Shown: positions 1 through 64,000 of the stretch, in pieces
How positions within the stretch are numbered: the first letter of the stretch is position 1
Layout of the letters: the number at the start of each line of letters is the position of its first letter
IMG/VR virus record: IMGVR_UViG_3300034117_001582
Coordinates: 1 to 64,000 of that record
Length of the DNA: 64,000 bases
Strand: one strand, 5' to 3'
The notes under the pieces: generated by a model
Databases searched by the model: none
Told to the model about the DNA's origin: nothing
The model's input: the letters and a program-made list of their open reading frames with translations, nothing else
Translations under genes and position numbers: made by a program

Positions 1-237
1 TTAGCCCGATGTCCGTTCAAAACAGCGGAAGTTATTTTATATTCATTATCAAGAATGAATGTTAGTTTTTCTTGGTTTGTTAATTCATATGGAACCACCT
101 CCATTCTAATAAACTCTCGGATCATATTTTTTATTTTATCAATTTGACCTGTTGGGTTTTTTTTTGAATTGTGGTCCATCACCGAAGTTTGATATATCGT
201 CCTACTTAAATTCATTATTTTATCATCAAATCCCATC

Positions 238-1188
238 TTAACTTATTTTTTCACCGATTCTAATTATACCTTCAACTCTTGCAATATTGTTTGAACAATC
301 ATCATGAGTTTCTTTTACACCATTTTGGATGATATCTTCAACACCATTAAGATTGTCGTAATCAACAGCACCCAAGTTCTTTACACCATTTTGGATAATG
401 TTATTAACCCTTTCATCACCATCTAACCAATCACCATCTTCGGTATGTTTAACACCATTTTGAACTATATTATCAACTCTACCATTACGTTTCCCACACA
501 TACTTTTGGTTTCTTTCACACCATTTTGAATGATATCTTCAAGTTCTATCAAATCATTCACACTCGTTTGGAAGGTATATTTAACCCCATTTTGAATAAT
601 GTCATCAACCCCAAGTTTAGTTCGCCGTAGTGTACTATAAGTTTCCTTCACTCCAGTTTTAATGGTGTCTTCAACTATTTCATTAATTGCAAAATGAGAA
701 GCCTTGGTGTCCTTCACCCCATTTTGAATGGTGTCTTCAACGCTGAGTAACTCCTTATATAATACACTAGAAATATCTTTCACCCCATTTTGAATGGTGT
801 CTTCAACGCTTTCCGATTCGGACAAATTATTATCCTGGGTGTGTTTCACCCCATTTTGAATGGTGTCTTCAACATATTGGTCTTGATCGAAAAATGGGTC
901 AAAAGCCTCTTCAACCTTTGGTATTCCCAAAAATCTTGACTCAAACCATTTTTGAATGAGGTCTTTATCTTCAACACAATCCAAACCAATTAACTCCATC
1001 TCATCTTTAAAGAAGTTATAGTTATACCATAGAGTTTGGTCCTTTGTAAATTCAATAACCCATTTATTCTCATTGGTAAAGATAGCCCATAGACTGCCAT
1101 TGTGATTATATCTATCAACCCCTTGACTTGCATCGTCAAACAATTTAAAGATAATTTTTTCTAATTTTTTTCCTGTTGGGTTTCTCAT
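238..1188 (-). CDS. Repeat protein: N-terminal globular domain plus 9 copies of VEDTIQNGVK separated by unique 12-13 aa segments
   Basis: 316 aa ORF; repeats visible in both protein and DNA. Confidence 0.85.
   Translation of the reverse strand: MRNPTGKKLEKIIFKLFDDASQGVDRYNHNGSLWAIFTNENKWVIEFTKDQTLWYNYNFFKDEMELIGLDCVEDKDLIQKWFESRFLGIPKVEEAFDPFFDQDQYVEDTIQNGVKHTQDNNLSESESVEDTIQNGVKDISSVLYKELLSVEDTIQNGVKDTKASHFAINEIVEDTIKTGVKETYSTLRRTKLGVDDIIQNGVKYTFQTSVNDLIELEDIIQNGVKETKSMCGKRNGRVDNIVQNGVKHTEDGDWLDGDERVNNIIQNGVKNLGAVDYDNLNGVEDIIQNGVKETHDDCSNNIARVEGIIRIGEKIS
314..873 (-). repeat. Regularly interspaced 29-nt repeat array (consensus GTTGAAGACACCATTCAAAATGGGGTGAA), period 66 nt (once 69), in frame within the CDS
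   Basis: Copies start at about 314, 380, 449, 515, 581, 647, 713, 779 and 845; the last three are identical; spacers are all different. Confidence 0.9.
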
Positions 1189-1204
1189 TCTACTGATGTT
1201 TGTT

Positions 1205-1417
1205 TTATTGTTCTTGTCGTTTAGGCGATTCGTTGTTTGGGATAAAGTTCACAGTTAATGTGACTATCTGTGTATCTTCTTGCTCAACCCATTCTACTGA
1301 GTCAACACTTACTAAATTAATACCCATTAGGTTTGGAAATACATCCAATGGAATTGGGCAGTAAGTATCATTCATTACCGCATCTTCAATTGTTACTTTT
1401 TTTGTTGTTGTTTTCAT
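1205..1417 (-). CDS. hypothetical protein
   Basis: 70 aa ORF in a co-oriented gene run. Confidence 0.6.
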   Translation of the reverse strand: MKTTTKKVTIEDAVMNDTYCPIPLDVFPNLMGINLVSVDSVEWVEQEDTQIVTLTVNFIPNNESPKRQEQ

Positions 1418-1520
1418 TTTTATTTGTTTTTAATTTTTATTTATATAACAAATATAAGATTCTTTTGAAGTTTAGACAATCGGTGTTTATCCCTATTTTT
1501 TATTTTGTCCTTATTATATT

Positions 1521-1769
1521 TTACAACATATACATATCATCACACCATATTGGTGTTTTCTCACCAACATAACTACCTCTTACATTAAAATCAAAATATT
1601 CAATTGCGTCATTCATATCCATACCCCCTACTATTAATATTTCAACACAACGGGTTACAGAATAGATTAACCTCATCGTTCCGGTATCAATACCAATTAC
1701 CGCATCATCAAAACCATCGGCTTTAAGAATCTCTTCATCTTGGAAATATTCAACAATTCCTTCTAACAT
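1521..1769 (-). CDS. conserved phage hypothetical protein
   Basis: ADGFDDAVIG...DAIEYFDFNVRGSYVGEKTP is a common small phage protein pattern. Confidence 0.75.
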   Translation of the reverse strand: MLEGIVEYFQDEEILKADGFDDAVIGIDTGTMRLIYSVTRCVEILIVGGMDMNDAIEYFDFNVRGSYVGEKTPIWCDDMYML

Positions 1770-1780
1770 AATTTAAATTA

Positions 1781-2143
1781 TTATTCAAATATTTGAATCT
1801 TGGCATCCACTTCTTTAAGTTCAGTCCAATTGCCAAGATATGTGACCGCCCTTACTTTTCTATTATCAATCCAAACGTATTCTTGGTCGTCTTGGATTCT
1901 TGGTTTGTCCATCACCAATCCGTGATATTTAAACCCATATCTATTTAACCATTCTTCCGTAACCAACCGGTCTTTGGATTCTCTTGCAGTAAAAAATGTT
2001 ATAACATTTCCTTCGTCGTACCATTTGTTAATAACCTTTAACGCTTCAGGATAAACTTCAGCCGTTTGATATAAATGTGAGTCTTCATTTTTAATGTCCT
2101 CACAAATTGTCCCGTCAATATCAATTAAAAATACTCTACCCAT
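1781..2143 (-). CDS. HAD-superfamily phosphatase (small, capless)
   Basis: DIDGT motif I, FTAR motif II, K...IDN. Confidence 0.85.
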   Translation of the reverse strand: MGRVFLIDIDGTICEDIKNEDSHLYQTAEVYPEALKVINKWYDEGNVITFFTARESKDRLVTEEWLNRYGFKYHGLVMDKPRIQDDQEYVWIDNRKVRAVTYLGNWTELKEVDAKIQIFE

Positions 2144-2176
2144 TATTCTACACTTACCCTGTTTAAATTGTATTTT

Positions 2177-2425
2177 TTATAATTGTGGTTCAACATATTG
2201 TATTCTAGCAGAGAACTCTTTAACAATCATATCTTGTGATTTACTAAATCTTCCACTGGTTATTAAATCAAAAACGACTTCCATACCATCATTAATAAAT
2301 GGTTTAGTTTTATTTTTTTCATGCCATTTTTTACTGTCATCACACAAACCATAATGTATTACTTCATGTCCCTTATCATAACGAACAACCCATTCGTCAT
2401 TTAATTTAACTAATTGTCCTGTCAT
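2177..2425 (-). CDS. hypothetical protein
   Basis: ORF, ATGA-coupled to upstream gene. Confidence 0.6.
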   Translation of the reverse strand: MTGQLVKLNDEWVVRYDKGHEVIHYGLCDDSKKWHEKNKTKPFINDGMEVVFDLITSGRFSKSQDMIVKEFSARIQYVEPQL

Positions 2426-2664
2426 TGTCCAACATTTTCATTTAATAACTCTTCTTGTTTATTTTTTAATTTAGACTCTAACGGACTAATTAAATTGTAA
2501 AAATGTTCTCTCCAATATTTTTCAATGCGTTTTGTTTTGAGTTGATTATCAAAATTACTAACTAACCTTTCAGCGGTTGTTGTTTGTTCATATGTCTCAC
2601 AAGAGTCAATTACTTTTTCAATCCATTTTGATACGTCCCCGTAGTGTTCACTTCTTTTTTCCAT
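2422..2664 (-). CDS. hypothetical protein
   Basis: ORF in gene run. Confidence 0.65.
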   Translation of the reverse strand: MEKRSEHYGDVSKWIEKVIDSCETYEQTTTAERLVSNFDNQLKTKRIEKYWREHFYNLISPLESKLKNKQEELLNENVGQ

Positions 2665-2687
2665 GTTTTTTTATTTATAGTTATATT

Positions 2688-3266
2688 TTAATCCCACCAA
2701 TGTCTTATCCTTTCTTTCAAGATTCTATGTAATAAATCGTGTGCCTTTTCTTCGTTATGTCTTGCCACCCAAAAACATAAATCTTTTTTATTGAGGTCAG
2801 GTTTTTCTTTCAACACTTTACGAACACTTGATTGGTATTTTTTTATGTATTCATCGTAATTTTCAGAAATTACATCTTGTTCCATTGTGTAGTATTCATC
2901 ATCCCCCTCAATTGGTTCAAATCTAAATTTTGATTCAGAGTAATCAAGATATTCAACACCATAAAAATCCTCATTAACTCTCTCAATCAAATTAAGGACT
3001 ATCGTCATATCACGATTATCACGGTTAATATCGGTATGTCTATTTGCGTTGATAAGTTCTTTTCTTTGGAACTCTATTTTCTTTTGTAAGACATTATAGA
3101 TGTGCCATTGATCCCAATCTCTGTCGTGATACATAGTTGGCATCCATCTGATAATGTTTTTTATACCGTCAATTAAATATCTTATTCTCCAATGTAGTTT
3201 ACCGTATAATGTATTTCTATCCCAAGCGGTATCTTTAGGTATAGGTAATTGTTTGTATGTTTTCAT
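2688..3266 (-). CDS. hypothetical phage protein
   Basis: 192 aa ORF, DRDWD...WWD pattern. Confidence 0.75.
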   Translation of the reverse strand: MKTYKQLPIPKDTAWDRNTLYGKLHWRIRYLIDGIKNIIRWMPTMYHDRDWDQWHIYNVLQKKIEFQRKELINANRHTDINRDNRDMTIVLNLIERVNEDFYGVEYLDYSESKFRFEPIEGDDEYYTMEQDVISENYDEYIKKYQSSVRKVLKEKPDLNKKDLCFWVARHNEEKAHDLLHRILKERIRHWWD

Positions 3267-3493
3267 TTTAAACTATCTATTGTGTATGGTGGATAAATTC
3301 TTACTTCACTCCCATCACTATTAAAGTAATACGCAGTGTCCCCATCAAACCCAAGTGTGTCGGTATACCATACAGCATCGTGCATTGGATTTGGACCAGA
3401 AGTCATCATATAAACTTTACCGGTGACTTTGTACTTGTATTGATTCCCAACACAAGAAGTTAATAATAAGCTAATCAATAATAATTTTTTCAT
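3263..3493 (-). CDS. putative lipoprotein
   Basis: MKKLLLISLLLTSC lipobox. Confidence 0.7.
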   Translation of the reverse strand: MKKLLLISLLLTSCVGNQYKYKVTGKVYMMTSGPNPMHDAVWYTDTLGFDGDTAYYFNSDGSEVRIYPPYTIDSLK

Positions 3494-3659
3494 TTTCCGT
3501 CGTTTTGTATTTCGTATAACATATCTTGCATCATTTTATTTTCCTGTTTTAACATCTCACAATTTTTGTGTTCTTTCAAAATTGAGTAGGACATTATAGA
3601 TCCTATTACGCACCCAATAATAATCCCTATTATTGCTGCAATTCTATTTTCATTCATTT

Positions 3660-3953
3660 TCATAATATTTCTCTTTTTACCATTTCTTCTTTATAAAGAT
3701 TAAACATCTTATCTTTTTTATTGTATCGGTACCTATGAAAAAGATATAAACACCAACATATAACTTGAATCAAATACCAAAAAAAATTTACACCAAGAAT
3801 TTCCAACCAACCAAGTAAGTTATATATAAATAAAAATAAACCAATAATCAATTGTGCTGAATTTTCTCTACCCATATAATCTAAGGTACCAATTAACTTA
3901 ATACCCAATTCATCATCAGTTAAATCCTCTAAATTATTTTTCACTGGTCTCAC
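3660..3953 (-). CDS. membrane protein (2 TM)
   Basis: two hydrophobic segments. Confidence 0.65.
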   Translation of the reverse strand: MRPVKNNLEDLTDDELGIKLIGTLDYMGRENSAQLIIGLFLFIYNLLGWLEILGVNFFWYLIQVICWCLYLFHRYRYNKKDKMFNLYKEEMVKREIL

Positions 3954-4365
3954 GCGTTATTTTATCCAAAATTGTATTTAATGTGTTTTGAATGTTTGAT
4001 TTAATTTCAGTTTCATATTCAATTCTTTCGTTTTCTACTTTGTCGTTAAACGATTTGATGATTCTTGAAGCATCATTGTTATTAAGGTGTATTACATAAT
4101 GATAAATGTGATTTGTAATTTCAAGTTTATTATAATCAATAATTATAAATAACCCTAAAGTCTTGTTAACAATATATCTTTTTTGTGAAAGTGGCGCGAT
4201 TGTAAATTTAGAACCTTCATGGTGTATTAATTTACGACAAATACCCATAGCCTTTTTTTCGTATCCATTATCTTCTGTATAGGTTTTAATCATATCATGA
4301 TTTCTAAACCAAATTTTTAATTTTACTCGCATACGTAGAAACATACGTCTGAATAATTTCTTCAT
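3934..4365 (-). CDS. hypothetical protein
   Basis: 143 aa ORF. Confidence 0.7.
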   Translation of the reverse strand: MKKLFRRMFLRMRVKLKIWFRNHDMIKTYTEDNGYEKKAMGICRKLIHHEGSKFTIAPLSQKRYIVNKTLGLFIIIDYNKLEITNHIYHYVIHLNNNDASRIIKSFNDKVENERIEYETEIKSNIQNTLNTILDKITRETSEK

Positions 4366-4422
4366 AGTTTTATTTTTATATTTAATGTAAAAGTATGAAG
4401 TTTAAACTAATAAAACAAATGG

Positions 4423-5076
4423 TTATTTAAATTTTTTGATTTTTTCTTTTAACCTCATGTCGTTAGCATGTCCCATCCACATTTTTTTAACAATCGGCCA
4501 CTCATCGTCAGGATTATCAAATTTCATTTGGTTTTCTTTAAACCACTCCTCCATGGCATCGGATAAGGATATTTTTTTTGTTTTTGCCCTCTTAATGAGA
4601 CCTCTAACATAAGCAGGTATTTCTTCGTTAGATGTTAAGTATTTAAAGTTGTCCTCACCATCTTCTCGGTCATAACTATATATAATTGACATATCTTCAA
4701 AATTTTGTTGTTCAATATGTTCTAATTCATGTTCAATCGTTTCTTTAACCTCAGCAACCAAATCATTCATATGTTTAGGAAAATCTTTAGGTCTATAGGT
4801 TATTTCAATATCTAATGATTGCATATCACTACCAGCATCAATAGAGAATGGGTGATTAAAGTCATTATCTTTAATAAACGAACAACTCATATCAAAATTA
4901 GCATAGTCCTCACCTCTATCGAATTGTATCCCTTCCACAACAAAGTCTTCGTCTTTTTTAAATTGCACTATTACAAGTCTAGATAATTTTAAAGATATCT
5001 CATCAGACTTACGTTCATTAATTAGGTTATTTTTTAACCTATCTACAATTTTTTCTATAATTAAATTTTTTAACAT
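4423..5076 (-). CDS. HExxH-motif (zincin-like) protein with leader ending LINE
   Basis: EHELEH...EIPAY; start moved to MLKNLII, just after a TATTTAT motif. Confidence 0.65.
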   Translation of the reverse strand: MLKNLIIEKIVDRLKNNLINERKSDEISLKLSRLVIVQFKKDEDFVVEGIQFDRGEDYANFDMSCSFIKDNDFNHPFSIDAGSDMQSLDIEITYRPKDFPKHMNDLVAEVKETIEHELEHIEQQNFEDMSIIYSYDREDGEDNFKYLTSNEEIPAYVRGLIKRAKTKKISLSDAMEEWFKENQMKFDNPDDEWPIVKKMWMGHANDMRLKEKIKKFK

Positions 5077-5131
5077 AATAATAAATATCAATTTAAATAA
5101 AAGTAGTATATTTGTAAGAAATAAAAACCCT

Positions 5132-5704
5132 ATGAAACACATTTTATCTTTATTATCATCTCTATTAGTATCAATTTGTTTATCACAACAATTAGATTAC
5201 ACATATTTTAATACTGAAAAAATGGATAAAGCAATGTTAAAAGAGTTTAACGAATATCGCAGTTCTTTAAATTTGGATACTTTGGCATATTCTGATGAAT
5301 TATTTAAAACCTTTTCAAAACCCAATTGTGTTGAAGTAACAAAGTCTTTATCTTTTTACCATCCAGATATTAGAAACACATGGTTCAATACCGATTTAAA
5401 ATTTCGTATCGCAAAAGAATCTTCAGTTAAAATTGGTGGTAAAATTATATCACATAGTGATGGTACTTACTGGATGGATACCTATGAAAACGCATTTAGA
5501 ACTACAAGAAGATTTAATACCTATGAAGAATTGGCAGAATATGCAATTTATACTTGGTCTATTTCAGATAAAGGTCACCGTGAAGTGCAAATGATGTCTT
5601 ATTTATCTATGGGATTACCAGGTATGTTTTCTTGTCACTCAGAATTAGGCACAAATGGTTATGTTTATATCTATATTAATTTTGTGAAATTACACAGAAT
5701 GTGA
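5132..5704 (+). CDS. secreted CAP/SCP-like domain protein
   Basis: signal peptide; FNEYRSSLNL, H, EN, W.IS..GH pattern. Confidence 0.6.
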   Translation: MKHILSLLSSLLVSICLSQQLDYTYFNTEKMDKAMLKEFNEYRSSLNLDTLAYSDELFKTFSKPNCVEVTKSLSFYHPDIRNTWFNTDLKFRIAKESSVKIGGKIISHSDGTYWMDTYENAFRTTRRFNTYEELAEYAIYTWSISDKGHREVQMMSYLSMGLPGMFSCHSELGTNGYVYIYINFVKLHRM

Positions 5705-6316
5705 TTAACATTCAAGGTGTGTCATAAGAACACCACCCAATGAGGTGGCATGAACTTGAAGATGATTAATTGATTCCATATCCAATTTTTTCTTACGTTT
5801 TGTATACTCTAAACCTAAAGTACCAATGAACTTATCGTCAATTGTCTTAATGGCAAATAAATATCCGGATTTACAATTGGTGTCCTCAGCAATATACTTT
5901 AAACCAAATGTTGCAATTGAATCATCTTTATAATCAGGAATCTCAATAATATCATTAGTTAACAGTTCATTGATTGATTTTGAAAATAAATTAACAGGGA
6001 TGTTGTGAAAATTACTTTGTACAGATGACACCCCATGATTAACCGTTTCATACATGATTGAAAACTTAGCCATTGATTTACCTGTTGGGTAGAAATTCCC
6101 TCCGTTATGAAATTGTGTTATCCACACTCTATCAGCATCAAACTCATCTTTAATGTGTTCTATTTTTGCGGTAACCAATTCACTAACCCTAAGTGTTTCT
6201 TTAACCATATCAGGTTTAACTTTTCTCTTATCCAACAAATGTTTTAAATATAAAACCCCTATTGGGCCGATAACCCCCGATATAAATGCAATTATAATCC
6301 CCGAAACATTTTCCAT
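5705..6316 (-). CDS. single-TM protein with GAF-like domain (possible holin or lysis regulator)
   Basis: N-terminal TM; ADRVWITQFHNGG and FIGTLGLEY GAF-like strands; adjacent to holin and endolysin. Confidence 0.6.
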   Translation of the reverse strand: MENVSGIIIAFISGVIGPIGVLYLKHLLDKRKVKPDMVKETLRVSELVTAKIEHIKDEFDADRVWITQFHNGGNFYPTGKSMAKFSIMYETVNHGVSSVQSNFHNIPVNLFSKSINELLTNDIIEIPDYKDDSIATFGLKYIAEDTNCKSGYLFAIKTIDDKFIGTLGLEYTKRKKKLDMESINHLQVHATSLGGVLMTHLEC

Positions 6317-6341
6317 ATTAGTAATAAATATAATTGATAAT

Positions 6342-6371
6342 AAAAAAACCTACCAAAAAGGGTAGGTTTTT
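6342..6371. terminator. intrinsic terminator hairpin
   Basis: AAAACCTACC-loop-GGTAGGTTTT. Confidence 0.7.
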
Positions 6372-6387
6372 AGTAAAAATAATTTGG

Positions 6388-6561
6388 TTATTTTTCTTTT
6401 TTATTGATTATTGACCAAATAGCCCCTGTTAGTGTCATTGCACCACCAATAATTTCTGTAATTGCCGCTTCATCAACAAGTCCTTTCATCACAACGATAC
6501 CACCAACGAATGTCAATGCATGTCTGATAATACCCATAATTTGTTCTTTTGTTAACTTCAT
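6388..6561 (-). CDS. small 2-TM putative holin (57 aa, not in ORF track)
   Basis: MKLTKEQIMGIIRHALTFVGGIVVMKGLVDEAAITEIIGGAMTLTGAIWSIINKKEK; divergent from endolysin. Confidence 0.75.
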   Translation of the reverse strand: MKLTKEQIMGIIRHALTFVGGIVVMKGLVDEAAITEIIGGAMTLTGAIWSIINKKEK

Positions 6562-6650
6562 TTTTAAGTTTTTAAAAGTTTATTTATTAATAAATATATC
6601 CAAATATTGAAATCGCAACTTTTGATATATTTATTGTAAACCTATAAATT

Positions 6651-7487
6651 ATGTTATTAAAAAATGGATCAAAAGGAGATGATGTAAAAAAACTCCAAGA
6701 AAAACTAGGTGTCGAAGCAATTGGAACGTTCGGACCTAAAACAGAAGCAGCTGTTAAAGCATGGCAAAAAGCAAATGGATTAAAGGATGATGGTGTCGTT
6801 GGTGATACTACTTGGTCTAAATTATTTGGTGTGTCAGCACCTGTGGCAACAGTAGTTAAAGAAGATGTGGTTATTCCTTCAGGAGGACCATTAAACCTTG
6901 AGAAGTTAAAAGGACACATTCCTGACTCAGTTATTGCACAAATTCCTGAAACCGCTAAAAAATTCAATATCACAAATAACTTGAGATTGGCTCACTTCCT
7001 TTCACAATGTGGTCATGAATCAGGTGGTTTTAAGGCAGTTTCAGAGAATTTAAACTACTCTGCGGACGGTTTAAAGAAAATCTTTGGTAAATACTTCCCA
7101 GGGAACTTAAATGAGTCGTACGCTCGTCAACCTGAAAAGATTGCCGCTCGTGTTTACGCATCAAGAATGGGTAATGGTGATGAAACATCAAAAGAAGGAT
7201 TTAAATTCAGAGGTCGTGGTTATATCCAATTAACAGGAAAAGCAAACTACACAAACTTTACCAAATTTATTGGTGAGGATTGTATTGCAAATCCTGATTT
7301 GGTTGCAACAAAATATCCTTTGGCTTCTGCAGCATTCTTCTTTGACTCAAACAAGTTGTGGTCAATATGTGATAAAGGAGCTGATGATGCTACGGTAACA
7401 GCAGTAACAAAACGAGTAAATGGTGGTACCATTGGCTTACCTGACAGAATCAAACATTTTAAAGAATATTATAATTTATTAAAATAA
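6651..7487 (+). CDS. endolysin: peptidoglycan-binding domain + GH19 glycoside hydrolase
   Basis: LKNGSKGDDVKKLQ/FGPKTEAAVKAWQ PG-binding; FLSQCGHES, FRGRGYIQLTG, VNGG GH19 motifs. Confidence 0.93.
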   Translation: MLLKNGSKGDDVKKLQEKLGVEAIGTFGPKTEAAVKAWQKANGLKDDGVVGDTTWSKLFGVSAPVATVVKEDVVIPSGGPLNLEKLKGHIPDSVIAQIPETAKKFNITNNLRLAHFLSQCGHESGGFKAVSENLNYSADGLKKIFGKYFPGNLNESYARQPEKIAARVYASRMGNGDETSKEGFKFRGRGYIQLTGKANYTNFTKFIGEDCIANPDLVATKYPLASAAFFFDSNKLWSICDKGADDATVTAVTKRVNGGTIGLPDRIKHFKEYYNLLK

Positions 7488-7674
7488 ATTATTTCTTTTC
7501 TTTATATGTCATTGCCAAATAAATCACATAAAGGAACAAACAGGTTGGAAATAAAATTGATAACGTTTCAGCTAAGTTCATAGTGGGGGTTTATTAATAT
7601 ATACGTAAAAAAACAAACAAAGTGGGTGTTAGTCCATAGTAGATTACCATCCGCTTTGTTTATTTTAGCATTCA

Positions 7675-7751
7675 TGGTGGTCCATCCTGGACTCGAACCA
7701 GGGACTTCAACATTATGAGTGTCGCACTCTAACCAACTGAGTTAAAAGACC
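7675..7751 (-). tRNA. tRNA with CAU anticodon, probably Ile2 (lysidine type), otherwise elongator Met; CCA encoded
   Basis: cloverleaf; anticodon arm CGACA-CTCATAA-TGTTG; T-loop TTCGAGT. Confidence 0.88.
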
Positions 7752-7940
7752 AAAAAATTAAAAAAAGTTTTTATAGAAATTTGTCCATCCATCAATTGCT
7801 GGACCCAACAAAACTATTGCTCCCATACAATATAAAATAGACACCCAATCAACATTAGTTTTAAAAAACTGATAGACACAAACTACACCCAATAGAGTAG
7901 TTAATATCCCAAAAATAGTATAAATGTGTTTTTTCATATA

Positions 7941-8216
7941 TTAATTTTTTAATATTTGTACTTGTTCCATAATGTCAGTAACCTCTTCAGGATTCAAGTA
8001 TCCAATCACATCATTTGTTACAGGTGTGTCGTAGGTTATATCACCATCTTTACCCAAAACGGCAATTTCAAATAAACCTTTCGTTCCGCCATATGAATGT
8101 GTGTGAGAAACAACAGATACCCCGTATCCATTTTCAAACACCATTCGACACTTCACACCAATTTGGAATGGTGCGTCTTCAATTTTTTCAAACTCTAAAT
8201 CTTCAAATTTTTTCAT
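7941..8216 (-). CDS. conserved phage hypothetical protein
   Basis: FENGYGVSVV...SYGG..GLFEIAVL pattern. Confidence 0.75.
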   Translation of the reverse strand: MKKFEDLEFEKIEDAPFQIGVKCRMVFENGYGVSVVSHTHSYGGTKGLFEIAVLGKDGDITYDTPVTNDVIGYLNPEEVTDIMEQVQILKN

Positions 8217-8303
8217 AATACAAGTATATAGATAACATTTTAATTAATCAAATATAAAAAAATCCTCATTATTATTGTAGATAACCATTTAATTTATCCT
8301 GTA

Positions 8304-8801
8304 TCATATCTTATCTCCCTTTAGTAAATTCTCTTTCGCCCACAACGGTTGTAAATTGGTGTAGTGACACAACTTAATAACCTCATCTTCCATCTTACCT
8401 GATGATATTGGAATAATATGGTCTATGTGCCACTCTCCGTGATTATTCCACGTCATACCCTCTTTAAATAAAGATTCCATATGTGATTTAACCACTGACC
8501 AATCCGCACCTAATATTGTATGTGCTCTTGATTTCTTTGTGTATCCATTTCTACTTAAACCTTTCCTTACACACACTCTCATTATCTGAATGAATCCTGT
8601 CATTGGATCTTCCTTTTCTTTTCTTCTCTTTCTAGCGACTTCATATGATTTCCACCACAAATCAAACACAGGGTCATTTTGTCTTCTTAGTTTGTTTCTT
8701 TGGTATCTAATCTTATTCTCACAGGTCTTACATTGTTTCCTACTATCTCTATAGTTAGACTTAGACTTCGATACGTTACAGGTATTACATACTTTATCCA
8801 T
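8304..8801 (-). CDS. HNH endonuclease with N-terminal Zn-finger
   Basis: two CxxC pairs; WHIDHIIP...HYTNLQPLWAKENLLKG. Confidence 0.85.
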   Translation of the reverse strand: MDKVCNTCNVSKSKSNYRDSRKQCKTCENKIRYQRNKLRRQNDPVFDLWWKSYEVARKRRKEKEDPMTGFIQIMRVCVRKGLSRNGYTKKSRAHTILGADWSVVKSHMESLFKEGMTWNNHGEWHIDHIIPISSGKMEDEVIKLCHYTNLQPLWAKENLLKGDKI

Positions 8802-8869
8802 ACCACAAAGATAAACATAATTTTTATATAAACAAAAAATCCACCACTATTATGTGAATCATATTTATG

Positions 8870-8966
8870 TAGTCAGGACAGGAATCGAACCTGTTATCCC
8901 CCATTTGGATGCCTACTCCACCATCGGTGTCTCGGACTTGGTGCGTTATCCAACACGCCCCTGACT
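8870..8966 (-). ncRNA. tRNA-like RNA with intact acceptor and T arms but an expanded, non-canonical anticodon region
   Basis: AGTCAGG/CCTGACT acceptor; ACAGG-TTCGATT-CCTGT T arm; no 5-bp stem with 7-nt anticodon loop. Confidence 0.7.
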
Positions 8967-8974
8967 ATTTTTTT

Positions 8975-9050
8975 TGGCGGAGATTACGGGAGTCGAACCC
9001 GCTCCGAACGCCGTGACAGGGCGACATCTTAACCATTTGACCTAATCTCC
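8975..9050 (-). tRNA. tRNA-Asp(GUC), CCA encoded
   Basis: cloverleaf, loop CTGTCAC. Confidence 0.92.
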
Positions 9051-9222
9051 AAATTTATCAGTCTTTCCTGATCGTCACCCCTAACCCACAGGTATGAACC
9101 CGTATCGTAGTAAAGCTTGGTTGGCTATTAACACACTCTCAAACATTCTACTTCCCGCGGTACGAAATTTGTATCTTACTTAGCCCACCGTCAGCGGTAT
9201 GGGTACTTGAGTTTATGTGTCG

Positions 9223-9294
9223 TAGTCCCACCGGGAATCGAACCCGACTTTCCAGGATGAAAACCTGACGACCTAACCGATAGTCGATGGGACC
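9223..9294 (-). tRNA. tRNA-Glu(UUC)
   Basis: cloverleaf, loop TTTTCAT. Confidence 0.92.
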
Positions 9295-9367
9295 AAAAAT
9301 AAGGGTAGACACGGGTCTAGCTAGCCATCTTTCAGGAAAGGCCCTTACTAATATTCTACCCTTTTAG

Positions 9368-9440
9368 TTGCGGGAACAGGGCTCGAACCTGTAATCTCGG
9401 CTTATGAGACCGAGCGGATGACCAATTTCCACATCCCGCG
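9368..9440 (-). tRNA. initiator-type tRNA-fMet(CAU)
   Basis: C1:A72 mismatch, purine11:pyrimidine24, loop CTCATAA. Confidence 0.85.
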
Positions 9441-9445
9441 ATATG

Positions 9446-9519
9446 TAGTTAATACTGGACTCGAACCAATGACCTATTCCGTATCAGGGAATCGCTCTAA
9501 CCAACTGAGCTAATTAACT
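9446..9519 (-). tRNA. tRNA-Ile(GAU)
   Basis: cloverleaf, loop CTGATAC. Confidence 0.92.
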
Positions 9520-9594
9520 ATGTCCTCGTCTTTCCGAGATGTCAATAGGGATATTTTGTGTACAATTCAGGACTCTCATATACTTCCTTATTAG

Positions 9595-9667
9595 CACGCC
9601 CGGATGGATTCGAACCACCAACACTTGGTTTTGGAAACCAATGCTCTACCGTTGGAGCTACAGACGT
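9595..9667 (-). tRNA. tRNA-Trp(CCA)
   Basis: cloverleaf, loop TTCCAAA. Confidence 0.92.
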
Positions 9668-9679
9668 GTGTCTTATTTG

Positions 9680-9753
9680 GGTAACTAATGGGAATTGAAC
9701 CCATGGCACAAGGTACCACAAACCTTTGCTCTACCAACTGAGCTATAGTCACC
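9680..9753 (-). tRNA. tRNA-His(GUG)
   Basis: G-1:C73 identity pair, loop TTGTGGT. Confidence 0.92.
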
Positions 9754-9860
9754 ATTTATTTGTAGTTAAGTAGCTGACACACACTCTCGTTTCACCATCT
9801 TATGTCAACAGGTTAATGCACTTTACGAGTTTCCCGTTTCTTACCACCACAATATTTTAA

Positions 9861-9966
9861 TTTCAATGAACTTCTTCTTTCTTCACGGGAGTAGGACACC
9901 AACCTCTCACTTCCTACCCCCGTTGTTTCTCTTACAAAGATATGTAATCACTTTTGATTTGCCAAA
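9861..9966 (-). promoter_or_regulatory. Bacteroidota sigma-A-type promoter with hairpin + boxA-like leader for the tRNA operon
   Basis: TTTG (9966-9963), 20 nt, TATCTTTG (9942-9935); then hairpin ACGGGGGTAGGA...TCCTACTCCCGT and GTTCATTGAAA. Confidence 0.75.
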
Positions 9967-10001
9967 CAATTTGTAAAATATTTTTTATTTTTTTTTAAAA
10001 C

Positions 10002-10031
10002 AAAAAACCCCACTTTTTTGAAGAGGGGTTC
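10002..10031 (-). terminator. intrinsic terminator
   Basis: AACCCC..GGGGTT hairpin with minus-strand U tract. Confidence 0.6.
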
Positions 10032-10070
10032 TAAATGTTTTATTTGTGTTTTTTAATTACCTGATTGTGT

Positions 10071-10478
10071 TCATCTGTAATTATCATCACTTCCATCATC
10101 CATGTCCTCATCGTTCTCAAGACCACGCCATACACTATCATAATCAGGATTATCAGCAAAACCTAATGCTCCACTTTTACTACCTTCTAAATCTCTAATA
10201 TAATTCTTTAAAAGATTAATAACTTGGTCTATCCTTTCTGCTCTTTGTCTTGGACTTACTTTTTTACTCAAACTATGTTGACTTGATAAATATCCAAATT
10301 GTCCTGGTTCAGAAAAAAGATTACCTTCATCCTCTCTAAAGAATATATCATCTAATTTTCTTTCAAAATCTAATTCTTTGTCTTCTTTTTTATTTGATTT
10401 AAATCCATCACCTTCGTTGACAATTCTTCTAACTATACGAGTTAAATCTCTTTCTGTTAATCTCATCACTCTTTTCAT
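10071..10478 (-). CDS. leader-bearing hypothetical protein (MKRVMRLTERDLTRIVRRIVNE)
   Basis: leader nearly identical to that of 53276..53776. Confidence 0.8.
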   Translation of the reverse strand: MKRVMRLTERDLTRIVRRIVNEGDGFKSNKKEDKELDFERKLDDIFFREDEGNLFSEPGQFGYLSSQHSLSKKVSPRQRAERIDQVINLLKNYIRDLEGSKSGALGFADNPDYDSVWRGLENDEDMDDGSDDNYR

Positions 10479-10537
10479 ATTAATAGTTTTATATATAAAT
10501 ATGTCTATTCATGAAAAACGTAATCATTAATGTTTTT

Positions 10538-11035
10538 TTATTTTATTTCAAATGCACATCTCATGATTTTTTTGGTTTTAGTGGCATCTTCAGGGTTTCC
10601 AATTACAACACCATCTTTGATTGTAAACGCATGTCGGTTAACAAGAACAAAGAATGTGCCCTTTGGGTTTTGTTTAACAAATGTCCCCACAGTCATGTTT
10701 CTTTTCTTTGTCTCACCTTTGATTGTTACATCATACATTAATGATCTTAACATTTGGTCATTATGTCTTACCCCAACAGGACAAACCTTTTTACCATTAA
10801 CCTTAAACAAACTGTCACCCATTTTGACAAGTTTGGATACCGTTCCGTATGTACCATTTCTTGGTTTTCTTCCAAATTCATCGGCAACATACCTATGAGC
10901 ATAATCATAAGATACTTCAAATGAGGATGCAAATGCTCTAACAACACAATCATTTCTTTCGCCTTTGGCAGTTGCTGATTCCGCATATCCTTTGATTGCC
11001 GTTCCTGTTGCTTCGTATGGTAGTTTGTTTTTCAT
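10538..11035 (-). CDS. hypothetical protein, possible Cys-His peptidase-like fold
   Basis: NDCVVRA and RHAFTI; start at MKNKL after a TATCTTTG promoter. Confidence 0.6.
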   Translation of the reverse strand: MKNKLPYEATGTAIKGYAESATAKGERNDCVVRAFASSFEVSYDYAHRYVADEFGRKPRNGTYGTVSKLVKMGDSLFKVNGKKVCPVGVRHNDQMLRSLMYDVTIKGETKKRNMTVGTFVKQNPKGTFFVLVNRHAFTIKDGVVIGNPEDATKTKKIMRCAFEIK

Positions 11036-11107
11036 ACTACAAAGATAATAAAAAAAATTGATATAAAAAAAAGGCATTGAAAAAAAATTCAACACCTTTT
11101 TAATAAT

Positions 11108-11178
11108 AAGTTGTGGCGGGACTCAAACCTGCGACACGTCCGAAATCGGATTGCTCTAACCAACTGAGCTACACAACT
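11108..11178 (-). ncRNA. tRNA-like RNA or pseudo-tRNA with collapsed anticodon loop
   Basis: AGTTGTG/CACAACT acceptor, canonical D arm GCTC-AGTTGGTTA-GAGC, anticodon arm TCCG-ATTT-CGGA, T-loop TTTGAGT. Confidence 0.75.
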
Positions 11179-11374
11179 TAATTTTTCGTTTTAAGGTCAC
11201 CCAAAAAACATCATCAATTAACCTAAATTAATTATAGGACTTCTTTTTCAGAAAAGAAAGCGATTTTCTCTTCATATTCAAACATTTCTTTGATAAACTG
11301 AAAATAGTCCTCTGAATTAATAAATTCATAATGTTGTTGTTCAAAAACGTCTTCCATAATTTTAATTTTTTTAG

Positions 11375-11448
11375 TGATTCCGAAAGGATTCGAACCTTTA
11401 ACCCTCGCCTTAGAAGGGCGATGCTCTATCCAGTTGAGCTACGGAACC
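11375..11448 (-). tRNA. tRNA-Arg(UCU)
   Basis: cloverleaf, loop CTTCTAA. Confidence 0.93.
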
Positions 11449-11454
11449 AAACGG

Positions 11455-11631
11455 CTAAACCCCTTTAACTTCGTATTTGTGACCTGAATCGGTATTGGCG
11501 TTAAAGATGTTAACCATCTCCTGTGCTTTATCTTTATTATCAAACTCCCACACCTCACCCTGACTATCCAACATAATCACAGGTAGGACTCTATTATTAG
11601 GTGTTTTTACATATTTTACAATCACAAACAT
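11455..11631 (-). CDS. small hypothetical protein (58 aa, not in ORF track)
   Basis: MFVIVKYVKTPNNRVLPVIMLDSQGEVWEFD...; upstream TATATTTG promoter. Confidence 0.65.
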   Translation of the reverse strand: MFVIVKYVKTPNNRVLPVIMLDSQGEVWEFDNKDKAQEMVNIFNANTDSGHKYEVKGV

Positions 11632-11671
11632 ATCCTTTTCTTTTTACAAATATATGGAACTTATTTCAAAT

Positions 11672-11704
11672 AAAAAACCCCCCAATTAAAAAAAGGAGGG
11701 TTTT
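11672..11704 (-). terminator. intrinsic terminator
   Basis: AAAACCC..GGGTTTT hairpin. Confidence 0.6.
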
Positions 11705-11721
11705 AAGTATTTTTATACTTG

Positions 11722-12288
11722 TTATAATCCTGATTTACTTTTTTCAACTGACTTATCACCTGTTGCTGTAGTCATTTTTAATTTATTTTTTTGAACATCT
11801 CCTTGTTGGTTATATTTTGTAACTTGTTTGTATTTTGTACCATCATCGTCAGTTCCTTTTTGAACTTGTCTTCCTGTATTACCTTTTGGGTTCAATAATA
11901 ATGAAACCGCTTTTTTAACTTCTTCGGCAGTATTATATCCTTGACCGTTATTTGTCGCATTAACATAGTGGTTAGAACCTTCAGGAAACATTTTTATTTT
12001 ACCATCAGTCATCCCACTGTGGTGTTGCACATAAAATTTACCACTAGGGTGTACCTTATATCCTTCAGGACATGTTGTTCCAGTTAATTGAAAATAATTT
12101 TCACTATCTCTTACACACATTGTTTTTTCTACTTTCATAATATACAAATCACCGGTATTTGCAGCAGCAACATCTTTGAATGGGCCTTCCACTTTGGTGT
12201 ATTGTTCATTCAATAGACCCTTTTTAAATCCTTCATGTAAATTAAGGATTCTTCTTTTCTCTTCTTCACTAATAATAAACTTTCTCAT
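11722..12288 (-). CDS. leader-bearing hypothetical protein
   Basis: MRKFIISEEEKRRILNLH...LLNEQ. Confidence 0.75.
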   Translation of the reverse strand: MRKFIISEEEKRRILNLHEGFKKGLLNEQYTKVEGPFKDVAAANTGDLYIMKVEKTMCVRDSENYFQLTGTTCPEGYKVHPSGKFYVQHHSGMTDGKIKMFPEGSNHYVNATNNGQGYNTAEEVKKAVSLLLNPKGNTGRQVQKGTDDDGTKYKQVTKYNQQGDVQKNKLKMTTATGDKSVEKSKSGL

Positions 12289-12289
12289 C

Positions 12290-12589
12290 TTACTGTCCAA
12301 TAATTAAATCGTTAGGGTCGAAACCATTTGGTCCTTTAACCCTATCTTCTAATTCGTCATACATATATGATTTAACCACAGATGTAACTGATTGTTCTGC
12401 CTGAGCAATTTTTGATTCCATCCAGTCATCAAGTTGTTCACCTTCCTCCATTAACTCCCACATTTTGTAACAAAGTGTTGCCATGGTAAACAATTGTTGT
12501 TTTGCCATGTAAGAACCTTCGTGGTGTTCTTCTTTGATTGTTCTAACAACTTGTTTAAATTGTTTTTCTGTTATAATGATTTTGCTCAT
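12290..12589 (-). CDS. leader-bearing hypothetical protein
   Basis: MSKIIITEKQFKQVV..IKEE; MAKQQL...DWMESKIAQAE phage motif. Confidence 0.75.
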   Translation of the reverse strand: MSKIIITEKQFKQVVRTIKEEHHEGSYMAKQQLFTMATLCYKMWELMEEGEQLDDWMESKIAQAEQSVTSVVKSYMYDELEDRVKGPNGFDPNDLIIGQ

Positions 12590-12601
12590 TTTTTTATAAT
12601 G

Positions 12602-13084
12602 TTATGCTGCCTTCACAGTTTCCAAAAATCCTTCATTTATTCCTTTTAGTTGTGCAATGGCTTCAGAGTATGCCTTCATCCCTTGATTTAACTTTTCCAA
12701 TCTATCCGTCATATCACCACCACCTCTTTTAGGTCCTAACTTATCTGCTCTTTTTTCTATTTTTTCTTTATTTGCTTCATCAAATAAAAATGATAAATCA
12801 CTTTCCATTTCAGTTAACTCATTTTGCATCGTTACCGCTCTATTTCTAACTCTGGTGTATGCCGCTTCAAGATTTGGGTTTAATCTATCCCCACCTGCAA
12901 ATACTGACCCAAGATTTTGACCAAAAGTTTTAAACCTACTAAAGAACCCAGCGGTATTTGCTTTTAATTTATCCCACCATCCTTCATTTAATGTTTCAAT
13001 TCTTTGTCGACTTTCCTGAATAAACCTTTTTTCTGTAAGTTTATTCAATTCTTGCATTTGTCTAATTTTTGTGTAACTTTTCAT
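12602..13084 (-). CDS. helical hypothetical protein
   Basis: start MKSYTK; LNEGWWDKLK motif. Confidence 0.7.
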   Translation of the reverse strand: MKSYTKIRQMQELNKLTEKRFIQESRQRIETLNEGWWDKLKANTAGFFSRFKTFGQNLGSVFAGGDRLNPNLEAAYTRVRNRAVTMQNELTEMESDLSFLFDEANKEKIEKRADKLGPKRGGGDMTDRLEKLNQGMKAYSEAIAQLKGINEGFLETVKAA

Positions 13085-13109
13085 TTTTTTAATTTTATAT
13101 TTTATTTTA

Positions 13110-13478
13110 TTACCATGTTCTACATGCCCAATATCTTGGTTTCCATCTTGGTCCAGGATTATCACAATTGTGTCTTGCTCTAAACGATTTTCTTCTTTCA
13201 GGATTATTTTTTTTAATCCTCATTATTTTACCTTTGGCTGATTTTCCACCAAAACCAAAGTTTACTTTAACAACAGTACCTTTGTCGTTTTTAACGTACA
13301 CCTTGGACTTTTTAATATCTCCCTGCATAATCTTACCAAGTTGGACGTTTCTACCCTGATACTCAGCTTCGTTTAAAAAATTAACCTTTTCAACTGATCC
13401 ATATATATCCTCATATAAATATTTTTTTATAGAGAATTCTTCATTTAATACTTTTCTAATAATTGATTCTATAATCAT
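13110..13478 (-). CDS. conserved basic phage protein
   Basis: EAEYQGR...VNFG...RRKSFRARHNC...YWAC; leader MIIESIIRKVLNEE. Confidence 0.8.
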   Translation of the reverse strand: MIIESIIRKVLNEEFSIKKYLYEDIYGSVEKVNFLNEAEYQGRNVQLGKIMQGDIKKSKVYVKNDKGTVVKVNFGFGGKSAKGKIMRIKKNNPERRKSFRARHNCDNPGPRWKPRYWACRTW

Positions 13479-13561
13479 ATTAATAAATATCATATAAAAT
13501 AAAATAGGCATTATTTAAATTAATATTTGTGATATTAAAAAAAAAATATTAAGTTTGTAGT

Positions 13562-14158
13562 ATGATGTATATGAAATCTTTGTTGGTATTATTATTTCCG
13601 TTTATTATGTTTTCACAAACAAATAGTGATGTGTATTCATATTATAAAGAAATCACTTCTGGGTCAGAACATGGTAGTTCAAGTGGTTCTTTCAAATTTT
13701 ATAACGATGTTTATATCTTTATTGAGGGCGATTATTCCGATTCGTTATATCTTGAACTATTAACAATAGTTTCAGAATTAAATGATTTAATTGACCCAAT
13801 ACAGTTTTATATTACTGATAAAAAAGACTCATCTAACATTCAAATTTATTGTGGTGATTCTAAAACCTATGCTAAAAAATACACATTTAGTAAATCAGAA
13901 ATTGTTAATGCTTGGGGCTTAACGTTTATGTTTACAAAAAACGACACTATTGAGTTGTCTTTGGTGTTTATCGACACTAAAAGAAATTTGGATGAAAACC
14001 AAAGAAAAGATATATTACGTGAGGAATTAACCCAATCGTTGGGGTTTGGTCAGGATTCTTACTTATATCCTAATAGTGTTTTTTATCAGGGGTGGACCGA
14101 AATACATCATTACGCAGATATTGATAAAGAAATAATAAAACTTCATTACAACAAATAA
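13562..14158 (+). CDS. secreted DUF2927-like protein
   Basis: signal peptide; ILREELTQSLG..DS..YPNSVFY. Confidence 0.7.
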   Translation: MMYMKSLLVLLFPFIMFSQTNSDVYSYYKEITSGSEHGSSSGSFKFYNDVYIFIEGDYSDSLYLELLTIVSELNDLIDPIQFYITDKKDSSNIQIYCGDSKTYAKKYTFSKSEIVNAWGLTFMFTKNDTIELSLVFIDTKRNLDENQRKDILREELTQSLGFGQDSYLYPNSVFYQGWTEIHHYADIDKEIIKLHYNK

Positions 14159-14315
14159 TCGTATAGTTATCTGACCTTATTATTTATCCCTTACGGTTAC
14201 AATAAGGGATTTTAAAGTCTCCTACGTTCTGTTTACCACAACTTCCACCAGCACAAGAATCATTAATAAACTCTTACTTTAATACCTTTTTTATGATTTG
14301 ATTAATGTTCATATT

Positions 14316-15680
14316 TTATAAATATGGTTTAATAAATTTATCAAATCTAGTGTCAGGAGCATCAGGTTTACCGGCTTTCAATGCTAACTTGAAGAATTCG
14401 TCATTTGGATCGATTTGTTTACTTGGGAAGATACCTCTTGGATCATACTGTTTATCTACTTGTTGTTGTAAAACTTTTGTAATTTTACCATTTGTGTCCC
14501 AATATATTTTCCACCTAACAACAGGTCTAACGTATGGCTGACCATTTACGTTCATTTGATATTTAATCTCGTAACTAGACATGTGTGAGTCTGCCGATTT
14601 TTTATTTTCGTCTGCCACAAGTAGTGTCTGACTACACGAATCAAAGGTGTTTGGTCGTGCGCCAGCATTTAATGAGTTTTTACCGTTACAGAAATAAGCA
14701 CCGGTTAATACAAACCCATCTCTACCTAATTTTTTGAACTCATCAATATTATTTGGTATTTTACCTCCAATTGGATCTTTTGGTGTATTATCTGTTGAGC
14801 TACTTGTCTCTTCAACACCACAAATATCAATTTCAACTATAACTATTTGTCCGGGATTTGGGTATTTACCCGTATTACGTGTATCGTCAACCTTACCTCC
14901 AGTATCAACAACATAAGATAATACTTGAGGTTTTAATGTAGGACTTAATGCTATGCCCTTTGATGGTAAAGTTTTAACTAATTCAGCATAAAGACCGTTA
15001 GCCCTATCAACCGCTAATTGTTTGTTTTTAGCAAACTGATTAGGATCATAAGCAGGATTATCAGGATATTTTTGAAAATTATAATTATTATCCATTTCAG
15101 GTTTTACCGGTTTACCTCCGTATCTATTACTAGCCCCACCAGTTAATCTAATACCACTAACCACAGCCTTACCTTTAACATAACTCGCATTAGTTACTTC
15201 GTTAGTCTTTATCCCATTAATTAGATTTGCCATGAATTTTGTCATATTTGCAGGGTTTGATGTTACCCTTACAGGGAAAGACCCTATAACCGTAATTTTA
15301 GTACATTTAGCACCAAAACTAGAAGGTGTAACACCTTCCTTAGCAATTTGTGTTGATGCAGAAACCCCACTATCAACGTCAGGTCCTGAATCGTTACTTT
15401 TAGGCTTAGTATCGGCTAAGGTTCCACAACCAGGTGTTCTACCAAAAATTTTAGTACATATGGCTTCTCTACCTTTAGATGTTGTATGTTTTTTCCAATT
15501 TGGGTTCACCCCATCGGTTTTCATTGCATAAAAATATTCGTCACCTTCTTTTTTATATTGATATGGGTCCCCCTGACCACCTTGCTTAACTTCTTGTTCA
15601 TTTAATAACTTTTTATAGTTATTATGCATCTCAATTATTTGTTTTTTTTCTTTTTCATTCAGGATAAACATATTTTTCAT
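14316..15680 (-). CDS. leader-bearing protein with OmpA-C-like segment
   Basis: MKNMFILNEKEKKQIIEMH leader; LTGGASN...NKQLAVDRA. Confidence 0.65.
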   Translation of the reverse strand: MKNMFILNEKEKKQIIEMHNNYKKLLNEQEVKQGGQGDPYQYKKEGDEYFYAMKTDGVNPNWKKHTTSKGREAICTKIFGRTPGCGTLADTKPKSNDSGPDVDSGVSASTQIAKEGVTPSSFGAKCTKITVIGSFPVRVTSNPANMTKFMANLINGIKTNEVTNASYVKGKAVVSGIRLTGGASNRYGGKPVKPEMDNNYNFQKYPDNPAYDPNQFAKNKQLAVDRANGLYAELVKTLPSKGIALSPTLKPQVLSYVVDTGGKVDDTRNTGKYPNPGQIVIVEIDICGVEETSSSTDNTPKDPIGGKIPNNIDEFKKLGRDGFVLTGAYFCNGKNSLNAGARPNTFDSCSQTLLVADENKKSADSHMSSYEIKYQMNVNGQPYVRPVVRWKIYWDTNGKITKVLQQQVDKQYDPRGIFPSKQIDPNDEFFKLALKAGKPDAPDTRFDKFIKPYL

Positions 15681-15713
15681 AAACAGAATTTATAATAAAT
15701 ATCCTATAAAATA

Positions 15714-15739
15714 AAAAAGGTGGAATTTCTTCCACCTTA
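15714..15739 (-). terminator. intrinsic terminator (near-identical copy at 17304-17336)
   Basis: AAGGTGGAA-TTTC-TTCCACCTT. Confidence 0.7.
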
Positions 15740-15754
15740 TTATTATTATTATTA

Positions 15755-17272
15755 TTACGCAACCCTTACTTTATTTCCGGGGTTTATTTTTAACCCATTG
15801 GCATAATTAAGTTGGTTTAATATTTCCATAGTTAAACCAGCACCTGCAAATTTTTGTAATATTTTTTGTAGAGTGTCTCCTTTAGCGATTGTATAATATA
15901 ATTTAGTAACTTTTCCAACAATTTGTTTTGTAATATTTTTATCTCCTACCGCAGCCACTTTTTTCCCTAAACTTACTAAATCAAAATGGCTACCTTTAGC
16001 CACTTTCATATTTTGAGTTAATGCTCCTGTACTGAAATATTTCTTCATTCCTTTCCCAATTTCTAAAAAAAAGTTTTCAACCGACTTAGTAAATTTTTGG
16101 AGTGGCTTCATTACTTTTCCAATTAATGGAATTTTAGTGGTAATCCATGTAAATGCTTGTCCTATTTTTGTAATTATTGTTCCTCCACCTGTTACAATTT
16201 TTTGTAACCATGGAACTACGGTTTTAGTAATTGCGGGAGTTGTTTTTGAGGCGCTTGCAATTCCTGGTATAAATGCTTGAATTGATTTAATTGTGGTTAA
16301 AGTGGTTTTAACTCCCTTGAATATTGCCGCCGCAGCCCCCGAACCTAATAATCCGACACAATCAGTTAATACATTATACCAATTCCAATTTCCTTTTGCG
16401 AATCCTTGATACCCAATGTCATAAACAGTTAGTAATCCCCAAGCTATCAAATTTACCAAATTACCAACACCCGTTAGAGCTAAAACTATTTGTATAGCTA
16501 TTCCGGCAACTCCATTTAAAAAATTTCTAAATGTTTCAACCCAATCTTCGAATGTCATTTTTTTTATTTTTTCCCAATTGTCGTAAACTTTTTTTGCGTC
16601 CATTCCTAATTTGATTGTATTTAATCCTGGAACCAAATACGCAAACTCACTATCCAAAAATTTAGTAATATAAGGTGTAACAGTTTGAACCACTTTTTTT
16701 CCGATCTCAATACCTTTATTTATTCCTGTTTTTACTGTTTGATATCCTTTTTGTAACCCAGTTTTTACTGTTTGCACTCCGGCCTTTGCTAGTGCAACAC
16801 CTTTATTTGCTACTGTTTTTACTGCATTAACACCTGAGTCGACTAAATTACCAACACCGTCCCAAAATCCTTGTTCATTTAATGAAATGTTAAAATTTCT
16901 TCTATTAAGGAATCCACATTCGTAAAGTACGCTACTTTTTAAAAAATCAAAAAAGTTATACAAAGTTCTAAATGAATGATTGGAACTTTCTAATAACATA
17001 TTATTTGTAAAATTATTATCAAATTGCTCATGTATGAAATTTGTTCTTGGGAATATATCTAAAACGTAATTATCCATCATCTCTTCAAGATATTCTTGTC
17101 TTTTAGATTCGTTCATTTTTTTCATGTTTTTAATGTGAAGACCTTTTTGGCTATTCAATTCATTAAATAAAGTTCCAAAAACTTTTTTAAAATTTGACAT
17201 TTCCATTTGTTGTTTTGTTTTTTGAGCAATTAAGTCAACTTGGTTTTCAGATAGTAAATATATGTTTTTCAT
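15755..17272 (-). CDS. leader-bearing protein with hydrophobic helical bundle and C-terminal LysM
   Basis: YTIAKGDTL...INPGNKVRV LysM; long Gly/Ala-rich hydrophobic helices. Confidence 0.75.
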   Translation of the reverse strand: MKNIYLLSENQVDLIAQKTKQQMEMSNFKKVFGTLFNELNSQKGLHIKNMKKMNESKRQEYLEEMMDNYVLDIFPRTNFIHEQFDNNFTNNMLLESSNHSFRTLYNFFDFLKSSVLYECGFLNRRNFNISLNEQGFWDGVGNLVDSGVNAVKTVANKGVALAKAGVQTVKTGLQKGYQTVKTGINKGIEIGKKVVQTVTPYITKFLDSEFAYLVPGLNTIKLGMDAKKVYDNWEKIKKMTFEDWVETFRNFLNGVAGIAIQIVLALTGVGNLVNLIAWGLLTVYDIGYQGFAKGNWNWYNVLTDCVGLLGSGAAAAIFKGVKTTLTTIKSIQAFIPGIASASKTTPAITKTVVPWLQKIVTGGGTIITKIGQAFTWITTKIPLIGKVMKPLQKFTKSVENFFLEIGKGMKKYFSTGALTQNMKVAKGSHFDLVSLGKKVAAVGDKNITKQIVGKVTKLYYTIAKGDTLQKILQKFAGAGLTMEILNQLNYANGLKINPGNKVRVA

Positions 17273-17303
17273 TTTCTTTTTAATTATAAATATATAAAGA
17301 AAC

Positions 17304-17336
17304 AAAAAAAGGTGGAATCTCTTCCACCTTTTTTTG
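17304..17336. terminator. bidirectional intrinsic terminator
   Basis: A7-GGTGGAA-TCTC-TTCCACC-T tract. Confidence 0.75.
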
Positions 17337-17393
17337 GGTCGACATTGAATGTCAACTGCCCCACCACTTCATTTTAAAGATTAAACAAAGAAA

Positions 17394-17660
17394 CTATCCC
17401 TCAAGTTTTGATTTTGCAATAACAACATCAGACATTGACATTTCTTTGGTGTTACCTAACACCAAACTTTCTTTTAACATTACATTTGGTACGTGAATTA
17501 AAAAGTCTTTACCGTTGTATGTCGTAAAGTCATTACCCAAAGCTAATGCTGTGTGAATCATTTTTAAAAAAATCTTGAATTGAGTTTCATCAACAAATGT
17601 TTCGTTGATTAACTCCCCATACTTTGGGTGAACAAGTAATATGTTTTTAATTGATGCCAT
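17394..17660 (-). CDS. hypothetical protein
   Basis: ORF preceded by TATCTTTG. Confidence 0.7.
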   Translation of the reverse strand: MASIKNILLVHPKYGELINETFVDETQFKIFLKMIHTALALGNDFTTYNGKDFLIHVPNVMLKESLVLGNTKEMSMSDVVIAKSKLEG

Positions 17661-17715
17661 TTTCTTATTGTTTCTACAAAGATAATAAATTTATTTTAAT
17701 TTTTCAAACATTTTT

Positions 17716-18135
17716 TTAATGAACATACTTAATTTTTGAAATAATGGTATCGCTACTGTTTGTTAACCCAAAGTATTTTAAATCATCCATAACGTATTGT
17801 TTGATGTCGTATCGGTAATAATCATTTATTGATCTAACTCTACTAGATAAAATATGTTTAACATAATATTCGCTATGATTCATAAACTTGGTATTTTTAA
17901 TGTCAACTTCAACATCAACCTCATAAACAAATGAGTTCTCTCTTTCCAAATAATATCTGTTTCTATATTTTCTAACGGATGTGATTTTAATTGTAGACCC
18001 TGAAAGGATATCGTAACGATCATATCGATTATCATGTCGACCATCTACAGTTATGGCCATATTTTTGTTAATTTTTTTAATAGACAATATCTCTTTGTCT
18101 TTTATTGCTCTACCAATTTTATATCCGTTTTCCAT
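17716..18135 (-). CDS. hypothetical protein
   Basis: start MENGYK after TATCTTTG. Confidence 0.65.
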   Translation of the reverse strand: MENGYKIGRAIKDKEILSIKKINKNMAITVDGRHDNRYDRYDILSGSTIKITSVRKYRNRYYLERENSFVYEVDVEVDIKNTKFMNHSEYYVKHILSSRVRSINDYYRYDIKQYVMDDLKYFGLTNSSDTIISKIKYVH

Positions 18136-18214
18136 ACAACAAAGATACGCAAAAAAATGAATTGCACAAAAAAACCCACCAAAAAGTAGGTTTAATTTTA
18201 AAATAAATGTAAAA

Positions 18215-18400
18215 TTATTTTTTTGTTGTCTCAGAAACAACTTCAGTTGTTGTTAAAGTAGAGTCCGATACGTTTGTTACATCTTCACTTGAAACTTCAG
18301 TCGAAGCTTCAGTTGTTGCTCCATTTCCGTTTTCACCACAAGCAGTCATAAGAGTGATTGTCGTAAAAAGAACGATAGATAAGATAATTAATTTTTGCAT
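18215..18400 (-). CDS. small lipoprotein
   Basis: signal + LMTAC lipobox, Thr/Glu-rich tail. Confidence 0.65.
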   Translation of the reverse strand: MQKLIILSIVLFTTITLMTACGENGNGATTEASTEVSSEDVTNVSDSTLTTTEVVSETTKK

Positions 18401-18431
18401 GCTTTCAATTGAATTTAAAGTTTATGTTAAA

Positions 18432-19310
18432 AAAAAACCTGAGATTACAGTTTTTGTAAGTGTCTTTCGAGTCATTATTGTTTCTACTCTTATCCACAGG
18501 ATTTTGTCCCGTAACACTCATTACCGATTGGTTAGACCAATCACCCCTTGACGATACAACTACTCTCTTACTACTCCTGTCTCCCCAAGATTGCGTCCTG
18601 GTTCGGTCTTCGACGACCTAGAGATTTTTCATAAAAATACGGTCAAACTTGCGGTTATCACGTTCCACTGACAGCCAGTGAATAGGTGGGTAACTTCCGT
18701 TATATCGTGACGAACACTTTTGCTTTTTAGTTATAAGTTTTACCTTTTCTATAAAAGTTTTTGTGTTGTGGATTAATCAAAGTTGTGGTCCGTCTTAAGC
18801 TTCATTATCTTTTGAATAACAAAATACCAAACAACTTCGTGAAATGTCCCCATTTCAATATTTCAAGACTACTTCGAAACTAACCCCTTGGTAGAAGTCG
18901 GTTAAGGTTAATAACGGCACCACCCGTACATTAACATACCTTTCGGTTTTAAGTACCCTCTGATACTGGAACACGCAATAATGAAATTGGATAACCTCAT
19001 TTTTTGCAATATCCCTACGGGTTATTCCTATTGGTGTTCCCACCTCAAATTGACAACCCACATTGCCAATTCGTCTAATCAGTTTTCCTACAGCGTTGCC
19101 CTCGGTACTCAAGATTAAACGGTATCCCGCTTGTGTACTCAAGTTCGGTTACCCAAACCGCAAATCAGTTACACTTCCGACTCACTTTATCCTACTTTCA
19201 TAGTTTATTTTATGGACTATACACGGCCCAAGACCTTCATGTCAACTACTCTTAAAGAAAGGGGGGTTAATCTCTTACTTAATTCAAGTCGATCACTTCG
19301 ATCGGTTATA
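18432..19310 (-). ncRNA. large structured noncoding RNA, probably GOLLD-like
   Basis: ~0.85 kb GC-elevated region without a credible ORF; many GNRA-capped hairpins on the minus strand; terminal AAAACTGTAATCTCAGGTTTT; own promoter. Confidence 0.75.
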
Positions 19311-19311
19311 A

Positions 19312-19380
19312 TTTCAAAGAACTTTTCGGACTTTTCCGATTTGTTTTACAAAGTTAAGACATTTATTTTAATCTGTCAAG
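19312..19380 (-). promoter_or_regulatory. Bacteroidota-type promoter + boxB-like hairpin + boxA-like element
   Basis: TTG, 20 nt, TAACTTTG (19356-19349); TCGGA-AAAG-TCCGA; GTTCTTTGAAA. Confidence 0.75.
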
Positions 19381-19397
19381 TACCTTGTGAACTTTTT

Positions 19398-19541
19398 TTA
19401 ATTTTTTTCTACAAACACATCATCAGTTCCGTATTTGTTAGCCTGTGCAGTTGCAAATTCAGCACTTGGCGTATAATACTTTTTCCCGTCAGACCCATAG
19501 TAAGAAAATATTAAATTTTCAACAACTAATGTTTCACTCAT
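19398..19541 (-). CDS. small hypothetical protein (47 aa, not in ORF track)
   Basis: MSETLVVENLIFSYYGSDGKKYYTPSAEFA... Confidence 0.55.
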   Translation of the reverse strand: MSETLVVENLIFSYYGSDGKKYYTPSAEFATAQANKYGTDDVFVEKN

Positions 19542-19747
19542 AAAAAGAGTTTTTTTTAAAGGTTAATATTTCAATTAATTAATTAGGACATTTCCTAATT
19601 GTTTTACAAATCTAATACTATTATTTTGATTTGTCAAACAACCGGTAAAAAAATTTTGATTTTTTGAGGGTATATATAAATATACGTCTGTTAACCAAAA
19701 AAACACAAATTATTATTTTTTTTTAATTTTTTTAGGTATTTATTAGT

Positions 19748-20104
19748 ATGAATCTTTTCATTAATGATAATATGTTTAAATGTAAAGTTTGCGTTACACC
19801 AAACTCAATTACAGATGGGATGAAAAATAAAACATTCAACATGAATTTTAATGGTATGTTTTTCATTATGCCAAACAAATCTCAACAATCGTTTTGGATG
19901 TATGAATGTATAACACCATTAGATATTGTTATGATTGATGGTGATACTATTACAAAAATACATCATAATTGCTTACCTTGTGAGGTTGAGACCTCTTGTG
20001 AAGAATACTCTGGTTATGGTAATTACATATTAGAACTTCAAGGAGGTACCTGTCATGACTCTAATATCAAAGAGGGTGACCTTATTAGTACTACCCTTTA
20101 TTAA
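19748..20104 (+). CDS. DUF192 family protein
   Basis: GMFF..FWM...PLDIV...YILELQGG. Confidence 0.8.
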   Translation: MNLFINDNMFKCKVCVTPNSITDGMKNKTFNMNFNGMFFIMPNKSQQSFWMYECITPLDIVMIDGDTITKIHHNCLPCEVETSCEEYSGYGNYILELQGGTCHDSNIKEGDLISTTLY

Positions 20105-21671
20105 TATAATCATTTAAAACTTTAACGAATTCTTGTTGTATCGCTTTGGTTAATTGAACATAAGATGTGATATTATCCGTAGCGACTACTTGAGTATTTG
20201 TCCCTTCTTTTTCTATTTGTCTCATTGCCGCAAGTATTTGTGGGTCAGATAGTCTTTTATATTTAGATAATTTTGATTTAATATCTTTTACAAAACTATT
20301 ATTACCTTTGTAATCACTAATAACCGTTAATCTATTATCGTCATACACAACCACCGCTTCTTTTTTATTTCTATGTAGATAACTAATACCTGAAATGTTT
20401 GTAATACATTTATGTCCACCTGAATTAGCATTAATAACATCCCAACCATTAACCGTAATTCTATCCAATAAGTCTTTTTGTTTGTCTGTTAAATTTCTAT
20501 AAAGTTTTTCAGAAATATTACCAATAATGGTTAATAGCTTATCATCGGCGTTTGCGTTAAATGATTCTCTACTTCCATATATGGCAATTAAATCTTTTAG
20601 TGTGAACCCAACTGACTCGTATTCGGCTTGTATTTCAGATAGTCTTTTAAGTGTTCCAAATGTAATCTTCATTCCTTTTAATTCACTTTCAAATTTACCC
20701 AATACTTCATTTTTCATTTCACCTAAATCAATACCCTTTAACGCCCTATCCTCTTTGAATGGGTTACAAGAAGCTTGTACTAATCCTAATGGCCAAGCAA
20801 TAACTATAAAGTCAGCATCGGGATTGTTTTTAAATGGTGTATATCTATCATAAGAACCTGGTTTAATCATAGACCCACCACCGTACTGTACAATAATACT
20901 ACCCACTCTTGTTACGTTTGGATTCTCTTTTTGTTTTTCAATATAATTTGCTTGGTTTTTAACCAAATCTTCAGTACTTGCATACCCTTTAGTTGATATT
21001 TGTTTTTTAATATTATTTAAAATACTTAAAAGTGATGGCTGAGCATTTAATACTATCTGTTCTAAAAACTCTGGTTTGTTTTTAAATGCCAATAATAATT
21101 TATTTGCAACCAATCCCATTAAAAACTTGTTTGATTTTAAACTACTATCCTTATCAAATTTAAGTAAGTAATTCATAACCATTTCAGGTGATATTTTGTT
21201 AACCGCAAAATTTGCAGAGTCTACCGTCGATATGATATTAATATCTTCTGTTGGAAATATGTCTTTTGGTGATACAATTTGTGATATTGTTTCTATGTTT
21301 GATCTTGAAGATTTAAAACTTGTGGCGGTTTCTGGTTCAACACCAGCTTGTGTATCGTGGTGGTCAGTATGAATAACAAACATGGGTTTACCGTGAGCAA
21401 AATCAACCAAAACCGGCATCACATCACCACTAGCATCAGGTTTCTTAACTGAAAATTCTTTATCTCCGTATTGGATAACCTCAGCATCAACCACTTTAAT
21501 CCCGTAGTTTTCTAAATAACTTTTCATTCCTATCGCAGTGGTAACACCATCTAAATCTTGATGAAAATAAATTTTAGCCTTTTTGTAACGTTTTGATAAT
21601 TCATTAATATTTCTAATCCCCGATTCGTTAAGCAATCGTTTGTACTGTGATTCCGTTATTACCATTTTCAT
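20091..21671 (-). CDS. DHH-family phosphoesterase with N-terminal leader
   Basis: FHQDLDG, VDFAH, TDHH, SGGH motifs. Confidence 0.8.
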   Translation of the reverse strand: MKMVITESQYKRLLNESGIRNINELSKRYKKAKIYFHQDLDGVTTAIGMKSYLENYGIKVVDAEVIQYGDKEFSVKKPDASGDVMPVLVDFAHGKPMFVIHTDHHDTQAGVEPETATSFKSSRSNIETISQIVSPKDIFPTEDINIISTVDSANFAVNKISPEMVMNYLLKFDKDSSLKSNKFLMGLVANKLLLAFKNKPEFLEQIVLNAQPSLLSILNNIKKQISTKGYASTEDLVKNQANYIEKQKENPNVTRVGSIIVQYGGGSMIKPGSYDRYTPFKNNPDADFIVIAWPLGLVQASCNPFKEDRALKGIDLGEMKNEVLGKFESELKGMKITFGTLKRLSEIQAEYESVGFTLKDLIAIYGSRESFNANADDKLLTIIGNISEKLYRNLTDKQKDLLDRITVNGWDVINANSGGHKCITNISGISYLHRNKKEAVVVYDDNRLTVISDYKGNNSFVKDIKSKLSKYKRLSDPQILAAMRQIEKEGTNTQVVATDNITSYVQLTKAIQQEFVKVLNDYINKG

Positions 21672-21705
21672 AATAATAAATACTCTATAAAGTAAAAAAT
21701 CCCAT

Positions 21706-22557
21706 TTATGAAAATGGGATTTCTTGTATTTGACCTAACGTTTTAAAATATTCAACTCTTGTTTTGGCAATTTCTACATAATTTGGTGATAACTCAATGC
21801 CCAACCATCTACGACCCAATATCTCTGCAGCCACCAAACTTGTTCCTGATCCAGCAAATGGGTCTAATACTACATCGTTTTTGTAGGACAATATTTTAAT
21901 CGCCTTTGTTGGGATGTCCATTGAGAAGGTCGCCTTGGTGAGTGATTTAGTATCTGCAAAGTAATTCCACTGACCAAACACAAGTTCCATAAACTCTTTC
22001 TTATCTGTCTCTTCATATACAATTTTTTTCTTTAATGACCCATCTTCCTGTTCAATGTCAGTAGGTGTCCCTTTCCACTGAGGTTCTCCTTTAACCTTTT
22101 TAATGTGGTGTTTTTTGTATGCTAAGATTACACACTCCTTAGGATTATAAATGTATGGGCTTGATGGACTCATCCAAGAACCCCAAGCAGTTGTTTTACT
22201 TCGGTGTGGTGATTGTTCCTCAAGGTCGACAATCCCAAAGAACCCATAACCAATTTCTTTCATTATTTGCCACATCTCAGAAACAAAGAAAATTCTTCCA
22301 CCTTTCTTTTGACGATTAATCTCATAGGGTATGTTCAACGCAATTCTTCCATCGTCTTTTAATAATCTATATGCCTCACTTAACCAATTTTTGGCAAACT
22401 CAACATACTCGTTAAATTCAACATCATCCTCATGTACATCGTACGCAATTCCAACACCATAAGGTGGGGATGTTACAATTAAATCCACAGACCCTTCTGG
22501 TAATGTTTTCATTACCTCAACACAATCTCCGTTTATTATTTTTCCTGTTTCTATCAT
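21706..22557 (-). CDS. DNA methyltransferase, N4-C/N6-A beta class
   Basis: TSPPY before DPFAGSGT. Confidence 0.92.
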   Translation of the reverse strand: MIETGKIINGDCVEVMKTLPEGSVDLIVTSPPYGVGIAYDVHEDDVEFNEYVEFAKNWLSEAYRLLKDDGRIALNIPYEINRQKKGGRIFFVSEMWQIMKEIGYGFFGIVDLEEQSPHRSKTTAWGSWMSPSSPYIYNPKECVILAYKKHHIKKVKGEPQWKGTPTDIEQEDGSLKKKIVYEETDKKEFMELVFGQWNYFADTKSLTKATFSMDIPTKAIKILSYKNDVVLDPFAGSGTSLVAAEILGRRWLGIELSPNYVEIAKTRVEYFKTLGQIQEIPFS

Positions 22558-22561
22558 ATTC

Positions 22562-22768
22562 TTATTTTATACTCTCTAAAAAATCCCATACTTCATTTGA
22601 AAACTCTTCATATAGGTCCCCATCCTCATCATCCGATAAGTCAACAATGTATTCATCCACACAAAAATCCACAATTATTTCGTGCACTTCACCAAGTGTT
22701 TGTTCCTCATTTTTTAACCCTTCATATTGATTTAGGATATGGTTTTTTTGTTCTTCTGTTAGTTTCAT
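22562..22768 (-). CDS. acidic hypothetical protein
   Basis: ORF in run. Confidence 0.6.
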   Translation of the reverse strand: MKLTEEQKNHILNQYEGLKNEEQTLGEVHEIIVDFCVDEYIVDLSDDEDGDLYEEFSNEVWDFLESIK

Positions 22769-22909
22769 TTTTTTTAATTTAAAATCAGTACCACTAATAC
22801 AATGACTACTACGATTATTGACATAATAACCGAATAACCAAAGACTTTATTGTTTCTTTCTACTTGTTCTCTAGTTCTACCTTGCCATTCGTTTGGATTC
22901 CAATCCATA

Positions 22910-23188
22910 TTAGACATTTTTTTCTAAATTATCAATATGGTGTTGAAGATACCACATCGCTTTCTTAAGGTCCTCCAATTCTTTTTCTTTATTTTTCTTT
23001 CCTGCTCTTGAAATATACTTAACCGTATTACCCAAAGAAAATCCTAAGTCCCAAGCATCAATAACCTTGATTGCCTCGTATTCATTATTTTCTCCTCCGT
23101 AATGTTGTGGATGGTTTATTTGTTCTATTTTTGGTGGGGGACACTGACAAAGTCCGGCGCCACCACATATACATTCTTGTTCCATCAT
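22910..23188 (-). CDS. DUF3310 family protein
   Basis: INHPQHY...GNTVKYISRAGKK..EDLKKAMWYL. Confidence 0.88.
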   Translation of the reverse strand: MMEQECICGGAGLCQCPPPKIEQINHPQHYGGENNEYEAIKVIDAWDLGFSLGNTVKYISRAGKKNKEKELEDLKKAMWYLQHHIDNLEKNV

Positions 23189-24312
23189 TCTTCTCTATAT
23201 TCTTTTAACAATTCTTCATTTGACATTGTACCAAACTTCTGATTTAAACCTTCTGTTTTAACATTTTTAGTCATCATATGTTTAACCTCATAGATTTGTT
23301 CGGCAGTATCTAAAGATGTTACAATTTCTTTAATAATTTTATATGGATTGGCATTTGATCCAGGTCTTCTGTCCTCAACATATCCTTTCCATTCTTTTGC
23401 CGTGTCTTGTGGTACACGAATAGACGCTCCACGATCAGACACACCCCAACTGAACGTATCAATCGATTGTGTTTCAAAATCACCAGTAAGTCGTAAATCA
23501 TTATTAGAACCATACGCTTTAATGTGTTCTTGGTGTCTTGACCCAAATGAATTAAATATTGATAAAAAATATTCGTATCCTCCTTTATTTCTCATTCTAT
23601 CATTTGAAAAGTTGGTGTGAAGTCCTGAACCATTCCATTCACCATAAATTAATGGTTTTGGATGAAGCTCAATATGATAACCATATTTTTCAGAAATCTT
23701 ATAAAGGAAATATCTACTCATCCATAAGTCATCCCCACCTTTTAATTTACCTTTTGAAAATACTTGATATTCCCATTGACCTAACGCAACTTCAGCATTT
23801 GTTCCGGTAATGTCAATTTTATGGTCTAAACACACATTTAAATGTTCTTCAACAAAATCACGACCAACCGCATTATGACCAACACCACAATAATATTTTC
23901 CTTGTCCTTCAAGTAATCTTCTATCGTGACCTAAAACATTACCTCCAGTTTCGTTATATATGAAATATTCTTGTTCAAAACCAAACCATAAATCTTCTTG
24001 TTCTTTATTAAGGGGAGCCCTATGATTTGATTTATGTGGTATATTATCAGAATCCATTACCTCACAAAACACATAAAGAACACTTTTTTCTAATGGAAAA
24101 GAATTTGATTTATAGAGTCTAACAGGTTTTAATAAACAATCTGACTTACCTGTCTCTGCCTGATTAGTTGATGACCCATCAAAATTCCATATAGGAAAAT
24201 CTTCAATTTTTAAGGTCTTAATTGATTCGTATTCAACAATCTTAACTTTACTTCTAAGATTTGGCTCCGGTTTATATCCGTCGAGCCACACGTATTCTAA
24301 CACAACTTTCAT
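23185..24312 (-). CDS. glnII: glutamine synthetase, type II
   Basis: EYVWLDG, WNFDGSST, GFEQEY, NAEVALGQWEYQ, WNGSGLHTNFS, DRGASIR, EDRRP. Confidence 0.93.
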   Translation of the reverse strand: MKVVLEYVWLDGYKPEPNLRSKVKIVEYESIKTLKIEDFPIWNFDGSSTNQAETGKSDCLLKPVRLYKSNSFPLEKSVLYVFCEVMDSDNIPHKSNHRAPLNKEQEDLWFGFEQEYFIYNETGGNVLGHDRRLLEGQGKYYCGVGHNAVGRDFVEEHLNVCLDHKIDITGTNAEVALGQWEYQVFSKGKLKGGDDLWMSRYFLYKISEKYGYHIELHPKPLIYGEWNGSGLHTNFSNDRMRNKGGYEYFLSIFNSFGSRHQEHIKAYGSNNDLRLTGDFETQSIDTFSWGVSDRGASIRVPQDTAKEWKGYVEDRRPGSNANPYKIIKEIVTSLDTAEQIYEVKHMMTKNVKTEGLNQKFGTMSNEELLKEYREE

Positions 24313-24491
24313 TCGTTTTCTATTATATATTGGATTATTTGTTCTTTTGATTTTCCTTGATTGAATAAACGATAAACGTCTCTTGAGAATTCGTCCTTGG
24401 TAAGGACAGCGTCAGCATCAAGGTATTCCATGATTCTGTCTAAGTTTTTAAGTATATTTTCTTTACAAAGAAACCTTTTGTTGAATCCCAT
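24309..24491 (-). CDS. hypothetical protein
   Basis: MGFNKR.. small ORF coupled to the GS gene. Confidence 0.6.
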   Translation of the reverse strand: MGFNKRFLCKENILKNLDRIMEYLDADAVLTKDEFSRDVYRLFNQGKSKEQIIQYIIENE

Positions 24492-24631
24492 TTTTTGCGT
24501 CTTTAATTTTTTTCACTCCATTAATGAACTCTCTAACTTTTTTACCCAATTCTGCATCGTTTGGATGTTCTTTCATTAACTCTTTAATAACTTGATATAC
24601 GTCTAATTCCATAATATTTAAATTTAAACGA

Positions 24632-25381
24632 TTAATCTCTTTTTGTCAAATTTTTGTTCTTAATTAATTTAGATTGTATCATATAATTCATCACCTTTCT
24701 TTTTGAAATTGGTAATAATGTTTCTTTAAATGGAAATTGTTCTGTATGATGAACTTTAAATACTATTAAATTTTTATGAATTTTAGGGTCATTTATATTT
24801 TTTATTAATGGTCTTTTAACTTCTAATAACTTTTCTTCAAAATTATCTTCTTCACACTCACACACTTTTTTAATAACGCATTTTGTTTCTATCACCCCTT
24901 TTTTAATTGGTTTAATCATAAACTCATAAAGATGTGTTAATCCATTATGTTTAATAAAAAATAAACCTTCTTTCGGTTCTATATTTTTTGGATTTTGTAT
25001 CGGTTCTATAGAAATGGAGTCGTTAGCAACGTCCCATAACGCTTTTGCTTGATTAAAGAAGTCTTTGATTCTATCGTTTGAATATAAACACACTTTATAA
25101 ATTTCAAGTATTTCTTCTTTTGTGAATAACGGTAGACTATTTGCCAATAAATCAGAAATCAATATCTCATCATCAGGATCTTTAAGCAACCTAGTAAGTG
25201 TTAAGTACTGACCCTTTTCTGTAATAAGGTTAAGACTAGCAAGGTGTAATGAAATTTGTTGAAAATTAGGATATAACTTCAAATTTTGAAGTTGTTTATC
25301 CATTTTTTGTAGAAAATCTAATAGGACGTATTGTTTGTGTTCAAAATCAATAGGTTCCTGAAATACCCAATCTGTGTTCAT
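24632..25381 (-). CDS. hypothetical protein
   Basis: 249 aa; IDFEHKQYVLLDFLQ...LYP motif. Confidence 0.75.
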   Translation of the reverse strand: MNTDWVFQEPIDFEHKQYVLLDFLQKMDKQLQNLKLYPNFQQISLHLASLNLITEKGQYLTLTRLLKDPDDEILISDLLANSLPLFTKEEILEIYKVCLYSNDRIKDFFNQAKALWDVANDSISIEPIQNPKNIEPKEGLFFIKHNGLTHLYEFMIKPIKKGVIETKCVIKKVCECEEDNFEEKLLEVKRPLIKNINDPKIHKNLIVFKVHHTEQFPFKETLLPISKRKVMNYMIQSKLIKNKNLTKRD

Positions 25382-25431
25382 TAAAACTTTTAATTAAAAA
25401 TAGGATATATTATATAACAGTAAATAAAATA

Positions 25432-26640
25432 TTAATTATGTCTCATTACGTGATACCATTTATCATTCACCTTAATCTCATTATCGGCACCATCATACCC
25501 ATTAAGAATTTCTCCGTAATCACTGTCTCGTAATATGTCTTCACAAACTCCATCAATATCAACAAATTCTAAAAGATATTTAGAATCAAATCCCATATCT
25601 TCTAAATAACTTGGGAAATCTCTAGAATTTTCTTCAACAAAATTATCTATCACCTCTTCAATTGTGTCCTCATCATAATCCCCTTCAGGGTCTTCTTTAA
25701 TTTCTTCAATAATATCTTCTATACTTGTTATTTCCTCTTCAATTTCTTCAGTTTCTTCATCAGTTAATTCTTCATTTTCCAATTTATAATTTAACCTTTC
25801 TATTTTTTGAGTATAAATTACAACGTACTTTTCTTGTTGTTGTGAAAGTTCTTTTTCTATCCCATAAGCATCTGGGTCATTTCTTACGGCGTCTTCATGA
25901 ATATCATATAACCAACTTCTGACTTGCACCATATCTAAATTATTCTCCCAAACACTTGTTCCAAAGGCTTCATAACCTAAATCTTCAATATCAGATTTAA
26001 TTTTTTCATAAGCCGCTGATTCAATATCATCATCAGAATATACAACCCATTCACTTTCAAACAACGAATCACCTAACCATTCAAACATATGACTATTTCC
26101 ATATCCTCCGTATTTTGTTTTATATATGAAATACTTGTCTTCTTTTACCTCTTCCCCATCTTCATTATCGTATGTTCCAATCTCCCTATTTTGGGATAAA
26201 TGGTTATATAACGCTTCGGTTTCATATGAAATATCATCACCATTATTTATGTCCCATTCTTTATTTTCTCTATATTCTTGGAGTTCATTTAATTTTTCTT
26301 TTAGTATTTTTTTTCTTTCGATTTGATACATCGTACTAGCCCAATAGTTTAATCTACCCTTAACTTTATTTTTATCAAAATATGTTATATTTGTGTATCC
26401 AATATCTAAATCCCCGTCAACATAATCAATACTATCAATGTTTGATACCGTTTTATTACTACTCAAGTCTAATTTACCGGTAATTTTAATTTTCTTACCT
26501 CTATAATCAGGTAACCGTTTAATTAATGCTCCGTCACCATTAACGTATTTTAATAAATCGATATAATCTTCAGGTGCGATATCAACCCACTCTTCTGACT
26601 GTTCTAATACCATATTTTTAATAATATTTTTTATTGACAT
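25432..26640 (-). CDS. acidic leader-bearing hypothetical protein
   Basis: start MSIKNIIKNMVLEQ after TATTTAT. Confidence 0.75.
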   Translation of the reverse strand: MSIKNIIKNMVLEQSEEWVDIAPEDYIDLLKYVNGDGALIKRLPDYRGKKIKITGKLDLSSNKTVSNIDSIDYVDGDLDIGYTNITYFDKNKVKGRLNYWASTMYQIERKKILKEKLNELQEYRENKEWDINNGDDISYETEALYNHLSQNREIGTYDNEDGEEVKEDKYFIYKTKYGGYGNSHMFEWLGDSLFESEWVVYSDDDIESAAYEKIKSDIEDLGYEAFGTSVWENNLDMVQVRSWLYDIHEDAVRNDPDAYGIEKELSQQQEKYVVIYTQKIERLNYKLENEELTDEETEEIEEEITSIEDIIEEIKEDPEGDYDEDTIEEVIDNFVEENSRDFPSYLEDMGFDSKYLLEFVDIDGVCEDILRDSDYGEILNGYDGADNEIKVNDKWYHVMRHN

Positions 26641-26727
26641 ATAATATAAATACTTTCCATTTACAAATGATACTTTTATAGTTATCAAATATTTATATAA
26701 CAAATAAACTTATTAAAATTTTTAATC

Positions 26728-26862
26728 ATGGGATGCGGATGTAAAAAAGGTCAAGAAACAACACAACCACAACAACCAGCTCAAACACAACAACAACAAA
26801 ATAATGAGACGGTAAAACAAGCGGTTACAAAAATTGTAGAGAAATATTACAAGAAGAAATAA
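26728..26862 (+). CDS. 44-aa peptide MGCGCKK..., Gln-rich (not in ORF track)
   Basis: clean ORF with upstream TATTTAT. Confidence 0.7.
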   Translation: MGCGCKKGQETTQPQQPAQTQQQQNNETVKQAVTKIVEKYYKKK

Positions 26863-26936
26863 TAATTTTGTTTAAGTGTTTAACTTAAAATATATTTTCA
26901 ATAGTATTAATAAAAATAAACACTAATAAAAACAAA

Positions 26937-27818
26937 ATGAATTATATTGAATTCTATAATTTTTTAGATGGTAAGAATCTATGTAACATATTTGCAAACC
27001 TGATCGTAAAAGAAATTAACAATAAACTTCCTGACGCTAAAACTGATATTTCGGTAATTAACGTCAGGAATTTTTTTATTGTAAAAGGTACAACAACATA
27101 TAACGAAGTAATAAACTTAGCCGAGTTATTTCAAAATTACTTAAAAAAATATGATACGGAACTATCTAATAAAGTAAGAGTTATTGATTCTATACTATAT
27201 AACAAAGTGGTCGACCAAGAACCATTAAACCTTAAAGAGGTTTTTATTAAATCACAAGAAAAAAAATACCAATCCCTACAACAAAAATTAAATAAGTACA
27301 CCGAAGAAAAAGTGTATTTTAATTTTAAATTACAAGAAAGAACTAATCACGTTTATTATGATTGTTCATCAGAACAACTTTCAACCGTCATTACTATTTT
27401 AGAAGAACAATTCCCTGAATACGTTTTAGTAAAATCTGATTTTTCACAAGAAATTTATATATCAGATAAAGTATACGGATTATCAAATAATAACAGACTA
27501 TACCATTTCCTATTGTGGTCAATTAAAAATCACATATTTGAACTTGGAATTAGTAAAAAATTAGATGTGTCCTTATATTCTGACGTTAATATTAATGAAA
27601 TGAATAATTTAACCGTTAATTTTGTTTTACATAATGATAATCATATTGTTAAAACAGAATGGTTAGAGTCGTTAGTTTTAGATGTGTTCCCATTTGATGT
27701 TGAGTCACTAAACACTAAATTTGGAGATATAGAAGATTTAGAAGAACTTATAATGGGTACCGATGAATCATACCCATTTAAACAATTAAGTTACTTAAAC
27801 GACTTTATTTTACTTTAA
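26937..27818 (+). CDS. degenerate S-adenosylmethionine synthetase (MetK)-fold protein
   Basis: by-eye gapless pattern match to MetK N- and C-terminal domains; catalytic HPD and E absent. Confidence 0.55.
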   Translation: [293 protein letters not shown]

Positions 27819-28097
27819 AAGGTAGTCTTTAACTAACTCCACCCCTTCAAATATGTCTTGGTAGTCTCTATCAGGTGCAAGTAATTTAACATTATGAGCA
27901 TTATCACTGTCATCTAAAGTTAATAACATTAATGCTGGAACATATTCATTTTCAACAACTTTCACAAACTCATCATACTCCTCTTCGTATTCTTGAATAT
28001 CTCTTTCAATGAATGTTATTTTATTTTTTTTAAGTTCTTCTTTGATATGTACACAATGTGGACAACCTTTCATTGTGTAGACTACTGCAATTTTCAT
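27810..28097 (-). CDS. glutaredoxin-like protein
   Basis: YTMKGCPHC, YVP. Confidence 0.88.
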   Translation of the reverse strand: MKIAVVYTMKGCPHCVHIKEELKKNKITFIERDIQEYEEEYDEFVKVVENEYVPALMLLTLDDSDNAHNVKLLAPDRDYQDIFEGVELVKDYLLK

Positions 28098-28438
28098 ATT
28101 TTATCGATTGTGAAAAATTTATTTAGACCCATTAACAACAAGCTAATTTGATTTAAGTCGGTTGTTAAGATAAATACTTTATATGTTGAATCATTTTCTA
28201 TTTTTTTAAAATATATTAATACGTCGTAATTACCCCACCATATATTACCTTCTATATAATTAAATTCACTATGGTCATAAACCGTGAATGACCAAATTAC
28301 TTTATTCTTATTAGTTAAAATATTTAAACCATCTTTTGTGATGTTTCTTGTTCTAATAATATTAGGATATGTTTCAGTTTTAAACTTGTTTTTAAACGTT
28401 TCAAAAACATGGTCAGGGATTAATTTTTCATTTTCCAT
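28094..28438 (-). CDS. hypothetical protein
   Basis: ORF in run. Confidence 0.65.
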   Translation of the reverse strand: MENEKLIPDHVFETFKNKFKTETYPNIIRTRNITKDGLNILTNKNKVIWSFTVYDHSEFNYIEGNIWWGNYDVLIYFKKIENDSTYKVFILTTDLNQISLLLMGLNKFFTIDKI

Positions 28439-28459
28439 AAGATAATGATATAAATATAA

Positions 28460-30238
28460 TTACGGTAGTAAATCTTCAAAGTCTAAATTAGGTTCTACCG
28501 GTATACCCATAGGTCTGTAGTCATTCCAATTAGGTAATTCATCTTGCCAATAAGATAACTCAGGAGTATATGTATCCCAATGTGGTACCATAGAAATTAT
28601 TTTTGACCCATTAACCTCGGTCTCGTTATCAAATGTTGCCCGTTGTTCAATCTCTTTACCACTACGATATTTTTTAATCATCTTTGGTAGTTTTAAAGTT
28701 CCCGACTTATACATCAAATTGATATTTGCCAATTGTATTTTAGCAACATGTGAAAACTCAACTGATGGTGTTTCATTAAACTTTGCTCTTTCTTGGACAT
28801 TCAATATCTCATTTTTTCTATATTGGTATTCCACAGTAATTCTTTCATCGCTATCTGTTGATTCTTTACGGATTGAGAATATCAAACAATCTGGTCTTTC
28901 TGAATAACTACGAACACAATTTCGTTGGTGTTGTGATTCTTTTTCATAATCCATAGTTTTACGAAGAAGTACCGGGTAATATGTTTCTCCTTCGTGTTCG
29001 ATAGGTGTTTCTAAACTATCTACATCACCATAGAATCGTTCAACCTCACCTTTTCTATATGATTGTAAAAGACGACTAAACTCTTCGTGTTCTAAATTAA
29101 AACTACTGATGTTTGTGAACTTGAATTTTACATCTTCACCAAGATTTAATAAATCCCTTTTCATATCTAAATGGTCAAGTAATATTGACCACTTATTATG
29201 TCCGTAAAAGTATTTTATCAAGTCTAAAATTCTATCTTTTTCTTTTGAAGTTAAAGGTGTTGACATTCTATTATGTTGGTATTGATTATATTGATCATAA
29301 AAACATTCAAAAAATCTTCCCATTTTATTATCCTCTATTGGTATGCCGATTTCGTCGTTGCTATAATACTCGTAAAAGTATTTATTTTCAATTTTATTAA
29401 ATCTATCAATACCCAAAAGGTTGTAAGTCATATTCAATTTATCAAAGTCAACCCAATCCATTTCATTAAAAATCTGTTTAACTTTGGATCCTTTGAGTTT
29501 TAGTTTATCCATCGCGGTATCAACTAAGTTCATATCAAACTTCTTCAATTCTTTTTTAGAAAAGAATGTGCCTGTGAATTTTCTCCAATTGTTTGGGATT
29601 TTAATACCATTAACCAAATAGTAAGTTAAACTATAAAAAGACCTCATGCAATCCCACTGAAAGTTTTGTGGGTTTTCAATTCCCATTCTATCCCAAATCT
29701 TTTCTAAGAAAAAATAAAGATACTGGTCTACTTTAACACTTTCATCAATTATAAGATTTCTTAAAAAACTTTCAATTGCAAAATATGTTGGGTTTACCTT
29801 CATACTGCCCCCAATAACTTTCTTTTTTTTAGTGGAGAATGTTCCTGAATAAAACATTTTCTTTTTGAAATTGAAGGTAAGGTAGTTTGTGGACTTTCTT
29901 TCTGAGAAGTACTTGGACCCTACACCTCTACTTTTTCGGTGAGTCTGAAATTTTATTGATATCTTATCATCGCCTTCTTCTATAAATAATCTTTGTCTAT
30001 TAAAATTAACTGTAGCACATGGATTTCCAAAATTTTTAACAAAATCTTCTTCTGTAAAACATTGGGTATCAGAAAAAAATCTGTCCCCATTTTTGGTAAC
30101 ATATAAGTTTAGTAAATTTTTATATCCAAGACTATTTGTGTCTTTTTGAGATATGTTGCAAAAATTATGATATAGTTCAGTCCTATAACTTTTTTTCTCA
30201 ACTAACTTATGAAATGTTTTACCTTCTACTTCTAACAT
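28460..30238 (-). CDS. PcfJ-domain protein
   Basis: ESQHQRNCVRSY...IFSIR...TVE...Q.RAKFN. Confidence 0.75.
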   Translation of the reverse strand: MLEVEGKTFHKLVEKKSYRTELYHNFCNISQKDTNSLGYKNLLNLYVTKNGDRFFSDTQCFTEEDFVKNFGNPCATVNFNRQRLFIEEGDDKISIKFQTHRKSRGVGSKYFSERKSTNYLTFNFKKKMFYSGTFSTKKKKVIGGSMKVNPTYFAIESFLRNLIIDESVKVDQYLYFFLEKIWDRMGIENPQNFQWDCMRSFYSLTYYLVNGIKIPNNWRKFTGTFFSKKELKKFDMNLVDTAMDKLKLKGSKVKQIFNEMDWVDFDKLNMTYNLLGIDRFNKIENKYFYEYYSNDEIGIPIEDNKMGRFFECFYDQYNQYQHNRMSTPLTSKEKDRILDLIKYFYGHNKWSILLDHLDMKRDLLNLGEDVKFKFTNISSFNLEHEEFSRLLQSYRKGEVERFYGDVDSLETPIEHEGETYYPVLLRKTMDYEKESQHQRNCVRSYSERPDCLIFSIRKESTDSDERITVEYQYRKNEILNVQERAKFNETPSVEFSHVAKIQLANINLMYKSGTLKLPKMIKKYRSGKEIEQRATFDNETEVNGSKIISMVPHWDTYTPELSYWQDELPNWNDYRPMGIPVEPNLDFEDLLP

Positions 30239-30251
30239 AAAACAAAGATAC

Positions 30252-30280
30252 AAAAAACCCCCGACTTATTCAACCGGGGG
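30252..30280 (-). terminator. intrinsic terminator
   Basis: CCCCCG..CGGGGG with minus-strand U tract. Confidence 0.65.
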
Positions 30281-30292
30281 ATAGATATTTTT

Positions 30293-30580
30293 TTAATTCA
30301 TAATGATTTTACCCATGTGGTGTTCCATAAACGGTATGACCACATCTGTAATTTGTTTTTTGTTTTTGTTGGTGTTCATTCCAACTAACAAATCAACCAT
30401 TTGTTTTCGTGTTGGTACAATTTCCTTTTCATCTAATAAGTTTTTTTCTGCGATACTTTTAATCTCAGAATAAAAGTCTTCAGGATTAATTTCACCAATT
30501 AAAATTTTTAACTGGTCCGGATTTTTTTTAAAGAATCCAACAAAATTGTTCATGTAAATTTCAATATCAACGTTTCCCAT
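30293..30580 (-). CDS. hypothetical protein
   Basis: ORF. Confidence 0.65.
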   Translation of the reverse strand: MGNVDIEIYMNNFVGFFKKNPDQLKILIGEINPEDFYSEIKSIAEKNLLDEKEIVPTRKQMVDLLVGMNTNKNKKQITDVVIPFMEHHMGKIIMN

Positions 30581-30622
30581 AACTTATAATTTAAAAAAAC
30601 AAATATAATAAACTTTAACCAA

Positions 30623-31990
30623 TTAAACAAATAAATGTACTTCATCCGTGTCTACTCTTGCTTGTAAACTTACTGGAATAGCGTTTTGATTACTTCCCTT
30701 AATGTTAACAACTGAAAGTCTTGGCATACTACCAATACATTCCGGTAGTCTTTGTAAATTAGGGTTTTCAGGTAACGACAAGAATTGTAATTTTTGTAAG
30801 TTACAAATAGTGTCAGGTATGGAAGCGACACAACCAACCAAGTGGATTGCTGTTAATTCTCTAAAATTACCTATGGATGCCGGAATATTTAAATCTAATT
30901 TTGATCCTGACTTAGCAATAAACTCAAGTCTTTGGATTGTTTCTGGTAAAGTTTCAAAGAATTCATCGAATCCGTAAAGTGCAATAAATTTAGATGAAGA
31001 ATCTCCAGGGTAGTTAACCGTCACCTTTTTACCTTCATTCGCAGTTAAACCTTTCATGAATTGTGGTTTGAAATATTCTTTCATCCCTTCTTCATTAGTA
31101 TTTAAGAAATCAACCAAATCAATTTGTCTATCCGATGGATCCATATACTGATTTGATGGGAAGTGGAATTGGTAACGAAGTGCCGGAAGTCCAGAAACAT
31201 CACCATATTCTTTATCTCCTGTATGTTTTTGACCTTTGTTTGGAATAACAACATATAATGGTCCGTCTTTAATATAACGGTCAAACCAAGTTAAACCAGG
31301 TGATGATGTACACCATCTAGTTTCACCTTTACCCGGCTCTTGATATGAACCACCATAAAAACATGCAGCATCCTTACCCAATTGGCCTTTGTCCTCAATC
31401 TTAACGATAGTCCAATCTTGTCCACGATAAACAACATCACCACCTGGATGTTGGTATGTTTTTGATGCTTCTTTTTTCTCGTCTTTAGTTGCTTTAGTTT
31501 TATCTAAACTGAAGTCTTTAACTTGGTCGTATAAAGTTGCTGGTGTTAATTTATTGATGTCTCTTGCCTCTTGTGGTAAACGATTCTTAAATCTTTCAAA
31601 TTTTTGTAAATCACCAGTAACTTTATATAAATCCTCCAAGAACAAATCTTGGAATTGCTTTAAAGCTGATTTATATTGACCTGATTTTGGATCAGAAACC
31701 TTTAATGGGTGGTCAGCAGGTAAAGACGGCATTGTAAAGTTTTTCAATATCCATTGAGCATATTTACCAATCTTAACATTTTCCATGTCTTCAGGTCTAA
31801 GTTCATCAATATCTTTTCCTTCAGGGAATCTTGATGTAGGGTCAGCAGCAATTATAGCCACTAACGTTTCGAAAGGTAACAACCCTTTTGAACCCTTTTC
31901 TTTTGGTTTTACAAATTTGTCGAATAAAACTTGAAATCTTGAACTCTCAATAATTAAGTCTTTAAGTATGCTGGTAAATCGAATAGCCAT
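30623..31990 (-). CDS. leader-bearing protein with TRWCT domain and C-terminal leucine-rich repeats
   Basis: IPASIGNFREL / IPDTICNLQKLQFLSL / LPECIGSMPRL. Confidence 0.8.
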   Translation of the reverse strand: MAIRFTSILKDLIIESSRFQVLFDKFVKPKEKGSKGLLPFETLVAIIAADPTSRFPEGKDIDELRPEDMENVKIGKYAQWILKNFTMPSLPADHPLKVSDPKSGQYKSALKQFQDLFLEDLYKVTGDLQKFERFKNRLPQEARDINKLTPATLYDQVKDFSLDKTKATKDEKKEASKTYQHPGGDVVYRGQDWTIVKIEDKGQLGKDAACFYGGSYQEPGKGETRWCTSSPGLTWFDRYIKDGPLYVVIPNKGQKHTGDKEYGDVSGLPALRYQFHFPSNQYMDPSDRQIDLVDFLNTNEEGMKEYFKPQFMKGLTANEGKKVTVNYPGDSSSKFIALYGFDEFFETLPETIQRLEFIAKSGSKLDLNIPASIGNFRELTAIHLVGCVASIPDTICNLQKLQFLSLPENPNLQRLPECIGSMPRLSVVNIKGSNQNAIPVSLQARVDTDEVHLFV

Positions 31991-32040
31991 TGTCGTATAT
32001 TTTATTATATAAATATTACAAAGTTAAGAAAAACAATAAA

Positions 32041-32880
32041 TTAGTAGTTCATTATTAATAGTTCTTCACCCATATTTTGTTTTGTTCCTTTTTTTGCTGC
32101 CGCCGCTTTAGCAAACTCTTTCTTTTCCCAACGATATTGTTCTTCAGGGAACCATTCATGTAATAACTCAAAATCGTAGTAAGATAAACTAAACTTACCT
32201 TTAATATTGTGTAGAACGTTTGCAAGTCTTTCATGGTCTTCTCTGTCGAAGTCATGGTTATTGTAATAGTTTTCCGTTTTCCAATATGGTGGGTCCAAAT
32301 AAATATATGTTGTTGGTGAGTCATACTTTGCAATCACATCTGCAAAGTCCATATTCTCAACCTCAGTTATTTTCAAGAAATGTTCAACCCATTCAGGTTT
32401 AGACAACTTGTCTCTAAATGTAAGGTACTTTGATTTGTATTTACCTTTTAAGTCAATGAATGAACTGGTTTCAGGTTTACTACCACTAAATACTTGTGTT
32501 AACACATAAGCATACTTTGCAGCCACATCATAATTGCCAGGTTCTACGCTGAAATTTTCAGCAAATATTTCAGCCTGAAACCTTACAAACTGTTCTTTAT
32601 ATATAGATGGCGTGATATCCTCACCAAATTGTTGACATGGTATAGCATTAATCGATTCCAATAGTCTTTCAGGATTCTTGACACATTGAAATAAATTATA
32701 GTTAAGTGGGTTGAAGTCGTTATAGACAACTTTCTTAAGATTTGCGAATAGTTTTAAGTCCATGTTAAAGAAACACCAAAACATACCTCCAAATGTTTCT
32801 ACGTATGTTTCCATATCCTCAGGATAGAAAGGGACTATCCACTTTCCAATTTTACTCTTACCTCCAATGTATGATAGCAT
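32041..32880 (-). CDS. dam: DNA adenine methyltransferase (Dam/D12 class)
   Basis: YIGGKS, ETFGG, DPPY. Confidence 0.88.
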   Translation of the reverse strand: MLSYIGGKSKIGKWIVPFYPEDMETYVETFGGMFWCFFNMDLKLFANLKKVVYNDFNPLNYNLFQCVKNPERLLESINAIPCQQFGEDITPSIYKEQFVRFQAEIFAENFSVEPGNYDVAAKYAYVLTQVFSGSKPETSSFIDLKGKYKSKYLTFRDKLSKPEWVEHFLKITEVENMDFADVIAKYDSPTTYIYLDPPYWKTENYYNNHDFDREDHERLANVLHNIKGKFSLSYYDFELLHEWFPEEQYRWEKKEFAKAAAAKKGTKQNMGEELLIMNY

Positions 32881-32955
32881 ATTTTTTTATTTAAAGTTAA
32901 TTGTTTTTTGTTTATATGTCAAACTTTTGTATTTATTATTATAAAAAATATAACA

Positions 32956-33117
32956 ATGGAAAAAAAAGAAGCAACACAAGTAACAGGATGTAAACAATGT
33001 CAAAAAGGTTTAAGTACCACACAAAAAGGTTTAGTTGTGCTATCTATGTATATTTTAGGTACATCGGTCTTTGGGACTATTGAATTAATCAAATATTTAG
33101 TTGAATTCCTTAAGTAA
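32956..33117 (+). CDS. small membrane protein with CxxC
   Basis: GCKQCQ + TM; upstream TATTTAT. Confidence 0.6.
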
Positions 33118-34092
33118 TTCTTCTAATTTTTGTTGAACCTCATCGGGTAACTCATATTCATTTGTTACCGCAACTTTTATGTAGAAATCACCACTACCGT
33201 CGTTTGCTCTATACCCCTTCTTAAGTAATCTTAATGGTTTTTCAGTGTTCAAATTTCTTGGTATATTAATCATTAAATCACCATCAGGATGAGGTACTAA
33301 AATTTGTTTTTTAGTTAACACATCTATTGCTGTTATTTTTTTATAATATATTAAATCCATCCCAATTTTTTCAAAGTCATCAACTTTATTCACCTCAACC
33401 TTTAAAATTAAATCCCCCCTTAGTCTTACACCAGGATTATAATCCCCCTTCCCTGCAACACGCATAAAGTTACCATTGTCCACATTTTTAGGAATACTAA
33501 CCACCAAATTTTCTGTTTTTTTAATTTTACCGTGACCACCACAAGAAATGCAAGGTTTAGATATGATTGTACCATTACCCATACAAGTAGGACAATTGGT
33601 TTGGTAAACTTGTTGGAACATTCCTGTCCCTACCTTTTGCATAATAAATCCCTGACCATTACAATTATTACAAACACTTCTTTCACCACCACTACTGTCA
33701 CATGGTTTACAATGGTCAAAATACTCATATTTAATATCTTTTTTAATACCACCATACGACTCAATAGGGGTTATTGATACCGTCATAATCTTATCGGGAG
33801 CCATTGGTTTGTGTTGTTGTCTTTGTCCTCCCATCATCTGTTCAAACACCGAACTGAAATCAAAAGAATCTCCACCCATACCCGCAAATGGGTTATTTTT
33901 TTTATTATCGTAGTCCCTTCTTTTATTTTCATCACCTATACCTTCATAGGCCTCAGCAACTTCTTTAAATTTTTCTTCTCCGTTTGGGTTTACATCGGGA
34001 TGGTATTGCTTACTTAATTGTCTATAGGCCTTTTTAATTTCGTCCTGAGTGGCGGTTTCAGAAACACCCAATATATTATAATAATTTTTCAT
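33097..34092 (-). CDS. dnaJ: DnaJ chaperone
   Basis: J domain with HPD, CxxCxGxG repeats, C-terminal domain. Confidence 0.95.
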
Positions 34093-34732
34093 GAAGGATA
34101 ACTACTTAATTGTTTTATTTAAAAATAAGAAAAGAAAAAAAATTATCAAACGTTACTCAACAGAAAAAAACGCCACTGATAGTTTTAATCGTCTAATTAA
34201 AGAAAATAATATCTTATTCGATAAGGTAATTGAAAATGCGACACCAGTCAATTATGAAATTGGTTTATTATCTAAGGACTCTAGTTTTCAAAAAAGTTTA
34301 TTCATAACTGACGATATGGGTAGAAATAACCCCGTAAATTTAGAAGACCCTGAATATGTGTTTTTAGATATTAAATCATATAGACTAGAGGAGACTATTT
34401 TTGATTGGCAAACAAAATTAAAAATAACTTTAGAACAATTAATTAAGAAATATTGTAAATCTAAAGACTTGAAAAATATTTTTACATTACATAATAAACT
34501 ATGTATTCAAATTAATGAAGACGTTTCAACCTTTTCATTAAAAAATAAAGAGGAATCTGATAGACTCCTCGATGCTTTACAAAATGCATTTTTAGAATTA
34601 AACCGAGCAGATGCCATTTTTGTTCGTGACGTGTCAAATGCTCAAAGAAAATGGTTATACCAAATTTTAGAAGATAAAGGATTTGATAAAAAAAGACTTT
34701 ATAGGTTAAAAACTACTTTTTCGAAAAGGTAA
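34091..34732 (+). CDS. hypothetical protein
   Basis: 213 aa ORF. Confidence 0.7.
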
Positions 34733-34934
34733 AATCAACATTACCTATTGATACAACACATTTGGTGTCATTTGATTGGTAGTTTAATGTCCTCATTAAA
34801 CTTTGGTATTTGGTTTCATCTAACGTAACATTCACTTGAATGTCTCCGTCATTTATAAATGTGTTTTCTAATATTTCTACCGCCTCGGCTAGTTTGGTTA
34901 ACTGATCCCTAAAGTTCTCAATATCCTTTGCCAT
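34713..34934 (-). CDS. hypothetical protein
   Basis: ORF. Confidence 0.6.
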   Translation of the reverse strand: MAKDIENFRDQLTKLAEAVEILENTFINDGDIQVNVTLDETKYQSLMRTLNYQSNDTKCVVSIGNVDFTFSKK

Positions 34935-35110
34935 ATGGTATATTTTTTATCAACAAATTCTGTATTTTTTATTTCGTTCCGGTCAAAAGATTTAAGTTCT
35001 GACGATAGTTTGTTTTTAAACTTCTCGTTTTCCAACTGATCCCTTTTTCTTTCTTCATCAAGCTGACTTAGCCCCTTCAGTAACTCCGGCGTTATTTTCC
35101 TCTGGTTCAT
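34898..35110 (-). CDS. hypothetical protein
   Basis: ORF. Confidence 0.55.
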   Translation of the reverse strand: MNQRKITPELLKGLSQLDEERKRDQLENEKFKNKLSSELKSFDRNEIKNTEFVDKKYTIWQRILRTLGIS

Positions 35111-35492
35111 TTTGTAACAAATTAGTTAGTTCTTCAACATCAAATTTTAATCCTTTTAAGTTCTCCAAGTTTTTTGTTTCAAAAATACTTTTTAACTCTT
35201 GCACTTTCAACTTAAATAGTTTTTCTTTTTCTTCTCTTTCAACATTTGTTTTAATTATCTTATCAACTGACGTTTCAATAGCATCAATTAGATTAAGTTT
35301 ATTCTCACAAACAAAAGACGTAACTATTTTATCGTCTTTATCGTTGTTTTGTAATATTTCAACACCTTCAGGTAGTTTTTTTAACATAACCCATGTGGTT
35401 GGAAATAACATATCAAAAGTGATGTAGTTTTTCAATACCCTTACAGAGTTTAAATACTTAGATGTTTTGGATACAAATTGACTATAAATCAT
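35058..35492 (-). CDS. hypothetical protein
   Basis: ORF. Confidence 0.7.
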   Translation of the reverse strand: MIYSQFVSKTSKYLNSVRVLKNYITFDMLFPTTWVMLKKLPEGVEILQNNDKDDKIVTSFVCENKLNLIDAIETSVDKIIKTNVEREEKEKLFKLKVQELKSIFETKNLENLKGLKFDVEELTNLLQNEPEENNAGVTEGAKSA

Positions 35493-35686
35493 ATTATTTG
35501 GTAAATTAAAAATGTTATTATATATGTTATGAATAATCCGTAAACGACTAACTCCATAGTTGTAATCTCAAAGGGTTTTGGTGGGTTTGATAAAAGTGAT
35601 TTAAAAAACCCACCGATTAACCTAATAGTTGCCAATATTGAGAATACAAAAATAAAGGTACTATAAAATCCAATCAGATTAAGCAT
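35489..35686 (-). CDS. small 2-TM membrane protein
   Basis: hydrophobic segments. Confidence 0.65.
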   Translation of the reverse strand: MLNLIGFYSTFIFVFSILATIRLIGGFFKSLLSNPPKPFEITTMELVVYGLFITYIITFLIYQII

Positions 35687-35861
35687 CTTTATCTGACTTT
35701 GTGTGTGTTAAAATCTCACCTCTTAGTTTTTGTACCGCCGCTTTTAATTCTTGTGAAAGTTTTCTCGCTCTAGTTCCTGCAGATTTATTTCCACTATAAA
35801 ATTTTGTAGTGTCTACTGATAATGCTTCAACTAAGTTTTTAATTTCTTCTAATGTTTCCAT
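35679..35861 (-). CDS. histone H1-like Hc1-family small DNA-binding protein
   Basis: KFYSGNKSAGTRARK..QELK. Confidence 0.8.
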   Translation of the reverse strand: METLEEIKNLVEALSVDTTKFYSGNKSAGTRARKLSQELKAAVQKLRGEILTHTKSDKDA

Positions 35862-35929
35862 TTTTGTTTTTTTTAATGTAATTTATTTTATTTTAAAATT
35901 ATATTGTTTATCGGATATGTAAACAATTA

Positions 35930-36421
35930 TTATATTATTTTTAATGATCTTTCAAGTACTTTATATATGTCAGTAAACATCTCAATATCCGATTTTGTTT
36001 TATTAAACCCTCTATCAAATATTTGTTTAAAGAAGTTATTTATTTGGTCTTTAACTTTTTGGTCTGGTTGGTTATAAAATACCTCAAAAAAGAATGACTC
36101 AAAAAATTCAGAATCATCATTATTAAATTTAAAATCTATGGATTCTTTATTGAAGTTTTTAATGGTTTTATCCCAACACCATTTAAAGTGTTCTTTTTTT
36201 TGATTTGTGGTCATTCCCACTTTGGTTTCCTTATTATCATTAAAATCATCACCTAAATAAGTGTCTTTTAATAAATTTAAAAATGAAAAACAAAAATCCC
36301 TGAAAAGTTCTGTGAGTTCTGGAGTTATGTTATTAGCAAGATACCAAGCATTAATATCTTCTTTATCCATTGGTTTGGCTAACCAATCAAAAAAACGACC
36401 CATATTACTATTAGTTTCCAT
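35930..36421 (-). CDS. hypothetical protein
   Basis: 163 aa ORF. Confidence 0.7.
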   Translation of the reverse strand: METNSNMGRFFDWLAKPMDKEDINAWYLANNITPELTELFRDFCFSFLNLLKDTYLGDDFNDNKETKVGMTTNQKKEHFKWCWDKTIKNFNKESIDFKFNNDDSEFFESFFFEVFYNQPDQKVKDQINNFFKQIFDRGFNKTKSDIEMFTDIYKVLERSLKII

Positions 36422-36463
36422 GTACTAATGATAATATGGGTCCTTAATAAAATGAAGGTTTAA

Positions 36464-37804
36464 TTATTGTGTTTTTCGGTTATACCCTATTAAATTTTTA
36501 ATTTTTCCCATTTCTGAAATAACTTTTTTGTCTTCAGTAGATTCTTCAACCGCGTTTAAAACACTTTGTGCGGTTTTCTTACCTTTCATTGAGCCTTTCT
36601 TAGTTACGTCACCAGCAACCTCAATAGTGTCTTGTGGGTATCTCTTATATGACGCATTCATTTGTTCTTGACCATATAAGTTGTCATCATAATTCTTTTT
36701 GAATTTTTCACCAACTTTACTTGGTACAACATTACCTAATGGTTTACCTTCTTCATCAAATTCAGCATTTCCTGTGGTTCTATGACCCTTCAAATATTTT
36801 TCAATTTTCTTATCATCAGGCTTAATCTCATCATAAACAAGATTAGTCATACCAGGATATGAAAACGCATCGATATATTCATCAACCGCTTCTGATGGTG
36901 TATATTTTTTAAGTGATTCTTTTCTTTTATCCAAGTCATAATTTCCTTCAGGAAAGCTTGTTGGGTCCATTTCATAATCACCTTTAGAACCATCCTTTAG
37001 ATATTCTTTCATTTTTTTAGCAACACTTTTAATATAATTGTCATTTTCTTTTTTAGATTGACCTAAAGTAGATTTAAGTATATTTTGAGCACTTGGTGCT
37101 TTACCTTTTTTCTTTTCTTCTTTAACTATGTTTTCAATAATATCTATAATTTCAGATTCTGTAAAATAAACTTTAGATTCTTTTCTTAACATTTTAAAAT
37201 CTTCTCTATCAATTCTATTATTTTTGTTTCTATCAATTCTACTTTGATTTCCGTAAAGTTTTTCGTCTAATTCAAATTCCTCAGAATCTCCTTTTCTTAA
37301 CATTTTAAAATCTTCTCTATCAATTCTATTATTTTTGTTTCTATCAATTCTACTTTGATTTCCGTAAAGTTTTTCGTCTAATTCAATTTCATAAGTGTCT
37401 CCACATTCCTCACATACATCTTCGTCTATTTCTTCATCACCCATATCGGTATAACTATCAGATGCGTCATCATATCCTTCAGGTCCTCTATATGCAGGAC
37501 CATTTTCGCCTCTATAGTCATCACCTCTAAGAAGGTTTTCAATATCTTCAATAGACATTTTGTTTGGTAATCTTTTTTTACCTAATCTTGGGTGTCCGTC
37601 ATCCATACCGCCAAGTTCTTGAATGTTACCTTCGTACGTATTTCCACATTCTTCACACATTTCACCTTCGTTCATTTCTGAACCACATGATTCACACATT
37701 TTGGAACCTTCGTTTTCAAATAACCGGTTTTTAATATTTGAGATTCTACCTGAAAACTCTTCAGATACCACTCTATTTACGATTTTCATAATTTCTCTAT
37801 TCAT
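36464..37804 (-). CDS. acidic putative head/core protein with CxxC motifs and a duplicated EF-hand-like module
   Basis: CESCG/CEECG; ELDEKLYGNQSRIDRNKNNRIDREDFKMLRK twice; internal VYFTESEIIDIIENIVKEE. Confidence 0.7.
   Translation of the reverse strand: MNREIMKIVNRVVSEEFSGRISNIKNRLFENEGSKMCESCGSEMNEGEMCEECGNTYEGNIQELGGMDDGHPRLGKKRLPNKMSIEDIENLLRGDDYRGENGPAYRGPEGYDDASDSYTDMGDEEIDEDVCEECGDTYEIELDEKLYGNQSRIDRNKNNRIDREDFKMLRKGDSEEFELDEKLYGNQSRIDRNKNNRIDREDFKMLRKESKVYFTESEIIDIIENIVKEEKKKGKAPSAQNILKSTLGQSKKENDNYIKSVAKKMKEYLKDGSKGDYEMDPTSFPEGNYDLDKRKESLKKYTPSEAVDEYIDAFSYPGMTNLVYDEIKPDDKKIEKYLKGHRTTGNAEFDEEGKPLGNVVPSKVGEKFKKNYDDNLYGQEQMNASYKRYPQDTIEVAGDVTKKGSMKGKKTAQSVLNAVEESTEDKKVISEMGKIKNLIGYNRKTQ
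37180..37386. repeat. direct repeat of ~96 nt with 111-nt period
   Basis: 37180-37275 matches 37291-37386. Confidence 0.9.
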
Positions 37805-37825
37805 AACTAATAAATATCTTTAAGT

Positions 37826-38392
37826 TTATAAATCACCACCAAAGGATAATAATATAATATTTTTTATTTCATTTTCACTCAATCCGGTTCTTAATGATAC
37901 ATTTTTTATTGCTTCATTAAGTTTAGCGGTTTTAGATATATTCAATGCCTTTATATCCCCCTGATTACAATATGGGAAAGTTTTACATTCTTTTTTCACT
38001 GATACAAATCCACCTCCCGGTATTTGTGTTTGTTTCCATGAACGCCCCTTACCTTTTAAAGTATTACCTTTCATGTTAACATCTTGAAACCCAGGAACAT
38101 CATACGCACCAACAGAACCTGACCCGGTGGCTTCAGTTGCTTCTATTTTTTTAGGACAAACACATTTAGATTTTACTCTATCGCAACTATCACAATATTC
38201 TTCTTCCCTAACCTCTTTAACTTTTGGTCTTTTGTATTCATTTCTAGCCACGTCATCTTTAGCAAACATACTAAATGCTGGTCCACTATAACCACCAGCA
38301 GAGGACGCCCCTGTCGCTTCTTTTGGTTCTTCTTTTTTCTTTTTTAACGCTTCGGTAATTAAAGAATGGATATACTCTTTGTTTGTTATCAT
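37826..38392 (-). CDS. hypothetical protein (EATG repeats, Cys motifs)
   Basis: EATGASSAGGY / EATGSGSVGAY. Confidence 0.7.
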   Translation of the reverse strand: MITNKEYIHSLITEALKKKKEEPKEATGASSAGGYSGPAFSMFAKDDVARNEYKRPKVKEVREEEYCDSCDRVKSKCVCPKKIEATEATGSGSVGAYDVPGFQDVNMKGNTLKGKGRSWKQTQIPGGGFVSVKKECKTFPYCNQGDIKALNISKTAKLNEAIKNVSLRTGLSENEIKNIILLSFGGDL

Positions 38393-38637
38393 TTCACATT
38401 TTTTAATGCTGTCTGCCATTGGTTCTTTTTAGACCACAAATGGTAATAGAACTCCGTCATGATCTTAACGACAATATCATTTATGTCACCCCTTAAGGTT
38501 CCGTTTTTAATTTCTTTTTTTAACATATCAACAATAGATTTTTCGTACTGTTTAACCGTACTAGCTTTAAGGAAATCTTTAATCTCCTGTCTAACAATAG
38601 TTTCTACTTGTTTTTTATCTTGTTGCGAAAGTGCCAT
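38389..38637 (-). CDS. hypothetical protein
   Basis: ORF. Confidence 0.65.
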   Translation of the reverse strand: MALSQQDKKQVETIVRQEIKDFLKASTVKQYEKSIVDMLKKEIKNGTLRGDINDIVVKIMTEFYYHLWSKKNQWQTALKNVK

Positions 38638-39047
38638 TATTTTAGTACGGAAAATACGGTTAATGTGGTTAACAATACTCCACCTATAATTTGTATAAAT
38701 GTGTTTTTTGTTTTTAATTTTTTAACTTCTTTTCTTAAATCTTGATTTTGTGTTTCTACAATACCAAACTTTTCTTTTTCTTTTTCAATTTGTAATTCGT
38801 AGTTTTTTTCTTTTTGTTCCATAGTGGTAATTATAATACCTTGAACGTCAACTTTCTTTTGTGTTTGAAACAATTCAGTTATTGTTAACTTATGGGCCGC
38901 AGTTAAAGAATCCAAACGATTTAAATCTAACGCCATTTGTTTTGCCACCTTGTAAGGAATACAAATAGTCGTCGTATCTACGTTTCCTTTTTGTGAAAAT
39001 GCCATTACCGGTAAAACCAACAATAACATAAGTAATAATTTTTTCAT
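38637..39047 (-). CDS. signal peptide + coiled coil + C-terminal TM (spanin-like candidate)
   Basis: MKKLLLMLLLVLPVMAFSQ; terminal hydrophobic helix. Confidence 0.55.
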   Translation of the reverse strand: MKKLLLMLLLVLPVMAFSQKGNVDTTTICIPYKVAKQMALDLNRLDSLTAAHKLTITELFQTQKKVDVQGIIITTMEQKEKNYELQIEKEKEKFGIVETQNQDLRKEVKKLKTKNTFIQIIGGVLLTTLTVFSVLK

Positions 39048-39048
39048 T

Positions 39049-39399
39049 TTAGTATTTGTATCTATCATGGAATAGTTTATCAATTTCAGATGGTTTCATC
39101 TCCGTAATCTTCTCCCCTTGTTCTTTATAATATTCTTTTACAACTATTTTTTGGTTTTTAACTTTTGCAATTGTTGAATCAATCTGTGATAATTCATTTT
39201 TATATCCTTCAATTTGTTTGTCCAATTTTTTTTGATTTTCAATAATTAAATTGATGTCTTTGTCCAATTGTTCCAATTTATATTTATCCAATTCAGACAT
39301 TTCAGGTTTTGGTGTTGCCAAATAAACAATTAAGTATAACACACTAATAGTTAGTATTGCACCAACAACGTATTTCCAATATTTTTTAATAAGTTCCAT
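39049..39399 (-). CDS. N-terminal TM + coiled coil (i-spanin-like candidate)
   Basis: topology; near amidase homologue. Confidence 0.55.
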   Translation of the reverse strand: MELIKKYWKYVVGAILTISVLYLIVYLATPKPEMSELDKYKLEQLDKDINLIIENQKKLDKQIEGYKNELSQIDSTIAKVKNQKIVVKEYYKEQGEKITEMKPSEIDKLFHDRYKY

Positions 39400-39965
39400 T
39401 ATGCTTCAGTTTCTGTTTTAGTTGGTGTTTTCTTTCTTGTTGATATTACTTTAGCCCATTTAGATTTAAATTTTTCATAAAAAGATGTTAGTTTATCAAC
39501 TAATTCCGTTAATTTATCATCCAATTTAATCATATCCCCATTAATATATACACCATTGTTTTCACCAATAGAATAGAAAAACTCCAAATCAAAGTCGATT
39601 ACTTTACCACTCCATTGTACCTCATTTGGGTACATGTTTAATACACCAAAATCAGACAAGTCAGACACTTCAGAAACAAACTCATCCATAGTTTCTTGGA
39701 ACGCAGTTTTTTCTTCTGTTGTTAATTCTATATCTCTTTTTTCTTTACCATGTAAAGTCAAAAGCCCACCTGAAATACGATAAGTTTTACTTTTATCTTT
39801 TTTTACATTTTCAGTGTCAACATTTTTTTCTGCCTCCTCATATTCAACATCATTATCTTCAATGTTATTTTCAATACTTTTGGCTAAGTTGGTTGCTTCA
39901 GGTTGTTCCATTAAAACCCTTGCTCGCTTAAGGAGTGTTTTAAATTGGTCATTTTCATTAATCAT
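39399..39965 (-). CDS. hypothetical protein
   Basis: 188 aa ORF. Confidence 0.7.
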   Translation of the reverse strand: MINENDQFKTLLKRARVLMEQPEATNLAKSIENNIEDNDVEYEEAEKNVDTENVKKDKSKTYRISGGLLTLHGKEKRDIELTTEEKTAFQETMDEFVSEVSDLSDFGVLNMYPNEVQWSGKVIDFDLEFFYSIGENNGVYINGDMIKLDDKLTELVDKLTSFYEKFKSKWAKVISTRKKTPTKTETEA

Positions 39966-40554
39966 CTTTCAGTAGTTCTTTTAATAGTTTAAAATCAAAT
40001 GCTGGGTTTACGTCTTTATAATAAGAATCATAATTACTTCTTGTGACAATACCTTTGAAGTTCTCAACACCATCTTGTCTTACGTTATGTCCCAAACATT
40101 CTGTTGGGATTTTGAACTCATTACAAAGTTCTTTTATTAACGTAGTAAGACTTTCAATCTGTTTATCTTCATATTTGTCCCAAAAAAAATATCCTCTCCA
40201 TTTTTTTTCGTAAACCTTTTTTCTATAAATATCACCTATCCAGTTACTATACGAAGTATCTAGTGTATTTTTTTTTAACCAACCAAAATTCTCTAAACAA
40301 ATTATTATAGATTTTTTATCGTATTCATCATTTTCCATGTAATTTGAATACATTTTGGGGTCTATTATGTTATAAACTTCACCAGTTTTACTAATAACAT
40401 AATGTGGTAGATAGGGATTATTATTATTATATCTATATCTTAATGATTGGATATAGTTTTTACAATCTCTTTTAGTGTCAGAAAGAATTATCTGAGTTTT
40501 TTTATTATTTTTACCTACAGGTTTAAATTCTGTTAATTCGTAAAGATTTTCCAT
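39958..40554 (-). CDS. N-acetylmuramoyl-L-alanine amidase (Amidase_2)-like protein, possibly inactive
   Basis: PHYVISKTG, SIIICLENFG, YEDKQIESL, DVNPAFD. Confidence 0.7.
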   Translation of the reverse strand: MENLYELTEFKPVGKNNKKTQIILSDTKRDCKNYIQSLRYRYNNNNPYLPHYVISKTGEVYNIIDPKMYSNYMENDEYDKKSIIICLENFGWLKKNTLDTSYSNWIGDIYRKKVYEKKWRGYFFWDKYEDKQIESLTTLIKELCNEFKIPTECLGHNVRQDGVENFKGIVTRSNYDSYYKDVNPAFDFKLLKELLKDD

Positions 40555-41782
40555 TTGCGGATCGATTAAGATATGATAATTTTTTAGGTTGTCTTTCTTC
40601 AACAACTTGTTGTGTTTGTTCTACCTCTTTTTCTTCCGTTTCTATTTCTGTATTTTTTTCTTCTTTTATCTCGTAATACTCTCTTTCAAAAAATTCATGG
40701 TCTTCTCTATCATCTTTAACTTGTAAATCCAACAACTCTTCTAATTTTTTTAATTCATCTTCAGTTGGTGATATTGGTTCTTCATGTATTTTATCCCATA
40801 TTGGATAATTACCTTCTAACACTTTTTCTAACTTTTCTAAGTCTTCCTCTGTTGGTGTGTATTTTTCTTTTTGGATTTCTTCTAATTCTATTCTACCCGC
40901 TTCTTTACTTAACTCATCAATATCAACTTGGGGGGTATCATGTATGGTATCATGTATGGTATCTTGTACGGTATTATCTTCTTTTCTACGTTTTTTAAAT
41001 GCTTGATTAGTTGCAATAACTAATGTAATTGCAAGGGGGTCAAACACAAATATTAAAAGTAAAATGAAAAGGTTCGCAACTTTTTTAACATCCCAACCTG
41101 AAATCTCACTAATATATTTAATAGAACCTAATTCGCTTTCTTCAAGTTCTGCAGATTCCATATTGAGTATATCAATATCCAATTTAGTGATACTATCGTT
41201 CATAGCATCAATACGAGTGGACACCTTATCTCTATTTTCTGTGGTAAGTTTTAATTGGTCCTCAAATGATTTACGGTTAGCATTATTTGCCTTTGTAATA
41301 AGTTGTCCCGTTTTTCTATCAACAGTTTGGGTTGTAGTATTATTAGATAACCCATCACGTAATTTTGAGATGTCTTTATCTAATACCTCTTTTTCTTTTT
41401 GGAGTTCTACTTTAATTTCGTCAAAACGACCCTTTTTAACCTCAACGTTTTTGATTCTTTTGTTGTTGATTTCAAGTTTTGCAATATTACCCTGAAACCC
41501 CGTACTTAATAATCCATAGATACCAAGTGAGGTAATAAGTGATAAGGTAATAAGAGCAATTGTAAGGTATATTTTTAATACACCATAGGTCTCTTTCCAT
41601 TTATCGTGTAAGTACGTTGCAATTGCAATCTTTGATATCTCCAAAAAGCTACCCATAATAATAACAGGTAAAGCAACGCCAACAAATACCACAGATAATC
41701 CAACAACACTATAATAAGCGGCAGTACCCGATAACCCAAGAGCACAAAATAATAAAAACCAAGGTAAAAATTTTTCTTTCAT
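40523..41782 (-). CDS. multi-TM coiled-coil membrane protein
   Basis: 3 N-terminal TMs (AAYYSV.GL, LEISK), coiled coil, IFVFDPLA TM. Confidence 0.8.
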   Translation of the reverse strand: MKEKFLPWFLLFCALGLSGTAAYYSVVGLSVVFVGVALPVIIMGSFLEISKIAIATYLHDKWKETYGVLKIYLTIALITLSLITSLGIYGLLSTGFQGNIAKLEINNKRIKNVEVKKGRFDEIKVELQKEKEVLDKDISKLRDGLSNNTTTQTVDRKTGQLITKANNANRKSFEDQLKLTTENRDKVSTRIDAMNDSITKLDIDILNMESAELEESELGSIKYISEISGWDVKKVANLFILLLIFVFDPLAITLVIATNQAFKKRRKEDNTVQDTIHDTIHDTPQVDIDELSKEAGRIELEEIQKEKYTPTEEDLEKLEKVLEGNYPIWDKIHEEPISPTEDELKKLEELLDLQVKDDREDHEFFEREYYEIKEEKNTEIETEEKEVEQTQQVVEERQPKKLSYLNRSANGKSLRINRI

Positions 41783-41830
41783 ATTAATAAACTATAATAG
41801 ATAAATATAAAAGATAAAGAAAAAATAAAA

Positions 41831-41954
41831 CCCCCACCGGCGCCGATGAGGGAGTGTAGTTTCATCTTACCATATAGATAAGATTGGGGAGTTTCACCCT
41901 GGTGACTTCAGGCACCTTCTGCCGAGTTGTAAGGGTAATCTCGGTTCAACCCTT
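41831..41954 (-). ncRNA. candidate structured small RNA ending in a terminator, directly after the sigma gene
   Basis: GC-rich; hairpins CCGAG/CTCGG, CCTG/CAGG, ATCTTATC/GGTAAGAT; terminal CCCTCATCGG/CCGGTGGGGG + U tract. Confidence 0.6.
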
Positions 41955-41957
41955 TTT

Positions 41958-42773
41958 TTACATGTATTCAAATAAATCTGAACATTCGTTTCTTAATTTA
42001 CGAAGTGCTTTTTCTTTGATTTGACGAACACGTTCCTTAGTTAAAGAAAAGTCAGACCCAATATCTTCTAATGTACGTGGTGTTCCTGTGATACCGTAAT
42101 AATCCTCAACAATCGCACGTTCTCTGTCATCAAGAACAGACATAATACCCATCATCTTTTCTTTTAGTATGTCCTGTGTTGAAAATACTTCGTCAGGTGA
42201 GTCCACATTTTCATTTTTGATAATATCAATTAAAGTATCACCATCCTCATTGATGTGCATATCCAAGTCAATCATTCTTGGTAGGTTTGCAAACTTATCC
42301 GACAAATCTTTATTTGTTTTTTCGTTTTCACGTTTTTCTTTTTGCATATCCTGAACAACATTAACCGGAAGTCGGATAGTGCGTGAATTATCGTTTAGTG
42401 ATTGTAGAATTGATTGTTTAATCCACCATACCGCATATGAAATGAATCGGTTTTTCTTTGTCCAATCAAAGTTTTTAATCGCCTTCATTAATCCAAAGTT
42501 CCCTTCAGCAATTAAATCAGATAAATCAACACCTTGATTTTGATATTGTTTTGCCACTGTGATAACAAAACGTAAGTTACCCTCAAGCATTTCTTTTTGA
42601 ATTGCATCTTTTTCACGTTGTGAACAATCTTCCGAAGCGATTCTTTCGCCTAAGGCCCGTTCTCTCTCGGGTGTCATAACTTTTAATTTTCTAATGTCCT
42701 TTAAATAAAATTGGATTTCATCCTGATTTAAAGGGTTAGTTGATTTAATCTCTCCCATTTTGTCTTTTTCCAT
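41958..42773 (-). CDS. RNA polymerase sigma-70 family factor (RpoD/SigA-like, no region 1.1)
   Basis: NLRFVITVAKQY, DLIAEGNFGL, FISYAVWWIKQ, TLEDIG..TKERVRQI. Confidence 0.95.
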   Translation of the reverse strand: MEKDKMGEIKSTNPLNQDEIQFYLKDIRKLKVMTPERERALGERIASEDCSQREKDAIQKEMLEGNLRFVITVAKQYQNQGVDLSDLIAEGNFGLMKAIKNFDWTKKNRFISYAVWWIKQSILQSLNDNSRTIRLPVNVVQDMQKEKRENEKTNKDLSDKFANLPRMIDLDMHINEDGDTLIDIIKNENVDSPDEVFSTQDILKEKMMGIMSVLDDRERAIVEDYYGITGTPRTLEDIGSDFSLTKERVRQIKEKALRKLRNECSDLFEYM

Positions 42774-43341
42774 AGTTGTCTAAAATTTGTTTCTCTTCTG
42801 TTGTTAATGACTCAATTCCTTTCTCTGTTATTTTATCTAAAATTTCATCCGTTGTTGGTTTTAGTGCCGGTGGAACATTGAACCTAATTGGAAAATTAAA
42901 AATATCTTCCGACAAAGGTACCATAAAATCCATCATACCACTAATTTTATTTCTTTTTTCTTCACTTAATTTTTCTGTGTCTACTTCTTTGTTCTTATTT
43001 TCTACTTTTACTCCGTCAATATTTAAAAAATCTTTCTTCAATTTTCTATCCATTTTGATGTCTACGTTTTCAGTTGCTTCTATCAAAAAGTATTGTTCAA
43101 CTAAATCCTCTAAACACATATCAACATATTCTTTCAGGTCTTCAAATGTTTCTTTCGTTCTAAAGTGTAAAGTCATACCAAATTCACCATAATTGAATTT
43201 TAAAAATTTGGATGATATAACCGTAACTAACTGATACGAAATGTCTTCAATAAAGTTTTCTATTTCAGTGAAATCACCAAAAATAAATAACATATATCTT
43301 TTATCTTGTGATTCCATATTTTCTTTCTTTTTTCTTTTCAT
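42745..43341 (-). CDS. hypothetical protein (C-terminal DEILDKI..GIESLT motif)
   Basis: DUF6576-like tail. Confidence 0.7.
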   Translation of the reverse strand: MKRKKKENMESQDKRYMLFIFGDFTEIENFIEDISYQLVTVISSKFLKFNYGEFGMTLHFRTKETFEDLKEYVDMCLEDLVEQYFLIEATENVDIKMDRKLKKDFLNIDGVKVENKNKEVDTEKLSEEKRNKISGMMDFMVPLSEDIFNFPIRFNVPPALKPTTDEILDKITEKGIESLTTEEKQILDNYGKRQNGRD

Positions 43342-43378
43342 AAATATTTCTTTAATGTGTTTTACAATATATTATAAT

Positions 43379-43906
43379 TTAAATGCATATGTGCTCAATT
43401 GGGAATTCATTGAAGTAATATTTAAACCCCTCTTTATTTAAGTATTTTTTTACGGTGTCGTATTTTTCTTTTAGAAACCAATCACTAAGTAAGTAAAAAT
43501 AATCAATATCATACCCCAAATCTTCACATAATGTTGTCAAAAGAAAGCGTTTAAAATGAGCTGTCTCAATTTTTTCGTCAGCCGATCCAGGTCCCTTTTG
43601 AAATTTGTCATCTCCAAAATAAATTGTATTTGTTTGGTAATTTACAAAAACAATATCCGGTAATAATTGTTTTGAGATTCTATCTTTCCAATTAATACCC
43701 TTTGGTTTTAAAAATTTTTTATAAAACGAATGTTTTGGACAATATAACCCAATTAAAACTCCGTTTTTAAAAACTTCATTATTTTTGTTTACCACCACAC
43801 CATCAACATTTTCAAGTGCGGTTAATAAATTCATTTTTTCTTCAAATGCTAAACCATTTTTGTTTGTGTTTGCACCTCCTCCGTGTATATTTCTTTTTCT
43901 TCCCAT
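43379..43906 (-). CDS. PD-(D/E)xK nuclease, restriction-endonuclease-like
   Basis: GGANTNKNGLAFEE, LLPD, DDKFQ..GSADEK. Confidence 0.7.
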   Translation of the reverse strand: MGRKRNIHGGGANTNKNGLAFEEKMNLLTALENVDGVVVNKNNEVFKNGVLIGLYCPKHSFYKKFLKPKGINWKDRISKQLLPDIVFVNYQTNTIYFGDDKFQKGPGSADEKIETAHFKRFLLTTLCEDLGYDIDYFYLLSDWFLKEKYDTVKKYLNKEGFKYYFNEFPIEHICI

Positions 43907-43931
43907 AATGCTACAAAGATAATGAACATAA

Positions 43932-44741
43932 TTAACTTTCCAAAGAATCTAATGTAATTTTTATTCTTTCGTTACATATATCAACATATTCTTGTGAAAT
44001 TTCACTACCAATGTAGTCTCTATTCATTAAAATGCACATTTTAGCAACAGTACCTGACCCGATAAATGGGTCATAAATTAAATCACCTTTATTAGTCCAT
44101 GTATTAATATGGTCTCTAACCAACTCTTCAGGAAAAATTGCTGGATGTTTGTGAGCTATCTTATCTTTAGATGCAAATCCACCACCATTAACGTACCTCC
44201 AAATATTATTTCTTGGACTAAAATTAGGAACAGGTTTAATGTCACCAACCTCAACTAATTGTTCATTTTCACCAATACGTTTGGTGTTTTTACCCCAATT
44301 TGTATGACCAGCCCATTTATTTGGTTTATCACATATTAGGTTAGATGTTTTGGGTTTACCCTTTGAGAATACAAACATATACTCAAATATTTGAGTATAT
44401 CTATTACTTTTAGCGCTGGCAGGGTATGAACTTGAATTTTTTTCATAAATCATAGTATCATGTAATAAAAATCCTGCATCCATAAATTTTAACGCTTGTC
44501 TAAAACTTGTTCCTGATTCAGAACCTTTAATTACTTGGTCATTAACCACCCAAACTACCACACCACCTTTCTTAGTGGTTCGGTATAGTTCGGGAGCTAA
44601 CGTATCTATATCAAATGAAAATCCATTATATTTTCTAATGTCATCATAGGGTGGAGATGTTATCACCATATCATAGTAATCATCAGACATCTTAGACAAA
44701 GTCTCTAAGTTATCTTCTAAATAAATTTGATTTTTTTCCAT
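43932..44741 (-). CDS. DNA methyltransferase, N4-C/N6-A beta class
   Basis: TSPPY, HPAIFP, DPFIGSGT. Confidence 0.92.
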   Translation of the reverse strand: MEKNQIYLEDNLETLSKMSDDYYDMVITSPPYDDIRKYNGFSFDIDTLAPELYRTTKKGGVVVWVVNDQVIKGSESGTSFRQALKFMDAGFLLHDTMIYEKNSSSYPASAKSNRYTQIFEYMFVFSKGKPKTSNLICDKPNKWAGHTNWGKNTKRIGENEQLVEVGDIKPVPNFSPRNNIWRYVNGGGFASKDKIAHKHPAIFPEELVRDHINTWTNKGDLIYDPFIGSGTVAKMCILMNRDYIGSEISQEYVDICNERIKITLDSLES

Positions 44742-44776
44742 ATCTAAGTATAGGTGATAATCACTAACTAATCAAT

Positions 44777-45310
44777 TTATAAATATTCTTTGTTTTCTTC
44801 ATACCACATTTCTTTAATTTTTGTTACAGAAACTTTAACATTTGTTTTGTTACAAATTAATTCTGTTATACCAACGGACTCTAATTTTTTGTCCCAATAA
44901 AGACATGATTCAATAGTATCATAAGTAAACTTCCATTCGTGTTTGAATACTTTACTATTATTCAAAACTTTTTCAATTGGTAGTAAGACATTTAACGCCT
45001 TTAACGTTTTTTTAAAGTCCTCAACAGAATTCCATTTTTTGTGTAGTTTTTTCTTGTATATGTACAAAACAATGTTTGAAATACCAATTAAATGGTCCTC
45101 AGTTTCATTCTTCATATTTTCAATATGGTAAGGAAGTTGTATTTTAACATCCTTAACATTATTGTCAAAGATAATGGGATTTCTTAACATCGTAGCACAC
45201 GTCTCCAATATTTCAGTATCGTTTTCAAAATCTTCAGACAATGTATCCATAACGGACATTAGTCTTTTAACACATTGATATCTTTTTTCCCATTCTTGTT
45301 TAGTTCTCAT
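44777..45310 (-). CDS. hypothetical protein
   Basis: ORF; TEDHLIG resembles a degenerate HNH. Confidence 0.6.
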   Translation of the reverse strand: MRTKQEWEKRYQCVKRLMSVMDTLSEDFENDTEILETCATMLRNPIIFDNNVKDVKIQLPYHIENMKNETEDHLIGISNIVLYIYKKKLHKKWNSVEDFKKTLKALNVLLPIEKVLNNSKVFKHEWKFTYDTIESCLYWDKKLESVGITELICNKTNVKVSVTKIKEMWYEENKEYL

Positions 45311-45334
45311 ATTAACAAATATAAGAATAAAACA

Positions 45335-47683
45335 TCAATTGGTTACCAATTTACTTAAAACTTTTGAAATATTATTTTCTTTGGTAATCTTAACCGTAGA
45401 ATCCGCCCATTGCGAAACTAAGGTCGAGTGAGTTATAACGAAGATTTTTTCAAAATAGTCTTTAATCTTAACAAAAAATTCATAAACCATATCCAAGTTG
45501 TCATTACTAATTTTTCCAAACACCTCATCAAAAATAATCACGTTTGGTTTTGACAAACTACATATCTTACTTAGTACCGATCTCAACGCCAAAGACGCTA
45601 TTGTCTTCTCGTACCCCGAACCTGAAACCATTAACTTTTCAACACCCGAACTATTATCAACCATTATAAATTCAACCTCATTCTTATCGTTAATTCTGAT
45701 TTCCAATTTGAAATAACAAGAGTCCTCCATTAATCTTTGAAGTTCGGAGTTGATTAATGGCATCATCGTTTTCATAATGATTTTTGATACCCCATTCTTT
45801 CCGTAAGCCTCCAAATAGATTTTATAAATCTTTTCTTTTTCTTCCTCTTCTTTGATTTTAACAATCAATTTTTTATTATTTGAAATCTTCTCTTCTTTAG
45901 ATTTGATTTCATATTCATTGGTGGTTATAGCATTGTTTTTAGTTCTTTTCATACCATCCAATTCGTCTAATCTTAAATCAGCCTTAATTAACATTGAGTC
46001 AATTTGTTGGTTCTGTTTAATCTTATCTTGTATTTCTTCGTATCGTTTTAACTTATCTTTTAACACCCCCATCTTTAAATCACAAGATTCAATTGATAGT
46101 TCGTATTTTTCTTTAATGAGTTTGTTTTTTTCATACTCATCAAACTCTTTTTTAAGTTGTACAAATGCTTGTTCTTTGCCTGTTAAAACCTGCATTAACC
46201 TTTCTTTTTGGTCTTTATGCGTAATATAACCATCAAGTTCGGCAATCTTTGCATTTGTAATTGAAGCATTCATTAACTCAATTCCACAGTGTTCACATTT
46301 AATTCCGCCCTCAACAGAAGATTTTAACTTATTGATTGATGTAATTTCAGTATCGATTCTTACAACATCTTTATAAACAACATTATACTCTTCTTTAATT
46401 TTATCGTGTTCCTCTTCTTTGTAAAACTCCGAAGGTTCAACGACTTTTAGTTCATTCATTTTTGTTACAAATCCAGACTTATTATAGTCAATACCTTTAA
46501 TTTCTTCTTCAGTATTTTCGGGATTAAGTATCGAAATTTCTTGGTCAATGTCAGAGTGTTTTTTCTTCAATATGTCATCACGATATTCTTTTCCTTTTGA
46601 TATCTTTTCATCAATCTCAACAAGTTCTTTTTTAATGTCGTCAATCTGTGTGGTTAACTCACCAATTTTAGTATTTAAATCCTCGTTATCGGTTTTTAGT
46701 TGTTCAGATGAATATACATTAGACATCTTTGACTTTGAAAACTCAGAATACACTTCTTTTGCTGTTTCTTCTTTTGTTTTTAAAAACTCCAATCCCATAA
46801 ATCTTGAAAGTACCTGACCTCTAGCGGTTGGTTTTGCATCCAATAATTCTTCAAGGTTTGTTGCCGTTGTAAGAATGGTCATCAGGAAGTCTTCTTTGGT
46901 ACCAATAGACGTTTTAATGAACGCTTCGGTCTCTCTTCGTTGTTCTCCTTGAAAATTCTGTAAACTACCGTCAGATAGCTTCTTAAAGAAGTCTAACTCC
47001 GTTTTAACATTCCAATCGCCCTTTTTAGATGACTTACGTTCAATAGTTCTAATAATAATATAATCTTCACCATCAATTGTAACCTCACCCTTAACCGTAA
47101 CTTTATCCTTGTCGGTAAATCTGTTGAATATCTCTTCAGCCTTTGTTGTCTTTGTCGTTTCATTAAAAAATAAGAACATCAACAAATCGACAGACAATAC
47201 CGTTTTACCACCAAAGTTTGGTGGGTTTGACTCGATAACCACAATACCATTTAGACTATCAAAATCTAATCTTTGGTTTTCTCCATATGATAAGAAATTG
47301 GAAAATTCTATATTTCGAATATACCACTTTTTAAATTGTGTGGATTCTTCTTGTTTTTCGAGCATTTTATTTTCAACCATTCGATTGATTAATAAAATAT
47401 TTTCGTGATAGTTCCCATAACCTTTTGATTCTAAAAACTTTTTAAGAAGTTCCAACTGGTAGTTTGCGTCCGAAATGTTAACAGAAACATCAATACTTTG
47501 CATTGTGTCTTTCTCAACATTTTTAACTTTTGTTAAGACATTCACATTAGTGGTATTATACTTTTTTTGAAAGTAATGTTTAACACTTTTGAGTTTATCT
47601 TGTGTAAAGTTTTCCGGCAAATCTTCCCAAACAACTTGAATAGTTGGGTTTTCAAACTTAGAAAAATCCAATCCTTTAATCAT
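45335..47683 (-). CDS. sbcC: SbcC/Rad50/gp46-like SMC ATPase
   Basis: NFLSYG, Walker A NFGGKT, CEHC zinc hook, GSGYEK signature, IFDE, ITH. Confidence 0.92.
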   Translation of the reverse strand: MIKGLDFSKFENPTIQVVWEDLPENFTQDKLKSVKHYFQKKYNTTNVNVLTKVKNVEKDTMQSIDVSVNISDANYQLELLKKFLESKGYGNYHENILLINRMVENKMLEKQEESTQFKKWYIRNIEFSNFLSYGENQRLDFDSLNGIVVIESNPPNFGGKTVLSVDLLMFLFFNETTKTTKAEEIFNRFTDKDKVTVKGEVTIDGEDYIIIRTIERKSSKKGDWNVKTELDFFKKLSDGSLQNFQGEQRRETEAFIKTSIGTKEDFLMTILTTATNLEELLDAKPTARGQVLSRFMGLEFLKTKEETAKEVYSEFSKSKMSNVYSSEQLKTDNEDLNTKIGELTTQIDDIKKELVEIDEKISKGKEYRDDILKKKHSDIDQEISILNPENTEEEIKGIDYNKSGFVTKMNELKVVEPSEFYKEEEHDKIKEEYNVVYKDVVRIDTEITSINKLKSSVEGGIKCEHCGIELMNASITNAKIAELDGYITHKDQKERLMQVLTGKEQAFVQLKKEFDEYEKNKLIKEKYELSIESCDLKMGVLKDKLKRYEEIQDKIKQNQQIDSMLIKADLRLDELDGMKRTKNNAITTNEYEIKSKEEKISNNKKLIVKIKEEEEKEKIYKIYLEAYGKNGVSKIIMKTMMPLINSELQRLMEDSCYFKLEIRINDKNEVEFIMVDNSSGVEKLMVSGSGYEKTIASLALRSVLSKICSLSKPNVIIFDEVFGKISNDNLDMVYEFFVKIKDYFEKIFVITHSTLVSQWADSTVKITKENNISKVLSKLVTN

Positions 47684-47702
47684 AATTTTGTAATTAAATG
47701 GT

Positions 47703-47993
47703 TTACTCTCCTTGAACAGATTCGTTTGATTCTGTGGTATCTTCTGATACTTCATTTGATGCCGTTTCTTCAGTTTCTGACGTTAATTCACCTAACATTT
47801 TGCCCATACCTAACATTTCACTAATACCTGACATTTCAGACATACCAGACATGGATGCAAATTGTTCTTTCATTTTAGTCATTTGTTCTTCAAATGCCGC
47901 CTCCCATTCTTTTTTCATTTTTTTTTCAACGTGTTTACGTTCTTGGTTTCTTTTCAAAACTTTTGCTCTGTGAGCTTTTGCTGCTTTTCCCAT
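47703..47993 (-). CDS. hypothetical protein (basic N-terminus, Met/Ser/Gly tract)
   Basis: ORF. Confidence 0.65.
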   Translation of the reverse strand: MGKAAKAHRAKVLKRNQERKHVEKKMKKEWEAAFEEQMTKMKEQFASMSGMSEMSGISEMLGMGKMLGELTSETEETASNEVSEDTTESNESVQGE

Positions 47994-48009
47994 TTTATGT
48001 TATTAGTTA

Positions 48010-48369
48010 TTATTTATTACTCGGTCTATTTTCTTCAAACCATTCGATAATTGCGTTGATTGCCCATACAAATCCAGCACCCAACATACCATCAAAGAAT
48101 ACCGCTAAAATTTTGTTAAGTCCAATAATTTCTACGTTTGGTGAAAAATAAGCCAAAGATAAAAAGAACCCAACCCATGTTGATGTACATAACATACATT
48201 TAATTAAATCAGACACAAAAGAAAACACAGGAGTTAATATTTTCAATCCATTACCTGGTTGTGCGTTTTTATGTATCCAATTTCTCAATCCGTTAAAGAT
48301 TGAGCCATAAACTAAAATTGTCGTCATTCCATAGGCTACGACTGCCCAAATTAATAAATTCATAATCAT
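48010..48369 (-). CDS. DUF1360-like membrane protein
   Basis: SIFNGLR...LIKCMLCTSTWVG. Confidence 0.7.
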   Translation of the reverse strand: MIMNLLIWAVVAYGMTTILVYGSIFNGLRNWIHKNAQPGNGLKILTPVFSFVSDLIKCMLCTSTWVGFFLSLAYFSPNVEIIGLNKILAVFFDGMLGAGFVWAINAIIEWFEENRPSNK

Positions 48370-49046
48370 CTGTATAAATCATTGTTTAGGTTAGAACTAC
48401 CATGAAAACGAGCTCTTGTAAAGTCACTTTCTATTGGTTTTTCTAACATTTGTTTATTTAATTCTTCATTTTTCTTTTTCAAATCTCTAACCTGACCAGT
48501 TAGATTTTGAACGGTTTGTTGAAGCATTTTAACCTTATTATCGTCTGAATTAATGTCTAAATTACGTCTAAGTTCGTCTAACTCATTATCCTTTTTAGAC
48601 ATTTCATTTTGGAAAAAACTTTCCATTTCTGTCGTTTTAGTGGAAAATTCTTGTCTAATTTTGTCAATTTCAGTGGTCTTAATCGAAACTTCTTCGTTTA
48701 AGTGTTCTATTTTTGACAACAATTCAGTCTCACCATTTTTGTCACTAATGTATTCTATTTTTGTGACAATTTTTTCAACTTCCTTAATAACCTCAACAGG
48801 TACTTCCACTAGTATTTCTCGGATTACCTCAATTTCCACCCGTTTTTCTTCAATCCCACCCGTTTTTAAGTCTTTTTCACCTTCATTAAGTGTTTTTCCC
48901 AAAAGACCATACTTCTTTATGTTAAACCCTTCTTGAAAAATGTTTTTAATAAAACTATCAATATCATCAATATTATTAAGTTTACAAAAACTCTCGACAC
49001 CGCCGAGAGTTTCTTTATTAAAGATTTTTGAGTAATTCAGTTCCAT
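48366..49046 (-). CDS. coiled-coil protein with VEVIKE repeats
   Basis: ORF. Confidence 0.7.
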   Translation of the reverse strand: MELNYSKIFNKETLGGVESFCKLNNIDDIDSFIKNIFQEGFNIKKYGLLGKTLNEGEKDLKTGGIEEKRVEIEVIREILVEVPVEVIKEVEKIVTKIEYISDKNGETELLSKIEHLNEEVSIKTTEIDKIRQEFSTKTTEMESFFQNEMSKKDNELDELRRNLDINSDDNKVKMLQQTVQNLTGQVRDLKKKNEELNKQMLEKPIESDFTRARFHGSSNLNNDLYR

Positions 49047-49797
49047 TTTCAATATCTTCAAAAGAATTTATAGTGAATTTTAAAAAAGGTTTTGGGTTGT
49101 GTACATCAACATAAGAATAATCTTTAGTTTCAACATTATAAATCCCATATCCGTGTCTTCCAATACTTTCACCAATGTTGTTTTGGATTGTGGACCCAAT
49201 CATATACCCTTTACCGTCCTTAATTTGAAACTCGGATCGTTTATGAATATCACCACATAATACGGTTTCTAACCCATCAAACTTTTCAATCTCGTAAGCC
49301 TCTTCACCAAACTCAAAACCAAGATCTGTTTTTAACCCCGAAATAGGTCCATGAAATAATCCAATACGTCTACCATTTGCTTCAGTGATTTCTGGTGGTA
49401 TATTTCCTTGATATTGTGAATACACACACCAACTAACATTATCATCTTCATACACACCTCTATCTCTATAATACACAATGTTTGGGTTATTCAAAGAATT
49501 GATAATTGGTGTAAGTGCGTCCAATCTTTCAGTATTGTTTACCAAAAAATCGTGGTTACCAGGTATAATGATTGTTTTAGCAATTGATGAACATTCAGTT
49601 AAAATCCAAGCAACAAATTCAATAAGTTCAGGTGTCATTTGGTTTTTAGAATGAACTAAATCACCCGTAAAAATTATACGGTCAGGAGACAATTCTTTCC
49701 ATTGCTCAATTGCCGTTTCTAATATTGAACGGTATAAATCATGGTCTTTATATAATCTGATATGTAAATCAGAAAAGTGTACTAAAGTTTTAATCAT
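49018..49797 (-). CDS. sbcD: SbcD/Mre11/gp47-like metallophosphoesterase nuclease
   Basis: SDLH, TGDLVH, PGNHD, FHG, GDIH. Confidence 0.9.
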   Translation of the reverse strand: MIKTLVHFSDLHIRLYKDHDLYRSILETAIEQWKELSPDRIIFTGDLVHSKNQMTPELIEFVAWILTECSSIAKTIIIPGNHDFLVNNTERLDALTPIINSLNNPNIVYYRDRGVYEDDNVSWCVYSQYQGNIPPEITEANGRRIGLFHGPISGLKTDLGFEFGEEAYEIEKFDGLETVLCGDIHKRSEFQIKDGKGYMIGSTIQNNIGESIGRHGYGIYNVETKDYSYVDVHNPKPFLKFTINSFEDIENGTELLKNL

Positions 49798-49806
49798 TTT
49801 TTATTT

Positions 49807-50181
49807 CTATTTTATTGTTTTGACTGCTCTAGCGTTAATATGTCCTTCTTTTAAGGTTATTGCTATAAGTTTGTGTGTAAAAACTTGCATCCAAGCATAA
49901 TCAGAATTATGGTCGGTAGAACTCCAATAATTAGTATTAACAAAATTACCTATCAGGTCCTTATTTTCATACATTTTGTCTAATTCGTCTTTAGTTGGTA
50001 ATCTCCAACCTTTACCTAATTCTTTACACTCTCTTTTAGCATTATACCACGTTACCTCTGTTGGTAAATCATATTGTGCGATTTCTATACTATCAAGCTT
50101 ATATGTTGTTCCTATTATCTGAGATACAGATGTGAATGTAATAAATAATAAAAGGATGGTTAACATTATGCTTGATTTCAT
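49807..50181 (-). CDS. secreted DUF1566 (CLec-fold) protein
   Basis: TWYNAKREC..GWRLPTKDEL..YWSS..ARAV. Confidence 0.8.
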   Translation of the reverse strand: MKSSIMLTILLLFITFTSVSQIIGTTYKLDSIEIAQYDLPTEVTWYNAKRECKELGKGWRLPTKDELDKMYENKDLIGNFVNTNYWSSTDHNSDYAWMQVFTHKLIAITLKEGHINARAVKTIK

Positions 50182-50184
50182 TAT

Positions 50185-50442
50185 TTAATTGTTTGGTTTA
50201 ACCGTTATTGTATATTTTCTAGTATAACTTGAATCCTCGTTTTTTACTAACACACCTAATACAGGTATAAATTCATTTGGATCTAACATAATTGGTGTAA
50301 TAACAACATTTAAGTTAGAGTTTTCTAACGCAAGTTTAATTTGTTTTGTTATTTCCATCTCATTAAAATCTGTATTCGTTAATGGTGCCTTATACCCATA
50401 TTCTTTCTCTTGTCTTAATTCGTTAAGTGTTCTTTTTTTCAT
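50185..50442 (-). CDS. hypothetical protein
   Basis: ORF. Confidence 0.6.
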   Translation of the reverse strand: MKKRTLNELRQEKEYGYKAPLTNTDFNEMEITKQIKLALENSNLNVVITPIMLDPNEFIPVLGVLVKNEDSSYTRKYTITVKPNN

Positions 50443-50472
50443 TTTTAATTATTTGTTTGTTTAATTTATTTG

Positions 50473-50712
50473 TTATTCAATACCGTCTTCTAATTCTTTC
50501 TCTGCAAGCACACTACCTAAAAACTGTGTTTCATTTTCTAAGAAAATTATATAATTGTTTAATAGATTAATAGAATCTTTTTTATTTTTAATTTGGGTTT
50601 CAAGAGAGTCCGTTTGTCTTTTTAATAATTGCAAGTAATTGTCGCAATTAGAATTTGTTTTACATGAAACCATAATAAATAACAAACATATAACAGTTAA
50701 TAAGTTTTTCAT
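50473..50712 (-). CDS. lipoprotein with coiled coil
   Basis: MVSC lipobox. Confidence 0.65.
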   Translation of the reverse strand: MKNLLTVICLLFIMVSCKTNSNCDNYLQLLKRQTDSLETQIKNKKDSINLLNNYIIFLENETQFLGSVLAEKELEDGIE

Positions 50713-50715
50713 AAT

Positions 50716-50952
50716 TTAATCGTTTAATTGTGTCTTATCTCCGCAATACACTTCAAATGGTGGTTGATACGGATCTATTTTTGGAAAAGGATTAATTGGT
50801 GTTGGTATTCTATAAGGTTCGGCAATTCCAAATTTTGGTTCATCATTTACTTCACCCATTTTTTCAACTATTGGCGTGATGTCAATATGTTTATTTTCAA
50901 GTTTACCATATAGGTAACCTTCCAACCAAATGTAAAATTCTTTGTGTGTCAT
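50716..50952 (-). CDS. hypothetical protein
   Basis: MT.KEF..WL.GY phage motif. Confidence 0.65.
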   Translation of the reverse strand: MTHKEFYIWLEGYLYGKLENKHIDITPIVEKMGEVNDEPKFGIAEPYRIPTPINPFPKIDPYQPPFEVYCGDKTQLND

Positions 50953-51096
50953 ACTAATTCTCTATTATATAGGTTTACCAATATAAGTCTAGCGAATCTA
51001 AATTCTCTAACTCTATTTAAATTTAATCCGTAAGCCAAAGCAACACTTCTAAGATGAGGGTACGCTTCAGATAATGTCATTTTTCCAATTTCCATT

Positions 51097-51309
51097 TTAA
51101 TCAAATAATTGAAAATCTTCGTTCACATGATTACAACTATTACACATATAAGTTGGGAATGGTACAATCGTGTCTTCGTGACTTCCTGTTAATAATTTAG
51201 GTACTTTCTTTAAAAGTACCACTTCTTTAAAAAATTTAGACCCACAATCACCACAAGTGATAGTTTCTTGTTGTCTTAAATCAATTTTTGGTTTGATGAT
51301 ATCATCCAT
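51097..51309 (-). CDS. zinc-ribbon protein
   Basis: CGDCG...CNSCNH. Confidence 0.75.
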   Translation of the reverse strand: MDDIIKPKIDLRQQETITCGDCGSKFFKEVVLLKKVPKLLTGSHEDTIVPFPTYMCNSCNHVNEDFQLFD

Positions 51310-51414
51310 ATTATTTTATTTGGTAGTTTATTTTTACTTCTCCTATTTGTTTGTCTAAGGTGGTGGTATAGTACCACACATATTCTATTGTGTTCATAAT
51401 ATAATTGTTTTAGT

Positions 51415-52272
51415 TTATTTAGTCAAATATTTTTTAATATCCATTTTGATAATTCCATCAAATACTTCTTTTGGTATTCTATATTCCACAAATTCCATTT
51501 CATCCGTTAAGTGAACGATAACCCCCCCAAAGAATTTAATATCACTGTATTTTGTCCCTTCCAACATCTTTAATAATAGTTTGGCATAGAACGGTAATTG
51601 AGTATTATAGTGACCAAGAGCATTGTTTGGTAACTTTTCAAATGGTTTTTTCATCGGTTTTGTAAAGGTATTTGTTTCCATGTTTTTTGGTTTGTTTGTT
51701 TTCCAGTCTGTTACAACAAAACCAAAACCGGTTTTTTCTTTATTTAACATTAACCAAAATTTATCGGGTTGGCCAGTGTATCCCAATTCAGGATGACCCA
51801 AAACCATCTCAGTATCAAGTAATACCGCACCCCTTTCTTTCATTAACTTTAAGAACTTTTTACCGGCTTTAATCATTCTATCCCCCTTCATAGTCATTTC
51901 AAGGTCACACTCATAAACAGGTTGTCTTACCTCTTTTTCTATATCAAACATAGATAGAGTTTCAGTTTCCAATTCAAAGTGGACTCTACTTCCCATGTTT
52001 GTTGATGTGGTCCCAGCTCTTGCCCATTCATCCATAAGTTGTTGTGCCTCATACGGGTCACCTTTTGCCTTTTTATACGCAATTTCTTCCGTTGGGAACT
52101 CATCGTAAAATAATTTCATTAGTTTAGATACGGATGGAAAATCTGACCTCACGTTTCCGTCCAAATCTTTCATCGTATATTTGTGGGCCTCTTCCTCAAA
52201 TGTTAATTCAAGTTCTTTTTGTTTTTCCGTGATTAATTCACGAAGTTCTTTTGCAATAATTTTTAAATCCAT
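51415..52272 (-). CDS. PD-(D/E)xK exonuclease (RecB/Cas4-like phage exonuclease)
   Basis: GSRVH, E, GQPD, DWKT, QL..Y. Confidence 0.85.
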   Translation of the reverse strand: MDLKIIAKELRELITEKQKELELTFEEEAHKYTMKDLDGNVRSDFPSVSKLMKLFYDEFPTEEIAYKKAKGDPYEAQQLMDEWARAGTTSTNMGSRVHFELETETLSMFDIEKEVRQPVYECDLEMTMKGDRMIKAGKKFLKLMKERGAVLLDTEMVLGHPELGYTGQPDKFWLMLNKEKTGFGFVVTDWKTNKPKNMETNTFTKPMKKPFEKLPNNALGHYNTQLPFYAKLLLKMLEGTKYSDIKFFGGVIVHLTDEMEFVEYRIPKEVFDGIIKMDIKKYLTK

Positions 52273-53189
52273 TATTTAATTTCCTCATAATATTTTTCTA
52301 TGTCTCCTCTGAGATCACAGACATCTTTATCTTTTGGTAGTTTTACCAATTTCACTCTGTTGTAAAGAACACCCCCATTTAATTTTTCAAATAACTTTTT
52401 GGCATCAAAATAAGCGTCACCATCCAAACATACTATGATATTCTTTTTTGCTTTTGTGTATAATTTTTCCCAAAGGTTCTCGTTAATATATTTTCCAAGT
52501 AAACATATTGAGTTATCCAAAAAGAAACTATCGAACACACCTTCAACAAGATATATGTCTTTTTTCCAATCAATTAAACTCTCGTTGAAAATTAAAAAGT
52601 CTTTTGCTGCTTCAGGGTTTTTATATTTTAATCTACTTCTTGGGTTCCAAGACCTTGATACAAAAAAGTTTAGTTCACCCTTTTTATTATATGATGGCAC
52701 AATAATTCTTCCAGCATATTCACCTTCAATACATAATCCTATATTGTACTTATTAATGATTTCATCTGTGATACCTCTATTTTTTAAGTAGTTGTACGCT
52801 TCTTTTCTTGGGATGTGTAGCGGATGGATTTCTTCAAACTTTTTATACTCCTTTGGTAGTTCCATCGGTTTATAAACTTTTTCTTTCTTTTCAAACTCAT
52901 CAGGTCTGATTAGTTTATAAACTTTTTTATCTTTTTTGTTTCCATATTTATCTATTAGTTTTCCTAAATGTCCGTATGTGCCATGCGTTTCAGCACATGC
53001 CCAACATTTATATACATGTTGATGGAAATTGATTTCAAGGTTACCCTTTCCATCAGTTTTATCTAACGCTTTAATATCGTATGAACATACCGGACAGTCA
53101 ACAGACATTTGACCGCTGGATTCATTAACGTTTTTTGGTTCACCAAACATCGTTAACAATAAATCAACCAATAGGGATTCTTCTTTCAT
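52272..53189 (-). CDS. DNA primase (Zn finger + TOPRIM)
   Basis: CPVC..CWAC; YLKNRGI; RIIVP; VEGVFD; LDGDA; KDVCD. Confidence 0.9.
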   Translation of the reverse strand: MKEESLLVDLLLTMFGEPKNVNESSGQMSVDCPVCSYDIKALDKTDGKGNLEINFHQHVYKCWACAETHGTYGHLGKLIDKYGNKKDKKVYKLIRPDEFEKKEKVYKPMELPKEYKKFEEIHPLHIPRKEAYNYLKNRGITDEIINKYNIGLCIEGEYAGRIIVPSYNKKGELNFFVSRSWNPRSRLKYKNPEAAKDFLIFNESLIDWKKDIYLVEGVFDSFFLDNSICLLGKYINENLWEKLYTKAKKNIIVCLDGDAYFDAKKLFEKLNGGVLYNRVKLVKLPKDKDVCDLRGDIEKYYEEIK

Positions 53190-53228
53190 ACCTAAAAGAT
53201 ACGAATTTTAAAGGGAATGTCAATTAAC

Positions 53229-53256
53229 AAAAAACCCACCTTTATGGGGTGGGTTT
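53229..53256 (-). terminator. intrinsic terminator
   Basis: AAACCCACC-loop-GGTGGGTTT. Confidence 0.7.
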
Positions 53257-53275
53257 AAAATATTATATTATTTTA

Positions 53276-53776
53276 TTATCTATTTCCGTCAAAGAAAAAC
53301 ATTTTTTGACGACAAACTAATTGATATTTTTGTTTTTTTCCGTCAGTCATTACCATTATTCTTTGTTCATAATCTACAACACCATTTTGGTCCATATTTT
53401 CTGTTGAAGTACCACCCTTTACTAATTTTTGTTTTGCTGTAATCTCAAAAGTTTCACCAGGTTCTACGGTAAAAGGCCCTCGCTCAACAATTGTCATGTT
53501 GTCATTCATAGGCATAATTTTCGTTATAGTAAGTGGTGCAGTTCCAGCATTTCTAAGACCCCTGAATTTAAATTCAATTGTTTGTCCAAATTCAACTTCA
53601 CCATCTCGGTTACGCACAACCATTGTTCCTACTAAAGGCCCCTTACGCATTTCAGCCTGCTGAGCTCCCTGTGTTGAAGGATTTGGCATACCTATAGGTC
53701 CTTCACCTTCTTCATTAATAACTCGTCTAACGATACGTGCTAAATCTGACTCAGTTAATCTTACTATTCTTTTCAT
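53276..53776 (-). CDS. leader-bearing DUF1573-like Ig-fold protein
   Basis: MKRIVRLTESDLARIVRRVINE; GEV..NAGTAPLTI..VEPGETFEI. Confidence 0.75.
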   Translation of the reverse strand: MKRIVRLTESDLARIVRRVINEEGEGPIGMPNPSTQGAQQAEMRKGPLVGTMVVRNRDGEVEFGQTIEFKFRGLRNAGTAPLTITKIMPMNDNMTIVERGPFTVEPGETFEITAKQKLVKGGTSTENMDQNGVVDYEQRIMVMTDGKKQKYQLVCRQKMFFFDGNR

Positions 53777-53851
53777 ATTAAAATGTATTTTTTTCTTTAT
53801 TTATTATATAAATACCAACCTACCTTAAAAAAATCAAAAAAAAAAAAAGAA

Positions 53852-54457
53852 TTACCAAATTTTTTGTTCTTTCATATAACCAAGAACACAAGTATATGAA
53901 TCAGCCATATCAAAACATTCTTTTTTCAAAGTATTATTTCTTGTATATAACCAATTAATTTGTGGTTCTTTATCTGAAACTTTTTTCCACACAATTTCTT
54001 TTTTATCAATAGTTTTAGGTAACCCACCAAATAACACATATTTATCCTTATCGTTTTTTTGAACCAATTCTGGCCAAGCATATTTTCTTGAGTTGTATGT
54101 TGATATAAAGTTTGGTACTATTCCCAAAATATCATAAATTGATTTTGTAATCATTGAGTTGTATCTTAATAATACTCCAACTGTCCAAATATTGTTTGAG
54201 TTCAAAAGTGGTTCTTCAATAACAACATTTGTAATACCCAAATTAACGTATCCTCTTAGTTTTTCCTCAAATGATACCACCTTTAATAATAACTCTTCAA
54301 TTTTATCTTCAGGTTTTGGTTTAATTACCGGTGAAAAGTGTGTTAATTCCAATAATTGTTGTGATTGAATATCAAATAGACTCCACCCAATTGTTTTGGT
54401 GGATATATCTAATCCAAGAACTTTTGGTGAGTTCTTTAAATCTGTTTTTTCTGACAT
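53852..54457 (-). CDS. RuvC-like Holliday junction resolvase
   Basis: LGLDISTKTIG, VIEEP, DMADS. Confidence 0.82.
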   Translation of the reverse strand: MSEKTDLKNSPKVLGLDISTKTIGWSLFDIQSQQLLELTHFSPVIKPKPEDKIEELLLKVVSFEEKLRGYVNLGITNVVIEEPLLNSNNIWTVGVLLRYNSMITKSIYDILGIVPNFISTYNSRKYAWPELVQKNDKDKYVLFGGLPKTIDKKEIVWKKVSDKEPQINWLYTRNNTLKKECFDMADSYTCVLGYMKEQKIW

Positions 54458-54465
54458 AAGGTAAC

Positions 54466-56673
54466 TTAAAAATCTAGTTTAATCGGATACTGTTGAATCC
54501 CTTGTCTTTTTTCGGGGGATTGTATCTTAGATATAACCATAAGTTCTTTATCTGCGTTGTAAAGTCCAACTTCGGTAACGTAAGGATTACCACCATTCCA
54601 AGTTGGATTTGAAGAATCAAAGAATTGTGTTTGACCCAAGTTACATAAAAAGTTCATAACATATATGGTTGCTTGAATGTCTGTTCGAATATTACCAAAG
54701 AAGAAGTATTCCCCACCAAAGTTAAATGTCAGGCCAGTTTGTCCTACCGCAGGTAAATTAATATAGTTATCTAACCTATATGGGGATGCCGAGTTATACA
54801 TACTATTAGTCAACTGAATTGTTGTTCCTGTCATACCAGATTGTGTAAGATATCCGCCAACAGTTGTTGCCGATAATTGTGGCATAACATTAATTTCTTT
54901 CCATGCCGTTGCAGTTGGTCTTGTTGTTCCGCTTGAGACTTTTTGAGCAATTAACTTAAATTCATTTGCGGTAAATCCACTTGGTGTTGTAAAAGTTGAT
55001 TGTAAAAAAGGAAACTCATTACCAAATCTAATTAAGATGTCTGATGCTCCAGGTAATAAACTTTGGTCATTACCCGTAATAGTTGAGTAGTAATTACAAT
55101 GTAACGAATTAGTGAAAGCGGAGTTACTAAAAATGTAAGTTAAAAATAGCGTTTCACTACTACCCGTTAATAACCCAACAGTACTACCTAACGTACCTGC
55201 AAATGTATTTGGTGTCACAAGACCTAATTTAGGTGCCGGTAATGTCCAATTTCTATTTGATTTGTAGTTTAATGATGCAACTATTTCATCATCATCAAAG
55301 ATAATCATTTTATAATCAGGAAACACTTTACCAATTCGATTAGGTTGTCCACTAGTGTTAGCATGTGTATCCCATAAATGATAGTATCTTAAACCAGGAG
55401 CATTAAAATCAATATCTTTTTTGGATTCGATATAATGTGGTTCAAATAAATTTAACGACGTAAACCCTGATGGATCAACAAAGAACTCTTCACCTATAGT
55501 TGCATTTGGGTTTTTATGCCACATTAACCAAGGAATAGAAAGTTTAAAGTTTCTTGCTTGTCCGGTATTTCCAGGGTTATTCGTGTCGAAGTCTTCCATT
55601 GCAAATTTCTCACCGTAGAAATTATCTATAGATTGATTAGTATAATGAACAATCGCAATAGCCTTTTGGTCTACAGGTGGTACCGTAATTTTTTCTTCAA
55701 AAGAGTTATAATAATAAACAGAATCTGTATCATATTGACCTGAATTTGTTTTATACCCAAAATATTCTTTAGACCCTGTATAACCTGTCGATTTAAATAA
55801 ATTATAGTCTTGATTAGTTAAACTAAAAAGACCAGCCGGTGATTCAGTCCAAGGAATATTCATATTCCAAGCAAAAACATCTCTTTGTGCTACATCACAA
55901 TTTGTTTCAAAATTAATAACATCGTTAGCCCAAAATGGTGCCGGTGTAAAGGTATCATATAAATCAGTCATACCACTTGGGTAAAATAAAACTGAAGATG
56001 ACCCTGTAAACCCAAGTGTACCAAAATTAGGTAATTGTCTATCCACTTGAATTGTTACAGTACTTGCCGTTGAGGTATTACCCGTAATACCAATAACAGC
56101 ATATGTAAACATGGGTCCTGCTCCCGATATTGGTGATATTGAACCATTAGTAAATAATGTTAAAAACATGCCAGAAGTGACGGTGCCTGATACAGATGGA
56201 TTTACTGATGTTGCAGATATAGTTAAAACAGTACCTGAAGTTATACCACTATTTTGAGCAATAAAGTTAGGGTTGATTGTATACGCCGAAGACGTGAATG
56301 CACTATACGTTACAGGTGAACCGGTAGAGCCACTAAAGAATCCTCTTGGCGCTGCACTATTATAAACACTATCAATATATGAATTATCAAAAGGAACTCC
56401 GTAAGTACTTCCAGATGTTGAATCTAAAAATAATGGGTATTTAACTTCCATTCTATTTTTTTGTGGTACTGGTGCCAAATTTTGTGTGTTGTATTGTGGC
56501 ATTAGTACATTATATTGTACAGGATCAATACCATTTATACAATCATAACAAACTTCACTATCACCCACTTGGAAGTAAGCTATATCAAATTTACCTTGTG
56601 ATATTTTCTTTCTTGCCGCATCGGTCATTAATGTGTTTATTAATGCTGCCGTATTTTTAATTATGTAAGACAT
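54466..56673 (-). CDS. virion structural protein (tail/baseplate-associated)
   Basis: LMTDAARKK..YFQVGDSE N-terminus; YVTEVGLYN...ISKIQSP C-terminus. Confidence 0.7.
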   Translation of the reverse strand: MSYIIKNTAALINTLMTDAARKKISQGKFDIAYFQVGDSEVCYDCINGIDPVQYNVLMPQYNTQNLAPVPQKNRMEVKYPLFLDSTSGSTYGVPFDNSYIDSVYNSAAPRGFFSGSTGSPVTYSAFTSSAYTINPNFIAQNSGITSGTVLTISATSVNPSVSGTVTSGMFLTLFTNGSISPISGAGPMFTYAVIGITGNTSTASTVTIQVDRQLPNFGTLGFTGSSSVLFYPSGMTDLYDTFTPAPFWANDVINFETNCDVAQRDVFAWNMNIPWTESPAGLFSLTNQDYNLFKSTGYTGSKEYFGYKTNSGQYDTDSVYYYNSFEEKITVPPVDQKAIAIVHYTNQSIDNFYGEKFAMEDFDTNNPGNTGQARNFKLSIPWLMWHKNPNATIGEEFFVDPSGFTSLNLFEPHYIESKKDIDFNAPGLRYYHLWDTHANTSGQPNRIGKVFPDYKMIIFDDDEIVASLNYKSNRNWTLPAPKLGLVTPNTFAGTLGSTVGLLTGSSETLFLTYIFSNSAFTNSLHCNYYSTITGNDQSLLPGASDILIRFGNEFPFLQSTFTTPSGFTANEFKLIAQKVSSGTTRPTATAWKEINVMPQLSATTVGGYLTQSGMTGTTIQLTNSMYNSASPYRLDNYINLPAVGQTGLTFNFGGEYFFFGNIRTDIQATIYVMNFLCNLGQTQFFDSSNPTWNGGNPYVTEVGLYNADKELMVISKIQSPEKRQGIQQYPIKLDF

Positions 56674-56705
56674 ATTGTATAAATATTATTTTTTATATTT
56701 TCTTA

Positions 56706-58295
56706 TTACCCATTTAAACATATTACACCAATTTTTTGAGTTGTAACCTGTTGTGGACTAACATTTGGGTTTATACTTCTACAAGTATTAGGTGTAATCG
56801 ATATATTTTGTATACTAACAACATCTTTTAAATAACCTCTCAATTCACAATTGTTTTGTTGTGAACATGGTGTGTTTATATAATGTACAATTGTTCCTGA
56901 AGCAAAACCTACAGTAGATAATTGTACAGAATACGTTTTAGTGTATGCGCTTGTTATGACATCACCACCATCACAAGATGGTCTTATTACTGAAGTTGTT
57001 GTGGTTGGGCTTGTCGATATCAATGATACGGTGGCACCTACATTCGTAGCGGTTGTTATCGTGTTAGTTATTGTTGGACTTATGTTTGACGTATATCCCG
57101 TAGATAAAACATTAAATAATAAACTCATATTAACTACCGTACCCGCAGGTAATGGTGTTGGAGATACCGTAACAGACCAAGTTGTTGTTCTTGACGACGA
57201 ATTGCTACTATTAATTATTTGACCCGGAGTTAAAACTAAATTAACCGTATAATTTTGAAATATTTGTTGTGCGGTTAATGTAAAAGATTGATTGCTCACA
57301 GTATTAACCGAATCTTTGACGTATGCGGTATATGCTCCTGAACCTAAATTAAGAAATACATTTGATGGTTGATAATTTACGCCATCAAGAGAATAAGTAT
57401 ATGGCGCAATGCCTCCTGTTGCGGTTATCGAAACAGAACCATTTGTAAATGTTGAACAAGAAGGGTTTGTTGGTTGTAGTGCGATTGTTATTGGTGGTGT
57501 TTGACAAACTCCACTTGAAACTATTAATGATGACCCATACGCCATTGCCCCCACTAAAGTCCAACTACCTGTTGGTGGTATTTGTGGTGTGATGTTATAT
57601 GGTGCTCCTCCTGATGTCCAACCACTTATTGTCCATCTTGTGGTACCACTATTATAATACATAACGTAACTTGGAGTTACACTTGTCCAAGATGGGTAAT
57701 TATTTATTGTGTTACCAGATGCAAAATTAATTTGTGTAACATTGGTACCTTGTGTTAATTCAAAACACAAATCATTAGGATATGTCGGTGTTGGTGTTGG
57801 TATTGGTAAACATTGTGTACACCCCGTGTAATTTGCTGAAGACACCGCATAACTACCAATATAAGTTTGACCCGTATATAAAGTAGTGCCACTACTAGTC
57901 CAACAACCAACTTGTGTTGTTAAGTCATATACCGTACCAGCAGAAAAAGGATTAACTAAATCAGCTAAGTAATAGACATAAGTCCCACTATATGAACAAT
58001 TTGAAAATTGTTCTAAATAAAAACTATCATATTCAACTACACATGTTGTTGTAGCACTAAAATCACCATAATAATCAACAATTGTTGCGGTATAACTTCC
58101 AGGTCTTAAATTTGTGAGTAAGTTACCTTGTCCACCATTATCCCATGTAATATTATATGGTGGAGTTCCACCTGTAACGTATAAACTAACAACACCATTT
58201 GATGATTGTGGTGTTGACGAATTTATGCTTGTACAATCTACACCTAACGGTAAGAGTGTTATTATATTACAACTATTTCCACTTAAAAGTCCCAT
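56706..58295 (-). CDS. SprB-repeat structural/adhesin protein
   Basis: GGTPPYNITW and GGIAPYTYSLDG..YQ.SNVF repeats; Cys/Thr-rich. Confidence 0.75.
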   Translation of the reverse strand: MGLLSGNSCNIITLLPLGVDCTSINSSTPQSSNGVVSLYVTGGTPPYNITWDNGGQGNLLTNLRPGSYTATIVDYYGDFSATTTCVVEYDSFYLEQFSNCSYSGTYVYYLADLVNPFSAGTVYDLTTQVGCWTSSGTTLYTGQTYIGSYAVSSANYTGCTQCLPIPTPTPTYPNDLCFELTQGTNVTQINFASGNTINNYPSWTSVTPSYVMYYNSGTTRWTISGWTSGGAPYNITPQIPPTGSWTLVGAMAYGSSLIVSSGVCQTPPITIALQPTNPSCSTFTNGSVSITATGGIAPYTYSLDGVNYQPSNVFLNLGSGAYTAYVKDSVNTVSNQSFTLTAQQIFQNYTVNLVLTPGQIINSSNSSSRTTTWSVTVSPTPLPAGTVVNMSLLFNVLSTGYTSNISPTITNTITTATNVGATVSLISTSPTTTTSVIRPSCDGGDVITSAYTKTYSVQLSTVGFASGTIVHYINTPCSQQNNCELRGYLKDVVSIQNISITPNTCRSINPNVSPQQVTTQKIGVICLNG

Positions 58296-58296
58296 A

Positions 58297-59967
58297 TTAC
58301 CAAGTTACTCCACTTAATCTTTTCCATCCAATATTATCTCTATAATAAAAATAGTCATTATCCCAAGTTACAGACCCAACCTCACCAACAGTATTATCAG
58401 TTGTCCCTGACGGTGTGTATGTGGTTGTTGGGTATATTACTAAGTTTGGTACATATGCCGTATTTAAACCGGTTCCTGTAATCCCCGTACCACCCAATAT
58501 AACAGAGTAATTAGATAATATTATAGACTCTTCACTTGAAACAATAGCTGAGTTAAATCCACTAACCGTATTTCCAGACCCACCAATAATCGTTGAATTA
58601 ATTAAATGATCAGAAGGGAAAATTGGAGTTATTATATTACTTTCTCCTCCAAATATACCACCATTATCTGTAGTTCCACTATCCACAATATTTAATTGAC
58701 CACCAATCGTAACGGTTCTATCACCTCTAGATTCTGTTTGATATCCTTGTGAGAATGACTGAGCACCTATGGCTGTCGTACCATACCCTATTGCAAAGGC
58801 ATTAACACCTTTTGTTATTGTACCTTCACCACCAACAAAAGAACCTACCCCGTACGCAATAGTATTAAGTCCTGTTGAAAATGAGTGTAATCCATATGAT
58901 GCGGTTCCTTTACCAGATGCGAATGAGTTATTACCAATAGCTGAAGTACTAACACCAAGGGATAACGTGTAGTTACCTATTGCGTTGGTGAGTGACCCTT
59001 TAGAGTTAGCTCCATATCCACCCATAACCATATTCCCTCCCCATAAACTTGGAGAGCTTGTATTACCAACTAATACAAATCCAGTACCTGCCGTAGTAAG
59101 CGAAGTATCTGTTAAATAAACAATAGTTTGGAGAGTACCAATACTATATGTTGCTGCAGACACCACATAAACATTTTGAATAAATCCATTATAATTAGTA
59201 TCATCAATTAGCATATACTGTCCAGCAGTAAAGGCTGAAAAGACATTTCCATACTCACTACTTAAATAAACAACACCTGATGTTAACCCTGTAGCTAAAT
59301 ATGCCAAATTTGTTCCCGTTTTAGTTGCTATCCCTTCAGAGTGAGAATAACTTCCAAAACTTGTTGTTCCTGAACCTTCACTATGAGAAGTTGTTCCGGA
59401 CGCTATAGTGTATAACCCTTCTGCGTGAGTGTATCGTTCTAAGGCTTGGACATTACCACCAAACGCAAAACTTAAAATTGATTGAGCGTCAGACCCTGTT
59501 GATTGGACCCTGTTGTGTACAGTTATTTCGTCTGTACAAGCATGTATGTTATTTGTATAAAAACTTGTGATACAATTTCCTGAACCTCCTGTAAACGGTG
59601 TTGTTGTCCCCGTTACAGTAAACGTACCCCCCGTTGTGTTAGTAAAAGTCATTGTGCCACCCGTAGAATTAGATGTTCCCCCTGTTACAAATATTTCCGT
59701 AGGGATTGTTGTCCCCGTAGTAAAACCACTCACATTAAATGTACCTCCAGTTGTGTTTCTAAATGTTGCAGTTCCTGTAATGTTACTATAGGTACCTCCC
59801 GTTACAAATACATCAGGAGAACCACCAAAAAGTGGAACTAATTGTGATAATCTTGCCTTGTATGATGACCCTTGAGCACTTTGTGATGTGTCACCAGTTA
59901 TTACAATATGTATGAAGTCGTTTAATGTTGCCCCAGTGGCTAAAGTCCTCGATGTTAATTTACTCAT
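58297..59967 (-). CDS. tail-fibre-like protein with YadA-head-like beta-roll repeats
   Basis: VTGGT repeats; SHSEG..T..G 14-aa repeats. Confidence 0.75.
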   Translation of the reverse strand: MSKLTSRTLATGATLNDFIHIVITGDTSQSAQGSSYKARLSQLVPLFGGSPDVFVTGGTYSNITGTATFRNTTGGTFNVSGFTTGTTIPTEIFVTGGTSNSTGGTMTFTNTTGGTFTVTGTTTPFTGGSGNCITSFYTNNIHACTDEITVHNRVQSTGSDAQSILSFAFGGNVQALERYTHAEGLYTIASGTTSHSEGSGTTSFGSYSHSEGIATKTGTNLAYLATGLTSGVVYLSSEYGNVFSAFTAGQYMLIDDTNYNGFIQNVYVVSAATYSIGTLQTIVYLTDTSLTTAGTGFVLVGNTSSPSLWGGNMVMGGYGANSKGSLTNAIGNYTLSLGVSTSAIGNNSFASGKGTASYGLHSFSTGLNTIAYGVGSFVGGEGTITKGVNAFAIGYGTTAIGAQSFSQGYQTESRGDRTVTIGGQLNIVDSGTTDNGGIFGGESNIITPIFPSDHLINSTIIGGSGNTVSGFNSAIVSSEESIILSNYSVILGGTGITGTGLNTAYVPNLVIYPTTTYTPSGTTDNTVGEVGSVTWDNDYFYYRDNIGWKRLSGVTW

Positions 59968-59992
59968 TTCTTTATTTTATATATATCAAAGT

Positions 59993-60280
59993 TTATTGAA
60001 AATCGTATTGATCTCCGTCCATAAATTCAAAACATTCCCCGTCTTGGAATTGTTTATAGTCACAATCCTTAAAACAATACTCACATCCATTACTATCTAT
60101 AATTTTTACAACATAGGTTAGATAGGTTTCAAACACCGCAGGTAATATAAAACTATATGGTATTGTACTTGTTGTTGCTATGTATTGGCAAGTTCCAGCA
60201 GTCCCACATTCGTCACAAACCCAAATATCATATGGACTTGTTCCCCCTGTTATTGTATTTAAAGTTATTTGTACTGACAT
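59993..60280 (-). CDS. small Cys-rich structural protein
   Basis: GTSPYDIWVC..VKIIDSNGC. Confidence 0.7.
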   Translation of the reverse strand: MSVQITLNTITGGTSPYDIWVCDECGTAGTCQYIATTSTIPYSFILPAVFETYLTYVVKIIDSNGCEYCFKDCDYKQFQDGECFEFMDGDQYDFQ

Positions 60281-60281
60281 C

Positions 60282-61907
60282 TTAATTACAATTACCGTTT
60301 AATCTACAAGAACTCGTAATGAATCCTTTATCATTTACACTATATATGAAATTACCTTGTTGTACGTAATCAACAGTCAATATAGTCGTTAATCCACTAT
60401 CTTGGAATAAACAATCACCTTCTGATAATGATGTAACTAAATTGGTCGTGTAGAATTCTATTGGTTTACCAAAGTCTGTTAATTGGCAAATAGGACAGTT
60501 AATCGAATACCCTCCTTTACCTGACCATGGCGTGTATGTTAATGGTGTTGTTATCACAGTTAAACAATCTAAACAATTTGTGTATGTCGTGGCAGTTGTT
60601 GCCGTAAACGTATCTTGTGTTGAGGTTATGAATCCACCAGGAGCTACATAATTAACATAATTACCTACATATTCATAACAATTAGCGGTATATCCTGTAG
60701 TTGTGCCTGTAATAGGTTTTAATATATCACCAGCAACAATATTTGTTGGAGGATATGCCGCTTGTACTATCATAGTATTAGAAGTACAAGAAGTAAACAC
60801 GAATACTGTTCCAACGGCATATGTTGGTGCCGGTGTTGGAGTAGGCGTAGGTGTCGGAGTTGGTGTCGGAGTTGGCGTCGGAGTTGGTGTTGGTGTAACA
60901 CAAAGTACCGAACAACTTCCAGTATATGCTGATACAATATACGTAACAATCGCGTTTGGACTACCTCCATTAACATCTTGTGTATATGTAGCACAAGCAA
61001 GTTCATTATTTATCAATCCGTAAATTGTTGTACCTGTTGTTGTTACGGTTGTTGCCGTAGAACCCGTTAATAACAATGCTCCACTAACATAATATTTAGC
61101 TCCCGTATTACAATCAACCAATTCTTTAACCGTAGCACACACAAAGTTTCCACTATCAACCACAAACGTAACCGTATCTGCCGATGGTGTTACCGTAGGA
61201 GTAGGTGTAGGTGTAGGGGTTGGTGTTGGTGTAGGCGTTGGTGTAATATCTGTTAAGGTTATATTCACTGTAAACCCACTACAAATATTTGCAGTCGGAG
61301 TTGGTGTTGGAGTCGGAGTTGGTGTTGGAGTAGGGGTTGGTGTAGGAGTTGGTGTAGGGATATCGCATTCCAATAACACATCAAAATCTAATGATGAACA
61401 AGGGTCTGCCGGTGGTGTCGGCGTGATACACGAACCACTATACATTATAGTTTCATCTAAATCGGGACATATTGACGATGTTGGGTTAGACCCAAAGAAA
61501 TAACAAGTTCCACCTAATGTGTCACTTAAACACCAATTAATATTATTAAAATAAATATAACCAAAAGATGATGACCCACCAGTCCAATATGGGTAACTAT
61601 TATACCCACCCTCTATCGTATAATCACCACTATATCCACTATATATACTATTTTGAATATTTAAACATAAAACATCTGAACAACAATCTAAACATCGCGG
61701 GTTGGTACAGTCTGTAACGACCGTAGAACCACTACCTTCAAAAGTTATTGATGTTCCGGTAACTCCAGAAACAATCGTATAACATCCATTAGGCATATCT
61801 GTCTGACCAGTAATGCTGTGAACAGTACCAACAGTGCTAGTACCAAAAAAACTTGTAGCACTATACACAAGGTTATAACAACAACTACTAAAAATTACAT
61901 TTGCCAT
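60282..61907 (-). CDS. Cys-rich structural protein with three (Pro-Thr)n mucin-like linkers
   Basis: PTPT tracts at about 60823-60900, 61183-61245 and 61291-61360. Confidence 0.8.
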
Positions 61908-61952
61908 TTAGAATTTAACTTTATTATATAAATAATCAAAAGTTTATTTTAT

Positions 61953-62750
61953 TTAGAAAACCAACTCAATTTCATTAGGTTGATAGTTATAAAAGTGCTT
62001 ATATGCGTGAATAAATGCAACATTTGGTTGTTCTTCCATAGGTATCGACCATCCTGTCTTGTCCCACCAATTACCAATGTCTTTTGAGTCATATTGTGCC
62101 CAATCTTCCCAAAACCCACTTGTATACCCAAAAAATTGAAATAAAAATGAAAGTGTCGCATCGCACCACTCAATTGGTCTTGAATCTAACTTATAAATTT
62201 CCTCCCAAGGCACCTCATCCAATCTATTATAAATTTCTATAAATTTTTCTCTATTAAATATTGTTCCACCACATGCACCATAACTTTGTAAAGAACCCGA
62301 AAGACTCCAACTATGTCTTGAGTCGTCAATAACTCCAAACTTATTTTTTAAATATTCATAAAGTTCTGTGGTATATAACGGACCATTCGCACCTGAGATA
62401 TCAAACTTTGGTGGCCTTGTAATTTCAAATCTACACCACACATCATCTTCATAATGAATAATCCAATCAACATCTTTAAGTGTTGTTGTACAGGCATCAT
62501 AAATTCTTTTTAACCAATCAAGTTGTCCGTTCTCTTTAACAAACACTCTTCCTGAATGTGGATTGTTAATCCCTTGTTGTTCTATCCAAGTATATTCACA
62601 ATTAAATTTTTTTGCAACGGGTTCCAATAATGTTGACCCATCCTCATATAACGCAACGGGAATATTGGGATACACCTTTCTTAATTGTTCTAAGGCCTTA
62701 TAACACGCAACTAATTTGTGTCCTGATTGATAAAATGCTCCTATTTTCAT
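61953..62750 (-). CDS. GT-A fold glycosyltransferase
   Basis: YEDG, WIIHYEDDV DxD-like motif, CGGTIF, IH.YK; start MKIGAF. Confidence 0.7.
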   Translation of the reverse strand: MKIGAFYQSGHKLVACYKALEQLRKVYPNIPVALYEDGSTLLEPVAKKFNCEYTWIEQQGINNPHSGRVFVKENGQLDWLKRIYDACTTTLKDVDWIIHYEDDVWCRFEITRPPKFDISGANGPLYTTELYEYLKNKFGVIDDSRHSWSLSGSLQSYGACGGTIFNREKFIEIYNRLDEVPWEEIYKLDSRPIEWCDATLSFLFQFFGYTSGFWEDWAQYDSKDIGNWWDKTGWSIPMEEQPNVAFIHAYKHFYNYQPNEIELVF

Positions 62751-63943
62751 AATATTGTATCTATTCTTTGTCCCCATTCACCATTTTTATGATTAACCCA
62801 ATAAACCCATTTATGTGGTTTTTCATATGATTCTATGGTTATGTGTAATTTATCTTGATGTAACATCAAGTCTTGTCTATGAAGTACAACCCCGTCTTTA
62901 TCTTCTATTCCAATATAAATAAAATTAAAATCTTCAGGTTTTGGTATTTCTAAATTATATTCAAACTTTTCTTTTTGTTTTAAATGCCAATCAGATAAAT
63001 CATTAATAGGCGGGTCGATTCCTCTTATCGTGTCCTCGTGTAACCGTCTGTCTTTAAAGTTAATGCCGGCATATATTTCATAATCTCTATGTGTTCTAAC
63101 ATTACCTAAACCATATATCTCAAGGTCAATATTATTATCCTCTTCTTGCAACATATGTCTTAACCTTCTTTTGGATTCGTTATCCATTTCCCACCATTGT
63201 TTTTCAACAACACCTTTGTTTTTGTTTTCATCATTAAAGTCTGTCCAATGTTTTGTCCTACCTTCTCTTGTATATTCATGCCAAACAACAGTCTTATGTG
63301 GGTGGAATAAATCATATCCTAATGTAAATGAACGAATGGATAAACTAATTTCATCACCAGCAAAATAGATATTCGGATCGTACTTATATTCTTCACAATG
63401 CTTTCCTATTGTAAAAAAGAAGTGTCCACTAACAAATCTTGCAGGTATTGGTTTATCTAAGGTTTCCCAACCTGAAATAGAGTGAGGCCTAAAAAGTATT
63501 GTTCCTCCTGGTGTAAAATTTGACGCAACCATCTTATATGGTTCAGTGTTTAACAACTCATTTGTACTTGGTCTGTACATACCAGCATATGACGTGATGA
63601 TTGGTTTTTCAGAACCGGTTTGTTTCATCATTTCAATTAATTCAACATCCCAATCTTGTAAAAATCTGTGGTGTGAGTCTAATTGTAATGTGTATTCTTC
63701 ATTATCCCATAATTTTTGAATCTCACTACGAGCCCAACAAAGACCTTTACTTAATGACCAATGATAATCTAAAATTTTAAATCTTGGGTCATTTACAAAT
63801 TCTTCCATTGATTCAGTTTCGTCATGTTGCCAACAAATTCCAAATGTTAAATTTTCGGGGTGTTTTGCATTATTAATGCAATCTCTAATAGTCGGTAAAA
63901 GTTCGGGGTCTCGATAAGACGCTATTTGAACAAATATTTTCAT
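62747..63943 (-). CDS. GT60-like polypeptide/hydroxyproline alpha-GlcNAc transferase
   Basis: IFVQIASYRDPEL, GLCWAR, QLDSHHRF..WD, YDPNIYFAGDE, WHEY, YGLGNVRT. Confidence 0.85.
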   Translation of the reverse strand: MKIFVQIASYRDPELLPTIRDCINNAKHPENLTFGICWQHDETESMEEFVNDPRFKILDYHWSLSKGLCWARSEIQKLWDNEEYTLQLDSHHRFLQDWDVELIEMMKQTGSEKPIITSYAGMYRPSTNELLNTEPYKMVASNFTPGGTILFRPHSISGWETLDKPIPARFVSGHFFFTIGKHCEEYKYDPNIYFAGDEISLSIRSFTLGYDLFHPHKTVVWHEYTREGRTKHWTDFNDENKNKGVVEKQWWEMDNESKRRLRHMLQEEDNNIDLEIYGLGNVRTHRDYEIYAGINFKDRRLHEDTIRGIDPPINDLSDWHLKQKEKFEYNLEIPKPEDFNFIYIGIEDKDGVVLHRQDLMLHQDKLHITIESYEKPHKWVYWVNHKNGEWGQRIDTIL

Positions 63944-64000
63944 AAAGGGTTTTCTTTATGATAAGTTTTAACGATAAAAAAACAATAGTAAATCTAACAA

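What the first reader, a model, noticed from the sequence alone, without database searches (positions are those of the whole stretch)
10071..53776. Shared N-terminal leader on unrelated cargo proteins: a putative capsid-targeting and protease-maturation system
Seen: unrelated proteins start with similar amphipathic leaders ending in [ILV]-x-E. Examples: MKRVMRLTERDLTRIVRRIVNE (10478), MKRIVRLTESDLARIVRRVINE (53776), MRKFIISEEEKRRILNLHE..LLNE, MKNMFILNEKEKKQIIEMH..LLNE, MSKIIITEKQFKQVVRTIKE, MKMVITESQYKRLLNE, MIIESIIRKVLNE, MSIKNIIKNMVLE, MAIRFTSILKDLIIE and MLKNL..NNLINE. Most follow TATTTAT. The cargo domains include DHH phosphoesterase, LRR, LysM, OmpA-like, Ig-like and HExxH. Known: T4 internal proteins carry a short capsid-targeting sequence removed by prohead protease gp21 after (I/L)-x-E. 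Inference: a modular tag that loads a dozen or more effectors into the head for injection.
Basis: partly seen in the sequence, partly recalled or inferred. Interest (0 to 1): 0.8.

Follow-up and report, generated by a model that had tools for sequence, protein, structure and literature searches.

The report
Shared head-targeting leaders on phage proteins
About one gene in five of this 292-kb T4-related jumbo phage of freshwater Bacteroidota starts with the same kind of short amphipathic helix ending in hydrophobic-x-Glu. This most likely marks the proteins for loading into the phage head and trimming by its T4-type head protease, which would be a far larger packaged-protein repertoire than any known phage has.

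Summary
The window is the first 64 kb of a 291,867-bp virus genome from the bS21-encoding freshwater Bacteroidota jumbo phages. Local profile searches find at least 68 of about 353 genes with an N-terminal leader of six intergrading types. Hits sit at the initiator codon about 100 times more densely than inside proteins. Synonymous codons vary freely, so selection acts on the peptide. 94% of leaders end in [ILV]-x-E, against 37% of other N-termini.

The genome has a T4-type head module: Gp23 capsid protein, gp20 portal and a gp21-like S77 protease. The capsid residues aligned to T4's SFLTE|A, known from the literature (not from these tools) as the gp23 cleavage site, read L-I-N-E|A, the same ending as the leaders. 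Two conserved head-module proteins carry the motif, and their orthologues swap leader types, move the leader or shorten it, yet always keep hydrophobic-x-E.

Leader genes sit behind the motif [AG]TATTTAT, which is also found ahead of tail and head genes. The type A leader alone matches 8,053 protein clusters, and no Pfam or PHROG family covers it.

Packaging, cleavage and injection are inferred, not shown. Verdict: a new, greatly expanded variant of the T4 capsid-targeting/propeptide system (confidence about 0.6).

The parts
10071..10478 (-). Type A leader gene (135 aa); leader MKRVMRLTERDLTRIVRRIVNE is encoded at 10413-10478
   Evidence: Profile A, 45.7 bits, starts at residue 1; no Pfam or PHROG family
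10495..10501 (-). TATTTAT promoter-like motif, 16 nt before the ATG of 10071-10478
11722..12288 (-). Type E leader gene (188 aa); leader MRKFIISEEEKRRILNLHEGFKKGLLNE at 12205-12288; 1 nt after the upstream gene (operon)
   Evidence: Profile E, 24.7 bits; gap
12290..12589 (-). Type B leader gene (99 aa); leader MSKIIITEKQFKQVVRTIKE at 12530-12589
   Evidence: Profile B, 22.6 bits
13110..13478 (-). Type D leader gene (122 aa from the internal Met); leader MIIESIIRKVLNE at 13440-13478
   Evidence: Profile D, 16.1 bits; TATTTAT 4 nt upstream of this Met supports the start
13483..13489 (-). TATTTAT motif, 4 nt before the ATG (leaderless-type spacing)
14316..15680 (-). Type E leader gene (454 aa); leader MKNMFILNEKEKKQIIEMHNNYKKLLNE at 15597-15680; cargo contains an OmpA-like peptidoglycan-binding fold
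   Evidence: Profile E, 25.2 bits. AF2 model: leader helical (DSSP helices 9-20 and 22-28), low confidence (pLDDT <50) at 23-28, first strand from residue 30. Foldseek to OmpA-like domains 3td3 and 5u1h, prob 1.00. Homologues carry type E or type F leaders.
15695..15701 (-). TATTTAT motif, 14 nt before the ATG of 14316-15680
15755..17272 (-). Leader-like gene (505 aa; MKNIYLLSENQVDLIAQKTKQQME, below the profile threshold) with a C-terminal LysM domain
   Evidence: LysM E=3e-5, above the cut-off; TATTTAT at 17286-17292
20091..21671 (-). Type B leader gene (526 aa); leader MKMVITESQYKRLLNE at 21624-21671; weak DHH-family hit
   Evidence: Profile B, 31.1 bits; DHH 19.8 bits, below the 28.1 cut-off
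21676..21682 (-). TATTTAT motif, 4 nt before the ATG
36464..37804 (-). Weak type A-like leader gene (446 aa); leader MNREIMKIVNRVVSE at 37760-37804; EF-hand-like cargo
   Evidence: Profile A, 16.1 bits; EF-hand_7 E=1e-5, sub-threshold; TATTTAT at 37810-37816
53276..53776 (-). Type A leader gene (166 aa); leader MKRIVRLTESDLARIVRRVINE at 53711-53776; Ig-like (DUF1573-like) cargo
   Evidence: Profile A, 50.2 bits; DUF1573 20.5 bits, sub-threshold
53808..53814 (-). TATTTAT motif, 31 nt before the ATG of 53276-53776
4423..5076 (-). Leader-like gene (217 aa); MLKNLIIEKIVDRLKNNLINE at 5014-5076; below the profile threshold; TATTTAT at 5081-5087
   Evidence: HELEH string at residue 116 only
25432..26640 (-). 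Leader-like gene (402 aa, very acidic); MSIKNIIKNMVLE at 26602-26640; TATTTAT at 26646-26652
   Evidence: not profile-significant
30623..31990 (-). Leader-like gene (455 aa); MAIRFTSILKDLIIE at 31946-31990; weak LRR hit; TATTTAT at 32009-32015
   Evidence: not profile-significant
41958..42773 (-). Phage sigma-70-family factor, a candidate reader of the [AG]TATTTAT motif (inference only)
   Evidence: Sigma70_r2 E=4e-17 and Sigma70_r4 E=3e-16

Best explanation
The leaders are capsid (scaffold-core) targeting propeptides of a T4-type head-assembly system.

Proposed mechanism: each protein is made late in infection with a 12-32-residue Arg/Lys/Ile/Leu-rich amphipathic helix. The helix binds the scaffolding core of the prohead, so the protein is co-assembled inside. 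The gp21-like S77 serine protease then cuts after the Glu of the terminal hydrophobic-hydrophobic-x-Glu. That frees the cargo inside the head, from which it leaves with the DNA at the next infection.

Shown here:
- the motif family, its restriction to N-termini and peptide-level selection;
- its interchangeability and positional mobility among orthologues;
- a T4-type head module with an S77 protease;
- the identity of the leader ending with the predicted capsid-protein cleavage site;
- an upstream motif shared with structural genes.

Inferred: binding to the core, cleavage, packaging and ejection.
For: 1. T4-type head module: Gp23 capsid protein E=3e-73, Peptidase_S77 E=5e-25, Portal_T4 E=6e-74. 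The protease is 33% identical to T4 gp21, with the ELNHP and GVSSRG blocks conserved. T4 gp21 cuts after L/I-x-E, and the 10-residue IPIII capsid-targeting sequence is necessary and sufficient for packaging (PMC9026906).

2. The capsid-protein alignment puts T4's SFLTE|AEIGG opposite HLINE|A here; that this is T4's gp23 cleavage point is from my own knowledge. LINE|A occurs in 73/74 relatives. Leaders end VINE, IINE, LLNE, VLNE, LINE, VLKE and similar.

3. In the 150 best database hits to the type A profile, P1 is E in 193/197 motif copies and P3 is I/L/V/M in 197/197.

4. Head-module protein x (150229-150948): the N-termini of its orthologues range from 8 to about 30 residues, but nearly all end [IL]-x-E|A-T followed by a Ser/Gly-rich stretch, like T4 IPIII/IPII MKTYQEFIAE|A. 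A second invariant hydrophobic-x-E|DLAVWFG junction precedes a Lys-rich, Cys-containing domain. A leader-like helix recurs at the C-terminus.

5. Head-module protein y (149774-150232): orthologues carry a type D leader, a type A leader, or none at the N-terminus with the motif inserted between the two domains. AF2 shows the leader as a separate helix (residues 2-13), a break at 14-20, then a confident helical domain.

6. Homologous cargo also swaps type E for type F.

7. [AG]TATTTAT precedes 16/23 spaced genes in the tail and head regions, 2/11 in the replication regions and 41/69 in the leader-rich region. It is enriched before leader genes (OR 4.9).

8. No leader is seen on any of the identified replication genes, tail proteins or proteins with a signal peptide. 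Cargo includes peptidoglycan-directed modules without secretion signals: lysozyme+LysM, PG_binding_1+GH19, LysM and OmpA-like. Such proteins could reach a new host's cell wall by ejection from the virion.

9. Near-complete relatives with type A leaders have the S77 protease and/or Gp23 (G007, G010, G012). The apparent exception, G011, simply breaks at the head module.

10. The protein between portal and protease (156575-157303) has 13 [ILV]xE sites against 6.4 expected, rank 2 of 265. The 516-aa acidic scaffold-like protein has 17 against 11.9.
Against: - There is no proteomic or biochemical evidence that any leader protein is in virions or is cut.
- The residue after the Glu is mostly Q/N/D/S/E/G in leaders, whereas the capsid protein, protein x and T4 sites have Ala.
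- 68 or more cargo species (19% of genes) exceeds anything documented. For comparison, 19 of the 89 virion proteins of 201phi2-1 are processed (PMC9026906).
- The leaders are longer and far more conserved than the 10-residue T4 sequence and share no detectable similarity with it. They could therefore serve another specific interaction.
- Internal copies exist, in 49 of the top hits and once in this genome.
- T4-type heads with an S77 protease do not imply leaders: none in Flavobacterium phage immuto, Microcystis phage Mel-JY01 or T4.
- TATTTAT is not exclusive to structural genes; it also precedes the DnaB-like helicase, a methylase and thioredoxin. Its 'late' status is inferred.
Confidence: 0.6

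Rival explanations
1. The helix is a permanent docking or oligomerisation tag that is never cleaved. It would attach many different adhesin-like or enzyme modules to a common partner, for example a virion-surface or hub protein or an intracellular scaffold.
For: The motif is strongly conserved over 20 or more residues and has a heptad-like amphipathic pattern. It works at internal and C-terminal positions in some proteins. Many cargo modules are adhesin-like: Ig-like, CarboxypepD_reg/Big_1, LRR, LysM and OmpA-like.
Against: The Glu at P1 and the hydrophobic residue at P3 are near-invariant, and they match the predicted capsid-protein maturation site. Orthologues of protein x keep only the short hydrophobic-x-E|A piece without the helix, so that piece is conserved in its own right. 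Conservation drops sharply right after the Glu.
Confidence: 0.15
2. The conserved 5' coding sequence acts at the RNA or translation level. It would serve as an initiation signal for leaderless late mRNAs read by ribosomes carrying the phage-encoded bS21.
For: TATTTAT ends 4-6 nt before the ATG for 20 leader genes, which suggests leaderless or near-leaderless mRNAs. The phage encodes bS21, proposed to favour late phage transcripts (PMC9723584). The leaders are A-rich and mostly start Met-Lys.
Against: Synonymous codons vary at about the rate expected from codon usage while the amino acids stay fixed out to residue 22. The same motif occurs internally and at C-termini in relatives. 28 leader genes are internal to operons.
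Confidence: 0.05
3. The leader is a recognition tag for a chaperone, unfoldase or regulated-proteolysis system in the infected cell, for example the phage's ClpB-like AAA+ protein or its DnaJ. It would time the activity or turnover of accessory proteins.
For: The genome encodes a ClpB/ClpA-like double-AAA+ protein (165090-167135). Its DnaJ-like protein (33097-34092) is recognised only from its N-terminal sequence and was not searched. N-terminal tags for AAA+ machines are known in general (my own knowledge).
Against: This does not explain why the ending matches the capsid cleavage site, why conserved head-module proteins carry the motif, or why the genes follow the motif shared with structural genes. 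No ClpP-type peptidase was looked for.
Confidence: 0.07
4. The similarity is only paralogy or compositional bias: recently duplicated genes in an AT-rich genome keep similar N-termini.
For: Some leader genes are tandem paralogues, for example at 244-250 kb and 255-259 kb. Lys, Ile, Asn and Glu are common in a 32% GC genome.
Against: Cargo domains are unrelated. Leaders swap between orthologous cargos. The N-terminal to internal density ratio is about 100. 8,053 clusters match at E<=1e-3 in 1.84 billion proteins, nearly all at residue 1. Codons are diverged.
Confidence: 0.03

Closest known systems
T4 capsid-targeting sequence of internal proteins IPI/IPII/IPIII (and Alt), removed by prohead protease gp21
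   Same: Both are short N-terminal peptides on otherwise unrelated proteins, ending in hydrophobic-x-Glu, in a phage with a gp23/gp20/gp21-type head. The tag is modular and cargo-independent. Protein x here resembles IPIII: a short propeptide ending I/L-x-E|A, then a basic domain.
   Different: There is no detectable sequence similarity. The leaders here are 12-32 residues rather than 10, fall into six intergrading types, and are much more conserved. The scale is 68 or more genes per genome rather than about 4. The residue after Glu is usually polar or acidic rather than Ala. Packaging and cleavage are untested here.
Propeptides of head and ejection proteins in phiKZ, 201phi2-1 and SPN3US, cut by gp175/gp245 (diverged gp21 homologues)
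   Same: These are jumbo phages in which many head proteins are processed after Glu by a gp21-related protease, with a large mass of internal or ejected proteins (PMC9026906).
   Different: The cleavage motif there is S/A-x-E with no shared leader family. There, 19 of the 89 virion proteins of 201phi2-1 are processed; here a single recognisable tag family marks 68 or more genes. This phage has a readily detected T4-type capsid protein and protease.
P1 DarB N-terminal packaging signal (Dar anti-restriction system)
   Same: An N-terminal segment of more than 9 and at most 30 residues is sufficient to send a heterologous protein into the capsid (PMC9024508).
   Different: It is a single protein's signal, not a shared family. 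P1 has a different head type, and no link to hydrophobic-x-E cleavage of the signal is described.
Polymorphic internal-protein loci of T-even phages, where diverse internal proteins share only a conserved targeting sequence
   Same: Diverse, fast-evolving cargo genes share only the conserved targeting sequence (PMC3012670).
   Different: Those loci hold a few genes. Here the leader genes fill about 86 kb of the genome (54 of the 122 genes at 190-276 kb), and the codons are too diverged for the leader to be a simple recombination cassette.
Encapsulin cargo-loading peptides (my own knowledge)
   Same: A short conserved peptide directs unrelated cargo into an HK97-fold shell.
   Different: Those peptides are usually C-terminal, are not cleaved, belong to a bacterial nanocompartment, and the cargo is not delivered to another cell.

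Membership tests
T4-type capsid-targeting/propeptide system | The genome encodes a gp21-type (Peptidase_S77) prohead protease | tested here: met
   154799-155509(-): PF03420 E=4.8e-25, above the cut-off; 33% identity to T4 gp21; confirmed by the whole-genome search
T4-type capsid-targeting/propeptide system | T4-type capsid protein (gp23) and portal (gp20), with an N-terminal capsid-protein propeptide ending in L/I-x-E | tested here: met
   PF07068 E=3e-73 and PF07230 E=6e-74. The residues aligned with T4's SFLTE|A read LINE|A; that SFLTE|A is the T4 cleavage site is from the literature, not from a tool. Conserved in 73/74 relatives. Cleavage itself was not observed.
T4-type capsid-targeting/propeptide system | Cargo proteins start with a short peptide ending in L/I(V)-x-E | tested here: met
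   63/67 leader genes (94%) against 37% of other N-termini. In the database hits P1 is E in 193/197 and P3 is hydrophobic in 197/197.
T4-type capsid-targeting/propeptide system | Sequence homology of the tag to the T4 sequence MKTYQEFIAE | tested here: not met
   The type A profile finds nothing in T4. T4 IPII and IPIII N-termini were read directly and show no similarity beyond the hydrophobic-x-E ending.
T4-type capsid-targeting/propeptide system | The tag is cargo-independent (transferable) | tested here: met
   Natural swaps occur: protein y orthologues carry type D, type A or an internal copy; homologues of 14316-15680 carry type E or type F; identical leaders sit on unrelated cargo in metagenomes. 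The experimental transfer test was not done.
T4-type capsid-targeting/propeptide system | Tagged proteins are found inside the head, and the tag is removed by the protease | not testable with these tools
   This needs virion proteomics or N-terminomics, or a protease assay. No cultured member with such data was found.
T4-type capsid-targeting/propeptide system | Expressed together with the head genes (late) | tested here: inconclusive
   The shared [AG]TATTTAT motif precedes 16/23 structural-region genes, 2/11 replication-region genes and 41/69 genes in the leader-rich region. No transcript data were usable: RNA runs hold only 5% of the sampled words, and as contigs.
bS21-encoding freshwater Bacteroidota jumbo phages (Chen et al. 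2022) | 290-330 kb, about 31-34% GC, with bS21 on the opposite strand inside the TerL-portal-protease-capsid module | tested here: met
   291,867 bp and 31.8% GC. A 64-aa bS21-like gene lies at 156088-156282(+), between the portal and protease genes, which are on the minus strand. bS21 was recognised by reading the sequence, not by a family search. The description matches PMC9723584.

The most novel reading that the evidence does not exclude
A family of interchangeable, position-tolerant address helices of about 20 residues loads roughly 70 different, mostly orphan proteins per genome into the head of a widespread clade of freshwater Bacteroidota jumbo phages. The cargo includes peptidoglycan binders and hydrolases, and the proteins are released by the head protease and co-injected. 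This would be the largest injected-protein repertoire known for any phage. It would also give a sequence-recognisable label, with more than 8,000 protein clusters for one subtype alone, for finding phage effectors in metagenomes.
Probability: 0.4. Interest if true: 0.85.

Novelty: new variant of a known kind. Interest (0 to 1): 0.72.

Why it matters
If the leaders are head-targeting propeptides, a simple N-terminal profile would flag the packaged and probably injected proteome of an abundant, uncultured group of lake phages, with no need for proteomics. That would turn thousands of orphan proteins into candidate early-acting effectors, for example for cell-wall penetration, anti-defence or host takeover.

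It would also show that the T4 capsid-targeting principle, known from about four proteins, can expand to a fifth of a genome. The natural tags are longer and much more conserved than the T4 sequence and tolerate different positions in the protein. They could be used for cargo loading into phage heads.

The clear hydrophobic-x-E logic also gives a directly testable prediction of mature N-termini for dozens of proteins.

Tried and rejected
- Nucleotide search of the phage collection with 7.4 kb of the window gave only trivial hits.
- tblastn of a 30-aa type A leader against 50,697 phage records gave no match even at E<=10. This may be a limit of short queries, so it is not evidence of absence.
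- Word-indexed protein search on the leader region returned only 11 hits. The exhaustive profile search was needed.
- ESM Atlas look-up of 53276-53776 gave only weak Ig-like leads.
- PHROGs found no family for eight of the nine leader or leader-like proteins tested; the ninth, protein y, matched an unknown-function family through its C-terminal domain. Pfam found nothing covering any leader.
- Foldseek on the protein y model found nothing.
- Literature searches for the motif strings and for leader, propeptide and jumbo-phage terms found no description of these leaders. The bS21-phage paper does not mention them.
- RNA runs held only about 5% of the sampled words, and as contigs.
- The idea that type A leaders occur in a phage without a T4-type head (G011, no S77, Gp23 or portal hit) was rejected. 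That contig ends exactly at the head module.
- An RNA-level or recombination-cassette explanation was rejected on codon divergence.
- A general 'core' profile did not add members beyond the training set.

Full report
**What the window is.** The window is the first 64 kb of a single 291,867-bp virus record with 31.8% GC and most genes on the minus strand. CheckV rates it 99% complete. It has no close relative among deposited phage genomes. Size, GC content, a bS21-like gene at 156088-156282(+) embedded antisense in the head module, and lake-metagenome relatives place it among the bS21-encoding Bacteroidota jumbo phages of Chen et al. 2022 (PMC9723584). The bS21 gene was recognised by reading its sequence, not by a family search. 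That paper does not mention the leaders.

**The observation.** I built profiles for six leader types and iterated them against the predicted proteins:
- A: MKKVIRLTESDLxRIVRRVINE
- B: MKIIITESQYxxLxE
- C: MNLQENIRRI...
- D: MRxLIKHILKEE
- E: xFIISEEEKxxIxxLH...LLNE
- F: LLEEIxRFKRLM

These recover 67 of 353 ATG-start genes, eight of them in the window, plus a type A gene with a GTG start. Types C, D and F overlap. Type D is in effect the C-terminal half of type A.

In a six-frame search every significant hit begins at the first start codon of its reading frame, apart from one internal copy and one leader-like segment at residue 29 of a 45-aa ORF. A core profile gives an N-terminal to internal density ratio of about 100. 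The leaders are rich in Arg, Ile, Leu and Glu, lack Gly and Pro, and are significantly amphipathic. Synonymous codons differ about as much as codon usage predicts while the residues stay fixed. Selection therefore acts on the peptide, not on RNA or through recent gene conversion.

**The ending.** 94% of leader genes have [ILV]-x-E ending at residues 8-30, against 37% of other N-termini. This comparison is partly circular. In type A the Glu at position 22 is invariant and conservation collapses right after it. Among the 150 best database hits, P1 is Glu in 193/197 motif copies and P3 is Ile/Leu/Val/Met in 197/197.

**The head machinery.** At 150-161 kb lie a T4-type large terminase, a gp20-type portal, a Peptidase_S77 (gp21-like) protease, a 516-residue very acidic scaffold-like protein and a Gp23-type major capsid protein. 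The protease is 33% identical to T4 gp21. T4 gp21 cuts after L/I-x-E, and the 10-residue N-terminus of IPIII is sufficient for capsid targeting (PMC9026906; PMC3012670).

Aligning the capsid protein with T4 gp23 puts T4's SFLTE|AEIGG opposite HLINE|A here and QIVSE|A in Flavobacterium phage immuto. That SFLTE|A is T4's gp23 cleavage point rests on my own knowledge, not on a tool result. LINE|A is present in 73 of 74 relatives, followed by a variable stretch. This is the same ending as the leaders: VINE, IINE, LLNE, VLNE, LINE.

**Comparative evidence from the head module.** Two small conserved genes flank the capsid gene.

- *Protein x* (150229-150948). Its orthologues have N-termini from 8 to about 30 residues, and nearly all end [IL]-x-E|A-T followed by a Ser/Gly-rich stretch, for example MKKNRISE|AT and MIERTIKNILKE|AT. 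A second invariant hydrophobic-x-E|DLAVWFG junction comes before a Lys-rich, Cys-containing domain, and a leader-like helix recurs near the C-terminus. This resembles T4 IPIII/IPII (MKTYQEFIAE|A) and the double-ended processing described for T4 Alt.
- *Protein y* (149774-150232). It has a type D-like leader here and in three close relatives, a type A leader in most others, and in one relative no N-terminal leader but a type A motif inserted between its two domains. The AlphaFold2 model shows the leader as a separate helix, a break exactly after the Glu, then a confident helical domain.

Homologues of the window gene 14316-15680 likewise carry either type E or type F leaders, always ending hydrophobic-x-E-Q. 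The leaders are therefore interchangeable modules, and the hydrophobic-x-E piece is conserved even where the helix is not.

**Expression signal.** [AG]TATTTAT[AT] is the most enriched 8-mer upstream of genes, at 15-fold. It precedes 39/67 leader genes against 63/286 others. 26 of the 28 leader genes without it are 14 nt or less from, or overlap, the upstream gene. Among genes with an upstream gap of at least 25 nt, it occurs at 16/23 in the tail and head regions, 2/11 in the replication regions and 41/69 in the leader-rich region. It also precedes a few non-structural genes. I read it as a probable late promoter, possibly served by the phage sigma-70-family factor at 41958-42773. No transcript data could be used.

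**Cargo.** Most cargo has no family. The identifiable modules are:
- Phage_lysozyme+LysM (257849-258772)
- PG_binding_1+GH19 (199624-201228)
- CarboxypepD_reg+Big_1 (190592-192517)
- LysM (15755-17272)
- an OmpA-like peptidoglycan-binding fold in 14316-15680 (AF2 plus Foldseek)
- weaker EF-hand, DHH, LRR and DUF1573 hits

None of these has a secretion signal, whereas other genes of this phage carry ordinary signal or lipoprotein peptides. No leader is seen on any of the identified replication enzymes, tail proteins or baseplate proteins. Cell-wall-directed modules made in the cytoplasm without export signals fit proteins that reach the next host's envelope by ejection. This is inference.

**Distribution.** The type A profile alone matches 8,053 clusters (50% identity representatives) at E<=1e-3 among 1.84 billion proteins, nearly all at residue 1. 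Some proteins carry second or third internal copies. Large metagenomic phage contigs carry types A-F together. A 294-kb relative has eight type A genes and a 274-kb relative has at least 28 leader genes.

Near-complete genomes with type A leaders have the S77 protease and/or Gp23. One apparent exception is a contig that ends at the head module. T4, Flavobacterium phage immuto and Microcystis phage Mel-JY01 have T4-type heads but no such leaders. The leaders are therefore a clade-specific elaboration.

**Interpretation.** The best-supported reading is a T4-like capsid-targeting/propeptide system on a much larger scale: an amphipathic helix for affinity to the scaffold core, and hydrophobic-x-E for release by the S77 protease. 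I put this at about 0.6.

The main weaknesses are these:
- There is no direct evidence for packaging or cleavage.
- The residue after the Glu is polar or acidic instead of Ala.
- The number of putative cargo species is unprecedented.
- The strong conservation of the helix could reflect some other specific interaction.

Rivals are an uncleaved docking tag (0.15), an AAA+/chaperone or degradation tag (0.07), a translation-level signal for leaderless late mRNAs (0.05) and paralogy or composition (0.03).

**Novelty.** The principle is known from T4 and has analogues in P1 DarB (PMC9024508) and in phiKZ-like phages. This leader family, its six subtypes, its interchangeability and its scale are not in Pfam, PHROGs or the searchable literature. 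I class it as a new variant of a known kind.

Noticed in passing
window 13483-13489, 21676-21682, 5081-5087, 26646-26652, 37810-37816, and genome-wide: [AG]TATTTAT ends only 4-6 nt before the ATG at 35 genes, 20 of them leader genes. If it is a -10-like element, these transcripts would be leaderless or nearly so. That is notable in a phage that encodes its own ribosomal protein bS21.
   Followed up: partly
window 41958-42773 (-): Phage-encoded sigma-70-family factor (regions 1.2, 2 and 4). It is a candidate reader of the TATTTAT motif, but no -35-like element is seen, only a T-rich patch at -16 to -13.
   Followed up: partly
L001:12088-12282 (+) = genome 156088-156282: A 64-aa ribosomal protein bS21-like gene lies antisense inside the head module, as described for the bS21 phage clades (PMC9723584).
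   Followed up: partly
window 7675-11448 (-): Cluster of eight tRNA genes (Met x2, Asp, Glu, Ile, Trp, His, Arg-TCT), interleaved with the type A leader gene 10071-10478.
   Followed up: no
upstream regions genome-wide, e.g. before the gp32-like gene at 88130-88987: TAnnTTTG, the Bacteroidota -7 promoter box (from my own knowledge), is also enriched upstream of genes (TATATTTG 7.5-fold). This fits a Bacteroidota host and a separate early promoter class.
   Followed up: partly
L005:18713-20000 and L006:1-308 = genome 244713-246308 (-): This 531-aa protein has a leader at its N-terminus and a second, internal copy (LKESIRKVLKEE) near residue 338. It may be a fusion of two leader genes or a protein cut into two products.
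   Followed up: no
L005:1321-1944 (-) = genome 227321-227944: A type A leader gene that starts with GTG (GTG TCA AGA ATA ATA AGA...). ATG-only gene calling misses it, so the count of 67 is a minimum.
   Followed up: yes
L001:12575-13303 (-) = genome 156575-157303: This 242-aa protein between portal and protease has 13 [ILV]xE sites against 6.4 expected (rank 2 of 265). It is a candidate prohead-core protein that is cut into peptides, like T4 gp67/gp68.
   Followed up: partly
window 54466-64000 and beyond (59993-60280, 63994-64506, 64503-64790): A run of Thr/Gly/Cys-rich proteins, large and small, whose N-termini share 'GGTSPY..C'-like motifs. They lie at the start of the tail/baseplate region and were not examined.
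   Followed up: no
window 23185-24312 (-): Glutamine-synthetase-like gene (Gln-synt_N plus Gln-synt_C), an auxiliary metabolic gene in a phage.
   Followed up: no
L001:5774-6232 (+), L001:16962-17633 (-), L001:6229-6948 (-): Three head-module proteins carry related Lys-rich domains, preceded by hydrophobic-x-E junctions or leaders. In 160962-161633 the domain matches Pfam DUF3008; in protein y and in protein x (whose domains also contain Cys) it is DUF3008-like only by eye or matches a PHROG of unknown function. They could be DNA-binding internal proteins.
   Followed up: partly
L183:42-530 (G011, 274-kb relative): The contig of this relative ends exactly at the head module. Its protein y orthologue is the first gene, and the capsid, protease, portal and terminase genes are missing. 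Absence of head genes in '93% complete' records can therefore be an assembly break.
   Followed up: yes

What the first reader, a model, noticed from the sequence alone, without database searches (positions are those of the whole stretch)
18432..19310. ~0.85-kb ornate noncoding RNA (GOLLD-like or a new class)
Seen: GC-elevated with no credible ORF. Minus-strand hairpins include GTTTGG-GTAA-CCGAAC, GGTG-GGAA-CACC, ACC-GAAA-GGT, GAAATG-GGGA-CATTTC, CCAGGAC-GCAA-TCTTGG, AATTGGCAAT/GTTGTCAATT, CACTG/CAGTG and GATTGG/CCAATC. It has a dedicated promoter and boxA. Known: GOLLD and ROOL are large phage-associated RNAs of unknown function, often near tRNAs. From memory, the size and 3' TGTAATCTCA stem resemble GOLLD; this is unverified.
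Basis: partly seen in the sequence, partly recalled or inferred. Interest (0 to 1): 0.78.

Follow-up and report, generated by a model that had tools for sequence, protein, structure and literature searches.

The report
GOLLD giant RNA of lake phage
This stretch encodes a GOLLD RNA, an already known ~800-base phage RNA that builds hollow RNA-only cages. It is very abundant in lake RNA samples and sits behind a ribosomal-RNA-style transcription leader, which I found in no paper.

Summary
Window 18436-19231 (minus strand) is a full-length GOLLD RNA, not a new class.

- **3' half:** it matches Rfam GOLLD end to end (285.9 bits against a cut-off of 150).
- **5' half:** Rfam does not model it. It is conserved in about 80 viral contigs and starts at the same hairpin as GOLLD env-38, whose 14-subunit RNA cage has been solved by cryo-EM.
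- **Structure:** across 44 distinct homologues, 193 predicted pairs are 97.9% standard, and 127 of them show compensatory changes.
- **Expression:** in four independent lake metatranscriptomes, depth is 170-8600 over 18417-19298 and 0-5 on both flanks. It is therefore an abundant, stable RNA.
- **Transcription signals:** the sigma-70 promoter match is spurious because its -10 box lies in the loop of the first RNA hairpin. The likely start is a Bacteroidota-type promoter (19379-19349), followed by a hairpin and the boxA motif GTTCTTTGAAA (19322-19312). This layout is kept in 40-42 of the 44 homologues. The same motif sits in the rRNA-operon leaders of Bacteroidota and Bacillota.

Family and fold are known, and the biological role is still unknown. 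The rRNA-like leader is the only possibly new detail.

The parts
19374..19379 (-). -33 element (TTGACA; TTG is the core) of a Bacteroidota-type promoter
   Evidence: It lies 20 nt upstream of TAACTTTG. A TTG at this spacing is present in all 40 homologues that have the -7 motif. The motif is enriched in the window: 16 against 7.7 +/- 3.0. Promoter function is inferred; no start-site mapping was done.
19349..19356 (-). -7 element TAACTTTG (TAnnTTTG) of the probable GOLLD promoter; the start site is expected near 19341-19345
   Evidence: TAnnTTTG lies 16-55 nt (mostly 26-28 nt) before the boxA in 40 of 44 homologues. The same motif precedes boxA in Bacteroidota rRNA leaders.
19326..19339 (-). 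Leader hairpin (UCGGAAAAGUCCGA), in the position of boxB in rRNA leaders
   Evidence: A hairpin is predicted here in nearly all homologues, with differing stem sequences: CGGA/UCCG, CAGGA/UCCUG, UUGGU/ACCAA, UCGGG/CCGA. The terminator scan flagged it, but it is followed by A-rich sequence, not a U-run.
19312..19322 (-). boxA motif GUUCUUUGAAA
   Evidence: It is the only exact copy in the 64 kb window (0.08 expected). GTTCTTTGA[AT][AT] is present in 42 of 44 homologues, and the exact motif in 37. The same 11-mer lies 61-121 nt before the 16S 5' end in at least 120 genomes of Bacillota, Bacteroidota and other phyla.
19232..19311 (-). Variable leader spacer between boxA and the first GOLLD hairpin
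   Evidence: Its length is 0-109 nt and its sequence is not conserved among homologues. It is transcribed: the X1 contig 19201-19327 has depth 14.5, against 141-265 in the RNA body.
18840..19231 (-). GOLLD 5' domain (18 consensus helices)
   Evidence: Identity is 70-100% in about 80 viral contigs. It has 100 consensus pairs, 69 with compensatory changes. It begins at the same hairpin as the env-38 construct. RNA contigs end at 19223-19231.
18436..18839 (-). GOLLD 3' domain (Rfam RF02032, model positions 1-416)
   Evidence: 285.9 bits, full length. The long-range helix that Rfam marks as a pseudoknot, ACGAUAUAAC/GUUGUAUCGU (18708-18699 with 18560-18551), is intact. It has 93 consensus pairs, 58 with compensatory changes.
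18714..18777 (-). A/U-rich variable linker inside the 3' domain (J13/15); no tRNA is embedded
   Evidence: Length and sequence vary among homologues (A1 columns about 625-675). It corresponds to the disordered, inward-facing linker of env-38 (PMC12286853). No tRNA was called here.
18429..18452 (-). Last hairpin (AACU-GUAAUCUCA-GGUU) and a run of 9 U: the 3' end or terminator
   Evidence: The loop UGUAAUCUCAG is invariant in 40 of 44 homologues. RNA contigs end at 18439, with adapter sequence directly attached in X4. Depth beyond the U-run is 4 or less, against 180-1500 inside.

Best explanation
Window 19231-18436 (minus strand) is a full-length GOLLD RNA gene of an uncultured freshwater jumbo phage. 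The window is identical to a 292 kb IMG/VR contig over the aligned GOLLD region. The host is probably a member of the Bacteroidota.

**Shown here**
- The 3' domain is a full-length member of Rfam GOLLD.
- The 5' domain is conserved, covaries, and is of the same type as that of GOLLD env-38.
- The RNA accumulates in lake metatranscriptomes far above its neighbouring genes.
- The gene is preceded by a conserved promoter-hairpin-boxA leader that copies the layout of host rRNA-operon leaders.

**Inferred**
- Host RNA polymerase starts near 19343.
- NusB/NusE and the other Nus factors load on the boxA. This makes the polymerase resistant to Rho while it transcribes about 900 nt of untranslated RNA, and may help the RNA fold as it is made.
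- The roughly 110-nt leader is then trimmed, leaving a mature RNA of about 795 nt that begins at the first hairpin and ends at the last hairpin plus U-run.
- Copies of the RNA assemble, without protein, into a closed homo-oligomeric cage, as env-38 does (14 subunits, D7 symmetry). The loop motifs that form the env-38 inter-subunit bridges are present here. The variable A/U-rich linker would point into the cavity.

**Role in infection.** This has not been established for any GOLLD. My best guess is a structural or compartment role tied to the phage's take-over of translation (tRNAs, ribosomes). That guess is speculation.
For: - **Family.** Rfam GOLLD scores 285.9 bits over model positions 1-416, and no other family matches at E up to 1.
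- **5' domain.** Homologous at 70-100% identity in about 80 of 88 viral contigs. It opens with the same hairpin and GAAA-capped stem as the env-38 construct.
- **Structure.** RNAalifold on 44 distinct sequences gives 199 pairs, 133 with compensatory changes. Over the 193 pairs of the two domains, 97.9% of cells are standard pairs, against 34-46% with slid partners. Many of these are G-U pairs, which would be A-C on the other strand, so the minus strand is the RNA strand.
- **Bridge motifs kept.** GAAA loop, GAGGGCAAC, GGAA loop, GGGA loop with its UCC partner, CAAAAG loop, GGAUAAG, and self-complementary CG/GC in the two kissing loops. The window has the CG variant of loop L21a, one of the two variants reported in PMC12286853.
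- **Expression.** At least 18 lake or freshwater metatranscriptome runs from 16 studies hold the sequence. In 4 runs, depth is 170-8600 over 18417-19298 and 0-5 outside. Contig ends joined directly to adapter sequence lie at 18439 and 19223.
- **Leader.** The single exact boxA in the window lies here. It is conserved in 42 of 44 homologues, and 40 of 44 also have TAnnTTTG upstream, nearly all of them with a hairpin in between. The same 11-mer is the rRNA-leader boxA in at least 120 genomes, including many Bacteroidota.
- **Phage context.** PHROG and jumbo-phage protein matches, plus a tRNA array.
Against: - Transcription start, Nus dependence and leader processing are inferred. The Logan contigs carry no strand, and they can break where strains diverge. 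Part of the 10-18-fold drop from RNA body to leader could therefore reflect strain mixtures.
- Cage assembly and subunit number were not tested. The window lacks the extended P11 arm that env-38 uses for one bridge (38 of 44 homologues have the short CGAAAG tip). GOLLDs with different arms form 8-, 10- or 12-subunit assemblies (PMC12990946).
- The env-38 comparison was made by eye, from a lossy PDF text.
- tRNAs are 7-11 kb away, not adjacent as in many GOLLD loci.
- No boxA was found upstream of GOLLD in Streptococcus, Caulobacter, Mycobacterium or Vibrio phages, so the leader is not a general GOLLD feature.
Confidence: 0.85

Rival explanations
1. It is a GOLLD RNA, but the GTTCTTTGAAA motif is not a working Nus-factor site. 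It would be a conserved promoter-proximal element with another role (processing signal, binding site for a phage protein), or it would be inherited along with a captured host promoter region.
For: No boxA was found upstream of GOLLD in four phages of other phyla. No leader-trailer stem like that of rRNA operons exists. One-mismatch copies are not enriched in the window: 8 against 4.4 expected.
Against: The 11-mer is nearly invariant in 42 of 44 homologues while its flanks and the spacer vary freely. It sits in the same promoter-hairpin-boxA order as in Bacteroidota rRNA leaders. A long untranslated transcript is the kind of RNA that needs protection from Rho (established knowledge of rRNA antitermination).
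Confidence: 0.3
2. The region is protein-coding, through the 95-aa minus-strand ORF 19142-18855 or the 127-aa plus-strand ORF 19131-19514. The hairpins would then be incidental.
For: Open reading frames of 95 and 127 aa exist.
Against: Neither has a Pfam hit. The 95-aa frame carries stop codons in 42 of 44 homologues, and in 25 of them the aligned length is not a multiple of three. Substitutions preserve base pairs, not codons. Rfam hit.
Confidence: 0.01
3. It is a different large structured RNA that merely carries a GOLLD-like 3' module: a new class, a ROOL, a group I or II intron, or an RNase P-like RNA.
For: The Rfam model covers only the 3' 404 nt, and GOLLD 5' halves are known to vary between lineages (PMC12286853).
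Against: No other Rfam family matches at E up to 1. The 5' half shares its first hairpin, GAAA stem, GAGGG(C/U)AAC, GGAA loop, GGGUGGUGCC and GGGA-loop blocks, in the same order, with the 5' domain of the solved GOLLD env-38.
Confidence: 0.03
4. The high RNA-library depth is an artefact (DNA carry-over, depletion bias, or summing over many strains). The RNA would not be especially abundant in infected cells.
For: Contig depth is summed over related strains that share conserved words. The runs were chosen because they hold this sequence. Metatranscriptomes can contain DNA (caveats printed).
Against: DNA carry-over would cover the flanking genes equally, yet they are at 0-5 against 170-8600 in four studies. 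One 491-nt contig spans the strain-specific linker with 2 mismatches at depth 265, while this strain's own leader is at 14.5 and its flanks at 0-3.
Confidence: 0.07

Closest known systems
GOLLD env-38 (marine metagenome; cryo-EM 14-subunit D7 nanocage; Kretsch et al. 2025, PMC12286853)
   Same: Both have two-domain RNAs of about 800 nt. Both have the same first hairpin and GAAA-capped second stem, and the same order of conserved blocks in the 5' domain. The 3' domain matches the same Rfam model. The loop motifs used for bridges B1-B4, B6 and B8-B10 are recognisable. Both have an A/U-rich internal linker.
   Different: - The window has a short CGAAAG tip where env-38 has an extended P11 arm that makes bridge B5, so the subunit number may differ.
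- Loop L21a has CG instead of GC.
- env-38 lies next to a tRNA-Met, whereas here the nearest tRNA is 7 kb away.
- Nothing is known about an env-38 leader, because its flanks were not available to me.
- The comparison was made by eye only.
GOLLD of Lactobacillales and other cultured-phage lineages (Streptococcus Javan565, phiCbK, PegLeg, Vibrio PG07)
   Same: The 3' domain matches the same Rfam model: 165-256 bits in those phages, 286 here. All are encoded in phage or prophage genomes.
   Different: Those copies lie within or beside tRNA/tmRNA arrays. They have no boxA-like motif within 1300 nt upstream. Their 5' domains differ; only 134 nt of Javan565 align to the window, at the 3' end.
ROOL RNA (phage-associated, 8-subunit nanocage)
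   Same: Works alike: a large phage RNA that self-assembles into an RNA-only cage with an internal disordered linker, and is often near tRNAs (PMC12286853).
   Different: Sequence and secondary structure are unrelated. There is no Rfam ROOL match in the window.
rRNA-operon leader with boxB-boxA (Nus-factor processive antitermination)
   Same: Both have the same 11-nt boxA and the same order: promoter, hairpin, boxA. Both use the Bacteroidota -7 motif, and both lie upstream of a long, structured, untranslated, highly expressed RNA.
   Different: The product is not rRNA. There is no leader-trailer complementarity that could form an RNase III processing stem. Nus binding was not tested.

Membership tests
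GOLLD RNA (Rfam RF02032) | Covariance-model score at or above the curated gathering score, over the full 3' domain | tested here: met
   285.9 bits against 150, model positions 1-416 of 416, E = 1.2e-80, window 18436-18839 minus strand.
GOLLD RNA (Rfam RF02032) | The long-range helix that closes the core of the 3' domain (marked as a pseudoknot in Rfam), and the terminal UGUAAUCUCA hairpin | tested here: met
   The helix pairs 10 of 10 positions: 18708-18699 with 18560-18551. Ten pairs covary across the 44 sequences. Terminal loop UGUAAUCUCAG is invariant in 40 of 44.
GOLLD RNA (Rfam RF02032) | A separate structured 5' domain of about 400 nt, giving a total of about 800 nt | tested here: met
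   18840-19231 has 100 consensus pairs, 69 with compensatory changes. It is homologous block by block to the env-38 5' domain (by eye). The total is about 795-800 nt.
GOLLD RNA (Rfam RF02032) | Encoded by a phage or prophage, often near tRNA genes | tested here: met
   The GOLLD region is identical to a 292 kb IMG/VR viral contig. There are PHROG and jumbo-phage protein matches. Eight or nine tRNAs lie at 7675-11448 on the same strand, but 7 kb away rather than adjacent.
GOLLD RNA (Rfam RF02032) | Expressed as a discrete RNA | tested here: met
   depth is 170-8600 over 18417-19298 and 0-5 on the flanks in four lake metatranscriptomes. Strand and exact ends were not resolved.
GOLLD RNA (Rfam RF02032) | Protein-free assembly into a closed dihedral homo-oligomer (14 subunits for env-38) | not testable with these tools
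   Only the conservation of bridge-forming loops could be checked (mapped by eye to Supplementary Table 2 of PMC12286853). The P11 arm used in bridge B5 is absent.
rRNA-type boxA antitermination leader | A boxA sequence identical to that of host-phylum rRNA leaders, placed in the transcribed leader downstream of the promoter | tested here: met
   GTTCTTTGAAA at 19322-19312 is the single copy in the window. The same 11-mer lies 61-121 nt before 16S in at least 120 genomes, including Chitinophagaceae, Flavobacteriales and Bacteroidales. It lies 26 nt after TAACTTTG.
rRNA-type boxA antitermination leader | Conservation of the motif among homologues while the flanks vary | tested here: met
   42 of 44 have GTTCTTTGA[AT][AT], and 37 of 44 have the exact motif. 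The spacer to the first hairpin varies from 0 to 109 nt.
rRNA-type boxA antitermination leader | Leader-trailer complementarity that forms a processing stem around the mature RNA | tested here: not met
   duplex energies of leader against trailer are no better than shuffled trailers (mean z = +0.3; none of 44 below -2).
rRNA-type boxA antitermination leader | NusB-NusE binding, and read-through of Rho-dependent termination | not testable with these tools
   This needs binding assays and in-vivo reporters.
   GOLLD is the only match in 18300-19500 at E up to 1.

The most novel reading that the evidence does not exclude
In lake phages of Bacteroidota, the GOLLD gene is built as a mimic of a host rRNA operon: a host-type strong promoter, a boxB-like hairpin and an exact rRNA boxA. 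The cage RNA would then be made by Nus-modified, Rho-resistant, fast polymerase that assists folding, and its leader trimmed afterwards. The phage's tRNA array may use the same device (a boxA with one mismatch at 9871-9861). If so, production of GOLLD depends on, and may compete for, the host's rRNA antitermination machinery. That would give the first experimental handle on how and when these cages are made. I found no paper linking GOLLD to boxA or antitermination.
Probability: 0.45. Interest if true: 0.55.

Novelty: new member of a known kind. Interest (0 to 1): 0.33.

Why it matters
GOLLD is one of the largest bacterial or phage non-coding RNAs. It was recently shown to form RNA-only nanocages, and its function is still unknown.

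This locus adds no new class, but it offers three useful things:

- **A well-bounded representative.** It is a natural, highly expressed member of the main lake lineage, with 44 distinct homologues for comparison.
- **Abundance in the field.** The RNA is far more abundant than neighbouring phage transcripts in many independent lake metatranscriptomes.
- **A testable account of its synthesis.** The idea is an rRNA-style boxA leader on a Bacteroidota-type promoter.

The promoter also points to a tractable host phylum in which to look for a culturable phage-host pair and ask what the cage does.

Tried and rejected
- **Sigma-70 promoter at 19245-19216.** Rejected. Its -10 hexamer is the loop of the conserved first hairpin of the RNA, and the TTGACA lies in a spacer that is not conserved.
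- **rRNA-like leader-trailer processing stem.** Rejected. It does no better than shuffled controls in 44 homologues.
- **BoxA as a general GOLLD feature.** Rejected. It is absent upstream of GOLLD in Streptococcus, Caulobacter, Mycobacterium and Vibrio phages. It is present in the 635 kb uncultured phage LR745206.1.
- **Coding ORFs.** Rejected.
- **Other Rfam families in the 5' half.** None found.
- **A reference copy of env-38.** I looked in viral contigs for a copy to align properly and found none. The sequence printed in the paper's PDF supplement is lossy: its numbering is off by 1-2, and its 3' end disagrees with the reverse primer. I mapped motifs by eye and did not type the sequence in.
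- **'Joints' 19048 to 19182 in the RNA contigs.** These are relatives' contigs that fit only at conserved blocks. They are not splicing.
- **Phage database.** No close phage genome was found. There were only weak DNA hits to two phages.
- **Bridge B7 (L20 with J13/15).** It could not be mapped with confidence.

Full report
**1. What is there**

The flagged stretch is richer in GC (0.36-0.42) than its surroundings (0.20-0.33). An Rfam scan of the whole window gives one non-tRNA hit: GOLLD (RF02032) at 18436-18839 on the minus strand. It scores 285.9 bits against a gathering score of 150 and covers model positions 1-416 of 416.

- The alignment keeps the long-range helix that Rfam marks as a pseudoknot.
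- A permissive scan of 18300-19500 finds nothing else at E up to 1.
- The Rfam model describes only the conserved 3' domain, so the other half of the flagged region (18840 to about 19231) had to be judged separately.

**2. The 5' half**

A 29-nt pattern from the 3' domain retrieved 88 IMG/VR viral contigs.

- In about 80 of them, the 420 nt upstream are 70-100% identical to the window.
- Two contigs are identical to the window. One is a 291,867-bp contig, so the window belongs to an uncultured jumbo phage.
- Clustering at 98.5% leaves 44 distinct sequences, which form alignment A1.

RNAalifold predicts 199 pairs on A1, and 133 of them have compensatory double changes. My own count on that structure gave these figures:

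| Domain | Pairs | Standard pairs | Pairs with compensatory changes |
|---|---|---|---|
| 5' domain | 100 | 97.9% | 69 |
| 3' domain | 93 | 97.9% | 58 |
| Either domain, partners slid 1-3 columns (control) | same | 34-46% | 14-32 |

- Many of the pairs are G-U, which fixes the minus strand as the RNA strand.
- The ORFs in the region have no Pfam hit. The 95-aa minus-strand frame has stop codons in 42 of 44 homologues.

**3. Relation to the solved GOLLD**

Kretsch et al. 2025 (PMC12286853) solved GOLLD env-38 (833 nt) as a 14-subunit, D7-symmetric RNA-only cage.

- Its 5' domain (residues 1-420) forms the caps of the cage.
- Its 3' domain (421-833) forms the ring.
- A disordered linker points inward.

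The construct sequence in their supplement begins with the same hairpin as the conserved core here: AUGGCC...GGUCGU in env-38, UUGGGCC...GGUCCA at 19231 in the window. The same blocks then follow in the same order:

- the GAAA-capped stem
- GGAUAAAGUG
- GAGGG(U/C)AAC
- the GGAA loop
- GGGUGGUGCCGUUAUUA
- the GGGA loop

Their table of inter-subunit contacts can be matched to motifs that are kept in the window and in most of the 44 homologues:

| Bridge | Motif kept |
|---|---|
| B1 | GAAA loop |
| B2 | GGG...AAC |
| B3 | GGAA loop |
| B4 | GGGA loop with UCC in its partner loop |
| B6 | CAAAAG loop |
| B8, B9 | self-complementary dinucleotides in the two kissing loops |
| B10 | GGAUAAG |

- The window has CG where most homologues have GC. 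GC and CG are the two variants the paper reports for loop L21a.
- One difference matters: the window, like 38 of the 44, has a short CGAAAG tip where env-38 has an extended P11 arm that makes bridge B5.
- GOLLDs that lack arms assemble into 8-, 10- or 12-subunit forms (PMC12990946), so the subunit number here is open.
- This mapping was done by eye. The PDF text is lossy, and no env-38 copy was found in the collections.

**4. Expression**

At least 18 RNA runs labelled freshwater, lake or aquatic metatranscriptomes, from 16 studies, hold 43-70% of the sampled words of 18400-19400. I laid contigs of four runs from four studies on 16800-21200.

- Depth is 170-8600 across 18417-19298 and 0-5 elsewhere, including both neighbouring genes. 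This rules out DNA carry-over and shows a very abundant, discrete RNA.
- Contigs end at 18439, with adapter sequence directly attached in one run. They also end at 19223-19231, with adapter after 19223 in another. These positions are the last hairpin and the first hairpin.
- A contig of this strain's own leader (19201-19327) has depth 14.5. The RNA body has 141-265, including a 491-nt contig that spans the strain-specific linker with 2 mismatches.
- This fits a leader that is transcribed and then removed.
- Two caveats apply. The contigs carry no strand and can break where strains diverge, so start site and processing remain inferences.

**5. Transcription signals**

The sigma-70-like site at 19245-19216 is spurious, because its TATAGT is the loop of the first RNA hairpin. 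Aligning the upstream regions shows a conserved leader:

| Element (minus strand) | Window position |
|---|---|
| TTG(ACA), the -33 element | 19379-19374 |
| 20-nt gap | |
| TAACTTTG, the -7 element | 19356-19349 |
| Hairpin UCGGAAAAGUCCGA | 19339-19326 |
| GUUCUUUGAAA, the boxA | 19322-19312 |
| Variable spacer, 0-109 nt (80 nt here) | 19311-19232 |
| First GOLLD hairpin | from 19231 |

- The boxA core is present in 42 of 44 homologues, and TAnnTTTG with an upstream TTG in 40 of 44. The hairpin stems differ in sequence but keep their pairing.
- The 11-mer occurs once in the 64-kb window (0.08 expected).
- To test whether it really is a boxA, I scanned 185,579 species genomes for the 11-mer 61-121 nt upstream of the 16S 5' primer site.
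  - The loci came from Bacillota, many Bacteroidota (Chitinophagaceae, Flavobacteriales, Bacteroidales, lake Bacteroidia), Acidobacteriota, Nitrospirota and others.
  - Chance would give only a handful of hits (my estimate from the motif length, not a computed control).
- In the Bacteroidota leaders, the same TAnnTTTG, hairpin, boxA order is visible.
- The TTG-N19-21-TAnnTTTG motif is enriched in the window (16 against 7.7 +/- 3.0). It sits ahead of many minus-strand genes, which supports a Bacteroidota host.
- The leader is specific to this lineage. It also precedes GOLLD in the 635-kb uncultured phage LR745206.1. It does not precede GOLLD in the Streptococcus, Caulobacter, Mycobacterium or Vibrio phages examined.
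- No leader-trailer stem exists.
- I found no paper that links GOLLD with boxA or antitermination.

**6. Mechanism**

*Shown:* family membership, structure conservation, abundance, and the conserved rRNA-like leader.

*Inferred:*
- Host polymerase starts near 19343.
- Nus factors loaded at the boxA protect the roughly 900-nt untranslated transcript from Rho.
- The leader is trimmed.
- The transcript ends at the last hairpin plus a run of 9 U. Read-through depth is 4 or less, against 180-1500 inside.
- The mature RNA of about 795 nt self-assembles into a cage like env-38.

The biological role of GOLLD is unknown. The literature offers encapsulation of tRNAs, ribosomes or other cargo as hypotheses, and reports rising GOLLD expression during phage lysis (PMC12286853). 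I cannot add to that from sequence alone.

**7. Verdict**

This is a new member of a known kind, in fact of the founding 'lake' lineage, and a standard Rfam annotation would have found it. The modest added value lies in three things:

- exact boundaries
- evidence of abundance in the field
- the rRNA-style boxA leader, which is testable and, as far as I could find, unreported

Noticed in passing
window 9861-9965 (minus strand), upstream of the tRNA array 9752-8975: The tRNA array has the same leader layout as GOLLD. A Bacteroidota-type promoter (TTGGCA...TATCTTTG) is followed by a long GC-rich hairpin. Then comes a boxA-like AAGTTCATTGAAAT with one mismatch, about 110 nt before tRNA-His. One-mismatch copies are not enriched overall (8 against 4.4 expected), so this is suggestive only.
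   Followed up: partly
A1 columns about 1000-1090; e.g. L001, L013, L046 downstream of GOLLD; absent at window 18429-18360: Most homologues carry a conserved trailer, ATGGAGC(N)ACCGGUAAAAAA, followed by a GC-rich hairpin and U-run, 15-80 nt after the last GOLLD hairpin. The window and L076 lack it. Its role is unexplained; a second terminator, a tiny ORF or a processing signal are possibilities.
   Followed up: no
window 18215-18400 (minus strand): A 61-aa ORF directly downstream of GOLLD has a lipoprotein-type signal peptide and cysteine (…TITLMTAC-GENG…) and a Thr/Ser/Glu-rich tail. It has a terminator-like hairpin after it at 18193-18172. RNA depth over it is near zero in the four runs.
   Followed up: partly
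L035, L036, L043 (tRNA-Met directly after GOLLD); L035, L069, L073 (tmRNA within a few kb): Some homologous loci have a tRNA-Met immediately 3' of GOLLD, as reported for env-38, and several carry a phage tmRNA nearby. About half of the held loci show no tRNA at all within the fetched DNA.
   Followed up: partly
window 7675-11448 (minus strand): There is an array of 8 tRNAs by ARAGORN (Met x2, Asp, Glu, Ile, Trp, His, Arg). Rfam adds a ninth hit at 11108-11178 (43 bits) that ARAGORN does not call.
   Followed up: no
window 19748-24312 and 45335-47755, 62747-63943: Neighbouring phage genes include DUF192, a DHH-like phosphoesterase, an N6/N4 DNA methyltransferase and a glutamine-synthetase-like protein. 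There is also an SbcC-like nuclease subunit. A glycosyltransferase is 35-38% identical to those of 309-385 kb Xanthomonas and Stenotrophomonas jumbo phages. Most large ORFs have no PHROG match.
   Followed up: partly
window 19048-19182, RNA contigs of runs X1, X4, X5: Contigs appear to 'skip' 133-134 nt here. They are contigs of related strains that fit the window only at conserved blocks on either side of a variable arm. They are not evidence of splicing.
   Followed up: yes

Follow-up and report, generated by a model that had tools for sequence, protein, structure and literature searches.

What is left of one of the most conserved enzymes known when its scaffold persists in a phage and its active site does not? 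This question is raised by an open reading frame in a 64-kb window (the whole stretch of DNA analysed here, 64,000 nucleotides), which is the start of a 291,867-bp IMG/VR virus record that is ~99 % complete. The window is AT-rich (GC ~30 %), and the phage recurs in lake-water metagenomes of 2020-2024. An initial annotation, made by eye, had read the product as a catalytically dead MetK-fold protein and possible SAM-synthetase mimic, which might poison or retune the host MetK or bind SAM. The reading frame, whose product is here called P0001, and its closest neighbours are:

26937..27818, + strand: MetK-derived pseudoenzyme gene (P0001), 293 aa, ATG start
26728..26862, + strand: conserved micro-ORF of 44 aa, immediate upstream neighbour of the MetK-like gene
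27810..28097, - strand: glutaredoxin gene (Pfam PF00462), convergent

A single-copy gene under selection

The MetK-like gene is present in one copy in the 291,867-bp genome and, together with the 44-aa ORF, makes up a small plus-strand island among neighbours that lie nearly all on the minus strand. The identical protein is present on 14 contigs, and P0001 is matched by 343 clusters (90 % identity) and 88 representatives (50 % identity), while a profile built from the most divergent family members adds 257 more clusters; a search for the locus with P0001 alone retrieved near-identical contigs only. When compared with relatives at dS 0.12-0.55, the gene shows a dN/dS of 0.07-0.12. In one clade of freshwater jumbo phages, all uncultured, the gene belongs to the core; it is single-copy, functional and under selection, and P0001 itself is very probably a functional protein.

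Low-depth contigs over positions 26740-27275 occur in four independent lake metatranscriptome assemblies, one of which also covers 27650-27800, although they are weak evidence of transcription, since RNA libraries may contain DNA. A scan for promoters and terminators around the gene gave 13 hits, against 13.8 expected from shuffled sequence, and no terminators. In a separate observation, one contig of the RNA run X15 joins position 26318 to 28018, so that 1,699 nt are skipped, with the whole plus-strand island and part of the glutaredoxin gene among them. On its shorter side, this junction has just 24 nt at a likeness setting of 90 %, and the contig probably derives from a relative or from an assembly artefact; it could also be a variant devoid of the plus-strand island.

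Homology to MetK and predicted fold

Both peptide segments quoted in the initial annotation do occur in this ORF, and the MetK segment set beside them is genuine (residues 17-58 of the E. coli enzyme). Nevertheless, the by-eye alignment of P0001 to E. coli MetK contains ~6/42 identities, which are not significant alone, and it is not verifiable on its own, since pairwise BLASTP gave E >= 4.5 in unrelated registers and single-sequence searches of Pfam, PHROG, PDB (phmmer) and NCBIfam came back empty. A tblastn search with P0001 against 50,697 phage records also returned nothing useful. Is P0001 then a relative of MetK at all, or is it a chance ORF, or a product of convergence or composition in an AT-rich genome? 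In favour of the latter, besides the insignificant pairwise similarity, the best sequence matches are AT-rich MATs (Cryptosporidium, Ureaplasma), hinting at compositional help.

The family as a whole gives a different answer. An HMM of 48 members, run against a PDB set of 177,635 distinct sequences, yielded 35 matches at E <= 10, every one of them a SAM synthetase (best E 7.9e-4), and an 83-sequence profile behaved in the same way (best E 5e-4). The HMM matches are collinear, with the family N-terminus on MetK 16-95 and its C-terminus on MetK 265-372. In profile-profile comparison (hhalign), the 83-sequence profile aligned over 263 columns to a MetK profile composed of E. coli MetK and four phage MetKs, with an E of 8e-6 and a probability of 84 %, and the 48-sequence profile gave an E of 2.4e-4. 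HMMER and hhalign also reproduced the register that had been proposed by eye, which places K13-N14-L15-C16-N17 on the D-K-I-A/C-D of MetK and R187 on the Arg of DRS. The hhalign register near aa 172-183 differs by one residue between runs, a shift that does not alter the conclusion that the protein is catalytically dead.

Similarity to the known families is thus visible, and remote. Weak Pfam matches to S-AdoMet_synt_C (PF02773) appear in 21/48 members and to S-AdoMet_synt_N (PF00438) in 7/48, all of them sub-threshold, whereas any unrelated Pfam family is matched by at most two of the 48; no archaeal-type MAT or other SAM enzyme appears among the Pfam matches of these members. The TIGR01034 metK model scores 19.8 bits against a short-form member (cut-off 309.4) and has no match to P0001. 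Lying so far under the Pfam and TIGRFAM cut-offs, P0001 is a homologue that stands outside the enzyme family.

The fold points the same way. From the family alignment, AlphaFold2 gave a very confident model (pLDDT 95.1, pTM 0.91) with three beta-alpha-beta-beta-alpha-beta repeats, as in the MAT fold. A Foldseek search of this model against the PDB produced 168 matches at E <= 0.001, and the 50 listed are all MAT, down to 3e-14; the named AFDB clusters that it matches are nearly all MAT as well, and in the ESM Atlas it reaches a TM of 0.78 to a MAT cluster (a feature search of the same atlas with P0001 was blank). Among the matches listed, the fold is therefore, as the initial annotation had supposed, that of MetK and clearly not an unrelated one. 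SecD and RT had appeared as structural neighbours of a poor single-sequence ESM model (pLDDT 0.38) and are meaningless. The view that P0001 is no true MetK relative is effectively refuted and keeps a negligible probability, and the protein is almost certainly a MetK homologue with the MAT fold.

Anatomy of the family

The three repeats of the scaffold can be delimited as follows:

26937..27221, + strand: repeat 1 (aa 1-95), corresponding to the MetK 'central' domain, from secondary structure, HMMER and hhalign
27222..27446, + strand: repeat 2 (aa 96-170), a compacted MetK 'N-terminal' domain, with high entropy and gaps
27447..27815, + strand: repeat 3 and C-terminal helices (aa 171-293), corresponding to the MetK C-terminal domain, from hhalign, HMMER and weak PF02773 matches

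Repeat 1 is the most conserved part of the protein, with 8 % of its sites polymorphic among 119 close relatives. In it, GKNLCN is a relic of GHPDKICD and FFIVKGxTS a relic of the GEITT strand, and it ends at Y88, where the gating loop and the GAGDQG of MetK are gone. Repeat 2 is variable and dispensable in short-form relatives: it is cut to 14-39 residues in 11/48 members and absent from most of the newly found relatives. Repeat 3 carries S176-D177-x-x-Y-G181-x-S183, a relic of the DTYGG motif, as well as the EWLxSLILDxFxF motif; the GGPxGDxGLTGRK loop is lost before the DTYGG relic and the GGGAFSGKDPS loop after S183. Conservation is centred on repeats 1 and 3 (GKNLCNxxANxIV, TxIxVxN, NFFIVKGxTS, VIDLIxY, SDxxYGxS and EWLxSLILDxFxF), with a W...ILx tail as a further conserved feature, and many of these motifs are relics of structural motifs of MetK (DKICDQ, the GEITT strand, DTYGG, the FDLRP helix and PWE).

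In spite of a divergence that extends to 17-50 % identity, twelve positions are near-invariant in the 83-sequence alignment (N17, I38, F46, G51, T53, D84, Y88, S176, G181, S245, D249 and F251), and S183 is invariant in the alignment of short forms. The near-invariant positions are monomorphic in 119 near-identical variants, save for one variant at D84. By alignment, the polar ones among them lie a few residues from the former HPD site and from the scars left by the three deletions, places that converge on the active site in MetK. A confident model of the abundant 240-aa short form (pLDDT 88.7) has just one strand and a loop between repeats 1 and 3, and it still matches MetK with an E of 6e-9.

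The strands of the model have two distinct sides. According to DSSP, the strand positions that face the helices are hydrophobic and conserved, whereas the alternate positions, which make up the flat face of dimerisation and catalysis in MetK, are polar and reach ~3 bits of entropy. Together with the loss of repeat 2 from short forms, this speaks against a MetK-like obligate dimer built through that face. The family is acidic (median pI 5.0), which makes nucleic-acid binding unlikely.

Loss of the active site

The positions of E. coli MetK were mapped onto the family via hhalign and the family residues were tabulated at each of them (n=48), with the catalytic, substrate and metal roles that we take from the structural literature on MetK. 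Three segments are deleted: MetK ~98-124, with the gating loop (Gln98) and GAGDQG (Asp118), after Y88; MetK ~232-246, with GGPxGDxGLTGRK (Asp238, Arg244 and Lys245), after residue 173; and MetK ~257-269, with the Gly-rich triphosphate loop GGGAFSGKDPS (Lys265), after S183. What remains has been substituted. Within the GHPDK motif, His14, which we take to be the catalytic residue, is D11 in P0001 (D/Y/S/N in the family), and Asp16, presumably Mg-binding, is K13 (K in 28/48). Glu42, taken as the K+ site, has become S39 (family S/T/K/E/Q), and Glu55, assumed to bind methionine, T52 (family K/F/I/V/E/T). The position of Lys165 holds K in just 12/48 members, that of Phe230, presumably the adenine stack, holds I/P/V/T, Lys269 is replaced by N (24/48), and Asp271 by N in P0001 and by E in 24/48.

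All of the tabulated positions are invariant in a control alignment of canonical MetKs, four phage-encoded ones included. In the family, mean entropy is 2.9 bits at the positions that align with catalytic residues of MetK, against 2.4 for the whole protein. The absence of the HPD, E and GKD residues and the shortened middle, both part of the initial reading, are thus correct by position mapping, and there is strong support, from the fold, the profile homology and the loss of all catalytic motifs, for calling P0001 a MetK-fold protein that is catalytically dead. With the loops excised and the catalytic positions substituted, P0001 would be expected neither to synthesise SAM nor to bind ATP, methionine or SAM in the way MetK does. 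A clear MAT homologue in which every catalytic feature of the enzyme family fails is a pseudoenzyme, and there is little doubt that P0001 is not a SAM synthetase.

Possible roles of the remaining scaffold

What, then, could be under selection? The best explanation, to which we give somewhat better than even chances, is a MetK-descended pseudoenzyme with a non-catalytic binding or scaffold role. That P0001 keeps the rigid three-repeat scaffold of a MetK/MAT ancestor, that its three active-site loops were excised and that the remaining catalytic and substrate-binding positions were replaced, so that SAM production is not to be expected, is shown by the comparisons above; that it works as a non-catalytic binding or scaffold module is inferred. 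Its working surface would most likely comprise N17, T53, D84, Y88, S176, D177, G181, S183 and K/R187, of repeats 1 and 3, a putative patch located where the deleted active-site loops once emerged; the sheet face that corresponds to MetK-type dimerisation would be a less likely candidate. The spatial clustering of these polar residues is deduced from their alignment to positions flanking the MetK active site. That binding occurs through this vestigial-site patch rather than through canonical MetK pairing is a tentative proposal, somewhat short of an even chance. Alternatively, the conserved polar residues could have a purely structural function and stitch the chain together at the deletion scars.

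The same residues might instead serve a new catalysis on the MetK scaffold, through the conserved Asp, Ser, Thr, Tyr and Lys. The purifying selection is strong, and D84, S176, D177, T53, Y88 and K/R187 are near-invariant at 17-50 % identity. However, the searches of Pfam, PHROG and NCBIfam and of structures reveal no likeness to other enzyme families, the deep pocket-forming loops are gone, no metabolic partner genes are co-conserved beyond generic synteny, and the conserved residues coincide with the deletion scars, in keeping with a structural role; a new enzyme is accordingly improbable.

Still less probable is a ligand sponge or sensor, in which SAM, methionine, adenosine, ATP or a kindred metabolite would be bound in the vestigial pocket. 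Such a role would agree with the strict conservation of the polar cluster by the former active site, in long and short forms alike, and with the retention of DxxYG as a relic of the MetK DTYGG. Nonetheless, the residues that presumably contact adenine, methionine and triphosphate in MetK (Glu55, Gln98, Asp118, Phe230, Asp238 and Lys165/245/265/269) are deleted or not conserved, so that sequestration of SAM is unlikely, and the MetK site needs two protomers, whereas a conserved dimer face is not seen in the family.

The dimerisation face and the host MetK

The active sites of MetK are formed by both protomers of a dimer, and a dead homologue could therefore pair with the host MetK as a poison or as a regulatory subunit. 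Pseudoenzymes often regulate active paralogues by hetero-oligomerisation, as does the trypanosome AdoMetDC prozyme. P0001 is genuinely homologous to MetK and resembles it in overall shape, phages do target MetK (as with the SAM lyase of T3), and a canonical MetK gene is missing from the phage genome (as is a radical-SAM gene). We regard such pairing as unlikely, and a resulting decrease or retuning of the SAM supply, blunting for example type I R-M or BREX, is doubtful to the same degree. BREX and type I R-M defences need SAM.

Several lines of evidence argue against it. The family face equivalent to the very conserved dimer interface of MetK is polar and variable, while the mimic of a conserved surface should be conserved itself, and many members are devoid of one of the three repeats that build this face. 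Pre-existing MetK dimers are stable, and a poison subunit would thus hit newly made enzyme only. Furthermore, depletion of SAM would hurt the phage, whose own three DNA methyltransferases consume it. The presence of these genes in the window, as claimed at first, is correct:

21706-22557, - strand; 32041-32880, - strand; 43932-44741, - strand: three DNA methyltransferases, two N6_N4_Mtase and one of the D12/Dam class

Three such enzymes in 23 kb imply heavy self-methylation and a high demand for SAM. A co-fold of the family alignment with Swiss-Prot METK_ECOLI, made with an unpaired alignment and without controls, gave 'no answer' (score 0.00), which counts neither way, E. coli not being the host. 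On balance, the initial reading of the protein as a MetK mimic that depletes SAM and counters restriction is somewhat disfavoured.

A broader version, that a viral MetK pseudoenzyme acts on the SAM economy of the host, either by engaging the host MetK or by binding a metabolite of the SAM pathway, likewise seems rather unlikely. Engagement of the host MetK would, in that unlikely case, mean inhibition, or a reprogrammed regulation that channels SAM to the three phage methyltransferases; binding of a metabolite would involve the vestigial patch, possibly with the micro-protein that begins with MGCGCK. If true, such action would be a first for a viral MetK pseudoenzyme and would amount to a new principle of counter-defence or host takeover, with the decayed copy of a host housekeeping enzyme serving as a weapon.

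Relation to known systems and novelty

The closest relative in structure is bacterial MetK (E. coli; PDB 1xra, 7r2w and 8bb1 chain A; PF00438/PF02772/PF02773; TIGR01034), which has the same three-repeat intertwined alpha/beta fold and is collinear with P0001 over the full length, with 285/293 residues superposed. Both share the correspondences DKICDQ to KNLCN and DTYGG to DxxYG, the GEITT strand, the C-terminal FDLRP-type helix and the PWE to W/F tail. Unlike MetK, P0001 is ~90 residues shorter, with 9-13 % identity in structural alignments, lacks the HPD, GAGDQG, GGPxGDxGLTGRK and GGGAFSGKD motifs, and has no conserved dimer face. Phages also carry canonical MetK genes (in 138 phage records), for instance Streptococcus phage Javan405 and Staphylococcus phage UPMK_1. 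These proteins, likewise MetK-derived, share 46-63 % identity with E. coli MetK and retain the full set of catalytic motifs, so presumably they make SAM; P0001 does not share those motifs and has no tblastn match to them.

Among SAM-related regulators, the prozyme of trypanosomatid AdoMetDC and mammalian MAT2B (PDB 9qpo/4ktt) are non-catalytic subunits that modulate enzymes of SAM metabolism, and heteromerisation defines both. The prozyme is a dead paralogue of its target, from another enzyme family, and MAT2B has a Rossmann-type fold unlike that of MAT. The SAM lyase of T3 binds and inhibits the host MetK and so evades BREX (bioRxiv 10.1101/2023.02.27.530186). This protein (gp0.3) is catalytic and degrades SAM, and its likeness to P0001 is a possible functional analogy only, since its fold is unrelated: of 8bb1, the MetK chain alone is among the structural matches listed.

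The family is not represented in Pfam, PHROGs or NCBIfam, and in the literature searched no MetK homologue is described as catalytically dead, whether from phages or from other sources. It is a loop-deleted, non-catalytic branch of the MAT superfamily, two-repeat forms included. In BFVD, this truncated fold recurs in a single viral model, A0A6J5L9B3 (UniProt; an uncharacterised protein of 208 aa from an uncultured Caudovirales phage; E 3e-7), which, as judged from the model, may belong to the short-form branch. One JGI record names a family member 'S-adenosylmethionine synthetase', which is misleading; annotation as 'MetK-like, non-catalytic' is advisable, whatever the link of its function to SAM, and avoids a miscount as viral auxiliary metabolic genes. 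A large and strongly selected family confined to uncultured jumbo phages, some of whose forms dispense with one third of the fold, is a natural experiment on the limits to paring down the MAT scaffold and a candidate for a new SAM-centred interface between phage and host, of interest mainly to specialists in phage-host SAM biology and in pseudoenzymes.

Genomic neighbourhood

The plus-strand island with the MetK-like gene is embedded in a block of genes for host takeover and auxiliary functions, and the MetK-like gene keeps its place in this conserved block across members down to ~20 % identity. On one side there are, on the minus strand, an N6/N4 DNA methyltransferase, DUF3310 and more genes, followed by the plus-strand island; beyond it, again on the minus strand, come glutaredoxin, thioredoxin, an ORF of ~110 aa, a PcfJ-like protein of ~550-600 aa, an ORF of ~95 aa, an LRR protein and a Dam-class methyltransferase, with glutamine synthetase nearby. 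Such a gene order is shared in general by one jumbo-phage clade and does not amount to a specific operonic link. The glutaredoxin and MetK-like genes overlap by 9 nt at their 3' ends, and their tail-to-tail arrangement is kept family-wide (L007-L013, L030-L036), as context only. Further genes of this neighbourhood in the window are:

28460-30253, - strand: PcfJ-like protein of 597 aa, syntenic with the MetK-like gene in distant relatives
30623-31990, - strand: protein of 455 aa with a leucine-rich repeat at its C-terminus, also syntenic with the MetK-like gene in distant relatives
23185-24312, - strand: glutamine synthetase (Gln-synt_N and Gln-synt_C)

Another companion of the MetK-like gene is the micro-ORF, which always adjoins it in five divergent lineages. 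Homologues were located at:

L007:4813-4935: micro-ORF homologue
L010:51-191: micro-ORF homologue
L011:550-389, - strand: micro-ORF homologue
L019:3688-3777 and 3798-3926: micro-ORF homologues

The encoded micro-protein (40-53 aa) has an invariant N-terminus, MGCGCK (a CxC motif), a low-complexity linker rich in Q/T/N in the middle and VEKYYxKK at its C-terminus, and it has no family match; the MGCGCK micro-ORF motif occurs once in the genome. The micro-ORF lies on the opposite strand in L011/L012 and is tandemly duplicated in L019/L020, so that adjacency is conserved and co-transcription, given the inversion in one lineage, is not. Contigs from RNA libraries cover it in 4/4 lake metatranscriptomes examined. 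A partnership of the micro-protein with the MetK-like protein is possible. In some lineages (L007:4994-5962, L030:3952-4938), an acidic plus-strand ORF of ~325 aa lies between the two genes; it has no counterpart in the 64-kb window and no family match.

Elsewhere in the window there are:

33097-34092, 41958-42773, 45335-47755, 49018-49797 and 52272-53189, - strand: host-takeover and replication genes
7675-11448, - strand: eight tRNA genes (Met x2, Asp, Glu, Ile, Trp, His and Arg(TCT))
6651-7487, + strand: likely endolysin (PG_binding_1 and glycoside hydrolase 19)

The first set comprises a full-length DnaJ (J, CXXCXGXG and C-terminal domains), a sigma-70 family factor (regions 1.2, 2 and 4), an SbcC-like ATPase with a Metallophos (SbcD-like) partner, and a DnaG-like primase. 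The DnaJ is ~27 % identical to proteins of scattered proteobacterial MAGs and points out no host. Relatives of the glutamine synthetase in the phage collection are restricted to metagenomic genomes of huge phages of 634-735 kb (LR756501-3, LR745206), at 44-55 % identity, and a glycosyltransferase of the phage matches huge or jumbo phages only. The likely endolysin gene is, apart from the island, one of the few other genes on the plus strand.
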